Shown: positions 1 to 46,816, counted from the first letter of the stretch. The stretch: DNA of 46,816 nucleotides from an uncultured Bacilli bacterium (GCA_947600015.1 CANQFX010000002.1:1-46816), one strand, 5' to 3'. The notes: a model not told the origin generated them from the sequence alone. Program-made: numbers and translations.

Positions 1-769
1 TTTAGAATAATATCCTTCTGGAACATTTTTATTTTCTTTCATTGTACCTTTAAAAAATTTTATAAAATCTGGATTAGTTTTATTTATTCGATCTAAATAT
101 TCAAGAGCTTTCTTGTCATTTCCTTGTTTATAATAAAGTATAAATAGTGGAAATAGCATTTCTAAGTTTTCCTCAGAATATTTTTTATATAGTTTAAGCA
201 TATCATTTTCTTCTTCTAAAAAAGCATATATCGCCATAAGTAAATATCTAGCACCCGTATTATCATTTTCATTTAATTTAAGAATTTCTTTACAAACATC
301 ACGTGCTTGCTTTATTTTTCCATCTAAAATTAAGTAATCTGCTTTTGCATATAAGCCTCTAATATATGGTCTAGTTTCAAATATTCCATAAAAATGTCCA
401 ATATTATCTTTATCAAAGTATCCTTCATTTTTTAATCTGTCTTTTTCAAAAGCTAATCCCTCTTCTAATAGTTTCCACCTTTTTAAAGGATTATCTTCTA
501 AATGTACCTGAAATAATACTGCATCAAAGCAAGCTGGACATATATCATATGCTTTTTTTTGCATATTTTATAGCTTGTGCTTTAGATCTAGTCCTTTCTG
601 CTTTTTCTAATAGTTCATAAGCATCATCCAATATTGTATTCTCATACTTTACTTCTCCAGCATTGTATTTTTCTATAAATTCTTGTAATTTTTCGTTTAA
701 TTCCTTTTCATCTTTTGCATCAGTATTTGCTAAAAACTCATTAATCATATTATTAAATTTATTATCCAT
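1..769 (-). pseudogene. TPR-like helical-repeat protein split by a 1-nt frameshift; the 3' part runs off the window start
   Basis: ORF 545..769 ends ...AIKYAKKSI-TGA inside an A8 run (T8 on plus, 553..560). My hand translation one frame over continues without stops to position 1 (AKKAYDICPACFDAVLFQVHLEDNPLKRWKLLEEGLAFEKDRL...YLDRINKTNPDFIKFFKG...). The repeated helical L/Y/A pattern looks TPR-like. Confidence 0.55.
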
Positions 770-1646
770 TTACTTCACCTACAAATTCCTTTTCATTTTT
801 CATTTCAATTTCTTTTTCTTCTATGTATTCATAATTTAATGCATTATTATTAGTAACTATGCTTTCCTCAATTTCTTGTTCTAAATCTTTTCTTGCATTA
901 CCTGCAATTTTTCCACCACGTCTTGCTACTTCAATATTTGCATTTAAACCTTTAGGGTTTCTCTTTTTAGCTATTTCTCTGGTTGCTATTTCACCTAAAT
1001 CCGCAAGGGTTACTTCAATATCACTCATATTATCTCTTAAAGATTCTTTTCGAAGTCCTTTAAATGATTTATATTGTTTAGCAGTCATGCCAGACCATTC
1101 TCTATAAATTTCATTCGTTAGAATTGCATATTCTTTTGAGCCAGTAATTCCTCCATCTTTCCATATATCAGTAAGTTGTTTTCTATCTTGAATACCTTTA
1201 ATTCTCTTAGCAATCCATTTTTCATCATAACCTTTTGTTCTATATAAGTCTACCGCTCTTTGTGCTGCGAGTGATGGGTCAAATGTTTCATCAACTCTCT
1301 CACTACCGAGTTTTGCTAACCATTGTTTAATTGGTTCTGCATTTTTACTAGGAATTGATTCAATAATTCTAAACATTCCTTCAATATCAACAACATCAGT
1401 CATACGATATTTACCATCATTAGCCTTAAGTTTCAACTGGTGACAATTTGTCACCGTTTCATTTCCTTCATCTTTAAGACGTTGTTTTAGTTTATTCCAA
1501 TATTTTCTTCCATCTTTACTTTCTGAAATCACACTAACAATATCAACAATACTGATAAAATATTTTTCTTCTTCCTTATCCCAAATAGTTCTAATTGTTT
1601 CGTTGTTAAATATTTTTTTTACTAAGTGCATTTTCTCTTGATTCAT
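762..1646 (-). CDS. Bro-N domain / DinD-like (DNA-damage-inducible protein D family) protein
   Basis: 294-aa ORF. The N-terminus matches the Bro-N pattern (IRTIWDKEEEKYFISIVDIVSVI...RKYWNKLKQRL...MFRIIESIPSKNAEPIKQWL). The C-terminus is DinD-like (RGGKIAGNARKDLEQEI). Its stop overlaps the ATG of the TPR-like gene by 8 nt, suggesting an operon. Confidence 0.55.
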   Translation of the reverse strand: MNQEKMHLVKKIFNNETIRTIWDKEEEKYFISIVDIVSVISESKDGRKYWNKLKQRLKDEGNETVTNCHQLKLKANDGKYRMTDVVDIEGMFRIIESIPSKNAEPIKQWLAKLGSERVDETFDPSLAAQRAVDLYRTKGYDEKWIAKRIKGIQDRKQLTDIWKDGGITGSKEYAILTNEIYREWSGMTAKQYKSFKGLRKESLRDNMSDIEVTLADLGEIATREIAKKRNPKGLNANIEVARRGGKIAGNARKDLEQEIEESIVTNNNALNYEYIEEKEIEMKNEKEFVGEVNG

Positions 1647-1657
1647 TAATTACCTCC

Positions 1658-2302
1658 TTACTGTATAGTATATAAAACGTTTGTTCTTACGTCAACATTT
1701 ACGAAGTAGTTTATTATTTTTGTGTGCACCTTGTCACGGCCACAGGCATAATGATGTGTATTATCTAATTTATTTGATGTATTTTCTAATGTATATGTTC
1801 CTCCATTATAACTCACACTACTTCCATACACTCCTCCACTTAATGTACTTTCCTCTGTAACTCTATAGACCGTCCCATATTTATATCCTACATAAGTGGG
1901 AGAATTATCAGAAGAATTAAATGCTTTGGTCGTTAACTGCGAAGCAGTTCCTGTATTATTACAAGTATTACTACTAGATGGTGTGCCATTAAAGATTAAT
2001 TTTATCCCTCCTATTTCTGTTGTCCTTACAATCTTCCAACAGTAATTCGCAAATATGACATTGTTATTATCGACTTCTCCCCGATAATAATAGATAGGAT
2101 ATTGTTGATTCTCTGTCCCTTTTCTTTCATATACTCCTTTGCCATTGGGTTCAGAAGAATTTTCTTTAAAATTAATTCCTGTATCCCCTGTAATTTTAAC
2201 ACTAGCATTTAAAGCACTATAAGCAATACTACTAGATAAAATACATACTGTAATCATTACGTATATCCATAAATTTAAATGGCTCTTCTTTTCTTTTTTC
2301 AT
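1658..2302 (-). CDS. Secreted or membrane-anchored protein of unknown function
   Basis: 214-aa ORF with an N-terminal basic stretch plus hydrophobic helix (MKKEKKSHLNLWIYVMITVCILSSSIAYSA). The body is Asn/Ser/Thr/Gly/Tyr-rich (YYYRGEVDNNNVIFANYCWKIVR). A GGAGG RBS lies upstream. I recognise no enzyme motif. Confidence 0.6.
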   Translation of the reverse strand: MKKEKKSHLNLWIYVMITVCILSSSIAYSALNASVKITGDTGINFKENSSEPNGKGVYERKGTENQQYPIYYYRGEVDNNNVIFANYCWKIVRTTEIGGIKLIFNGTPSSSNTCNNTGTASQLTTKAFNSSDNSPTYVGYKYGTVYRVTEESTLSGGVYGSSVSYNGGTYTLENTSNKLDNTHHYACGRDKVHTKIINYFVNVDVRTNVLYTIQ

Positions 2303-2340
2303 TTCTCTTTTTTCCTCCGCTTTTATTTTCTTCTATTCAA

Positions 2341-2371
2341 ATTATACCCCCCCCCCCTACAATTTTGCCAA
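2341..2371 (-). promoter_or_regulatory. Sigma-A-type promoter TTGGCA-N19-TATAAT for the 1658..2302 gene, with G11 in the spacer
   Basis: The minus strand reads TTGGCAAAATTGTAGGGGGGGGGGGTATAAT. The -35 is at 2366..2371 (5/6 to consensus) and the -10 at 2341..2346 (6/6). The spacer is 19 nt, 11 of them G. Confidence 0.55.
2347..2357. repeat. C11 (G11 on the minus strand) homopolymer
   Basis: Counted directly: attata + 11 C + tacaa. This is the only long G/C homopolymer I saw in this AT-rich window. Confidence 0.95.
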
Positions 2372-2399
2372 ATAAAAATGAGATACTCCTTAGTATCCC
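2370..2399 (-). terminator. Weak rho-independent terminator downstream of rluB
   Basis: The minus strand reads GGGATACTAAGGAGTATCTC followed by ATTTTTATTT. The stem is GATACT/AGTATC. Confidence 0.4.
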
Positions 2400-2476
2400 A
2401 AACGTAAAACGTGGAAATAATTGTTTCATTTTGTTCAATAGAAAGTATCTCTATAGTTAGCGAATAAAAATAGTTC

Positions 2477-3199
2477 TTACTTTTTGCTATTGACAAGTGC
2501 ATATACTTTAGCTACTTCTTTTGGTGTTAACATACGGAATTCACCAGAAGATAAATTCTTTAAATCAAAAAAAGCAACTTTTTCTCTTCTTAATTTTAAT
2601 ACTTCATAGCCGACTGCTTCAAACATTCTTTTTACTTGATGATTTTTGCCTTCATGAATGGTAATTTGTACTATCGAACTATTACTTTTCAAATCTATTT
2701 TTTTTCTTTTTACTCGCGATGCTTTTACTAAAACATCATCAAGGAAAACACCATTTTTTAATTTATTTATTTCTTCTCCATTGATTATCCCTTTTATTTT
2801 TGCTGTATATACTTTTTCTATTTCATGACTAGGATGCATTAAAATATTAGCAAACTCTCCATCATTCGTCAGTAATAGTACTCCTGTAGTATCATAGTCT
2901 AATCTCCCTACTGGATAAATTTTGGTTTTTGTTGGAATCAGATCTACTACTGTTTTCCTATTTTTCTCATCTTTAGTAGAACTAATCGTTCCTCTTGGTT
3001 TATATAGAAGATAGTATTCTTTTATGCTTTTTTCTAGTCCTTTCCCATTTACTTCAATTTCATCTTTTTTGGATACTTGTGTTCCTCGTTTTGTAACTAC
3101 TTCACCATTTACTTTTACTTTTCCTTGTTCAATTAACTTTTCTGCTTCTCTTCTAGAAGCAATTCCTGCATTCGCAATGACTTTTTGAAGTCGTTCCAT
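2477..3199 (-). CDS. rluB: RsuA/RluB-family rRNA pseudouridine synthase
   Basis: It has an N-terminal S4 domain (RLQKVIANAGIASRREAEKLIEQGKVKVNG) and the catalytic motif GRLDYDTTGVLLLTNDGE. Confidence 0.85.
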   Translation of the reverse strand: MERLQKVIANAGIASRREAEKLIEQGKVKVNGEVVTKRGTQVSKKDEIEVNGKGLEKSIKEYYLLYKPRGTISSTKDEKNRKTVVDLIPTKTKIYPVGRLDYDTTGVLLLTNDGEFANILMHPSHEIEKVYTAKIKGIINGEEINKLKNGVFLDDVLVKASRVKRKKIDLKSNSSIVQITIHEGKNHQVKRMFEAVGYEVLKLRREKVAFFDLKNLSSGEFRMLTPKEVAKVYALVNSKK

Positions 3200-3222
3200 A
3201 ATATATTCCCCTTTTCTTATTC

Positions 3223-3978
3223 TTATAAGTGATCAATAATACAACTTGGTTTTGTTTTGGAATTGGTTCTAAATACTTTGATTAATTCATGTCCAGGATT
3301 TCCTTTTTGATAAACTCCAGTATTATTTTTTTCATTAATTAAATAAGCAATCCCCTCTTGATAGCCATTTTGAGAAGATAAAAAATCAGATGCTAATAAA
3401 TTAAGAAGATAAATATCAAAATCTCGATCTATCTTTTTATGAGTTTTTAAATATTCTTGAGCATACAAATTTAGTTTATCAATAGGATAATTCTTATATG
3501 CTACATTATCTAAATCATAGTAAAATGTTTGATTTGTTTCTGCATTATAACCAATATTATTCATATTAATATCGCCATAAATAATATCGTTCGCATGAAA
3601 ATCTAGTAATATTTTTCTACATTGTTTTAAAATCTCTACTCTAAGTGAAAAAGGAACATTTCTTAACTCTTCTAATGTTTTCCCTTGACAAGAAGAGGTA
3701 ATATATCCAACAAACTGATGTTCATAACTCAAGATATTCATAATACGAATTGGATTCTCTAGTTCTTGCTGAGAAAGACAAAGAATTTTTTGAAGTTTAT
3801 TTTCCCGAATTTTTTTGGCTTTGTTAGCGTCTTCCTCTGGATAAGATTTCAATAACTTTACTATTCTCTGTTTGGGTATCGGTATAATTACTCCTTCTTT
3901 TCCTTCTTTGGTATAGTTCTTTTTTAGATATTTGTACTGTTCCTTTGTTAATTCAATATTTTTTACTTGTTGATACAT
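3223..3978 (-). CDS. Small protein-kinase-like fold protein (RIO/Kdo-like)
   Basis: 251 aa. It has a catalytic-loop-like segment HANDIIYGDINMNNIGYN (HxD..N pattern), a DFG-like YYDLDNV, and a VAIK-like IVKLLK upstream. Confidence 0.45.
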   Translation of the reverse strand: MYQQVKNIELTKEQYKYLKKNYTKEGKEGVIIPIPKQRIVKLLKSYPEEDANKAKKIRENKLQKILCLSQQELENPIRIMNILSYEHQFVGYITSSCQGKTLEELRNVPFSLRVEILKQCRKILLDFHANDIIYGDINMNNIGYNAETNQTFYYDLDNVAYKNYPIDKLNLYAQEYLKTHKKIDRDFDIYLLNLLASDFLSSQNGYQEGIAYLINEKNNTGVYQKGNPGHELIKVFRTNSKTKPSCIIDHL

Positions 3979-4000
3979 GTTATCACCTCGCTAAGTAGGT

Positions 4001-4028
4001 ATTATAACATAAAAACCATTACTTGCAA
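4001..4028 (-). promoter_or_regulatory. Putative promoter TTGCAA-N16-TGtTATAAT for the kinase-like gene
   Basis: The minus strand reads TTGCAAGTAATGGTTTTTATGTTATAAT. The -35 is at 4023..4028 and the extended -10 at 4001..4006. It lies in the 53-nt gap after the HerA-like stop. Confidence 0.45.
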
Positions 4029-4031
4029 ATA

Positions 4032-5975
4032 CTAATCTAAAGAAAGTTCTTGTGATGATGTTGATTGCTGATTGGTAGGAATCGTTGTCCTTGCTGTTTG
4101 AAAAAATTGAGAAGGCGTCGCTTGTGTTTGTTGATCTACTGCTAAGGGGCTTTCTTCCGGAATGGCATAAGTTTGTGACACAATCGTGGTCGGTGCACTA
4201 GGTTGATACCACACTACTTCTAAGTCTACATTATTACTCAATGGTCTTGGATTTGGCAATTCAATATACATTGAAATTGGTACTTTAAAAGCACTACCAA
4301 AGGCAATACAGTTTCCTGGTTTTAAATTTTTTAATTGTGCTACAATCTCTGTTGAAATATTTGGCACCATTTCTTTAATATATGTTAAATCTTTTGGATG
4401 CAATGTTCTTAAAATAATAAAGTTAGAACATTGAGAAATGCAAGTATCGGAAAGTTCACTAGGTCTTTGGGTAATTAGTCCTAAAAATACTCCATATTTT
4501 CTTCCCTCTTTTGTAATTCGTTCAAAAATATTATATCCTAATATTTCCATATCTAAATCATGCCGAACATAGCGGTGTGCTTCTTCTATGATAATATGGA
4601 ATGCTCTACTTCCTCTTGGATTCATTTCACTTGCCTTTAAAAATAGCATTCTAGATAAAATTTTTGTAATTACTTTTGCTAGACGATCATCAATATAATT
4701 GATATTAAAATTAACGATTTGACATTTTTTCCCTGTTCTTCTATCTACTAATAATTCCTCAATATATTGGTCTTTTGTAACATATCTAGGATAGGAAAAA
4801 TATTTACTATTTTCTCCATTTACTAAAGTATGAAGACGAACATTTAATACATTTGCATAATCAAATACTTTTTCGCTTTTTAAAATTCCTTCACTGATTA
4901 AGGCAAACTCCATCGCCAATTCTAAATCAGATAGTGTATAATAGGGATTTAATTCTTCTTCTTTTACTTCTTCCTGTTCTTCTACAATATATCCCCGAAT
5001 AAATTCAACGACTAATTCCATTTCTTGCATTTTTCCAGTTTTATCTACAAATAAACATTGTTTTAAAGTACGAACATATCCTGGTTGCGCAATCGTACTT
5101 TCTAAATTAAGTTCTGGTGTATTAAACTTTGTAAGTACTGCCACTACCTGATCTCTAATCTTAGTAGAATCATTTCCACTTAATAATATATCTTGTAGTG
5201 CTCTTGCGATAATATCATTTTTTCTGCGAATTACCATTTCTGTTTTTCCTGTTAAAATAGGTACCAATTTCAAAGTCTTCTCAATGATAGGAAGTTGGGT
5301 TGGTGTTGTTACATCTAAAAGTAATGCTAAATCATCTACATCTAATAACCAAACAGGAATTTGTAATATATCTGTATTAGGATTTAAGGTATTTGTTGTG
5401 TAAGTTTTATAATGAATTGCACTATTTACCTCGTGTAATTTTTCAAAAGCATTCGTATATTCTCCATAAGCATCAAAGAAAAACATATTGGCATTGGTAG
5501 GAGAAATTGTATCTCCTAAAAATAATTTTTGTAAAATAGAAGCAATGGTACAACTTTTCCCAGCACCACTATTTCCTAAAACAGCAAAATGATTGCTGAA
5601 AAAATCATTAATCGAAACATTAATAGGATAACCATGATAAACATTGCTATAACCAAAATTTGTATATCCCTTTATTATTGTTTGTTTTCCAAGAATCATT
5701 TCTAATTCTTCCACTTTAATCATTCGAACATTAGACTTAAAAGAAGGTTTTGTGCTAGATCCAGGGAAAAAAGTATTGTCTTTCAATTCTCCTACAATAT
5801 TGATTTTCATCGTTGTTTGAGTAACACTTACAATTTCACCTACAATTTTGGTTTTTCCATCTTCAAATACTACATGAAGTTGCACTAAATTGGCTTGTTT
5901 GTTAATATCAATATTTAATTGGACTATTACATTATTGTCAATAATTTCTAACATGTTCCCTATCACACTAAACAC
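4032..5975 (-). CDS. HerA/FtsK-superfamily ATPase (DUF87-type, HerA-like)
   Basis: 647 aa with a GTG start. The N-terminus looks like a small beta-barrel (HAS-like). Walker A is GNSGAGKSCT, Walker B is FHIIIEEAHRY, and there is a GLITQRPSELS motif. The last ~60 residues are a Q/T/S/P-rich tail. Confidence 0.7.
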   Translation of the reverse strand: MFSVIGNMLEIIDNNVIVQLNIDINKQANLVQLHVVFEDGKTKIVGEIVSVTQTTMKINIVGELKDNTFFPGSSTKPSFKSNVRMIKVEELEMILGKQTIIKGYTNFGYSNVYHGYPINVSINDFFSNHFAVLGNSGAGKSCTIASILQKLFLGDTISPTNANMFFFDAYGEYTNAFEKLHEVNSAIHYKTYTTNTLNPNTDILQIPVWLLDVDDLALLLDVTTPTQLPIIEKTLKLVPILTGKTEMVIRRKNDIIARALQDILLSGNDSTKIRDQVVAVLTKFNTPELNLESTIAQPGYVRTLKQCLFVDKTGKMQEMELVVEFIRGYIVEEQEEVKEEELNPYYTLSDLELAMEFALISEGILKSEKVFDYANVLNVRLHTLVNGENSKYFSYPRYVTKDQYIEELLVDRRTGKKCQIVNFNINYIDDRLAKVITKILSRMLFLKASEMNPRGSRAFHIIIEEAHRYVRHDLDMEILGYNIFERITKEGRKYGVFLGLITQRPSELSDTCISQCSNFIILRTLHPKDLTYIKEMVPNISTEIVAQLKNLKPGNCIAFGSAFKVPISMYIELPNPRPLSNNVDLEVVWYQPSAPTTIVSQTYAIPEESPLAVDQQTQATPSQFFQTARTTIPTNQQSTSSQELSLD

Positions 5976-6055
5976 CTTCTATTCTATTCAAGTATATCAA
6001 AAACTAGGAGAAAAAAAAAGATGAAATCTTCAGTTTCTATTAAAAAGAAAAAATC

Positions 6056-6493
6056 CTATTCAGGATCTAATTCTAAAACTTCAATTTCTTCTGCCACGGC
6101 CATTTGTTGTTCTAAAATTAATTTTAATTTTCTTTTAAAAATTTTCATATTCTTTTCTAATGTTTCTCTATTTTGTTCAATCTTTTCCGCTTTTAATAAT
6201 GCTTCATTGACAATTCTACTCGCATTGTGTTTTGCATCGGTGACAATCATTTCACCCTCTTCTCGAGCGACTCTTTTGATATTGTCACCTGTTTCTTCTG
6301 CTTTTATAATCGCCATTTTCAAAGTTTCTTCTAAACTCTTATAATGTTCTATCTCTGCTTTTAATTTTTCAATCTCCGCATTCTGTCGTTTACATTTTGT
6401 AATAATTCCCTCTGTTTGATCAATGACTTCTTGAACAAAACGATTCACTTCAACACGATTATATCCATTAGCCTCATAACTAAATTTTTCCAT
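6056..6493 (-). CDS. divIVA: DivIVA-domain cell-division protein
   Basis: The N-terminal DivIVA motif (F.YEANGYNRVEVNRFVQEVIDQ) is followed by a coiled coil. It lies next to sepF. Confidence 0.8.
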   Translation of the reverse strand: MEKFSYEANGYNRVEVNRFVQEVIDQTEGIITKCKRQNAEIEKLKAEIEHYKSLEETLKMAIIKAEETGDNIKRVAREEGEMIVTDAKHNASRIVNEALLKAEKIEQNRETLEKNMKIFKRKLKLILEQQMAVAEEIEVLELDPE

Positions 6494-6522
6494 ATAATCA
6501 CCTCAGAAACTACACTTAAACT

Positions 6523-6969
6523 TTAAAAGAAATCATCCTCATCTGTCTCTTTTTCTTTTGTATTCTTACTACGGCTAGATTTACTAGGAGTTGCATTATC
6601 ATCACTAATTTTTCCTTCTACATTAACATTATTTGGTGTACAAAGGAAAATTCCTCCTCCTAATTTTTGTAAATCTCCATTAATTGCATAAATTGTTCCA
6701 TATAAGAAATCAACAATTCTCTTTGCTTGATCTGGTGTTACTCTTTTTAAATTAACTACTACCGTACTACGATTTTTCAAATAATCAGCAATTTGCTGAC
6801 TTTCTGAATAAGCACGAGGTTCTAATAACATCATTTTACTTCCTGCTAAACCATTTTCTGCATGATATTCACTTCTTGAAGTAGTATAAAATTCTTCTTC
6901 TATTGCTGTATCTTCATTATCATTATCGTCTCCACCTACTAATAGATTTTTTAATTTATCCAAAGCCAT
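6523..6969 (-). CDS. sepF: Cell division protein SepF
   Basis: It reads [10 protein letters not shown]...[62 protein letters not shown] prefer the ATG at 6969, which follows GGAGGA, over the tracked start at 7068. Confidence 0.85.
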
Positions 6970-7057
6970 AATTATATCCTCCGTTTCTGCATATCTTCCT
7001 AATATATATAATAATATCATAAAACTTAGAAAAGGAAAAGTGTTTTTTACTTTAAAA

Positions 7058-7089
7058 TAAAAAAACAAATAAGTTATCTACCTATTTGT
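7058..7089 (-). terminator. Rho-independent terminator after the lipoprotein gene
   Basis: The minus strand has the stem ACAAATA/TATTTGT followed by a T run. Confidence 0.45.
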
Positions 7090-7097
7090 CCTCCTAT

Positions 7098-7745
7098 TTA
7101 GTCTTCATAAAGACCATGTAATTTTTGTCTATCCATATCGCTAATATCTTCTATTTTCCATTTACCATTTTCTTTTGTAAGATTAAAAGTAATTTCGTAT
7201 TTTACCTTATCTGTGACATCTTTTAACTGTTTAATTTTATAATCAATGTACTTAGAATCTTCTGGTTCTGTTGTAGTATCTTTCTTCGTATCATCTTTAT
7301 CTTCTTCATTTGAATCTTCTGCATCATCTGCATCATTATCATTTTTTACATCATCATCTGTATCAATGGTTGCTTCTGCACCTTCTTTAAATTCATCTTT
7401 ATTTTCTTCATAATATTTTCTAGATTCTGCAACGGAAGTAGCGTAATCAAACACTTCAATTTCCACATCTACTGTTGCATTATCTCCATCAATTTCTTCA
7501 TTGGTAATCTTATAAGATAAATTTTGATATTGTTTTTCCATCAAAGCACGATATTCTTTTTTTTGTTCATCACTCATGGTTGTATCTGAAGAAATAACAC
7601 TATCTAGTTGCGCTAATACTTCGCTGTCCATAGACTGATATTTTCCTAAAAATTCTTCTACTCGTTCGGTTGGTGTATTCATCATATTGCTACAACCGGT
7701 AAATAAAAGTAAGGAAAGAGACAAAATACACAATAATTTTTTCAT
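7098..7745 (-). CDS. Acidic lipoprotein of unknown function
   Basis: The signal peptide carries a lipobox (MKKLLCILSLSLLLFTGC), and a GGGAGG RBS precedes the ATG at 7745. There is a D/E-rich low-complexity stretch. Confidence 0.65.
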   Translation of the reverse strand: MKKLLCILSLSLLLFTGCSNMMNTPTERVEEFLGKYQSMDSEVLAQLDSVISSDTTMSDEQKKEYRALMEKQYQNLSYKITNEEIDGDNATVDVEIEVFDYATSVAESRKYYEENKDEFKEGAEATIDTDDDVKNDNDADDAEDSNEEDKDDTKKDTTTEPEDSKYIDYKIKQLKDVTDKVKYEITFNLTKENGKWKIEDISDMDRQKLHGLYED

Positions 7746-7798
7746 AATTTTTCCTCCCACTTATAGCATGAGAAGAAAAAATTTTTTTATACATTTTT

Positions 7799-9181
7799 TT
7801 AAAATTCGCAATTTCCTGGAGTTCTAGGATATGGAATTACATCGCGAATATTTTCTACTCCTGTTAAATACATAATTAACCGTTCAAATCCCATGCCAAA
7901 GCCAGAATGAATACAGCCACCATATTTGCGAAGATTTAAATACCAATTTAATTCTTCTGTTCCTACATTCATCTCTTTCATTCTGTTGATAAGCATATCA
8001 TAACGTTCTTCTCTTTGTGAACCACCCATTAATTCTCCAGAACCAGGAACTAATAAGTCGACTGCGGCAACCGTTTTTTTATCATCATTTAAACGCATAT
8101 AAAAGGCTTTAATGTCCTTTGGCCAGTCATAAACAAAAACGGGAGAATGGAATTTTTCTTCTGTTAAATATTTTTCATGTTCCCTTGCTAAATCTTCTCC
8201 ATATTCTGGTTTAAATTCAAAATCTTTTCCTGATTCTTTTAACAGTGTAATTGCTTCTTGATGTGTAATTCGTACTGCTTTACTAGAAAGTAATTGATGT
8301 AGTTTTTCTATTAAACCAGATTCTACAAATTGATTTAGAAATTCTAGTTCTTTTTCACAATTTTTTAATACATAATCTACTACATAACGAAGCATTTCTT
8401 CCATAATATCCATATCCTGATTTAAATCACAAAAAGCAATTTCAGGTTCAATCATCCAAAATTCCGAAGCATGGGTTTTCGTATTTGAGTTTTCTGCGCG
8501 AAAAGTTGGACCAAAAGTATATGTCTTCTTATATGCTAAAGCAAACGTTTCTGCTTGTAATTGGCCTGATACTGTAAGAGAGGATTCTTTTCCAAAAAAG
8601 TCTTTACTATAGTCAATCTGTCCTTCTTCATCTTTGGGAATATTTTTAAAATCAAAAGTGGAAACGTGAAACATTTCCCCGGCTCCTTCACAATCACTTG
8701 CTGTAATTAATGGAGCATGAAAATACACATAGTCTCTTTCTTGAAAATACTTGTGAATGGCAAATGCTGCTTTACTACGAACACGGAAAACTGCTTGAAA
8801 TAGATTTGTTCTTGGTCTTAAATAAGCTTGTTCTCTTAAAAACTCCCTACTGTGCTTTTTTGGTTGAATCGGATAATCCTCTGGACAATCTCCTAATAAA
8901 TCAATTTTTTTGGCTTGAATTTCAAAAGATTGACCTTCTTTTGGAGATTCTACGACCAATCCACAAACAGAAATGGCACTCCCAATTCGATATTTTGTTA
9001 TTTCATCAAATTGTTCTAATTGATTATCATAAACAATTTGGATTGGTGTAAAATAAGTTCCATCAGAAAATGAAATAAAACCAAATTCTTTTTGTTTGCG
9101 ATGATTTTTTATCCAACCTTCTAGTGATACTTCCGTTCCTATATATTTTTCTACATTTTCATATAATTCTTTATCTGTCAT
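7799..9181 (-). CDS. asnS: Asparagine--tRNA ligase
   Basis: 460 aa with class IIb aaRS motifs (FRAENSNT, GSGELMGGSQRE, GFGMGFERLIMY) and the C-terminal PYPRTPGNCEF. Confidence 0.92.
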   Translation of the reverse strand: MTDKELYENVEKYIGTEVSLEGWIKNHRKQKEFGFISFSDGTYFTPIQIVYDNQLEQFDEITKYRIGSAISVCGLVVESPKEGQSFEIQAKKIDLLGDCPEDYPIQPKKHSREFLREQAYLRPRTNLFQAVFRVRSKAAFAIHKYFQERDYVYFHAPLITASDCEGAGEMFHVSTFDFKNIPKDEEGQIDYSKDFFGKESSLTVSGQLQAETFALAYKKTYTFGPTFRAENSNTKTHASEFWMIEPEIAFCDLNQDMDIMEEMLRYVVDYVLKNCEKELEFLNQFVESGLIEKLHQLLSSKAVRITHQEAITLLKESGKDFEFKPEYGEDLAREHEKYLTEEKFHSPVFVYDWPKDIKAFYMRLNDDKKTVAAVDLLVPGSGELMGGSQREERYDMLINRMKEMNVGTEELNWYLNLRKYGGCIHSGFGMGFERLIMYLTGVENIRDVIPYPRTPGNCEF

Positions 9182-9190
9182 GCTAACCTC

Positions 9191-10369
9191 CTAATAAATG
9201 CCACTTGCATATTTCCAAGCCGTAATTCGAATTACCGCTTCATTTAATTGTTCTTCTGTTATTATACCACTTTTTACTGCTTCTAACACCTCTTGATACA
9301 TCGTAATAAAATCACTTGTAATAATCATATCGTTTCCTGCTTGAAAAGCAAGGGTGGCAGCCTTTCCATTTTCTACGTATGCTTTTACTGCATCCATCGC
9401 TAAATCATCGGTCATAATAACACCACTAAAATGCAAAGTGTTTCTCAATTCATTGATTACCTTTTTACTAAGGGAAGAAGGATAATCTGGATCCATTGCT
9501 TTTACTATATTGTGTGACACTAAGATGCTAGGTACTCCTGCTTCAATACCTGCTTGAAATGGTAAAAAGTCATTTTGAACAAAATTTTCATAACTTCGTT
9601 CATCAATTGCAATTCCTGTATGGGTATCTACATTATTACCATAGCCCGGAAAATGTTTTAGGCAAGCATTGATTTTATTATTTTTACTATATGTCACCAT
9701 ATTTTTGATATATTCGGCTGTGTCTGTTGCATTTCTTCCAAAACTTCGTTCATAGATAAAATCACTGGCATTGGTAGAAACATCGGCAACAGGTGCTAAA
9801 TTTAGATTAATTCCTAAACTAAGCAACAGTTCTGCTTTTTCTTTTTCTATTTGTTCTAATAAGGGATAGCCACCTTGATTATAAATTGTTTGTGGTGAAG
9901 GAAAACGTTGGGCACGAAAAGCAGGATATCTACTTACTCTCACAACGGTTCCCCCTTCTTCATCTACCGCAATCAAAAGAGGATATTTACTCACTTCTTG
10001 GTCATGCGCAAGTTGTGCTTTAATACTTTCCTTGGTTTGATTTTCTAAATCTTTGGCAAATAAGATATATCCTCCAGGATAGTAAGCTGTTTCTTGTTCT
10101 ACATTATTTGCATCATAACGAACCAAAAAAATTTGACCTACTTTTTCTTCTAATGTCATTTTTTTCACTGTAGAAAGAGCATCTTTGTAATATGCCTCAA
10201 AAAGAAGTCCCTTATATTTTTCTAACGGATCTTCTTTTTTTACTATTTCCTTTTTTTCTTTCTTGGGAGTCGTTTTTTTCTCTTTTGTCATTTCTTTGTA
10301 AAAAAGAATTCCACCTATCATTACGAGAATAATAATGATAATAATACATACCTTTTTCATTTCTTTCAC
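9191..10369 (-). CDS. Membrane-anchored glycoside hydrolase family 3 (NagZ-like beta-N-acetylhexosaminidase)
   Basis: It has an N-terminal TM helix and the GH3 motifs KHFPGYG and VIMTDDLAM. Confidence 0.8.
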   Translation of the reverse strand: MKEMKKVCIIIIIILVMIGGILFYKEMTKEKKTTPKKEKKEIVKKEDPLEKYKGLLFEAYYKDALSTVKKMTLEEKVGQIFLVRYDANNVEQETAYYPGGYILFAKDLENQTKESIKAQLAHDQEVSKYPLLIAVDEEGGTVVRVSRYPAFRAQRFPSPQTIYNQGGYPLLEQIEKEKAELLLSLGINLNLAPVADVSTNASDFIYERSFGRNATDTAEYIKNMVTYSKNNKINACLKHFPGYGNNVDTHTGIAIDERSYENFVQNDFLPFQAGIEAGVPSILVSHNIVKAMDPDYPSSLSKKVINELRNTLHFSGVIMTDDLAMDAVKAYVENGKAATLAFQAGNDMIITSDFITMYQEVLEAVKSGIITEEQLNEAVIRITAWKYASGIY

Positions 10370-10375
10370 CTCATT

Positions 10376-11224
10376 TTATTTTATCATTTTTTTAAATTCG
10401 ATTGGTACTTTTGTTTCAAATAAGATTTCTTTTTTGATATGAGGACAATATAATCGCAAACGATTTGCATGTAAATATAGCCTTTTTTGTCTATCTTTTT
10501 TTAACCCATATTTTTTATCTCCTACAATAGGATGATTCATGGTATGGAGTGCTACACGAATTTGATTTTTTCGTCCCGTTTCAATTTCTATTCGCAACAT
10601 ACTATAATCTTTATTTTCTTTGATTACTTGATAAAAGGTAATGGCCTCTTTTCCTTCCCTCTTTTGGCAAGGATAAACCAATCCTGTTTTTCCCTCTTTT
10701 AAATATTGAATCACCTTTTTTTCTTTTTCTTTTAGTATACCATGAACTACTGCCACATATTCTCGCAGACTTGCATATTCTTTCCAATGATCTTGTAAAT
10801 CTTGTTTTAATTTTTCATTTTTCGCAAAGACAACAATCCCACTAGTATCTTTATCCAAGCGATGAACAATAAATATCTTGGCATTTTTTTCTTTTTCCCT
10901 CAGATATTCTCTTACCATATGGTATAGTGTATTTTCTTTTTCTTTTTCCGTTGCGATGCTTAGTAATCCACTTGGTTTATCTACAACAATCATCGCTTCA
11001 TCTTCAAATAAAATTTGAAAGGGATATTCTTTTTTATTTTGTTTCGTATCAATGAAAATCTTCATTCCTGGCTTAACTTTGTAATCATATTTTGTAATGC
11101 TTTGATGATTCATATAAATACAGCCATGTACTAAAAATTGTTTGATTCTTTTCTTGGGCATCGCCAAATGATTATATAAATAATTTAATAATAAATCTTC
11201 TTTTTGTACAATAATCTCCATCAA
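10376..11224 (-). CDS. RluA-family pseudouridine synthase
   Basis: It has an S4-like N-terminus, the catalytic motif HRLDKDTSGIVVFAK, and GRKNQIRV. Confidence 0.85.
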   Translation of the reverse strand: MMEIIVQKEDLLLNYLYNHLAMPKKRIKQFLVHGCIYMNHQSITKYDYKVKPGMKIFIDTKQNKKEYPFQILFEDEAMIVVDKPSGLLSIATEKEKENTLYHMVREYLREKEKNAKIFIVHRLDKDTSGIVVFAKNEKLKQDLQDHWKEYASLREYVAVVHGILKEKEKKVIQYLKEGKTGLVYPCQKREGKEAITFYQVIKENKDYSMLRIEIETGRKNQIRVALHTMNHPIVGDKKYGLKKDRQKRLYLHANRLRLYCPHIKKEILFETKVPIEFKKMIK

Positions 11225-11262
11225 TACACCTATCCTAATGAACTACTTTTCTTTATTATATC

Positions 11263-11292
11263 AAAAAAAAGAAATATGCAAAACACATTTCT
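11263..11292 (-). terminator. Rho-independent terminator after the HAD-like gene
   Basis: The minus strand reads AGAAATGTGTTTTGCATATTTCT followed by T8. The stem has one mismatch. Confidence 0.5.
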
Positions 11293-11390
11293 ACATAAAT
11301 CAATCCTTTTTCCATTGATATTTTAATACCCAATATATCATATATTTATTTCTCTTCTCTTTCATTTTTTTATTACAAATTGATGGAGTG

Positions 11391-12140
11391 TTAGAAAAAC
11401 TTTTTTATAATCTTTTCAAAACCTTTGTCATCGGCAGAAGGAAATACTTCCTTTGCTTCTTTTTTTATTTCTTTTGGGGCATTTTTTACCGTAACCGAAT
11501 AGCCAGCATGTTTCATTATCTCTTTATCATTTTCTTTCGCTCCAACAAAAAGCACATGAGAAAAGGACTCTTTTTTTGTTTCGAGAATTTTTTTTACTCC
11601 TAAAAATTTGCTACATCCTTTCGCAATCATACATAAACTCCTGCTTTCTTCTTCTTTCCATACAGAAATAGAAGGAATAGATACAAGTTTTTGGTAAGAA
11701 GATAAATATTCTTTTTTGGTATCAAAAAAAATCTGAATACGATAAATTTCTTTTTGCTCTTTTTCATCAAATACATTTGTAGGTAAACAATATATTTGAT
11801 CCAATGTGGAAACAACAATTTTCTTTTCTCTATATTCTTTCAAAATCTTTTTTACAACAGATGATACTATTCTTTTTTTTATTAGAAACTTTTTGGATGC
11901 ACATGCATAAACACAGGCACCATCTAAGCAAACAATATAATCAAGAAAAGGAAAATCCAAATTATAATTCAAAACATAGGAAAAAGGTTTCTCTGTTGTT
12001 ACAGTAAAAAGAATCCCTTCTTTACGCATCCGATCTAATTCAATCATTGTAGATAAAAAAATTGCTTCTTCTTCATTAATCAAAGCATGAGAAAAATCAC
12101 ATGCAAGCATTTTATACATGGTTTCCTTGTCCTTTCTCAT
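11391..12140 (-). CDS. Cof-type HAD-superfamily hydrolase homologue with degenerate motifs
   Basis: The overall layout is Cof-like, with C-terminal GAKENDKEIMKHAGYSVTVKNAPKEIKKEA. Motif I reads CDFSHAL rather than DxDGTL. The true start may be an internal Met (MYKMLACDF). Confidence 0.5.
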   Translation of the reverse strand: MRKDKETMYKMLACDFSHALINEEEAIFLSTMIELDRMRKEGILFTVTTEKPFSYVLNYNLDFPFLDYIVCLDGACVYACASKKFLIKKRIVSSVVKKILKEYREKKIVVSTLDQIYCLPTNVFDEKEQKEIYRIQIFFDTKKEYLSSYQKLVSIPSISVWKEEESRSLCMIAKGCSKFLGVKKILETKKESFSHVLFVGAKENDKEIMKHAGYSVTVKNAPKEIKKEAKEVFPSADDKGFEKIIKKFF

Positions 12141-12732
12141 AAATTCTTTTTTGGATTTCAGTCACAATGAATACTAGAATTGTCGCTAAAGAATAACCAG
12201 CAATGACATCAGTTGGATAATGAACGCCAACATAAATTCGACTAATCCCAATAGATAAAATTAAAAATACTAATGCGATGGATAATCCTACTTTTAGAAA
12301 TTTATTATTTACTTTTTGTATTACACAATAAAGTAAATATCCATATACACAAACAGATATCATGGCATGTCCACTAGGAAATGAATATCCTCCTTGAGAA
12401 ATTAATTTTAATCCAATTGGACGGTTTCGTTTGATTAAGTGCTTTATCATAAAATTAATTACCCCACAACTACTAGCAGAAACTCCTAAAAAGATACCAT
12501 ATTGATTTCTAAAAACAAGAAGGAAAAAGAATACCAAGACTAATACCATAACAGGATTTCCAAATTTCGTAATAAAGGTAAAATAAGAATCTAAAAATGT
12601 GCAACGAAAAGAAATCACAAACTGATAGATTGCTTGATCTAAAAAGATATTTTTTTTAAATATAACAAGTCCTAACATCAAAAAAAACAAAATAAGCAAA
12701 ACAAAAACTGCAATTCGTTTTTGTTGTTTCAT
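12112..12732 (-). CDS. PAP2-family phosphatase (BcrC/PgpB-like)
   Basis: It is a polytopic membrane protein with the PAP2 motifs KHLIKRNRP, SFPSGHAM and GVHYPTDV. Confidence 0.8.
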   Translation of the reverse strand: MKQQKRIAVFVLLILFFLMLGLVIFKKNIFLDQAIYQFVISFRCTFLDSYFTFITKFGNPVMVLVLVFFFLLVFRNQYGIFLGVSASSCGVINFMIKHLIKRNRPIGLKLISQGGYSFPSGHAMISVCVYGYLLYCVIQKVNNKFLKVGLSIALVFLILSIGISRIYVGVHYPTDVIAGYSLATILVFIVTEIQKRIYEKGQGNHV

Positions 12733-12744
12733 GATAAATCCCCC

Positions 12745-13935
12745 CTATTGTATGTGAACACTCTTTTTTATTTCTTGTTTATATATTTCTACTCCTTCTT
12801 GATGAAATGGATCTACTTCAAACAAATAAGCACTAAAAGCAGCACTCATCATAAAAAAGTACATCACTTCTCCCATTGTCTTTTCACAAATGGAGTCTAA
12901 TGTAATAGTATGTACGGGTACTCCTCCTTGTCGATGTGCAGAGGCAACCGAATCTGAAATAGTACAATTCATTTGATGAAGATTGTTGCCCTGATAATTA
13001 AGAAAAGAAGAATTTTGAATCTGAAAAAAGGTTTCAAAAAGAATTTTATTTCCTTCTTGAATAAATTGTCCTAATGAATGTAAATCTCTTGTATAAATCG
13101 TAGAAATTGGTAAAATCCCTTGTTGTTTTTTTCCTTCACTCTCGGCAAAGAGTTGTTTTAACCATTCCGTAAAATAGAAGAGTTTTGGTTCATAGACACT
13201 ATAATTTTCTACATACTTTCCACAATCAAATAAGCTCCTACGCAATACAGCATAAGTATATGCCTGTTCTTGATATTTTTTTCCTTCTTGATAACCTTGG
13301 TTAAGTAAATCAATATCCCAAGAAAAAGCGAGTGGAAATAAGTGTGCCGCTGTCATAACGGAATATCTTCCTCCAATATTTGTTGGAAATGGAAAGGAAA
13401 AATAGCCTTCTTTCTCTACTTCTTGATATAACTTTCCTTCTTTGGCATCGGTTGTTATGATAATTCTTTTTTTCATTTCTTCTAATGAATATTTTTCTTG
13501 CATTTTTTCTTTTATCAATTGGTAAGTCACCATTGTTTCTAAGGTGTTGCCACTTTTACTAATTACGTTTACGGAAAAATCAATTTTATCTAGATACGAA
13601 AGTAACCCTTGCATATATGCACTAGATAAAGTAGTTCCTGCATAAATAATAGGGAAAGCGTCTTTCTCAAAATAAGAGGATAAGGCTGCATTTAATGCTT
13701 TGCTTGCTAAAAAAGAACCCCCAATTCCTATCACTACCAAACAATCAGAATATTCTTTTACTTCTTTTGCTTTTTCTTTTATTTTAGAAATCAATGAAGA
13801 ATCAATTCCTTTTACCCATCCTGTCATATCACTTCTTTGAAAAGAAGCAAATACTTCCTCTTTTCGATTGAAATATTTTTCTTTTAATGAAGGTGAAATA
13901 AAAGAATCTAGTTTTTCAAATTCAAATGTAATCAT
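12745..13935 (-). CDS. pgi: Glucose-6-phosphate isomerase
   Basis: It carries GIGGSFLASKA, NVISKSGNTLET, GGRYSV, ESEGK and DLHSLGQFIQEG. It is collinear with the Bacillus Pgi sequence as I recall it. I prefer the ATG at 13935 (MITFEF) over the tracked start at 13977. Confidence 0.88.
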   Translation of the reverse strand: MITFEFEKLDSFISPSLKEKYFNRKEEVFASFQRSDMTGWVKGIDSSLISKIKEKAKEVKEYSDCLVVIGIGGSFLASKALNAALSSYFEKDAFPIIYAGTTLSSAYMQGLLSYLDKIDFSVNVISKSGNTLETMVTYQLIKEKMQEKYSLEEMKKRIIITTDAKEGKLYQEVEKEGYFSFPFPTNIGGRYSVMTAAHLFPLAFSWDIDLLNQGYQEGKKYQEQAYTYAVLRRSLFDCGKYVENYSVYEPKLFYFTEWLKQLFAESEGKKQQGILPISTIYTRDLHSLGQFIQEGNKILFETFFQIQNSSFLNYQGNNLHQMNCTISDSVASAHRQGGVPVHTITLDSICEKTMGEVMYFFMMSAAFSAYLFEVDPFHQEGVEIYKQEIKKSVHIQ

Positions 13936-14035
13936 ACCAACACCATCCAATCTTATAATGATTATATCACGTATCATACTGATTAGTAAATGAAAGAAAG
14001 TTTATATTTGAAACTTTTAACTATTATATTTTTTC

Positions 14036-14062
14036 ATAATAAAAAGACAGGATTCTGCCTTT
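14036..14062 (-). terminator. Possible terminator between the NodB-like gene and pgi
   Basis: The minus strand reads AAAGGCAGAATCCTGTCTTT, an 8-bp stem with one G:U pair, followed by a T-rich stretch. Confidence 0.35.
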
Positions 14063-14152
14063 TATTTTTTAATTTATGATGTAAGGACTATTTCTTGTTC
14101 TATCCCCTCCACCACTTATATCAGATTTCAAAGAAATCGAAGAATCTACACA

Positions 14153-15019
14153 TTATTTATCACTACTTTCATTCAACAATTGTTCTAATGTTAAAAAAGT
14201 ATACCCTCTTGTTTTAATATAATCAATAACAGAAGAAAGTTCTATTTCTGTGGAAGAATTGATTGGTAATGATATAATGGCTGCATTAGAAAGCTTTGAT
14301 TTAATTTCACGGTATGGATAATTTCCTACTTTAATTGTGGGAGTAATCGTATGAAGTTTTAATTTTGAACATAGTTCAATTACTTCTTTTTGGTCATAAT
14401 CAGAATAACAATATTTGGGTTCTTTTCCAGTAATGGAATTCAAGTAATTTAGTGCACTATTAAAGTAAATTTCTTCATACCGATTATCATAACTTAATAA
14501 TTCTAATTCAAATGAAGAAAGATTTTTTACGACCTCTAAATTATTTTCAATAAATAGTCCATCTAAAAAAAATGTAGCGGGAATCTCTTTTTCTTTTAAT
14601 GTATTCATAATATTTATTAAATTTTGATCTTTTGTCACTTGAAATACTAAGGCAACCGATTTTTTATCTAGATTTCCACTAACCACAAATTTATCATAAT
14701 ATTCATCTAAGGAAATTGTAGGAGTGGTTTCTTTAAATGCTGTGAGACTTTCATTATAAGTTCCATACTGTTTCATTTTTTTATAACTTTCATTCTGATC
14801 TACTTCTTTTCCTGCTTTTCCTGGAATAATTTTATTTCCAATAATTTGAGCATTTTTTGCTTCTACTTTATATTTTTGTTCACTCTTTTTAATTTCTTTC
14901 ATAATAGGATCACTATTGCGGATTAATTCAATGGATTTATTTGTATAATAAAAACTAAATAATACAAGTAATAAAACAAATACAATATGACAAATCTTTT
15001 TTATACTCATATCAATCAC
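14153..15019 (-). CDS. Membrane-anchored NodB/YlxY-like polysaccharide-deacetylase homologue lacking the catalytic motifs
   Basis: It sits immediately downstream of pnp, as ylxY does in Bacillus. The segment KSVALVFQVTKDQNLINIMNTLKEKEIPATFFLDG aligns to the NodB motif-1 region, but TFDDG is replaced by VFQVT. Confidence 0.4.
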   Translation of the reverse strand: MIDMSIKKICHIVFVLLLVLFSFYYTNKSIELIRNSDPIMKEIKKSEQKYKVEAKNAQIIGNKIIPGKAGKEVDQNESYKKMKQYGTYNESLTAFKETTPTISLDEYYDKFVVSGNLDKKSVALVFQVTKDQNLINIMNTLKEKEIPATFFLDGLFIENNLEVVKNLSSFELELLSYDNRYEEIYFNSALNYLNSITGKEPKYCYSDYDQKEVIELCSKLKLHTITPTIKVGNYPYREIKSKLSNAAIISLPINSSTEIELSSVIDYIKTRGYTFLTLEQLLNESSDK

Positions 15020-15034
15020 CTAAAAAAGTATATG

Positions 15035-15063
15035 AAAAAAAGTTCTAAATTTGAACTTTTTTG
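15035..15063 (-). terminator. Rho-independent (bidirectional-looking) terminator after pnp
   Basis: AAAAAAAGTTC...GAACTTTTTTT forms an 11-bp stem. Confidence 0.6.
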
Positions 15064-15089
15064 TCTTAGATAAGTAATTTCTGATTCTT

Positions 15090-17252
15090 TTATTTTTTGC
15101 TTTTCTTTGTTTCAGGTTTAGAAAGTGCATCTTTTCTAGAAAAGTTTTGTCTACCCTTTTTATCTGGACCTAATGCTTTTACAATAATTTCATCTCCTAC
15201 TTGTACTACATCTTCTACTTTATTAATACGTTCTTTATCTAATTGTGAAATATGTACTAATCCTTCACAGCCAGGCCATAATTGTACAAAACATCCAAAG
15301 TCTTCAATCTTAACTACTTTTGCTTCATATATCTTGCCAACTTCTACTTCTTTTACAATTTCTTCAATCATGGCTTTTGTTTTATCAATAATTTCTTGAT
15401 CACTATGATAGATAATCACGCGTCCATCATCTTCTAAATCTACTTTTACTGCATTTACATTAGTCACTTCTGTGACATTGGATGCTTCACAAATTATTTT
15501 GGTTATGGTTTCTCCTCCACGGCCAATTACTTCTTTAATTTTGGCAGGATCAATCATGAATGTTACCATCTTTGGTGCATATTTTGAAACTTCTTTTCTT
15601 GGTTCTTTGATTTGTTTTTCAATTACTTTTAAAATTTGTAATCTTGCTTTCTTGGCTTGTTCTAGTGCCTCTTTTAAAATCTGTTCCGTAATTCCTTTGA
15701 TTTTAATATCCATTTGTAGTGCGGTAATTCCTTCTTTTGTTCCTGCTACTTTAAAGTCCATATCACCTAAGTGGTCTTCCATTCCTTGGATATCCGTTAA
15801 AATCGTATATTTATCTTCATGTGTAATTAATCCCATGGCAATTCCTGCAACTGGGGCTTTAATTGGTACTCCTGCAGCCATTAAAGACATACATCCTGCA
15901 CAAATACTTGCTTGTGAAGAAGATCCATTGGACTCTAAAATTTCAGAAACAACACGAATGGTATAAGGGAATTCTTCTTCTGAAGGAATTACTTGTGCAA
16001 GGGCTTTTTCTCCTAAGGCACCATGTCCAATTTCTCTACGCCCTGGTGCTCCATAACGTCCTGTTTCTCCTACAGAAAATTGTGGGAAATTATAATGCAA
16101 CATAAAACGCTTTTGATCTTCCATACTAAGTCCATCTAAAATTTGGTGTTCTCCTAAAGCACCTAGTGTAGTTACAGATAATGCTTGTGTTTCTCCTCTT
16201 GTAAATAAGGCAGAACCATGTGTTCTTGGAAGCAAATCAATATCGGTTGATAATTTCCTAATTTCATCCATCTTTCTACCATCAGGACGAATACCCTCTT
16301 TTACCACAATACTACGGAATAATTCATATTCTAGATCAGATAAAACCATATTCACTTTTACTAATAATTCTTTTAATTCTTCTTCTTTTAAATTATCTTC
16401 GTTTTCTTGACGATAAAGTTCTACAATTTCTTCTTTTACTTCATCAATTGCGGCATATTTTTTTAATTTATCTTTAATGCGCAATGCTTTATCCATCTTT
16501 TTACTAGCAAGCATTCTAATACGTTCTTTCATTTCATCTTCTGGTACAAGGGTTTCATATTCCATTTTTTCCTCACCAATGTCTGCGATAATTTTTTCTT
16601 GGAATTGTACTAATTCTTTGATTGCTTTATGTCCAAACATTAATGCTTCTAGCATAATTTCTTCACTTACTTGTTTGGCACTAGATTCTACCATATTAAT
16701 TGCCTCTTTGGTACCAGCAACAGTAAGTTCTAATTCTGACTTTTCTAATTCTTCTGGTGTTGGATTAATAATAAATTTACCATCTACTCTACCTACTTTT
16801 ACTCCAGCAATTGGTCCTGCAAAAGGGATTTTTGAAATACAGGTTGCTAAAGAGGATCCAAACATCGCTGTAAGTTCTGGGGAACAATCTTGATCTACTG
16901 ATAATACAGTAGAAATAATTTGTACCTCATTTTTAAAGCCTTCTGGAAATAAAGGACGCATGGGACGATCGATCATACGTGCCGCAAGAGTAGCTGCTTC
17001 ACTTGGCCTTCCTTCTCTTTTAATAAATCCTCCTGGGATTTTTCCAACAGAATATAATTTTTCTTGATAATTTACTGTTAGTGGGAAAAAGTCAGATAAT
17101 AAATTTACATTTTTTGAAACCACTGCCGCTGTCAATACTACTGTATCATTATACCGAACAAGAACAGCTCCATCTGCTTGTTTTGCAAGTTCTCCATGTT
17201 CTACGATAATTTTTCTTCCATGAAATTTTAATTCATATTTTTTCTTTTTCAT
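15090..17252 (-). CDS. pnp: Polyribonucleotide nucleotidyltransferase (PNPase)
   Basis: 720 aa with two RNase PH domains, a KH domain (IGRGGETI) and an S1 domain ([18 protein letters not shown]). It is syntenic with rpsO. Confidence 0.95.
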
Positions 17253-17327
17253 ATTTTACCTCTTTTCTTTCTATCTTTCTCAACCATTTTTCATGAAATT
17301 ACTTTATTTTCTTCTTTACTAGAATTA

Positions 17328-17355
17328 TAAAAAAAGACACCAAAAATAAGTGTCT
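17328..17355 (-). terminator. rpsO terminator / pnp leader hairpin
   Basis: The minus strand reads AGACACTTATTTTTGGTGTCT followed by T7. The stem overlaps the rpsO stop codon. Confidence 0.55.
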
Positions 17356-17623
17356 ACTTTCTTAATCCTAATTTTTTAATTACTTCACGATATTTTTGAA
17401 TATCTTTCTTTGCCAAGTATTGTAACATATTTCTACGTTGTCCTACTTTCTTTAAAAGACCTCTACGTGAATGATAATCATGAATATGTACTTTTAAATG
17501 TTCTGTTAAATCGTTAATTTCTTTTGTTAAAATTGCGATTTGTACTTCTGCAGAACCAGTATCTTTTTCATCTCTAGCAAATTCTTTTACAATCTTTGCT
17601 TTTTCTTCTTTGGTCAATGCCAT
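17354..17623 (-). CDS. rpsO: 30S ribosomal protein S15
   Basis: It reads [56 protein letters not shown]. The ATG at 17623 is preceded by GGAAGGA. Confidence 0.93.
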
Positions 17624-17706
17624 TGTATCCTTCCTTTCTTTATAATTCACTAGATTCTAAGTAAAAAGTCGGAAATTCTTTTAACCTGGAACCAGCAAGC
17701 ACATTT

Positions 17707-17735
17707 AATATACTAAAAATTTCTTCATTTGTAAA
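17707..17735 (-). promoter_or_regulatory. Putative rpsO promoter TTTACA-N17-TATATT, followed by a ~90-nt leader
   Basis: The minus strand reads TTTACAAATGAAGAAATTTTTAGTATATT. A structured S15-autoregulated leader is known for rpsO genes in general, but I could not fold this one with confidence. Confidence 0.45.
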
Positions 17736-17868
17736 GTTTTTTTGCAAATTCATTTTGCTTTTTTACAAATTCATCTTGTTTTTCTTTATTTGACGTCAAT
17801 TTTTCTTTGCTTCTTTGCCCATTCTTTCTTTTTCTTTTTTTTTATGGTATGGTTATTATGGTGATGAT

Positions 17869-18546
17869 ATGAAAAAACAATGGATAAAACAATTAGCAAA
17901 ATCAATATTTTGTTTTTTACTATTCTATTATAGTTATTTATTACAATATATTCCTGTTTTTCTGTTTCATATCAAAAAAATAACGGGAACAACAGGGGTT
18001 TTATTAAGTAGTTTTTCTAATATTATTCTAGTAATTATTCTTTTTATATTATATAGAAAAGAACTCATTGCAGAATTTAAGCTTTTTCAAAATAATAGAG
18101 AAAAAGATTTAGATATTGGAATCAAATGTTGGTTTGTAGGACTTGTGATTATGATGGTTTCCAATTTGCTCATTAACTTTTTCTTCCATGCAGGGCAAGC
18201 CAATAATGAACAGCAAGTGCAAAGTATGATTCATAGCCTACCTTGGTTAATGTTTTTAAATGCTGGTATCATTGGTCCTTTTATCGAAGAGATTGTTTTT
18301 CGTAAATGTTTTAAAAACGCTATTCCGAACCCATGGTTATTTATTATTAGTTCTGGTCTTGTTTTTGGAGCCATGCATGTTGTGACTTCTGGTGTTGGCC
18401 TTCCTCAATTATTATATATTATTCCTTATGGTGCATTAGGTGCTGCTTTCGCTACTGCTTATCAAAAGACAGATACTATTTATACTTCAATATCCATGCA
18501 TATGCTTCATAATATTATTTTAATTTTAATGTCAATACTTACATAA
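17869..18546 (+). CDS. CPBP-family (CAAX-type) intramembrane protease
   Basis: It is a polytopic membrane protein with the motifs GPFIEEIVFRK, FGAMH and HMLHN. I prefer the ATG at 17869 (MKKQWIKQ) over the tracked TTG at 17815. Confidence 0.8.
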   Translation: MKKQWIKQLAKSIFCFLLFYYSYLLQYIPVFLFHIKKITGTTGVLLSSFSNIILVIILFILYRKELIAEFKLFQNNREKDLDIGIKCWFVGLVIMMVSNLLINFFFHAGQANNEQQVQSMIHSLPWLMFLNAGIIGPFIEEIVFRKCFKNAIPNPWLFIISSGLVFGAMHVVTSGVGLPQLLYIIPYGALGAAFATAYQKTDTIYTSISMHMLHNIILILMSILT

Positions 18547-18580
18547 AAAAACTATTTGTATTTTCGCAAATAGTTTTTTT
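18545..18580. terminator. Bidirectional rho-independent terminator between convergent genes
   Basis: AAAAAAACTATTTG-loop-CAAATAGTTTTTTT, with an A run on one side and a T run on the other. Confidence 0.65.
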
Positions 18581-19169
18581 ATTCTAAATCAATTCCGATT
18601 GTAATATAGTGATCAATAAAAGTGATTACTCCACAAATCATAGCTTGCAACAACAAGGTTGAAAAATAAGCTAACCAAAAGTTATCTAATATCAACATAT
18701 TTAAATAAATTAATGTATAAATCATATAGAAAACAATCAATGCAAACATATAATTTAAAAATACTAAATACCATGGCATTTTTGTATTGTGCATTAAGAA
18801 ATTATATATCATTAGATTAATTAATTGACTCATCACATAGGCACAAAAACCACCACTAACAGAAGAAAAATCAATTGCTTTTCCTAAAGCAAAGTCCATC
18901 AATATTACAAAAGCAATCAGTGCAATCCCTGAGACAGAAATTGCAACTAAACTTTTTTGATATCCATACTTTTTCGTAATATAGTTAGATAACAAATAAA
19001 CTAATGGTAATAAAAAGATGGCATAAGTTAAATTCAATTGTTCTAAAGCAAATGTATAATTTTTTAATGATTCAATCAAAATGACTAGCGTTGATAATAA
19101 TAAAATATAAATCCAACTATCTTGTTCTATTATTTGTTTTTGTTTTTCTTTCTTCGTTTTTTTCTTCAT
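18579..19169 (-). CDS. Polytopic membrane protein, possibly VUT family (queuosine-precursor transporter-like)
   Basis: It has about six TM helices. FLLPLVYLLSNYITKKYGYQKS resembles the conserved VUT/YhhQ segment from memory only. Confidence 0.35.
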   Translation of the reverse strand: MKKKTKKEKQKQIIEQDSWIYILLLSTLVILIESLKNYTFALEQLNLTYAIFLLPLVYLLSNYITKKYGYQKSLVAISVSGIALIAFVILMDFALGKAIDFSSVSGGFCAYVMSQLINLMIYNFLMHNTKMPWYLVFLNYMFALIVFYMIYTLIYLNMLILDNFWLAYFSTLLLQAMICGVITFIDHYITIGIDLE

Positions 19170-19301
19170 ACTATCCTACCCTTCTTATTATGAATATAGT
19201 ATAACAAAAAAATTAAATTTAGGAAATAGAAAACTTATTTTTTATAAAAATAATAAAATTTGGAGTATCAAATAATTTCTAAATTCATTTTTTTATTAGG
19301 A

Positions 19302-21239
19302 TTATCTTTTCTTTCGATATGATTTTTCATAATCATTTAAAAACCAATCAATTGTTTTATTTTTCGCATTAATCATAATAATCTTTTTTTGAATATCTTC
19401 TTCTAAACTTTGCAGTTCTTTATCCGTTGGTTCTTTATCATAACAGATTTCTAAAGCATGTTCTACAATATTATCTTGACTTCTACGTAATCCTGATGTG
19501 CAATGACAGTAGTGCTTCAACCCTAAACCTGTATGTCCTCCTTGAAGATCATACCAACCTTTCGGATAAATTCCAGAAATTAATCGATATAGTTTTTTAA
19601 ATTGATCTTTTCCATAAGTAGCTCTTAACGATTGTATCATAGATTCTATTTTCTTACTTGTCTTCTCATCAATCTCATGCACACGGTAAATACATGGATA
19701 TCCTCGACTTGAATGAGCAAAGAAGTCTGCTACTTTACTTCCTGTTAACAACATACACGAAGAAACGATCTTTTCGGCTGCACTTTCCCCTAAAATCAAT
19801 TCACTAGAATCGATTTTATTTTTCTTTACTTTTTCATATAAATCTAGTGGTTGATACTGCTTATTTAAAATGGTCGATACTTCGTATAGATTTTGAATCG
19901 TATTACAAAGTTTTATATTACTATGTCCATGTTCTAAAATATAATTTACTTCTTGATATGTCATTTGTCTTTGACTTGTGATGATTGTTTTAGGGAATTT
20001 CTGATTGATAATTTCGCCTTCTTTTGTAATTTCAAAGTAAAAACTTCTTGCAAATCTTGGCTCTTTTTCTACTAATGATGCTAAATTTGTTGCGATTTCT
20101 GGAGGAAATATAGGAATAAACTTTTGAAATTCTCCCGATTTTTCTTGATACTTTCTTGTTAAATAAATCGTTTGTCCTCTTTCAAAAGAGTGTTCTATTA
20201 AAGGATGATTATATGGAAAATACCCTAAGATATTTGCAATATGCACGCCTAATAAATAATTACCATTTTTCATTTTTTGACAAGAAAGTCCATCATCAAT
20301 TTCGGAAGTACCTTTTTTATCAATTGTAATAATATAGTCATCTAATACTTCTCGCATATTTTCATTATCTTCATTAATGCTACACTGATATACATATTCC
20401 TCTAAACTTTCATCAAATGTAATGGGAATATGATACTGAAAAGCGATTTCTTCTATTGGAGGTTGACTTTTGTTTTCTGGAACTAATAGATTTTTCAACT
20501 CATAAAGCCATTTTAATTTTTCACTATTTTTTTTCGCCACTTTCTTTTTATAACTAAATTGATCGATCGCTCTATAAATTAATTCTAGTATTTTTTTCTG
20601 TTCTGCATATTCTAATTCAAAATCCTTTTGATTTTTAAAATAAGAAATCAAGTTGCGATAATAAAAGACACTTTCTTCTTTTGCTTCTTGAATACTAGTA
20701 ATATATTTTTTTATTGTATTATAAAATAAAGAATTTTCTTTTTCATCTTTTATATTAATAAAAGAAGGAAACTTTTGAAGCATATAATCCAAATAAGTCA
20801 AATTCCTTACTTCTTCAATTAAATATTCTACAAACTCGTATTGTTTCATGGATTGCACTTTACAAATTTCATCTACGTTTTCTATCATTTGTTCTAATTT
20901 GTGAAATTCTTGGTCCACTTTCGTTGTGTCTACAAAGTCCTTTTTCTTTTCTAATTGAATTTGACTCATTCTCTCTTCTAGTTTTAAAATCTGTCTTTTT
21001 AATTTCTTTTTATCAATATTTTTTAATGTAGAAATCATGGTATGTAAATAGAAAACGGGAATCGAGAAATCTATTTCTTGATCTCCAATATAATTTTCTA
21101 CTAGTTCTCTAATCATTTTAAAAAGAACATAAAGCAACTCTTCTCCATATAGATCCATATAGGAAAAAAGCTCTTTTTCTGAGAGTGGATTTTGTTTCCC
21201 AACGATAGAATTGTACAACACTTTTTCTATATTCTTCAT
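19302..21239 (-). CDS. RNB-domain exoribonuclease-like protein (RNase II/R superfamily, atypical)
   Basis: RNB motif I is ITIDKKGTSEIDDGLSC and motif IV is HTGLGLKHYCHCTSGLRRSQD. The N-terminal ~300 aa are helical and unassigned. I saw no cold-shock or S1 domain. Confidence 0.65.
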   Translation of the reverse strand: MKNIEKVLYNSIVGKQNPLSEKELFSYMDLYGEELLYVLFKMIRELVENYIGDQEIDFSIPVFYLHTMISTLKNIDKKKLKRQILKLEERMSQIQLEKKKDFVDTTKVDQEFHKLEQMIENVDEICKVQSMKQYEFVEYLIEEVRNLTYLDYMLQKFPSFINIKDEKENSLFYNTIKKYITSIQEAKEESVFYYRNLISYFKNQKDFELEYAEQKKILELIYRAIDQFSYKKKVAKKNSEKLKWLYELKNLLVPENKSQPPIEEIAFQYHIPITFDESLEEYVYQCSINEDNENMREVLDDYIITIDKKGTSEIDDGLSCQKMKNGNYLLGVHIANILGYFPYNHPLIEHSFERGQTIYLTRKYQEKSGEFQKFIPIFPPEIATNLASLVEKEPRFARSFYFEITKEGEIINQKFPKTIITSQRQMTYQEVNYILEHGHSNIKLCNTIQNLYEVSTILNKQYQPLDLYEKVKKNKIDSSELILGESAAEKIVSSCMLLTGSKVADFFAHSSRGYPCIYRVHEIDEKTSKKIESMIQSLRATYGKDQFKKLYRLISGIYPKGWYDLQGGHTGLGLKHYCHCTSGLRRSQDNIVEHALEICYDKEPTDKELQSLEEDIQKKIIMINAKNKTIDWFLNDYEKSYRKKR

Positions 21240-21242
21240 GTA

Positions 21243-22142
21243 TTAGTCCCTTCTATTTTTGCTTACTAGTGATAACGTAATCGTTAACTGTTTCATTCTC
21301 TCTATAATTCTTCTTGCTTTTACTTTATCGAAAGCAGAATTAGTAATGGCCAATGCTGCTTCTAACTCCTCTAATGTTAAATTAGAGGTAAAAAAAGTCG
21401 GAAGATGATTCTCCATTCGATACTGTAAAAGTGGTCCCAAAACTTCATCTCGTGACCAATTACTACAGTTTTCTGCTCCGATATCATCTAGTAATAATAA
21501 AGGAATCGTTCTAATATAATCAAATTTTTCTTCATAATTACTTTGAAAAGAAGATTTTAAACTTCTTAAGAACTCAGGATAATAAACTAAGGCACTTCTC
21601 ACTCCCTTTTTTGCCATTTCATTAAATAAAGCAGAAATGAGATAAGTTTTTCCCGATCCAAATGATCCTGTTAGATATAATCCTTTGGTATCGTTTGGAT
21701 AAGTGCTCATAAATTCTTTAAAATATTTTACAATAGGCAACCTAGCCTTATCATCTTTATATATATTACTTAATGATGCTTCTTTCATTTCTTTTGGTAT
21801 ATCAAATAATTCTATTTTTTGCATATAAGCATTTCTTTTTTCTTCCTCTTGTTTTTTTTCACAAGCAACATAGGAAAAAATCAAAGTATTCCGTTGTTTT
21901 TCTGGCGTGTAACAATACCCTAATACTTTATTTTGACAATGACTTAGCGATTTACATTGACAACAATGGTTATATTCTACAAAACTGTCTTGTAAACTAG
22001 AAGTGTATTTCATTAATATTTCATCTGGACAAGAAAGTTGATTTATATAAGTACGAAACCCCTCTTGTTTACATGCCTCGATTAATGATTGGGATAAATC
22101 AATCATATCTACATTTTGAGTTATCGATTTTGTTTTTTTCAT
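21243..22142 (-). CDS. dnaI: Primosomal helicase loader DnaI
   Basis: It has a Cys-rich N-terminal domain (CCQCKSLSHC), Walker A (GSFGSGKTYL) and Walker B (LLLDDIGAE). Confidence 0.8.
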   Translation of the reverse strand: MKKTKSITQNVDMIDLSQSLIEACKQEGFRTYINQLSCPDEILMKYTSSLQDSFVEYNHCCQCKSLSHCQNKVLGYCYTPEKQRNTLIFSYVACEKKQEEEKRNAYMQKIELFDIPKEMKEASLSNIYKDDKARLPIVKYFKEFMSTYPNDTKGLYLTGSFGSGKTYLISALFNEMAKKGVRSALVYYPEFLRSLKSSFQSNYEEKFDYIRTIPLLLLDDIGAENCSNWSRDEVLGPLLQYRMENHLPTFFTSNLTLEELEAALAITNSAFDKVKARRIIERMKQLTITLSLVSKNRRD

Positions 22143-22243
22143 AACGTTACCGCCTTTACATTTATTTTAATGAAATTCTGGTGAAAAGTCTAGGGGTATT
22201 TACTCTTTTTTTACATCACTTTTTCTTGTTTTTTGTATCAAAC

Positions 22244-24331
22244 TTATTTTTTCTGCACTATATTCATTTTCTTGCTTATGATTGATAATGTATTATTTTT
22301 CGGATAAAACATCACACTTCCATACTGATCTGTTCTGATAATTATACTATCTTGTAAGTTTTCTAATACTTCTTTATCTGGATGACCATACCGATTATTT
22401 TTACCCACACTAATTAGAGAATATTTGGGATGCATTTGTTCAATAAATTCTTTACTACTACTTGTTTTGCTTCCATGGTGTCCTACTTTTAATACATCTA
22501 TATTATTTAAATTATATTTCTCTAATAAATCTTTTTCTACCTTTACTCCTGCATCTCCCATAAATAGGAATTTATAATTATTTAGTTCTGTATAAATTAC
22601 ATTACTATTATCATTTTCATCTTCATCATAGCCATGGTTTAAAAAATATAATTTTTTATCTTCTATATTTAATTCTTCCACACAACGATAATAAGGAATT
22701 TGTTTCTTTTTTAACACTTGGATTAAATCAATTTCTAATTTATGAAATTTACCACAATTCAATATTACATTTTCTACTTTTAAATTATTTATTATGTTCA
22801 TGGCTTCTCCCATATGATCATAATCCCCATGCGTTAAAATAAGATAGTTTAACTTTTTTACGCCTAAACTTTTAAAAAGAGGAAGTAAAACAAAATTAGA
22901 AACGGCATGTTTTTCAGAAAAGGTTCCTCCCGTATCAATTAAAATATTTGTCCTTCTCCAATGTAATAATAGTGAATCTCCTTGTCCAACGTCAATCATT
23001 TCGACATAAGGGTTAGAAAAAGAAGGAGATAAATAATGAATTATACTAAGAAAAAGGAAAAGACAACAGCAAAAAAGGGACCTTTTTTTCTTCCTTTTTG
23101 GTAGCCAAAAAGATAGAAAAATAAGAAAAAAATATAAAAGATAAACGATTCCATTGACTTTAGGAAAAACCAATTTTCCAAAAGAAATTTTACTCAGAAA
23201 GAAAGAACTTTTTTCTAAGAAAGATGTAAAAATATGATATATCGGCAGAAGTTTAGAAGAAAAAATGGTCAAAAAAGAAAAGGGAAAAACCAAAAAACTG
23301 ACGAAGGGAACATAGAATAAATTATATAAAATACTCATGAAGTTTATCTGATAAAAAAAGAATAAAGAAATGGGAAAACTAGCGAAAAAGGAAAGGATGG
23401 AAATTTTCCATAGTTTTACAAAATAATTTCCTTTCATTAAAAAAGGTTGAAATATTATCAAGAAAAAAGTAATGGCATAAGAATATAAAAATCCAATATC
23501 AAAAAGAAACAAGGGATGGATTAAAATTGTAATGGAAAACGCCAAAAAGAAAGAAAAGAGATGTGGTATTCTTTTGTTTGTTATTTTTTGAAATGCATAA
23601 CAGAAAAATAATAATACTCCTCGCAAAATAGAAGGGGAAATTCCAACGATGAGAAGATACGAAAATAAAAAGAGACTACTTAACCAATAAGCAATCGTTT
23701 CCTTTTTAAAAATTTTCTTAAAAAAAGAGAAAAAAAGAAATACTAAAAATTGAATATGCATTCCACTAATCGAAAGTAAGTGACTAATTCCAATTTCTTG
23801 ATAACTTTTTTTCACTTCATAAGATAATTGAGATTTTTGTCCTAAGACAAAAGCACTTAAATAAGGATCCTGAACAGTTCTTGCGAAAATTTTGTTTTTT
23901 ATCCAGTAATAAATAGAATGATTAACATCTTTCAGCTTATACTTTCTTACTGTTAACAGAAAAAAAATCCCTTTTTGTTTCAAATATTTTTGATATGAAA
24001 ATAAATTCTTGGTCGTATTAGTCTTTGGCGTTTCTAATTGACCCCATAATTCAATCTGATATCCTAAAAGCGCATTCTCCTGCCACCACTTTTTTTCTTG
24101 TTGTTCTTTAAAATAATAAATTGCTAGTAATTTTTCTTTTGCTTTTAACGTAATTTCTACTTTTTCTTCTTCCACGTGGTATTCTATAATTTTTCCTAAA
24201 AAATGAGTATCGTTTTTTTTATAACAAGAATTGTTTGGTAATAATAAGCGAAAAATACTAATACAAATAACAAAAAGAAAAAAGAAACCCCATAGATATT
24301 TACAATATAAGATAGTCTTTAATTTTTTCAA
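22244..24331 (-). CDS. comEC: DNA internalisation competence protein ComEC/Rec2
   Basis: 695 aa. A polytopic competence domain is followed by a C-terminal metallo-beta-lactamase domain (MIDVGQGDS, THGDYDHMG, VGHHGS). Confidence 0.88.
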   Translation of the reverse strand: MKKLKTILYCKYLWGFFFLFVICISIFRLLLPNNSCYKKNDTHFLGKIIEYHVEEEKVEITLKAKEKLLAIYYFKEQQEKKWWQENALLGYQIELWGQLETPKTNTTKNLFSYQKYLKQKGIFFLLTVRKYKLKDVNHSIYYWIKNKIFARTVQDPYLSAFVLGQKSQLSYEVKKSYQEIGISHLLSISGMHIQFLVFLFFSFFKKIFKKETIAYWLSSLFLFSYLLIVGISPSILRGVLLFFCYAFQKITNKRIPHLFSFFLAFSITILIHPLFLFDIGFLYSYAITFFLIIFQPFLMKGNYFVKLWKISILSFFASFPISLFFFYQINFMSILYNLFYVPFVSFLVFPFSFLTIFSSKLLPIYHIFTSFLEKSSFFLSKISFGKLVFPKVNGIVYLLYFFLIFLSFWLPKRKKKRSLFCCCLFLFLSIIHYLSPSFSNPYVEMIDVGQGDSLLLHWRRTNILIDTGGTFSEKHAVSNFVLLPLFKSLGVKKLNYLILTHGDYDHMGEAMNIINNLKVENVILNCGKFHKLEIDLIQVLKKKQIPYYRCVEELNIEDKKLYFLNHGYDEDENDNSNVIYTELNNYKFLFMGDAGVKVEKDLLEKYNLNNIDVLKVGHHGSKTSSSKEFIEQMHPKYSLISVGKNNRYGHPDKEVLENLQDSIIIRTDQYGSVMFYPKNNTLSIISKKMNIVQKK

Positions 24332-24998
24332 AAATACTTTCTCCTATTCCAGATACTTCTTTTACTTCTTCTATCGTTTGAAAAGATCCATGTTCTTTTC
24401 GATATTGAATGATTAAATCGGCTTTACTTTCCCCTATTCCTGGAAGTTTCATCAAATCTTCTTTTGTGGCTTGATTCAATGAAATTTTTCCGACTTGGCT
24501 GTTTTCTTCTTCTGTGGAAATACAAGCATCATTTTTTAAAGCATTTTCTTCTTTTTGAATACAATGTTCTATGACTTCTTTTTCTTTTGCTTTCGTTTCT
24601 TCAAATGATAATACTTCTTCATTACTATAAATAATAATTACCATTTCATCGCTTATTTTTTTACTTAAGTTAATTACTGTTGTATTAGCATTTTGTGTTA
24701 GACCCCCTGCTTTTTCTATTACATCAATGACACGAGATTCACAAGGAAGTGTATAAATCCCTGGGTTTAGGACTTCTCCTTTAATATCTACTTTATATTC
24801 TGCTTGCTCCATCTTATTATTTTCCTCTTGTTTTTCTTTTTTTAGGGGTTCTTCTTTTTTCGCTAGTAAGAGAGAAGAATTTGTATTTTTATGATTTTTA
24901 TGTAAGTAAAAATAGCCAGCACCAACAGATCCTCCAATAATTATTAATAAAAAAATTCCTAATAAAATTTGTTTTCGATAACGATATTGAAATGAAAT
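24300..24998 (-). CDS. comEA: Competence protein ComEA (TM anchor, SLBB and helix-hairpin-helix), probably starting at an ATT codon
   Basis: The tracked ORF 24300..24812 carries SLBB (VDIKGEVLNPGIYTL) and HhH (LMKLPGIGESKA, VSGIGESIFEKI). The 62 in-frame codons upstream have no stop and encode a TM helix (RKQILLGIFLLIIIGGSVGAGYFYL). An in-frame ATT at 24998..24996 lies 7 nt after GGAGGTG. Confidence 0.7.
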   Translation of the reverse strand: MSFQYRYRKQILLGIFLLIIIGGSVGAGYFYLHKNHKNTNSSLLLAKKEEPLKKEKQEENNKMEQAEYKVDIKGEVLNPGIYTLPCESRVIDVIEKAGGLTQNANTTVINLSKKISDEMVIIIYSNEEVLSFEETKAKEKEVIEHCIQKEENALKNDACISTEEENSQVGKISLNQATKEDLMKLPGIGESKADLIIQYRKEHGSFQTIEEVKEVSGIGESIFEKIKDYLIL

Positions 24999-25024
24999 TG
25001 TCTCACCTCCTATTTTATTATTCG

Positions 25025-25051
25025 AAAAAAAAAGAAAAACCCGAAGGTTTT
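25025..25051 (-). terminator. Rho-independent terminator after the DHH gene
   Basis: The minus strand reads AAAACCTTCGGGTTTT followed by TCTTTTTTTT. Confidence 0.6.
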
Positions 25052-26105
25052 ATCGTGTTTTTACTAATAATACTTCTTGAGGATTTCCTTTTACTTCTAA
25101 TTGAAGTAGTTCTTTTAACTTCTTTTCTACTGAAAAAATATCGGTTTCTTCTATTTTTGCTCCTGCATTTTTAGGATTTCCTCCCCCATGGAAATAGCTC
25201 ATTACTTTTCCTACATCAATCGAACTTTTACTACGTGCACTAATGGAAATCATTCCCTCTTTTATGAATCCTAACACAAAAGCAGCATCAACTCGATATT
25301 TCAACATATTATCAGCCGCTTTGGCTAGTTGTTCTTTACGATAAATTTTGGTTGGTTTTTCACGATTCAATGTAAACGAAATATTATGTCCTGCCCATAA
25401 AGAAGAGTCATAATTGACAAATTCTGTTCCATAAAATACTAAATTACTAATTTTTCGATCATCATCAAATTCTTCTAAGAAAAGATCATTTACATATTCC
25501 AAATCTGCCCCATTCTTTAATAATTTTTCGGCAACATCATGCGTATGAAACGAAGTATTTTTACTATAACGATTTGTATCTAAAATAATACCTGCAAGTA
25601 AAAAATTAGCTACATTTTTATCATACTTTTCTTTATATGAATTTAATATTTGCGCAACGATTTCTGAAGCACTAGAAACTGTCGTATCTATATATTGATA
25701 ATCACTAGCAATCGTATGCTCATCTGCCTCGTGATGGTCAATGACAATAATATTTTTCATTTCTTGTAACTGATCTTTTACACAAAGCAAATAATCTTTA
25801 TTTGTATCTGTCACAATTAATAACGAATCCTGATTTTTTAACTGTTGAAACTCATCTAATGTAATAATATGAAATTGATCTTTATATTCTTCCTTAATTA
25901 GTTTTACACCTGGGGCTAATTCCATATCAGAATCATTAATAATTATATAGGCTTCTTTTCCTAAAATTTCACAAAGGAATTTTAACCCTATGGCAGAACC
26001 AATCGAATCAAAATCGGAATCATTGTGACCTACAATAAAAATGTTAGAGGCATCTAAAATATATGACTCTAAGACTTGTTTTAACATCTTTAATATTCCA
26101 CTCAT
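25050..26105 (-). CDS. DHH/DHHA1-family phosphoesterase (NrnA-like)
   Basis: It carries the motifs GHNDSDFDSIGS, DTNK, DHH (VIDHHE) and the DHHA1-type GGGNPKNAGA. Confidence 0.78.
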   Translation of the reverse strand: MSGILKMLKQVLESYILDASNIFIVGHNDSDFDSIGSAIGLKFLCEILGKEAYIIINDSDMELAPGVKLIKEEYKDQFHIITLDEFQQLKNQDSLLIVTDTNKDYLLCVKDQLQEMKNIIVIDHHEADEHTIASDYQYIDTTVSSASEIVAQILNSYKEKYDKNVANFLLAGIILDTNRYSKNTSFHTHDVAEKLLKNGADLEYVNDLFLEEFDDDRKISNLVFYGTEFVNYDSSLWAGHNISFTLNREKPTKIYRKEQLAKAADNMLKYRVDAAFVLGFIKEGMISISARSKSSIDVGKVMSYFHGGGNPKNAGAKIEETDIFSVEKKLKELLQLEVKGNPQEVLLVKTR

Positions 26106-26183
26106 AAGAACCTGCTCCTTAAAACACTCCCTAAAAGTAGCTACATTATAACATAAAAAAAGAAAAAAATCAATAGATCATTT

Positions 26184-27326
26184 CTAAAGAGAAGTTCCTA
26201 ATGATTTATTTTCAATACTTACAATTTGAACTAGCGTTAAACCAGCAATTAAACAAATAGTAAAACTTCCTCCATAACTCATAAATGGTAAAGGTACTCC
26301 AGTCATAGGCATAAGTCCAAATAATCCCATTAAATTAATCGCAATATGTAAAAAAATATAAACAGCTATCCCGTAGCATAAAATGGCCCCTCGATTCGTA
26401 CTACTTCTTTTTCCAATGATGAAAATACGCCACAATAAGAAGAGATATAAAATTAAAATAAAGATACCAAAAATTACTCCTAATTCTTCTACGATAATTG
26501 CAAATATAAAGTCTGTATATGGTTCTGGTAAATATAAATACTTTTGTGTAGAGTTCCCTAATCCTACTCCTGTTAATCCTCCATTATTAATGGCAATATA
26601 ACCATTACATACTTGATTTCCAGTAGTTAACAATTTATCACAAGGTCTTGTAAAATCGAATCGTTCTAGTTGACGTTTAAAAAGTAAGGTTTTTCCACTT
26701 CCAACCACAACAAAAGCTGCAAAAACAATCAAGCCTACTAATCCAAAAATCGTTTTGCTTTTAATTTCAAAAGGAATGGGAACAGATAAAAAAATGGTTC
26801 CTACAATTACTGCATAAATAATAGTCGTTCCTAAATCTGGTTGTAAAAAAATCAAAGCGGCAATCACAGCGCATACTAATAAAGGAAATAAACTTTTGGC
26901 ATAACTATTTAATTTCTTACTATTTTTATCGTAATACCTAGAAAGCCATACAATGGTAATAATCTTCGCAAATTCACTAGGTTGAATACTAAAAAAACCT
27001 AAATCATACCAACTTAAAGCTCGGTTTTTTGCCTGACCAATAATTAATAGACCGGCCAAACTTAAGGCAATGATAATTAATAATCCCCAAGAGACTTTTC
27101 CACAAGTCTTACTACTAAATTGAATCATAATCAAAGAAAAGAAAAATCCCGCCGTTAAAAAAATGGCTTGTTTAATGAAATAATTATAAGGACTTACTTT
27201 ATGAGACATATATGCTGTGACATTGGATGCAGAAAACACCATAACAAGCCCAATGATAAAAAGTATGATAGAAACAATTAATAATGGTTTATCTATATTT
27301 TTGATAATTTTCTTCATCTTATTCAC
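26184..27326 (-). CDS. SEDS-family peptidoglycan polymerase (FtsW/RodA/SpoVE)
   Basis: 380 aa with about 10 TM helices. It has SEFAK, PDLGT, the LPEPYTDFIF motif, and MPMTGVPLPFMSYGGS. Confidence 0.88.
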   Translation of the reverse strand: MNKMKKIIKNIDKPLLIVSIILFIIGLVMVFSASNVTAYMSHKVSPYNYFIKQAIFLTAGFFFSLIMIQFSSKTCGKVSWGLLIIIALSLAGLLIIGQAKNRALSWYDLGFFSIQPSEFAKIITIVWLSRYYDKNSKKLNSYAKSLFPLLVCAVIAALIFLQPDLGTTIIYAVIVGTIFLSVPIPFEIKSKTIFGLVGLIVFAAFVVVGSGKTLLFKRQLERFDFTRPCDKLLTTGNQVCNGYIAINNGGLTGVGLGNSTQKYLYLPEPYTDFIFAIIVEELGVIFGIFILILYLFLLWRIFIIGKRSSTNRGAILCYGIAVYIFLHIAINLMGLFGLMPMTGVPLPFMSYGGSFTICLIAGLTLVQIVSIENKSLGTSL

Positions 27327-27449
27327 CTTACTATAATATTACCATACTTTCTATTGTTTTTCATGGTAAAATTTCCCCTGGGTCAGTTTTATTAACAATT
27401 TTTGTAAATTGACATATTTTATATTAGATTATGTAAAGGAGGCTATGTT

Positions 27450-27611
27450 ATGTATTATTATGGTGGTGGATCTAATTGCTGCTCTAACCAATCATATCAA
27501 ATGCCATACTATCCAATGAGTTATGGAAATAACAATAACTCTACTTATGCAATTATTTTAGTATTATTCATCCTTTTAGTCATTGTCATTGGTACTCGCT
27601 GGGGTGCTTAG
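27450..27611 (+). CDS. YjcZ-like small membrane peptide (53 aa), absent from the ORF track
   Basis: My hand translation is MYYYGGGSNCCSNQSYQMPYYPMSYGNNNNSTYAIILVLFILLVIVIGTRWGA. An AAAGGAGG RBS lies 6 nt upstream and a perfect 10-bp terminator hairpin lies just downstream. The Gly/Tyr-rich head plus ILVLFILLVIV tail matches my recollection of the YjcZ sporulation-peptide family. Confidence 0.55.
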   Translation: MYYYGGGSNCCSNQSYQMPYYPMSYGNNNNSTYAIILVLFILLVIVIGTRWGA

Positions 27612-27619
27612 TACTCTTG

Positions 27620-27648
27620 AAAACGTATAGTTTTTATACGTTTTTCTT
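27620..27648 (+). terminator. Rho-independent terminator of the small ORF
   Basis: AAAACGTATA-gtttt-TATACGTTTT forms a perfect 10-bp stem and is followed by more T. Confidence 0.7.
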
Positions 27649-27772
27649 GTGTCTTTTTTGACATAAATTAATTTTTATCGTATAATAGGAACCGTTTTTA
27701 TAGGAATTCCGAAAATAATCTTTTTATTTTTCTGTTTATTTGATAAAATATACACAGTATGGAGTTGATAAT

Positions 27773-28321
27773 ATGTTAAGAACCAAAGATATTTTAGATG
27801 AAAAAGATCAAAGACTAAGAATTATTAGTAAGAATGTTGAATTTCCTCTTACCAAAAAAGATAAAGAAGCAATTCAAAAAATGATTGATTATTTGCATGA
27901 TAGTCAAATCGAGGAATTATCTGAAAAATATGATTTAAGACCAGGAATTGGTATGGCAGCCATTCAATTAGGAATTCCGAAACGCTACTTTGTTATTGTT
28001 CATGAATATGAAGAAGGAAAATTTGATACTTATGTATTAATCAACCCTAAAATCATTAGTAATTCCGAAGAACAAATCTATGTCGAAACGGGAGAAGGAT
28101 GCCTCAGTGTTAATCGTCCTGTAGAGGGAATTGTCCCAAGATATGCTAGAGTAAAATTAGAAGCTTATGATATGGATGGAAATAAAATTCAAGTAAGAGC
28201 ACGAGAAGAATTGGCTGTAGCATTTCAACATGAATTAGATCATTTAAATGGAATTATGTTTACAGACCATATTGATAAAAACAATCCATTCAAAGGAAAA
28301 GACCAGATGCGAGCTATCTAG
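27773..28321 (+). CDS. def: Peptide deformylase (copy 1)
   Basis: It has the PDF motifs GIGMAAIQLG, EGCLS and HELDHLNG. The ATG at 27773 follows a GGAG. Confidence 0.92.
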   Translation: MLRTKDILDEKDQRLRIISKNVEFPLTKKDKEAIQKMIDYLHDSQIEELSEKYDLRPGIGMAAIQLGIPKRYFVIVHEYEEGKFDTYVLINPKIISNSEEQIYVETGEGCLSVNRPVEGIVPRYARVKLEAYDMDGNKIQVRAREELAVAFQHELDHLNGIMFTDHIDKNNPFKGKDQMRAI

Positions 28322-28331
28322 TCTTTTTTAT

Positions 28332-31280
28332 TTATCCTACATGTTCTTCTAATTTGACACTTACTAATTTAGAAACGCCGGACTCTTGCATGGTAATTCC
28401 ATATAATGTATTGGCATATTCCATTGTTTTTTTCTTGTGTGTAATAATTAAAAATTGAGTTTTATCTTTATAATGTTCTAAATATTCACCAAATTGAGCA
28501 ACATTTGCCTCATCTAAGGCTGCTTCTACTTCATCAAACAAACAAAATGGTACCGTCTTAACATTTAAAATAGCAAACAATAAAGAAATTGCTGTTAAGG
28601 TTTTTTCTCCACCAGATAAAAGAGAAATGGTAGTTAATTTCTTTCCTGGAGGAGAAGCTACAATTTCCACTCCCGTTGTTAACATATCCTCTGGATTGGT
28701 CAGTTTTAAATCCGCATTTCCACCATGAAATAATTCCTTAAATACCTTACGAAATTCTGTTTGGATTGCATAAAATGTATTTTCAAATTCTTCTTTCATC
28801 ACTTCATCCATTTCATTCATAATTTCTAACAAAGTATTTTCTGCTTGAAATAAGTCTTCTTTTTGCTTTGTTAGGAACTCATAACGAGTATTAACATTTT
28901 CATATTCATCAATTGCATTTAAATTTACCATGCCAATTTGTTTAATATTTGCTCGATATTGATTTACTTTTTTTCTTGCTTCTTCAACTTCAATATCTAA
29001 TTCATAATCACTCGCAGCTTTCTCATAAGTTAACTCATAATCTTCATTTAACGTCTGAAGCATCGTATCTAGTTTCATATTACAAAGAGAAATGTTCATT
29101 TCTAAATCGTGTATTTCTTTTTCTAATATCTTTCTTTGACTATTTTTTACTTTATCTTCTGCTTGCGCTTGTTCTATTTCCTCTTTTAGTGCTTCTAACT
29201 CTTTTTCTATTGCTTTCCATTTCAAATGGATTTGTTCTTTTTCCGCATTCTTCTCATGAAACATCTCAATCAATTTCTGTTCTTTATCACCAATGGAGTG
29301 ATTTTGAATGGAAGAAATATTTTCCCATTCCTTGGTTATTTCATTTTGTTTTTGTTGATATTCTTCTTCTTCTTTTCGTCTTGTATCATATCGTTCTTTT
29401 AATACTACTTTCTCTCTTGTTAAAACATATTCCTTTTCTTCTAACAAAGAAATTTCTTTATTACAAGTGTCTAGTTCTCTTTCCTTTTCTCGTACCTCTT
29501 GTTGTAATTTTTTTTCTTGCTCTTCCATATGTGTTAATTCTTGTCTTAACATGACTCCACTTCTTGCTTGAGAAAAAGAACCTCCTGCCATAGAACCTCC
29601 AATATTTACAACATCTCCATCTAACGTAACGATTCGATATTTTTTATGCGTAAGAAAAGAAAGTCTCATAGCAGCATCCATGGAAGGAGCAACTAAAATC
29701 ATTCCAAATTGATTTAATATGATATTTTCATATTTTTTATTATAAGTAAGAAAATCACTTAACACTCCTAAAAAATCTTGATTATTTTTTAATAATTGAA
29801 GGGTTTGATAATCAACTTCTCTAGCCTCAATGACATTTAATGGGAAAAAAGTAGCTCTTCCTAAATGATGATCTTTTAAATAGGAAATTGCTTTCTTTGC
29901 ATCTTCTTCTGTTGTGGTAATGATAAAATTTTTATTGGTAAAAGATGCCACTTGAAAGGCCTTATAGTAAGTATCTTCTGTAGTAATAATATTTCCAATG
30001 GTATTGTGAATTCCGTTTAAAGAAACTTCTTTTACTACTGACCGTACGCTATTTGGCATATCTAATCCCTGTTCTATTTGTTCTTTTAATTGCGAAATTT
30101 TATGTTTTAATTGAATTAAATCTTGAGAATTTTTTGAATAAAGGCTCATGATCATATCTTTTTTTGATTTCCTATGATTCATTTCTTGATTTAACTGTTC
30201 TTGCTCTTGTTCTTTTTTCTTTTAATCTTCTATAATTAACTTTAAATCTTCCTTTATTGTGGCAAGATTTCCTTCTATTTTAGACTTTTGTTCTAAAAGA
30301 ATGCGACTTTCTTCTTTTAATTCATTCTCTTCTTTCGTCGTTTTGCTTTGTTCTTTTAATAATTTTTTTTCTCCATGAATCCGTTCTACTTCTTCTGTTA
30401 CTTTTAATAATCGTTCATTTAAATCCTGTTTTTCTTTTTCTAATTGTTCTAGTCGGTAATGATTTTCTATCATCTTTGCATCATTTTTTGAGGTATCACT
30501 GGAAAGTAAAAGTAATTCTTGGTCTTTTTTTTCCTTGTCTTTTTGTTCTTCTTCTAATTGCATGTGAATATGAGAAATATCATATGCTAACAAGGCAACT
30601 TCATAGTGATCTAATCCTTTTTTATTTTCTAAATAGAAAAGGGCATCTTCTCTTTGTTCTTTTAAAGGGGCAAGTTGCAAATCAAGTTCATGGATAATGT
30701 CATTTACCCGATCCATATTGTTGTGCGTTTTTTCTAACTTCCGTAGTGCCTCTTCTTTTCTTTTTCTATATTTTAATATACCAGAAGCCTCTTCAAAAAT
30801 CACTCTACGGTCACTAGCAGAATGACTTAAAATTTTATCTACTTCCCCCTGTGAAATAATATTAAAAGATTCTTTTCCCATTCCCGTATCCATTAATAAA
30901 TTATTAATATCTTTTAGTCTACAACGTTCTCCATTTAGATAATACTCATTTTCTCCACTACGATATACTTTTCTTTTCAAGGAAATTTCTGTATAAGGAA
31001 CATTTAAAAAGTGATCTGTATTATCAAAAATTAGTTCTACAGAGGCAACATTTAACGCTTTTCTACTTTTACTTCCAGAGAAAATAACATCGCTCATAGA
31101 ACCTTCTCCACGAAGAGATTTTACTGATTGTTCTCCTAAAACCCAACGAACGGCATCTACTACATTACTTTTTCCAGAACCATTTGGTCCTACAATACAC
31201 GTGTTTTTTCCATCTAGAGAAATTGTTAATTTATCGGCAAAAGATTTAAATCCATTTGCAATAATCCCTTTTAAGTACAT
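28332..31280 (-). pseudogene. smc: Chromosome partition protein SMC (copy 1) interrupted by one in-frame TAA at 30222..30224
   Basis: ORFs 30222..31280 (N-terminal head, Walker [10 protein letters not shown]) and 28332..30182 (hinge GRATFFPLN, signature LSGGEK, Walker [12 protein letters not shown]) are in the same frame, since 31280-30182=1098=3x366. The minus strand reads ...ATA GAA GAT TAA AAG AAA AAA GAA CAA... Read through, the gene would be 982 codons, against 980 aa for copy 2. Confidence 0.85.
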
Positions 31281-31403
31281 ACATCTTCACCCTAGATTAA
31301 GTATACTATATTTTTACAATATTTGAAAAGGTTTGATTCTAAATTTCTTATTTTTATAACCTCTAATTTATGATATAAGGATTTCTCATGGTTTATCCAC
31401 TAA

Positions 31404-31512
31404 AATTTTAACACTAGTATTTAAAGTGCTATAAGCAATACTACTAGATAAGACACAAACGATAATAATTATATACATCCCATTACAATAACTCTTTTTT
31501 GCTTTTTTTCAT
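31404..31512 (-). pseudogene. Truncated, frame-broken remnant of a paralogue of the 1658..2302 gene
   Basis: The ATG at 31512 gives MKKSKKELL-stop. One frame over reads MYIIIIVCVLSSSIAYSTLNTSVKIL, which matches IYVMITVCILSSSIAYSALNASVKIT of the intact gene. Homology stops after about 40 codons. Confidence 0.7.
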
Positions 31513-31568
31513 TTTACCACTCCTTTTTTCTTCTATCCAAATTATCCCTCCTCTACAATTTTGTTAAA

Positions 31569-31593
31569 CAAAAAAGAGATACTCTTGTATCTC
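31569..31593 (-). terminator. Rho-independent terminator after the giant glucan-synthase gene
   Basis: The minus strand reads GAGATACAAGAGTATCTC followed by TTTTTTG. The stem is 7 bp. Confidence 0.6.
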
Positions 31594-31605
31594 AATGTGC
31601 AATTA

Positions 31606-34600
31606 TTATTTTATTGTCACTTTTATTTGATGAAGTTTTTCATCATCTACTAAATCAATAGAATTGCTAATTTGTCTTTTTCTATCTAAAACTACTTTTT
31701 CTTCTGTTCCTTTGACAAATTCAATATGATATTTTGTATTTTGATACTGATAATCTACTTCATAATTACTCCAAGAAGATGGTACTTTAGGAGAAAAAGT
31801 CAATTTTTTACCGTTGCGTTTTAAACCCAAAATATCGCGAATCGCTACTCGGTAGAACCATGCTGCAGAACCAGTATACCAAGTCCAACCTCCTCGTCCT
31901 GGATAAAATTCAGAAGAATAAATATCAGCTGCAATTACATAAGGTTCAACTTGATAAACAGAGGTATCCTCTTTGTTTTTCGTACGATTGATTGGATTTA
32001 TCATCTGATAGTAAGAATAGGCACGTTCTTGATATCCTGATTGAATTAGTGCCATTAAATACCAAGCAACAGCATGTGTATATTGTCCTCCATTTTCACG
32101 AATTCCTTTTGGATAACTCATAATATATCCTGGATTATTTAAAGATTTTTCAAAAGGAGGAGTTAATAGTTTAATAATATGGTGATCTTGATCTACTAAA
32201 TTTTTTTCTACTGATTCTATTACTTTCTCACAACGTGATTTTAAAGCAACTTTACTTAAGATAGAAAAACTTTGAGAAATTAAATCAATCTTACATTCTT
32301 TATTCTCATGACTACCTAATTTATCACCATTGTCAAAAAATGCACGTAAATAATACTCTTTATCCCAAGCTTTTTTATTTAAATTCTCTGCTAATTTCTC
32401 GTTAAATAAAAGATACTCATCCACTTTGAATTTTCGATCATACTTTTTCATGATTTTAATAAAGTTATCCATTGTTTGATATAGGAAGAAACCAAGCCAT
32501 ACACTTTCTCCTTTGCCTTTAATGCCTACTTTATTCATTCCATCATTCCAATCCCCTCCTCCCATCAGAGGTAGTTTTCTAGGACCCAAATGATTCATTG
32601 ATAATTGTAATGAACGGATACAATGCTCTAAAAGTGTTTCTTCTTCAGAAGAATATGAGAAGACAATTCCTTTTTCATGTTCATAATCACTTAATTTTTC
32701 GCCTACAACATAAGGAATTTTTTCTTCTAATATGCTTTGATCTCCTGTAACCTCAATATAATGATTGGTTGCATAAACTAACCATAAATAATCATCCTGA
32801 TAACGGCTTCGAAGTCCAAATCTATTTTTTTCATGCCACCAATGTAGTACATCGCCTTCTAAAAATTGATGTTTCGCATTAATTAAAATTTGTTTTCTTG
32901 TAAATTCTGGAAAAACATCGACAATATTCATTGCATCTTGCAACTGATCACGATACCCAAAAGCACCACTTACTTGATAAAATCCTGCTTTTGCCATAAT
33001 TCTAGATGATAGTGTCTGATATAAGTACCAGCCATTTACCATATAATCGAAACTCTTATCTGGTGTTTGAATTTGGATTTGATGCAATCCGTGATACCAT
33101 TTTTCTTTCACTAATTTTAATTCTTCACTTACTGCTTTTGGATTTTTATATTTCGCAAGATATTCTTTTTCACTGCCATCACCTTTACTACAGCCAAGCA
33201 TAAAGACAATCGTTTTTTCTTCCTGAGGAGAAAAGACAAGTTTTGTGGTAATACTCTTTCTTAAAATTTGAGTAGTTTCACAGCTCGTTATTTCCTCACT
33301 AGAGGACATAAACGTATTGACATCTCCATAATTGATACTGTAAACATTACGCATCTTTAAATAATTATCATTTCCCATAAATTCTGTCAAAATATGTCTT
33401 GCAGTTTTTTCTTCAAAATTTCCAAATGTTGGGTTAATCCAAAAAGATACGTTTAATTCTTTTACTTCTTTTTGCTTGTTCTTTATTTTCATCAAATAAA
33501 ATTTAATTGTATCTTCTACTGCTACAAACTCGGTAATTTCTGTTTTTAACTCTGATGTTTCATTTTCTAAAATACTATAACCAAATCCATGTGTACATTT
33601 TTCTGGATCAAATAATTTCCCATCAAATTCAAAGCCTTCTGACTTATCATTTACTACCATTTCATTGGTCCATGATGTCAGTTTAAATTCACCCGAATTA
33701 TAAGCATAAGTATATCCACAACCATTATTTGTAATAATCGTACCAAAATTAGGATTCGCAATGACATTCGACCAAGGTTTTGGTGTGTTTTTATTATAAA
33801 TCACATATTCTGTTCCTTCTTTTTTGAATCCACCAAAGCCATTATCAAAGGTAAGGGTTTCTTTTGGAAGAGGAATACTTTCTTGTAATATTTGAATATT
33901 TTCTTTACTACGTTTATTTTTCTTTTGTAATTCTAATACTGCTTCTTGTAAAGACATATGATTTTCAATGACAAAACGTAATCTAGGAACCATATTTAAA
34001 AGACTCTTTTCTTCTCTACTTATTTCACTATTAGAAATTACTTTAATTACTCCAGGAGTATGATAAAAATTATTTAATGCATACATCCGATAGATTTCAT
34101 CATCAATTTCTTTTTGAACAATTTTTGCATAGGCATTTGTTTCACTATTAATAATCATAATATCTACAAAAATAGATTGATTTTTATAATATTCAAATGC
34201 TTTTAAAATTTCTAAGACAAAAGGTAAATCACTAATATCACTAATTTCTACCGAAATAATAGGACGGTCTCCACTAATACCAAATTTCCAAAGACCACTT
34301 TGTCCTAATGCATTTTTACGAAGTAAATCCATTCGTTCTTCATTTACCGAAATTCTTGTTGTCTGATATAAGTAATTTAACATCATGTTAAATACTCGCA
34401 TTTGTTCTCCTGTAATGTTTAATACTTTGGTTCTCATCATATTCATTAAAGTAGAAATTGGAAAGGCTTTTTCTAATGAAGGAATCTCTTGATAGGAATT
34501 TAAAAATTCATAAATTTGTTCTTTACTTCTACCAAAACCTATTAATAGATAAATACTCTTCTCACTATTGGCTGGTAAAATCATTTGATTTCTTAAACTC

Positions 34601-37600
34601 ATAATTGGATCTAAATTATCACCACTATAATTAGAAAGTGACTGATTTAATGCCTTAGGGTTACTGATGAGTCCATTTCTACCTAAAAAATTACTACGTT
34701 CTGTTTCATAAGAATATGGAATTAATGCCTCTGGAATAAAGAGTCTTTGTACCATATAACTATTTATATTACTACCACTTCGATTTTTTCGTTTGGCAAT
34801 TAAAGCACCATAGTCTGCATCATATTCTGTAGAAATAAACATATTGTGAAAAGCACGATGAGAAACATCATCCATGTTTTCTGATAAAATTACTTCTGTA
34901 TAGGTAGTTAATTCTAGTCTTTTTTCTGTATCTGATTCGTTTTTAAAAGTAACTTTTCTAATTTCACCATGATGACTCTTTGTCACTACAATTTCTGTTT
35001 TGGTTGATATTTTACCATCACTACGTAAAAATTTAATTTTATCTGAAGCAAAAACCACTTCGTATTGATCAGGCTTTTTATTGATAGGAGCATAAGTATT
35101 ACTATATACATAATTTGTATCTAAATCTTTGATATAGAGAAATATTCCATAATCTTGTTCTGTAATTTTACGATAACGATTTAACTGGAGCGTACGATAT
35201 CTAGAAAAACTATTTCCACGATCATTCATTAACAGACAATATTTTTGATTTGATAATACACTGACTTCTGGCATATAAGAAATATAATGGAAAGTACGAA
35301 TATCATTTTCAATTTGTTCTTTTTGATAATCATATTTTTTATATCTAGCCATTTTCATATCAATATTTGTTTTTACTTGGACTTTTTCTTTTAATAAAAT
35401 ATCAAATGTTTTTATCGCTACATTTTGGTGAAAGTATTTTTTAATCACATCTTTTTTTAAATAATTGGTAAGTCCTAATAAACTCATTCCTTGATGATGG
35501 GCAAAATATGCTTTTACGATTTCATTGTTATCGTAATCATAAGCTTCATAAAGACCATATGTTCCCTCTAATCCTAAGTTTTTAAATTTAGATATGTTAT
35601 TATACACATCTTCTGGAAATAACTCTAATGCCATTAGGGAAGAATATGGTGAAAGAACAATACGATTTTGTTTTTCTTCTTTTGCTTTTAAATATGGTGT
35701 AGAAAAAGCACGATATTTATAGTTAAGAGAATTATCTAATTCACTATAAGCAGATTCACTAATTCCCCATGGTAATTTGTAAGAAACACTATTGATATAG
35801 TCTTTTTGACAAAAATGTGCAAATTGATACGTTTCATCTAATAAAGTATTTGCATAATTTTTCATAAATAATAGTGGCATAAAATATTCAAATGAAGTAC
35901 CTGACCAAGAAATTAGACCTTTTCTTCCTTTATAAGTAGTTAAGGATTTATCTAGACAAAACCAATGCTTACTAGGAATATCTCCTAGACAAATCGCAAG
36001 ATAACTTGTAAGTCGAGATTCACTTGCAAATTTATTGTAATTATAAATAGAAAGTTTGGCTTCTTTTTCATCATAACCAATACTAAATACATTATTTTTG
36101 GTATAGAGTTTTTTAAAGTTTGTATGAGAGATTAGCTTATCACATAAAGAAATTAATTTTTCTGTAGAAAATTGTTTTAAAAATTCTCGTACGACAATTA
36201 AACAAGCAACTAAGTTCCCAGAATCTACAGTAGATACAAAGGCTGGTTCTAGTACTTTTCCTGTTTTCAATTCATACCAATTATATAAATGTCCGTGCCA
36301 CTTTTTCAAAGAATCTACGCTTTTTAAGACCTGTTCTAATAATGATAAAGCCTCTTCTTTAGAAATAAATTCTAATTCATAGGCAGAAACAATACTTACA
36401 AGTGAAAAACCAATGGCGGTAGGTGAAGTTCTAAAGTCTGTTTTTTCCTCTCGATTTTCTTGGTAATTATCGGGGATTAAATAATGATTTTCACTTGTCA
36501 AAAAGTCAGAAAAATAATTCCAAGTTTTGTGTGCCAATTCTGTTAATTCTTCTATTTTTTTCTCTTTGAGTTCGATTTGATTTTTATCAATATCTTGACT
36601 TACAAAATATAAAATAAAAGGAGCAGATAAGAAAACAAAAGCAAGAATTAAAATCTCATAACGTAAGGAACAAAAGAAGAAAATAAATAAGAACGCAGAA
36701 AGAATAAGATTAGGTAGAAATGTTTTAATGTGACTATATAAATCTTTCTTACTTTTTTTCGATGCTTCTTCTGCTGTTGTCCAATTTAATAAATTTTTGT
36801 GACTAATCGTCAAGCGATAGATTGTCTTAAAAAAAGCATCTAAATATAGCACACTATAAAATGGTAAACTGGCAAATACAATATAAGCACGAAGTAGTAA
36901 ACTTTTTCCACCAAAAAATAGATTTTTATAATATACGGTTGTCTTTTCTTTTCCTTTCCGATATACCTTACTACGTAAGAAAAACAAAATAGGTAGTGCA
37001 ATTTCTAACAAGACTAATCCAAGCCACCAAACAAAGGAAGTTTTACTAAAAAACAAGGATAAAAGTACAATCAAAAGCAACATTGGTTGTAAAAACATCC
37101 GCGCAAGATTATCAAATATTTTATATTTACCAAAGAATGAAAGAGGATTTTTTTCTTTTTTTCCAGCTTTGTTTTTCACATGAGGAAAAAGCCAACCACT
37201 AATTTGTGTATCTCCTCTAGCCCAACGATGATGTCTTGTAATATCTGTTAAGAATCTAGAAGGAAAATCATCGATTAATTCTACATCACATACATAGGCA
37301 CATCGTAAATAATTCCCTTCTAATAAATCATGAGATAAAATCAAATTGTCAGGGAAACGATTTCCTAAAACTTCATCAAATACCTCTAAATCATAAATTC
37401 CCTTACCAATAAAATTTCCTTCTAAAAAAGCATCTTGATATACATTAGGAACAATAGAAGAATAGGTATCAAATCCCCCAATTCCCGCAAAAATTTGACT
37501 ATATAAACTACGATTGGTTGCTTCAATATCTACACTAATACGTGGTTGCATCATCCCATAACCTAAAATAACTTTATTTCTTTCTTTATTTAAAACAGGT

Positions 37601-39255
37601 TTGTTAAATGGATGTGCCATTGCTCCTACTAGATTTAATGCTGTATTTAAAACTAATTTCGTATCAGCATCTAATGTAATAACATATTTAATAGAAAGAT
37701 TTTGATTTTCTAAAGTATTAACGTGAAAATATTTATGGCTTTCCTTTTCTTTCATCTTTCCTAATAAAACCTGGTTAAATTGTAATAATGCCCCTCTTTT
37801 TCTTTCATATCCTAAATAAGAATTTTCACTTTCGTTCCAAATTCTTTTACGATACATAAAATAAAATAAATCTTTTTGATATTTTTGATTTAAATTTTTG
37901 GCATATTCTTCCCCATACTTAGAAATTTCTTCATCAAATGGCATTATTTCCTGATTACTTGCTTTCGCATCTCCTAATAATGTAAAATACAAGTTATCTG
38001 TTTGATTAATTAAATAGAACGTTTCTAAAGTATCAAACATTTCTTTTATTTTTTCTTTGGTAGAAAGGATTGTAGGAATTACTACCATCGTTTTATCTGT
38101 CTCTGGAATTCCCTTTGAAAAATCCAATTTTAATAATGGATAAGTGGGAAGAAAGGAAAGAAGAATTTGATTTACTATTTGTATTATTAATTGGCTTACA
38201 GGAATTAACAAAAGTAAAAATCCTAACATCTTTATAGGAAGAAAATAAAAGGATAACAAAGCACTAACTAAAATACTACTTAATGCAATTCCTAATACAT
38301 AAAGAAAGGAATAGAAACTACGTGATTTTCTTTTAAAAAGTAAAAATCCTATGTGATATTGATCTCGATTCGCTTGGTCAAATAAGGAATCCAAATATTC
38401 TAATTCACTGGTATGATGCTTCTTAGCTAAATGAATTAACTGCCTCCGGTAAAGATATTTTGATTCATTCGTCATTTTTGCATAGATCTCATCTTCCATG
38501 AATCTTTTTTCTGTTTTAGAAACTTTTTCAAATAAATCTTCTTCTGAAAATTGGAAAAACTCTTTTAAGTCATTAAATATATTTGATACTAAAATATCAT
38601 TTTCCATCTTTTTTTGATACTCATCATTAATCAATTCCTTTAGACTAACATTTTTTTCTTCTAAATACTGATTCAATTCTTTAAATATTTTATTTCCTTT
38701 GGCACCTAAATCTTTTAATTGATAATTTAATTCAAAAATATAATTATAATTTTTTTCTAGATTAAAGTCATCTTTAATAAATGTTTTTAAAGAGATTTCC
38801 TTTTCGCTTTTTTCTCTAATTATTTTAGAGATTATCTCTTTATCTAGCAATTTGCGATGCTCTTCTTCACAAACGAAAAAAAGGCGTTCAGTATAAATTA
38901 AAACTAAAATTGATTTTATACTTTCTAATTCTTCATAAGAAAAATTTTTTTGTGTTTCTTTTTGATATTTTTTTAATTCTCCTGACAATGTTTTAAAATC
39001 AATATTATAATTATGACTTCCTACAATCGTTTTTAAACAGAAATAAATATTAGAATTTTTATGTAGTCTTTTGTTTATGGATTTTTTTTGTTGTATCATA
39101 TTTAATTTATGTTCTACTAACAAATAAAAATTGTCAATAATCCACTCATTAGTAATTCCTACATATTCTAATTTCTTTGTTTTTTCTACTAAAAAATTAT
39201 AATATTGATTAATTTGCTCAAACTGATTTAAAAATTTTTTTAAAAGTCTTGTCAT
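31606..39255 (-). CDS. Cyclic beta-1,2-glucan synthase-like multidomain protein (GT84-type transferase, cyclisation-like domain, GH94 phosphorylase domain)
   Basis: 2549 aa. TM clusters lie at about aa 310-370 and 720-880. The glycosyltransferase part carries ITLDADTKL (DxD) and RHHRWARGDTQ. The middle domain carries GHLYNWYELKTGKVLEPAFVSTVDSGNLVACL, as in NdvB/Cgs proteins. The C-terminal GH94-type part carries GGGDWNDGMN and ENGGQYTHA. Confidence 0.8.
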   Translation of the reverse strand: MTRLLKKFLNQFEQINQYYNFLVEKTKKLEYVGITNEWIIDNFYLLVEHKLNMIQQKKSINKRLHKNSNIYFCLKTIVGSHNYNIDFKTLSGELKKYQKETQKNFSYEELESIKSILVLIYTERLFFVCEEEHRKLLDKEIISKIIREKSEKEISLKTFIKDDFNLEKNYNYIFELNYQLKDLGAKGNKIFKELNQYLEEKNVSLKELINDEYQKKMENDILVSNIFNDLKEFFQFSEEDLFEKVSKTEKRFMEDEIYAKMTNESKYLYRRQLIHLAKKHHTSELEYLDSLFDQANRDQYHIGFLLFKRKSRSFYSFLYVLGIALSSILVSALLSFYFLPIKMLGFLLLLIPVSQLIIQIVNQILLSFLPTYPLLKLDFSKGIPETDKTMVVIPTILSTKEKIKEMFDTLETFYLINQTDNLYFTLLGDAKASNQEIMPFDEEISKYGEEYAKNLNQKYQKDLFYFMYRKRIWNESENSYLGYERKRGALLQFNQVLLGKMKEKESHKYFHVNTLENQNLSIKYVITLDADTKLVLNTALNLVGAMAHPFNKPVLNKERNKVILGYGMMQPRISVDIEATNRSLYSQIFAGIGGFDTYSSIVPNVYQDAFLEGNFIGKGIYDLEVFDEVLGNRFPDNLILSHDLLEGNYLRCAYVCDVELIDDFPSRFLTDITRHHRWARGDTQISGWLFPHVKNKAGKKEKNPLSFFGKYKIFDNLARMFLQPMLLLIVLLSLFFSKTSFVWWLGLVLLEIALPILFFLRSKVYRKGKEKTTVYYKNLFFGGKSLLLRAYIVFASLPFYSVLYLDAFFKTIYRLTISHKNLLNWTTAEEASKKSKKDLYSHIKTFLPNLILSAFLFIFFFCSLRYEILILAFVFLSAPFILYFVSQDIDKNQIELKEKKIEELTELAHKTWNYFSDFLTSENHYLIPDNYQENREEKTDFRTSPTAIGFSLVSIVSAYELEFISKEEALSLLEQVLKSVDSLKKWHGHLYNWYELKTGKVLEPAFVSTVDSGNLVACLIVVREFLKQFSTEKLISLCDKLISHTNFKKLYTKNNVFSIGYDEKEAKLSIYNYNKFASESRLTSYLAICLGDIPSKHWFCLDKSLTTYKGRKGLISWSGTSFEYFMPLLFMKNYANTLLDETYQFAHFCQKDYINSVSYKLPWGISESAYSELDNSLNYKYRAFSTPYLKAKEEKQNRIVLSPYSSLMALELFPEDVYNNISKFKNLGLEGTYGLYEAYDYDNNEIVKAYFAHHQGMSLLGLTNYLKKDVIKKYFHQNVAIKTFDILLKEKVQVKTNIDMKMARYKKYDYQKEQIENDIRTFHYISYMPEVSVLSNQKYCLLMNDRGNSFSRYRTLQLNRYRKITEQDYGIFLYIKDLDTNYVYSNTYAPINKKPDQYEVVFASDKIKFLRSDGKISTKTEIVVTKSHHGEIRKVTFKNESDTEKRLELTTYTEVILSENMDDVSHRAFHNMFISTEYDADYGALIAKRKNRSGSNINSYMVQRLFIPEALIPYSYETERSNFLGRNGLISNPKALNQSLSNYSGDNLDPIMSLRNQMILPANSEKSIYLLIGFGRSKEQIYEFLNSYQEIPSLEKAFPISTLMNMMRTKVLNITGEQMRVFNMMLNYLYQTTRISVNEERMDLLRKNALGQSGLWKFGISGDRPIISVEISDISDLPFVLEILKAFEYYKNQSIFVDIMIINSETNAYAKIVQKEIDDEIYRMYALNNFYHTPGVIKVISNSEISREEKSLLNMVPRLRFVIENHMSLQEAVLELQKKNKRSKENIQILQESIPLPKETLTFDNGFGGFKKEGTEYVIYNKNTPKPWSNVIANPNFGTIITNNGCGYTYAYNSGEFKLTSWTNEMVVNDKSEGFEFDGKLFDPEKCTHGFGYSILENETSELKTEITEFVAVEDTIKFYLMKIKNKQKEVKELNVSFWINPTFGNFEEKTARHILTEFMGNDNYLKMRNVYSINYGDVNTFMSSSEEITSCETTQILRKSITTKLVFSPQEEKTIVFMLGCSKGDGSEKEYLAKYKNPKAVSEELKLVKEKWYHGLHQIQIQTPDKSFDYMVNGWYLYQTLSSRIMAKAGFYQVSGAFGYRDQLQDAMNIVDVFPEFTRKQILINAKHQFLEGDVLHWWHEKNRFGLRSRYQDDYLWLVYATNHYIEVTGDQSILEEKIPYVVGEKLSDYEHEKGIVFSYSSEEETLLEHCIRSLQLSMNHLGPRKLPLMGGGDWNDGMNKVGIKGKGESVWLGFFLYQTMDNFIKIMKKYDRKFKVDEYLLFNEKLAENLNKKAWDKEYYLRAFFDNGDKLGSHENKECKIDLISQSFSILSKVALKSRCEKVIESVEKNLVDQDHHIIKLLTPPFEKSLNNPGYIMSYPKGIRENGGQYTHAVAWYLMALIQSGYQERAYSYYQMINPINRTKNKEDTSVYQVEPYVIAADIYSSEFYPGRGGWTWYTGSAAWFYRVAIRDILGLKRNGKKLTFSPKVPSSWSNYEVDYQYQNTKYHIEFVKGTEEKVVLDRKRQISNSIDLVDDEKLHQIKVTIK

Positions 39256-39276
39256 ATCTTATACACTCCTACTAAA

Positions 39277-39305
39277 AGTATATCATAAAATCAATCTTTT
39301 TCCAA
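39277..39305 (-). promoter_or_regulatory. Putative promoter TTGGAA-N17-TATACT for the glucan-synthase gene
   Basis: The minus strand reads TTGGAAAAAGATTGATTTTATGATATACT. An AGGAG RBS lies downstream of it, 9 nt upstream of the ATG. Confidence 0.45.
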
Positions 39306-39337
39306 AAAAAGAAACTGCAAAAATCATACAAAATCCG

Positions 39338-39368
39338 AAAAAAAAACTATTAATCAAAAATTAATAGT
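39338..39368 (-). terminator. Rho-independent terminator of tRNA-Ser
   Basis: The minus strand reads ACTATTAAT-ttttg-ATTAATAGT (9-bp stem) followed by T8. Confidence 0.65.
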
Positions 39369-39379
39369 ATTTTTCGTAA

Positions 39380-39470
39380 TGGCGGAGTAGGAGAGATTTG
39401 AACTCTCGCGCCAGTTGCCCGACCTACACCCTTAGCAGGGGCGCCTCTTCAGCCTCTTGAGTACTGCTCC
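39380..39470 (-). tRNA. tRNA-Ser (anticodon GCU), class II with a long variable arm and encoded CCA
   Basis: The minus strand reads GGAGCAGTACTCAAGAGGCTGAAGAGGCGCCCCTGCTAAGGGTGTAGGTCGGGCAACTGGCGCGAGAGTTCAAATCTCTCCTACTCCGCCA (91 nt). The T arm is GAGAG/CTCTC and the anticodon loop is CUGCUAA. The acceptor stem has a C5:A68 mismatch. Confidence 0.9.
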
Positions 39471-39491
39471 ATATCCAAGTGCGATAAATAA

Positions 39492-39520
39492 ATTTTACAA
39501 TACTTAGCGCACCATGTCAA
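39492..39520 (-). promoter_or_regulatory. Promoter TTGACA-N17-TAAAAT for tRNA-Ser
   Basis: The minus strand reads TTGACATGGTGCGCTAAGTATTGTAAAAT. It ends about 20 nt before the mature tRNA 5' end. Confidence 0.6.
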
Positions 39521-39552
39521 TATTAGTATTAATAATTTTTGCAAGATTATGC

Positions 39553-40425
39553 TTAATTACCTATAATAACATTACGAATATTTTCAATATTTGTTTGCAT
39601 TAAAGTATAATAGTTTTCTTTGTTTTTGCGATCGTCTTCTTTTATTGTGGCCATAACTTTCATTGGTACAGCTTGGGCTTTATAATTATTGATTAAGTTT
39701 GTTGCTATTTCACTTTGTTCTTTATCATCTCTGGTTAGTATATATTTGTATGTGCCATTTTGGAAGTTTTTTTGAATAGTTGCTAAAGAGTTAGGAGTAA
39801 TATTTTCTTCATCTTCTAGAGAAATTACTTGATAACCATATTTTTTATAAAAATTAAAAATATTAGAATCAACTACGAGAGTCGGATTATCAACATTAGC
39901 AGCAATAATTCGCAATTCGGCATCCATTTGCGATACTTCTGTTTTTAGTTCTTTATAATTTTCTTCAATTGTTTCTGTTGCATATTTGCTATTTAATATT
40001 TCCATTAAATTATCTTTGACGGTAGCAGATAACATTAAAAAGTTACTTGGACTTAACCATAATTCTTCAGCCCCATTTTCTAATGCTAAACCATATGAAA
40101 CATCAATTATTTTTAATTTATTATTTTTATTGATTAACTTTTGAGCGATATCTTTTTCATCAGTTAATCCATTATAGATAAAGATACTTCCTAGACTATA
40201 ATCGTTTAATTGTTTATTTGTTAATTTATAATCGGTTGGATTGCTACCATCAGGGAATATTGAACTTATTTCCACATTTTCCCCATATAAAGTATCTGCT
40301 AAAAATTCTATGGGATAAACTGTAGTATAGATTTGTTCTTGCTTTTCCACTAAAATTTTATTTTCACAACTTGCTCCTAAAAATAAAACTCCAATAATAA
40401 CTAATAATCTTAAAAACTTTTTCAC
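39553..40425 (-). CDS. TroA/ZnuA-fold (cluster A-I) substrate-binding lipoprotein homologue lacking the metal-ligand histidines
   Basis: It has a GTG start after AGGAGG and a lipobox (LFLGASC). [12 protein letters not shown]...[11 protein letters not shown] aligns to the ZnuA segment YP.Y.F...G...P.G.EPHDYE, and ELWLSP aligns to DPHxWLSP. No ABC permease or ATPase gene lies adjacent. Confidence 0.6.
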
Positions 40426-40655
40426 ATTTTTTCCTCCTTTTTAGGTACTGGATCATAACCAAAAGTACCTAGAGGTCGACACCTCAATATTCTTTTGATA
40501 GCTAAGAAACTTCCTTTAAATGCTCCGTAAGTTTCGATTGCTTCAATGGCATAATTAGAACAAGTGGGAGTAAAACGACAACTTTGATGAGAACTTACGG
40601 GAGTAATTTGATATAATTTAATGATTCTAATTAAAAGACGTTTCATTAGCTTCAC
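40422..40655 (-). CDS. yidD: Membrane protein insertion efficiency factor YidD
   Basis: 77 aa with the typical C.F.P(T/S)CS.Y pattern ([37 protein letters not shown]). Its stop overlaps the GTG of the downstream lipoprotein gene (GTGA). Confidence 0.88.
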
Positions 40656-40789
40656 CTCTTATAGTTTACTATAAATAGTCATTTTTGTAAAATGGATTCC
40701 ATCTTATTATTTTGGAAAAAATAGTATTTTAAAAATTAAAATAGACCTTAAAGGCCTTTTCTGTTATAATGATTAAAGGTGAAGATAAA

Positions 40790-41437
40790 ATGCATTTTTT
40801 AGATAAATACGGAATTAAATTTCAAAATGAAACATTAATAAATACGGCATTAACGCATAGTTCCTACAGTAATGAACATGGTGGGGAAAACTACGAACGC
40901 CTAGAGTTTTTAGGGGATGCCGTTTTACAAATTATTATGAGTGAATATTTATTTAAAAATACATCTTATCCGGAAGGTAAAATGAGTAAAGTGCGTGCTA
41001 GTTTTGTTTGTGAACAAGCTTTAAGAATTTATTCAGAAGATTTAGGATTAATTCCATTTATAAAAGTAGGGCATGGTGAAGAAAAAAGTATTTCTGATAA
41101 TATTATTGCTGATATTTTTGAAAGTGTTTTAGGAGCAGTTTATTTAGAATTTGGATTAGATAAAGCTAAAGAAATAATCTATGACATTGCTATTCCTTAT
41201 GTTAAAGATAATCATATTTTCTTAGGTGATTATAAATCTTTGCTTCAAGAGTATACGCAAACAACTCGTAATTCTTTAGAGTATGTTTTAATCAAGGAAA
41301 CTGGTCCTTCTCATAATAAACGTTTTGAAGTCATTGTGAAAATTGACGATATAATATATGGCAAGGGTGTAGGAAAAAGTAAAAAAGAAGCTGAACAAAA
41401 TGCAGCTTATGATGCTTATTTAAAAATTGCTAAATAG
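40790..41437 (+). CDS. rnc: Ribonuclease III
   Basis: It has the signature ERLEFLGDAV and a C-terminal dsRBD (PSHNKRFEV...GKGVGKSKKEAEQNAA). The tracked ATG at 40769 lies inside a TGtTATAAT extended -10 (40762..40770), so I prefer the ATG at 40790. Confidence 0.92.
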   Translation: MHFLDKYGIKFQNETLINTALTHSSYSNEHGGENYERLEFLGDAVLQIIMSEYLFKNTSYPEGKMSKVRASFVCEQALRIYSEDLGLIPFIKVGHGEEKSISDNIIADIFESVLGAVYLEFGLDKAKEIIYDIAIPYVKDNHIFLGDYKSLLQEYTQTTRNSLEYVLIKETGPSHNKRFEVIVKIDDIIYGKGVGKSKKEAEQNAAYDAYLKIAK

Positions 41438-41449
41438 GAAGTGATTTAG

Positions 41450-44392
41450 ATGTATCTTAAAAGTATTAAATCGCATGGATTTAAATCTTTTGCTGATATT
41501 ACTGAAATAGATTTAAAAGAAGGAATAACGGGCATTGTTGGTCCTAATGGTAGTGGTAAAAGTAATGTAGTTGATGCAGTTAAATGGGTTTTAGGTGAGC
41601 AATCAATTAAAGCTTTAAGAGCAACTAATTCCATGAGAGATGTTATTTTTGCCGGAAGTAAATCACGAAAAGCTATGAATAGAGCTTATGTGGCTCTAAC
41701 TTTTGATAATAGCGATAAATATTTACATACGGAATTTACAACAGTAGAAGTAAAGCGCGTATTATATAAAACCGGCGAAAACGAATATTTTATTAATAAT
41801 GCTAAAGTGCGCCTTAAGGATATAACTGATTTATTTATTGATAGTGGAGCGGGAAAAGAATCGTTTAATATAATTTCCCAGGGTTCAGTGGCTGATGTAA
41901 TTAATAGTAAACCCGAAGAAAGAAGAGTGATTTTTGAAAGTGCGGCGGGCGTTTTAAAATATAAAAAACGTAAAGAGGAAACAAATCGCAAGCTTTTAAA
42001 AGTAAAGGACAATTTAGAAAAAATTGATTTAATTATTGCCGAACTCGAAGATAATCATCAACATCTAGAACACCAAGCGACAATTGCCCAAGAGTATTTG
42101 ACTAAAAAAGAAGAATTAAAAAATCTCGAGGTTGCTTTAATTGCTCAAGAAATCACGGATATTAATAGCAATTACAAAACTTTAAAAAATGAAGTTGAAA
42201 AATTAAATAAAGAGCTTGAAAATGTTAATTTAGCTAATAATGAAGAAAGCGTTAAGATTGAAAGCTTAAAATTAGAAAATGTGAAAATCGATGAAAAAAT
42301 AGCCTCTGTTAATGAAGAAATTATTGCTTTATCTAAAGAGATAGCTGATTTAAATAGTCAAAAGCAACTAACAATCGAAAGACAAAAATATGAAGCTAAT
42401 TCCTCCTCATTGCAAAACAATTTAATTAATTTAAAAGAAGAAGAATTAACGATTCAAAAAAATATTGAAAATTTAAAAAAAGAGTTAGAAATTCTTCAAA
42501 AAGAGCTAAAAGAAAAAAATAGTAAATATCAAACTATTTTAAAAGAATATCAAACAAAAGTCATGAAAAGTGAAGAATACAATACAAAGCTTCTAAATAA
42601 AAATAAAGAACAATTAAATTTGACCAATCAAATAGAAATATTAGAAAGTAATATTGAAAATAGTGAAAAATTACCATTAGCAGTTAGAGGAGTTTTAAGT
42701 AATCCGCGGCTTACTGGCATTCATAATACAATCGGAAAAATAATTGAAGTTGATGATAAATATGCCACAGCAATCGATATAGCTTTAGGATATTCGGCAA
42801 ATATTATAGTCGTTGATAATGAAAGTAGTGCGAAAGTAGCAATTAATTACTTAAAAGATAACAAATTAGGAAGAGCGACTTTCTTTCCTTTAAATGTTAT
42901 TAAACGAAAATTTATTGATAATACAACAATGAATATTTTAAAAAGTACGCCGGGTTTTATTAATGTTGCTCATAATCTTGTTAAAAATGACCCAATATAT
43001 GTGGAAATAGTCGAAAATCAATTAGGTAATGTTATTATTGTCGATAATATTGACTCTTTAAATAAAATAGGCAAACTCATCAATTATCGCTATCGTATTG
43101 TCTCTTTAGATGGAGAGATTTTACATACAGGTGGCGCTATTTCTGGGGGAACTTTTAAAAATAGTAATAGTACAATTATGCAAAAGGAAAAGCTTAATAA
43201 ATTAAAAAGTACGATGGCTAATATGACGATAGAAATAAATAACATTAATGAAGTAGTTGCTAAAAATGCGGAAGAAGTAAAAAAATGGCATGAAGAAGTT
43301 ACTAAATTAAATAGCGAAGTTATGACAGTTCAAGAAAAGGTTAATCGTAAAAAGATTTCTTTAAATGACTTAGAAGAAAAATATAGAGCTAAACATAATG
43401 AATTTTTAGGGGCTCAAAATATTAAAGACAATAAACTAGACGAAAATTTAAATAAATTATTGGAAGAATATTATCAAAAAACGAGTAATAAGGATTTATT
43501 AGAGAAAGAATTAAATAATTTAAAAGCTCGAAAAAATACTATATTTTTAGAACTAAATGATTTAGAAAAAGCTAATCGTGAAAAAAATAGCAATTATAAT
43601 ACGAAGATTCAAGAGTTAAAAACTAAAGAAATCGAAATAGGAAAAATGGATGTTCATTTAGATAATCTTCTAAATATTTTAAATGAAACATATAATATGA
43701 CATATGAGAAAGCAGTTGCTAGTTATTCCTTAGATGTAGAACAAAATTTAGCAGCGCAAATGGTTACTAAGCTCAAAAAAACTATTTTAAATTACAAAGA
43801 TGTTAATACTGGAGCAATTGAAGAATTTAAACGAGTTCATGAAAGATATTCTTTCTTAACTAATCAAAAAAATGATTTGGAAACTTCTATCGTTAACTTA
43901 GAAAACATTATTACGGAGATGGATAATATAATGGTAGAACGTTTCAGTAAGACGTTTACTAAAATTGAAGTGGAATTTCAAAAAGTTTTTCAAAAGTTAT
44001 TCAAAGGCGGCATGGGGACTTTAAAGTTAACTGATCCTGATAATATGTTGGAAACAGGAATTGAAATTATTGCCGAACCTCCTGGAAAGAAATTAAATTC
44101 TATTGGCCTTTTGTCAGGCGGTGAGAAAACTTTAACTGCAATTTCCTTATTATTTGCGATATTAAATGTTAACCCTGTTCCTTTTGTTATTCTAGATGAA
44201 GTTGAGGCAGCCTTAGATGAAGCTAATGTGGATATGTTTGGTAATTATTTAGCTGAAAAAAAAGATAAAAGTCAATTTATAATTATTACGCATAAGAAAA
44301 AAACTATGGAATTTGCTGATGTCTTATATGGAATTACAATGCAAGAGAGTGGTATTAGTAAATTAGTTAGTGTAAAATTAGAAAACTTATAG
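41450..44392 (+). CDS. smc: Chromosome partition protein SMC (copy 2, intact)
   Basis: 980 aa with Walker A (GPNGSGKSN), long coiled coils, hinge (GRATFFPLN), signature (LSGGEK) and Walker B ([11 protein letters not shown]). It sits directly downstream of rnc, the canonical Bacillota arrangement. Confidence 0.93.
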
Positions 44393-44427
44393 TATAATAA
44401 GAACAAAAGTTAGGTGGGGGATATATA

Positions 44428-45306
44428 ATGAAGAAAGAGAAAATAATGACAATTAAATATTATGTTATATTAATATTGTTATTGCTTTCTCTTTTTGTTG
44501 CCCTAATTTATGTCAAAAAAGTTTATAGAGTAAAAAATGTAACGAAAGTAAAAATAAAAGAAACAAAGAAAGAAGCGACTCAAGAACCTGAAGCAACTTA
44601 CGAGGATTTGGATGTAAATAGTGATTTAATTAAAGAATTAACAAACAAAGTATCAGGCTTTGATTCTATAAAAGCGGGTAGTTATTATGGCTATTTTTAT
44701 CAAAATAATTATTTGGATTTGAATAGCATTTCTGATGATGCTAAAATTGCTATTGGTATTACGCAAAATGAAAATTTTAAAAGTGATTTTATCAATGCGA
44801 CTTATGAAGCCGCGGCTCCTGATGGTAATAAACTTAATGTCATAATCTTAGCCAAAAAAGAAATTCAAGAGGGCATAAATGATTTTTTTGGTCCAAATAC
44901 AACTTATAAAGATACTAATTTAAAAGATGCCGATAAATATTATTGTGGTTTTTCAGGGTTTAAATTTGATGAAACCCGTAATGTTTATATGAATAATCCA
45001 ATTAGCTGCGCAAATTTTCCGGAAGATTATATTGATACTAAAGTAGTTAAAGCTCAAAAAAAGGGAAAAGTCATAGAATTTATTTTAAAAATAGCTTATA
45101 TAAAATACGAAGTAATTGATACTGATAATGTTATTAAATATGTTTATAAAAGTAATAATTCCGAAAATTATTTGGAAAAACATAATATTTTAACCGATAA
45201 TTCTTATGAGATTACCAATATATTAAATAAACTAGATAGTTTTAAATTTACCTTTAAATTACACAGTAATAATTATTATTATTTTGATAAAGTCGAAAAA
45301 CTCTAA
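44428..45306 (+). CDS. Membrane-anchored extracytoplasmic protein of unknown function
   Basis: 292 aa with a strong RBS (GGTGGGGGA) and one N-terminal TM helix (YYVILILLLLSLFVALIYV). I recognise no motif. Confidence 0.5.
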   Translation: MKKEKIMTIKYYVILILLLLSLFVALIYVKKVYRVKNVTKVKIKETKKEATQEPEATYEDLDVNSDLIKELTNKVSGFDSIKAGSYYGYFYQNNYLDLNSISDDAKIAIGITQNENFKSDFINATYEAAAPDGNKLNVIILAKKEIQEGINDFFGPNTTYKDTNLKDADKYYCGFSGFKFDETRNVYMNNPISCANFPEDYIDTKVVKAQKKGKVIEFILKIAYIKYEVIDTDNVIKYVYKSNNSENYLEKHNILTDNSYEITNILNKLDSFKFTFKLHSNNYYYFDKVEKL

Positions 45307-45339
45307 AAAAAATACCTTTATGTAATAAGGTATATTTTT
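45305..45339. terminator. Bidirectional terminator between convergent genes
   Basis: An A8 run, then the stem ATACCTT/AAGGTAT, then a T run. Confidence 0.55.
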
Positions 45340-45889
45340 ATATTTCGCGCATTTTATCAATATCTTTATATGGATTATTTTTATCGATTCGATCTGTAAA
45401 TAAGATTCCATTTAAATGATCAATTTCATGTTGAAAAGCTACAGCAATATCTTCTCGAACTCTAATTTGATATTCTTGACCATTTTCATCAAAGGCTTGT
45501 ACAGTAATTCGGGCACATCTTGGCACAATGCCTTCTACTTCACGATTGACACTTAAACATCCTTCACCTTCACCAACATATATTAATTCTTCACTTTGAC
45601 TGATAATTTTGGGATTAATCACAACATAGTTTTTAAAACTACCATCTTCTAATTCTTCGACAATAACAAATATTCTTTTGGGAATACCGATTTGAACATA
45701 GGCTAAACCCATGCCGGCTCTTAAATCGTATTTTTCTCTTTCTTCATCTATTTGCGACATGGTTAAATAAGTAATCATATCTTTAATATCTTGTTTTTGT
45801 TTATCGGTTAAAGGAAAAGAAACTTCCGAACTTTTTTGCCTTAATATTTTATTTTTTTCATCAAATATTTTTATTTTCGGTAATTGCAT
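45338..45889 (-). CDS. def: Peptide deformylase (copy 2)
   Basis: It has the motifs GMGLAYVQIG, EGCLS and HEIDHLNG. The ATG at 45889 (MQLPKIKIF) aligns with the copy-1 N-terminus. The tracked 46-aa extension overlaps the divergent gene that starts at 46004. Confidence 0.9.
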   Translation of the reverse strand: MQLPKIKIFDEKNKILRQKSSEVSFPLTDKQKQDIKDMITYLTMSQIDEEREKYDLRAGMGLAYVQIGIPKRIFVIVEELEDGSFKNYVVINPKIISQSEELIYVGEGEGCLSVNREVEGIVPRCARITVQAFDENGQEYQIRVREDIAVAFQHEIDHLNGILFTDRIDKNNPYKDIDKMREI

Positions 45890-46003
45890 AAATATCACCA
45901 ACCACGCCAATATTTTAACAAAAATCTGATAATAAAGCAAATAAGGTATATTGCTTTTTTCATTATTATAAGATAATATTTTTATAAAGTGGGTGATTTT
46001 AAG

Positions 46004-46816
46004 ATGGCTTTTTGTAATGATTATCACTTTTTAGAAGGGGTACGAATTATATCATTTATTATAACGGTTTTAAGAATAGTTATTCCAATTCTTTTAATTG
46101 GTTTTGGAACATATGATTATTTCCAAACTGTAATAAATCCTGATAAAGCGTCTGCTACTGAAAAAACAAAATCTTTTGTATTTCGTTTAATAAGTGCTTT
46201 TATGATTTTTATTTTACCAACTATAATCAATCTGGTATTTTCTGTAGTTAGTAATTTTGGCGGATCAATGTTAGTCTTAAATGATTGTTTAAAAAATGCA
46301 AATAAGGGATATATTGAACAACTGAAAATTGCTAGTAAAAAACAATTAGAAGAATATGAACAAACAGGACAAAATTATCAATCCAAATATAATCCTGAAA
46401 AATATAAAAATGTAGGAAAAAACGGCGAATTATTAGAGGTAGCTGATAGGTTATGGAAACAAATAGTTAATGGTAATTTTACCTATGGGGGAACCCCAAT
46501 TCCGCCTACAACAACAGTTGATTGTAGTGCATTTGTGACATGGGTGTTAAATGAATATGGCTATGCCGACGAATTTTCTTATCAGCATAATACAGCAAAT
46601 TTTAAGGAAACCAATTGGCAAGAAAAATTTGGTTGGGAAGAAATAGCCGTATCAGCAAATGAAGATGTTACCGCCAAGTTGAAAGCAGGCGATATATTAG
46701 TTAGAGACACAGGTGGGGCTGGACACATGAATATTATTGCTTCTGTTGAGGCAGATGGTACAGTGATGGCGTACGATTGTGGTAGTGCAAGTAATTGGAA
46801 AAATTCCGATGGAGGG
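46004..46816 (+). CDS. Membrane-anchored NlpC/P60- or CHAP-like cysteine peptidase (partial, runs off the window end)
   Basis: My hand translation is open from the ATG at 46004 to the window end (271 codons). It reads MAFCNDYHFLEGVRIISFIITVLRIVIPILLIGFG...(2-3 TM helices)...TYGGTPIPPTTTVDCSAFVTWVLNEYGY...AGDILVRDTGGAGHMNIIAS. This gives a Cys...His arrangement typical of papain-like cell-wall hydrolases. Confidence 0.55.
   Translation, partial: MAFCNDYHFLEGVRIISFIITVLRIVIPILLIGFGTYDYFQTVINPDKASATEKTKSFVFRLISAFMIFILPTIINLVFSVVSNFGGSMLVLNDCLKNANKGYIEQLKIASKKQLEEYEQTGQNYQSKYNPEKYKNVGKNGELLEVADRLWKQIVNGNFTYGGTPIPPTTTVDCSAFVTWVLNEYGYADEFSYQHNTANFKETNWQEKFGWEEIAVSANEDVTAKLKAGDILVRDTGGAGHMNIIASVEADGTVMAYDCGSASNWKNSDGG

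Follow-up and report, generated by a model that had tools for sequence, protein, structure and literature searches.

The closest described counterparts of the genes considered here are the canonical Bacillota rnc-smc(-ftsY) locus and the Smc-ScpAB condensin. Bacillota commonly carry a pair of peptide deformylase genes. Metagenome assembly offers a further point of reference: conserved sequence common to several organisms is known to give rise to inter-genome misassembly, and inter-genome translocation was the commonest error type in CAMI benchmarks (PMC9661791).

The DNA analysed is a 46,816-nucleotide contig from an uncultured Bacilli bacterium (GCA_947600015.1 CANQFX010000002.1:1-46816), referred to as the window, which holds two separate blocks of smc and def (Table 1). 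The blocks are real sequence, but the double locus is most likely a product of the metagenome assembler rather than of biology, and the probability that the 46.8-kb contig is an inter-genome assembly chimera is put at roughly 70%. Its two arms have different phylogenetic affinities, each keeping the gene order native to its lineage (A or B), and they meet at a hybrid tRNA gene where the composition steps.

Table 1. Features of the window, with coordinates counted from its first nucleotide.
Feature	Coordinates	Strand	Basis or context
Part A, chromosomal core-gene block of lineage A	1..39379	-	Pfam, gene order, best matches, tetranucleotides
def1, peptide deformylase, 182 aa	27773..28321	+	Pfam PF01327, E=2e-40; convergent on smc1
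smc1, lineage-A SMC, one in-frame TAA	28332..31280	-	Translation; Pfam SMC_N + SMC_hinge
GH94 / cyclic beta-1,2-glucan synthase-like gene, 2549 aa	31606..39255	-	Pfam Glyco_hydro_94, GH94 supersandwich, Glycoamylase
Terminator-like hairpin and T-run directly after the tRNA 3' end	39336..39379	-	Lineage-A side of the junction
Hybrid tRNA-Ser(GCT) containing the junction	39380..39470	-	ARAGORN; comparison with L003, L013/L014/L024
Part B, lineage-B segment	39471..46816		blastn to L003, gene order, Pfam, tetranucleotides
ZnuA	39553-40425	-	Part B
YidD	40422-40646	-	Part B
rnc (RNase III)	40769-41437	+	Pfam; directly upstream of smc2
smc2, intact 980-aa SMC, rnc-smc context	41450..44392	+	Pfam SMC_N + SMC_hinge
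292-aa ORF	44428-45306	+	Between smc2 and def2
def2, peptide deformylase, 183 aa	45338..45889	-	Pfam PF01327, E=5e-39; convergent
Partial CHAP-domain gene	~46004 to contig end	+	Pfam

Two smc-def blocks

The gene arrangement given in a preliminary description of the window was confirmed, including all coordinates of both blocks, the 10 nt that separate the end of def1 from the smc1 stop, and the single ORF (292 aa) that lies between smc2 and the convergent def2. Both blocks have the internal order smc, spacer or variable gene, convergent def, in inverted relative orientation. The canonical rnc-smc context had correctly been assigned to copy 2, and both SMCs are of the short type, as described (a 983-codon frame with a TAA, and 980 aa).

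The motifs GIGMAAIQ, EGCLS and HELDH can be read in the def1 translation, and that of def2 shows all three peptide deformylase motifs (G(I/M)G(M/L)AA/YxQ, EGCLS, HExxH). In smc2, both head halves, Walker A, signature, Walker B and hinge are present in an unbroken frame. The smc1 gene is a single frame of 983 codons (982 sense-codon positions and the terminal stop) whose sole in-frame stop is a TAA at codon 353 (window 30222-30224). Apart from this it is complete from end to end, retaining Walker A, hinge, LSGGE signature and Walker B, and matches 984-aa orthologs at 68-70% identity across 100% of the length; as assembled, it has the SMC domains and motifs but not an intact ORF. The TAA takes the place of a serine present in 39/40 orthologs, and the corresponding codon in relatives L001 and L002 is TCA, a single TCA->TAA change.

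The paired proteins had been called homologous but well diverged, the Def pair at 60-65% by eye. Measured identities bear this out: 113/176 residues for Def1 and Def2 (64%, E=1e-82), and 41% end to end over ~980 aa for SMC1 and SMC2, similarities that are far beyond chance. An old inverted segmental duplication in one genome, with later divergence of the copies, was one of three explanations first offered, and the shared inverted gene order and the two SMCs of ~980 aa would suit it. However, the copies are much nearer to genes of other genomes (SMC1 70%, SMC2 97%) than to each other, rather than being mutual closest relatives as paralogous blocks would be. The block flanks also match different lineages, part B having 95-97% DNA identity to another species' contig up to the tRNA. 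Furthermore, orthologs of the two lineages differ by the same distances as the within-window pairs (41-45% identity for SMC, 58-64% for Def and 46-48% for FtsW), which indicates that the copies are not paralogues diverged in one genome. Duplication is thus rejected as highly improbable. Since both lineages would carry the same ancestral locus, the smc-def copies are most likely orthologs and not paralogs, one chromosomal locus represented by two distinct uncultured Bacilli of the gut.

Affinities of the two arms

Part A encodes BRO-N, RluB-like and HerA-like proteins, DivIVA, SepF, Asn/Asp-tRNA synthetase, GH3, RluD-like, HAD and PAP2 proteins, PGI, polysaccharide deacetylase, PNPase, S15, RNase R, ComEC, ComEA, DHH, FtsW/RodA, Def1, SMC1 and GH94. 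Its order SMC->Def->FtsW->DHH->ComEA->ComEC is the same as in the lineage-A relatives L001 and L002, whose Def in the equivalent place is 73-74% identical to Def1. The best database matches of SMC1 and GH94, the two largest part-A proteins, are 70% and 72% identical, and no relative above 70-72% was found among 5.8 billion proteins. In addition, the 90% clusters of 18 part-A proteins contain no other members from long contigs.

Part B has a far closer relative, L003 (GCA_947629935.1), a contig of another species, to which its identity is near species level; the best part-A matches come from a different clade. By blastn, DNA identity is 96.8% over 39378-40713 and 94.5% over 40719-46315, and protein identity ranges from 92.5% (292-aa ORF) to 99%, with 99.5% for Def2 against the L003 Def. 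The part-B gene order is also found in L003 and L004, and the arrangement SMC<-rnc / YidD->ZnuA->tRNA-Ser recurs in nine metagenome contigs as well as in L003. SMC2 is 97% identical to P0121, 98% to P0368 and 77% to P0122, and three independent ENA contigs encode a protein identical to Def2. Of the six part-B proteins tested, five fall into 90% clusters with members on contigs of 104 kb, 89.5 kb and 9.8 kb; ZnuA is alone in its own.

Composition follows the same division. The preliminary description had placed a boundary between 1-39.4 and 39.5-46.8 kb, which coincides with the junction at 39380-39470, and had proposed a tetranucleotide comparison of the two arms. The profiles do differ and step at the junction: the A-B distances (0.031-0.039) are all larger than any of the A-A distances (0.013-0.025). 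The profile of the B chunk is nearest to L003 DNA that is non-homologous to the window, and that of part A is nearest to lineage-A references.

These affinities bear on a further reading, in which a group of Bacilli would normally carry two smc-def loci, one rnc-linked and one rnc-less, as a stable trait. Such a trait would agree with the frequency of paired deformylase genes in Bacillota and with the internal gene order common to both loci. However, none of the fetched loci carries both smc-def types, and L003, so close to part B, continues past tRNA-Ser into tRNA-Lys, Ile, Glu and peptidase M29. Given that the database holds no SMC1-type protein above 70%, no lineage-B species assembly encodes an intact close SMC1 copy. 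Together with the compositional difference and the mismatched tRNA described below, this makes a stable trait very improbable.

The hybrid tRNA-Ser(GCT)

The tRNA-Ser(GCT) genes of the two lineages differ only in one compensating acceptor-stem pair, 5:68, where lineage A has T:A and lineage B has C:G. Their ends accordingly read GGAGTAG...CCTACTCC in lineage A and GGAGCAG...CCTGCTCC in lineage B; the window has GGAGCAG...CCTACTCC. At position 5 (window 39466) the window carries the C of lineage B, as in L003, and at the pairing linear position 83 (window 39388) the A of lineage A, as in L013, L014 and L024. The diagnostic bases thus switch lineage on either side of a 77-nt core (39389-39465) that is identical in these lineage-A contigs and L003, and on this comparison the crossover would lie somewhere within that core.

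The result is a C·A acceptor mismatch, with a predicted folding energy of -28.5 vs -34.6 kcal/mol. Among 51 metagenome contigs, the acceptor pair is T:A in 49 and C:G in two, and none carries the hybrid; the mismatch is absent from all 55 other loci compared.

The flanks of the gene change at the same place. L003 similarity runs from the right arm to window 39378, at the tRNA-Ser 3' end, and then ends. On the lineage-A side, a hairpin read from the sequence as CTATTAAT-TTTTG-ATTAATAG followed by T9 lies in a flank that recurs with 99.8% identity in L010, an independent contig. The native place of the lineage-A GH94 gene is just downstream of tRNA-Ser(GCT), and a tRNA array Ile-Asn-Glu-Ser(GCT) precedes it in at least 25 independent contigs. 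ZnuA upstream and GH94 downstream of tRNA-Ser occur together at no other locus among those compared. Six independent contigs (L004, L010, L011, L012, L024 and L122) break at or inside this tRNA.

A join in the assembler or in the cell

The chimera of two related genomes, another of the explanations first offered, is the best supported, with the join in the 77-nt identical tRNA stretch and a mismatched hybrid tRNA as its mark. The join was probably made in silico and not in a cell. Two uncultured low-GC Bacilli would be resident in one gut sample, both with the ancestral locus smc -> (variable gene) -> convergent def -> ftsW/rodA. The identical tRNA stretch would be merged into one node by a short-read de Bruijn assembler, whose path would come in from the lineage-A side (GH94, smc1, def1 and beyond) and leave via the lineage-B side (ZnuA, YidD / rnc, smc2, def2). 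The inverted orientation and the change of GC-skew sign would then be a mere outcome of how the pieces were joined; no DnaA-box cluster was found at the GC-skew switch. The TAA in smc1 would be an unrelated point variant or a consensus error.

Three observations count against an artefact. The sole nonsense codon falls in exactly the smc copy that a cell holding both blocks would not need, which under the chimera reading is a coincidence whose chance is estimated at roughly 1%. The join sits neatly in an intergenic tRNA, as real recombination would also yield. Finally, two other samples, ERZ27249252 and ERZ27060228, each contain short contigs that match part A and others that match part B at 100% identity, with similar k-mer coverage (1.4-2.5x). 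One organism would give such a pattern, but so would a pair of organisms living together close to the detection limit.

These points suggest a second history, in which a lineage-A cell gained lineage-B DNA by recombination at tRNA-Ser. A ComEA/ComEC-encoding bacterium would have taken up and integrated at least 7.4 kb (ZnuA-YidD-rnc-smc2-292aa-def2 and beyond), anchored by homologous or homology-facilitated recombination in the tRNA core. Two SMCs in the cell, followed by a nonsense mutation in smc1, would then amount to an early xenologous replacement of a core gene. Besides the co-occurring fragments, this history draws on a junction in a stretch of perfect identity, as RecA-type recombination requires, on the competence genes of part A and on the intact smc2 with its rnc partner. 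It also draws on an smc1 with exactly one inactivating change, the look of a newly redundant gene.

Against it, the lineages are far apart (SMC 41%, DNA ~65-70%), and a housekeeping block of 7 kb or more should only very rarely be exchanged between them. The C·A mismatch is one that none of the 55 natural loci has, and the Ile-Asn-Glu array normally upstream of the lineage-A tRNA-Ser is absent at the window site. No second junction is visible, as both arms reach the contig ends in their own lineage's native order, and the composition of neither arm drifts toward the other. Moreover, the larger lineage-B species assemblies (104 kb, 89.5 kb) are without part-A genes. Acquisition of a foreign rnc-smc-def block with a newly knocked-out native smc is therefore considered unlikely. 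The preliminary description, supported in part overall, had proposed a foreign smc-def block beside a decaying redundant smc; this is possible but less likely, the short arm that nearly matches another species holds rnc-smc2-def2 and not block 1, and the decay amounts to the single codon change in smc1.

If the contig is a chimera, it and its genome bin should be split at 39.38-39.47 kb, and the apparent second SMC and second Def should stay out of gene-copy and pangenome statistics. The compensating base pair flanking an identical tRNA core would also mark an inter-genome join sharply and without recourse to reads. If the join is real, which we doubt, the chromosome-condensing SMC of a gut Bacilli bacterium would have been swapped for a copy diverged at about family level, leaving a first nonsense mutation and an uncompensated tRNA mismatch. 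It would offer a rare view of a distant foreign ortholog taking over, through recombination at a tRNA, from a core gene of chromosome organisation, and would be of interest to students of the limits on horizontal transfer of housekeeping genes.

Comparison with known systems

Like the canonical Bacillota locus, block 2 has smc directly after rnc, and both window SMCs share with the Smc-ScpAB condensin the N- and C-terminal ATPase head halves and the hinge. They differ from the canonical Bacillota SMC in their short form; the lineage-A smc is without rnc linkage, and ftsY is not downstream in either lineage.

The sharp break in similarity at the tRNA 3' end resembles a tRNA-targeted genomic island or integrative element. 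However, housekeeping chromosome rather than accessory cargo lies on both sides, Pfam detected no integrase among the window ORFs, and the 24-nt tRNA 3' end occurs only once within the contig with three mismatches allowed (a far boundary could lie beyond the contig); these findings do not support a tRNA-integrated island. With homologous or homology-facilitated recombination at conserved tRNA genes, as in natural transformation between diverged genomes, the window shares a crossover within a perfectly identical tRNA core, the presence of competence genes, and DNA that is heterologous to one side. It differs in its one junction, in a donor and recipient diverged at about family level and in a mismatched tRNA unseen in natural loci.

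An artefact of assembly does not predict a nonsense codon in the 'extra' smc, and in this respect the window differs from a short-read chimeric contig (inter-genome translocation). It resembles one in having arms of different phylogenetic affinity and composition, normally single-copy genes that appear twice, an element at which other assemblies break, and a breakpoint in conserved shared sequence whose 77 nt exceed typical k-mers such as 55, which may not be the k of this assembler.

Two smc and def loci in one contig

The window is a complete 46,816-bp contig of the NCBI assembly and carries two blocks, each with a gene for an SMC protein and a gene for peptide deformylase (Def). The first lies in part A (1-39.38 kb) and the second in part B (39.47-46.8 kb), assigned below to lineages A and B. 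The ORF map and translations bore out the positions that a preliminary description had assigned to both blocks, and the two Def proteins, there judged by eye to be about 60-65% identical, were computed to be 64% identical. The full-length identity of SMC1 to SMC2 is 41%. Pfam matches comprised peptide deformylase for the Defs, SMC_N and hinge for the SMCs, and RNase III immediately 5' of smc2; this rnc-smc pairing of lineage B is canonical. The family motifs of short-form SMCs and peptide deformylases are present, the smc1 stop codon being the exception, and the proteins are ordinary by themselves.

Features of the window (positions in nt)
Feature	Position	Strand	Remarks
BRO-N domain protein	762-1646	-	Near contig start
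HerA/DUF87-type ATPase	4032-5975	-	Amid cell-division genes
299-aa ORF	21243-22142	-	Between ComEC and RNase R
def1	27773-28321	+	ORF map, translation; 10 nt between def1 end and smc1 stop
smc1	28332-31280	-	983-codon single frame; sole internal TAA at codon 353 (30222-30224)
GH94 / cyclic beta-1,2-glucan synthase-like gene	31606-39255	-	2549 aa
tRNA-Ser(GCT)	39380-39470	-	Sole tRNA in window
smc2	41450-44392	+	ORF map; followed by 292-aa ORF
def2	45338-45889	-	Convergent, beyond 292-aa ORF

The smc1 TAA replaces a TCA codon for a serine present in 39 of 40 orthologs. Recoding of TAA was considered and dropped, given its single occurrence at a conserved TCA serine codon. At about the same coiled-coil position, the low-coverage metagenome contig L005 (ERZ27249252) lacks 62 nt of smc2 (window 42504-42565) and is elsewhere 100% identical; the gap follows residue 351, shifts the frame and has AAAAG microhomology on its flanks. 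An assembly error due to low coverage is the probable cause.

The two parts belong to different lineages

A homolog search of 5.8 billion proteins with SMC1 returned, as top matches, 984-aa SMCs from uncultured 'Bacilli bacterium' genomes that were no more than 67-70% identical. The lineage-A loci L001 and L002 run from SMC through variable genes, a convergent Def, FtsW/RodA, DHH and ComEA to ComEC, with no rnc upstream of SMC in either, and the window repeats this order from 31.3 down to 22.2 kb. The remainder of 1-39.4 kb (DivIVA, SepF, Asn/Asp-tRNA synthetase, PGI, PNPase, S15, RNase R and others) is plain chromosome. The closest match to the GH94 protein was just 72% identical. Among the matches listed in a GH94-alignment scan of species-representative genomes, a tRNA array Ile-Asn-Glu-Ser(GCT) lies directly 5' of GH94 in the lineage-A loci L013, L014 and L024. 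This giant gene (about 2550 aa) stands directly 3' of the array, at 49-72% identity, in many lineage-A contigs (L013-L016, L097-L144), whose hosts are small, low-GC gut Bacilli. Near its start the contig may break in a variable or phage-derived region, of which the BRO-N gene would be the marker. The 299-aa ORF has a weak IstB_IS21 (AAA+ loader-like) Pfam match only (E=1e-8); given its conserved position, it may encode a DNA polymerase III delta or helicase-loader-type protein and not be an insertion-sequence gene.

A 104-kb contig of GCA_947629935.1 (L003) encodes a relative of SMC2 at 97% identity, and GCA_947625365.1 (L004) one at 77%; these relatives came from homolog searches, exact look-ups in the contig index having given no match for either SMC2 or the SMC1 C-fragment. 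Both loci read ZnuA(-), YidD(-) / rnc, SMC, 292-aa gene, Def(-), CHAP-domain gene, 56-aa gene, FtsW. The divergent arrangement SMC<-rnc / YidD->ZnuA->tRNA-Ser(GCT) was also seen in L096, L100, L110, L112, L113, L126, L137, L142 and L145 as well as in L003 and L004; it spans several fairly distant lineages (ZnuA 31-44% identical to the window copy), which suggests an old gene order in these Bacilli. Between YidD and rnc, L003 has a 568-aa gene without Pfam match (L003 7563-9271 vs window 40713-40719) and L004 two ORFs (322 and 262 aa), where the window has only 113 bp of intergenic sequence; the divergent promoter region here differs by a strain-level indel. Just before the contig end, identity of the CHAP-domain gene to L003 falls from about 95% to about 72% (window 46315-46816 vs L003 14861-15451), and this cell-wall hydrolase is a strain-variable spot and a likely reason for the contig break.

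Identities between lineages A and B are the same between separate genomes as within the window: 41-45% for SMC, 58-64% for Def and 46-48% for FtsW. The blocks are therefore orthologous loci of two lineages, which share an ancestral smc-x-def-ftsW locus. An old inverted segmental duplication, the first of three explanations in the preliminary description, is thereby ruled out, as the copies did not diverge in place as paralogs; taken together with a stable two-locus lineage trait, it is given very long odds.

Composition, for which the preliminary description had proposed comparing 1-39.4 with 39.5-46.8 kb, does differ: every A-B tetranucleotide distance (0.031-0.039) exceeds every A-A distance (0.013-0.025). 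The nearest profiles are those of L003 parts non-homologous to the window for the B chunk and those of lineage-A references for the A chunks. In 90% clusters, none of 18 part-A proteins had mates on long contigs; five of the six tested part-B proteins clustered with members on 104-kb, 89.5-kb and 9.8-kb contigs (92-99% identity), ZnuA being the sole member of its cluster. The 89.5-kb ENA/Logan contig, which carries P0368, represents the strain nearest to part B. The lineage-B species thus exists by itself, without part A. An asymmetry of prevalence (part A absent, part B present elsewhere) was expected, but identical small proteins of both arms occur on ENA or Logan contigs of low coverage, and prevalence does not discriminate between the arms; the short contigs of both arms have 1.4-2.5x coverage, where the detection limit dominates.

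A hybrid tRNA at the junction

By blastn, the window matches L003 at 94.5% over 40719-46315 and at 96.8% over 39378-40713, with no similarity past 39378, the 3' end of tRNA-Ser(GCT); the boundary proposed earlier at 39.4/39.5 kb was right. What follows this tRNA in L003 is tRNA-Lys, Ile and Glu and a gene for peptidase M29; in the window it is a terminator-like hairpin and the GH94 gene.

Acceptor stems of tRNA-Ser(GCT)
Source	5' acceptor	3' acceptor	Pair 5:68
Lineage A (L013, L014, L024)	GGAGTAG	CCTACTCCGCCA	T:A
Lineage B (L003)	GGAGCAG	CCTGCTCCGCCA	C:G
Window	GGAGCAG	CCTACTCCGCCA	C·A mismatch

The 77 nt separating the diagnostic bases are the same in lineages A and B, and the window tRNA has a weaker predicted fold (-28.5 vs -34.6 kcal/mol). 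The A-type 3' end is paired with the GH94 flank in two independent contigs: L010, from an independent sample and the same strain as the part-A flank (99.8% identity), which stops 27 nt into the tRNA, short of position 5, and L012, a relative with a 72% identical GH94. A scan of metagenome contigs that permitted either base at both diagnostic positions gave 51 contigs, with T:A in 49, C:G in two and the hybrid in none (0/51). Over 55 independent loci (L096-L146, L013, L014, L024, L003) the pair covaries cleanly (T:A 52, C:G 3), the other 89 nt being the same by design of the search pattern. Pair 5:68 serves as a read-free marker of joins between lineages.

Among the scanned contigs, the tRNA array followed by GH94 was found in at least 25 and SMC<-rnc / YidD->ZnuA->tRNA-Ser in nine, from several lineages; none had ZnuA upstream and GH94 downstream of tRNA-Ser. 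The window arrangement is exactly a fusion of both context classes at their sole shared element. A genomic island was rejected, as the window has no integrase among its genes and no repeated tRNA 3' end or att-like repeat. The point near 40.5 kb where the GC skew switches was likewise rejected as a replication origin, as it has no DnaA-box cluster; in L003, GC skew simply tracks gene orientation.

Chimeric assembly or recombination

Judged from sequence, the two smc and def blocks are probably (roughly 70%) the product of an inter-genome chimeric contig, the explanation the preliminary description had listed third. Three of the four defining features of such a contig were found, the remaining one being read evidence. 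A crossover in the identical core and a hybrid tRNA would be expected under both a chimera and real recombination. The earlier alternative of a foreign smc-def block with a decaying smc survives as a minority reading, in which a tRNA-anchored acquisition was followed by early loss of smc1. It agrees with the single inactivating change (TCA to TAA) in smc1, the would-be redundant copy, and with 100% identical fragments of both arms occurring together, at low and similar coverage, in two further samples. Such co-occurrence is also expected from two co-resident species of one cohort, and coverage near the detection limit carries little information; real acquisition is considered unlikely. Unless the join is real, the interest of the two blocks is low.

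Independent contigs end at or inside tRNA-Ser(GCT) in L004, L010, L011, L012, L024 and L122, including those of the closest GH94 relatives (L011, L012); such breaks would be the expected product of an assembly-graph tangle. Typical short-read k values are below 77 nt. The chimera is favoured because (i) the 77-nt identity exceeds these values, (ii) both arms are housekeeping chromosome and reach the contig ends, (iii) the lineage-A tRNA array is absent from the junction site, and (iv) the mismatched tRNA was found nowhere else. It is further favoured by precedent, since inter-genome translocations arising from conserved sequence common to organisms are a frequent and documented error type (PMC9661791).
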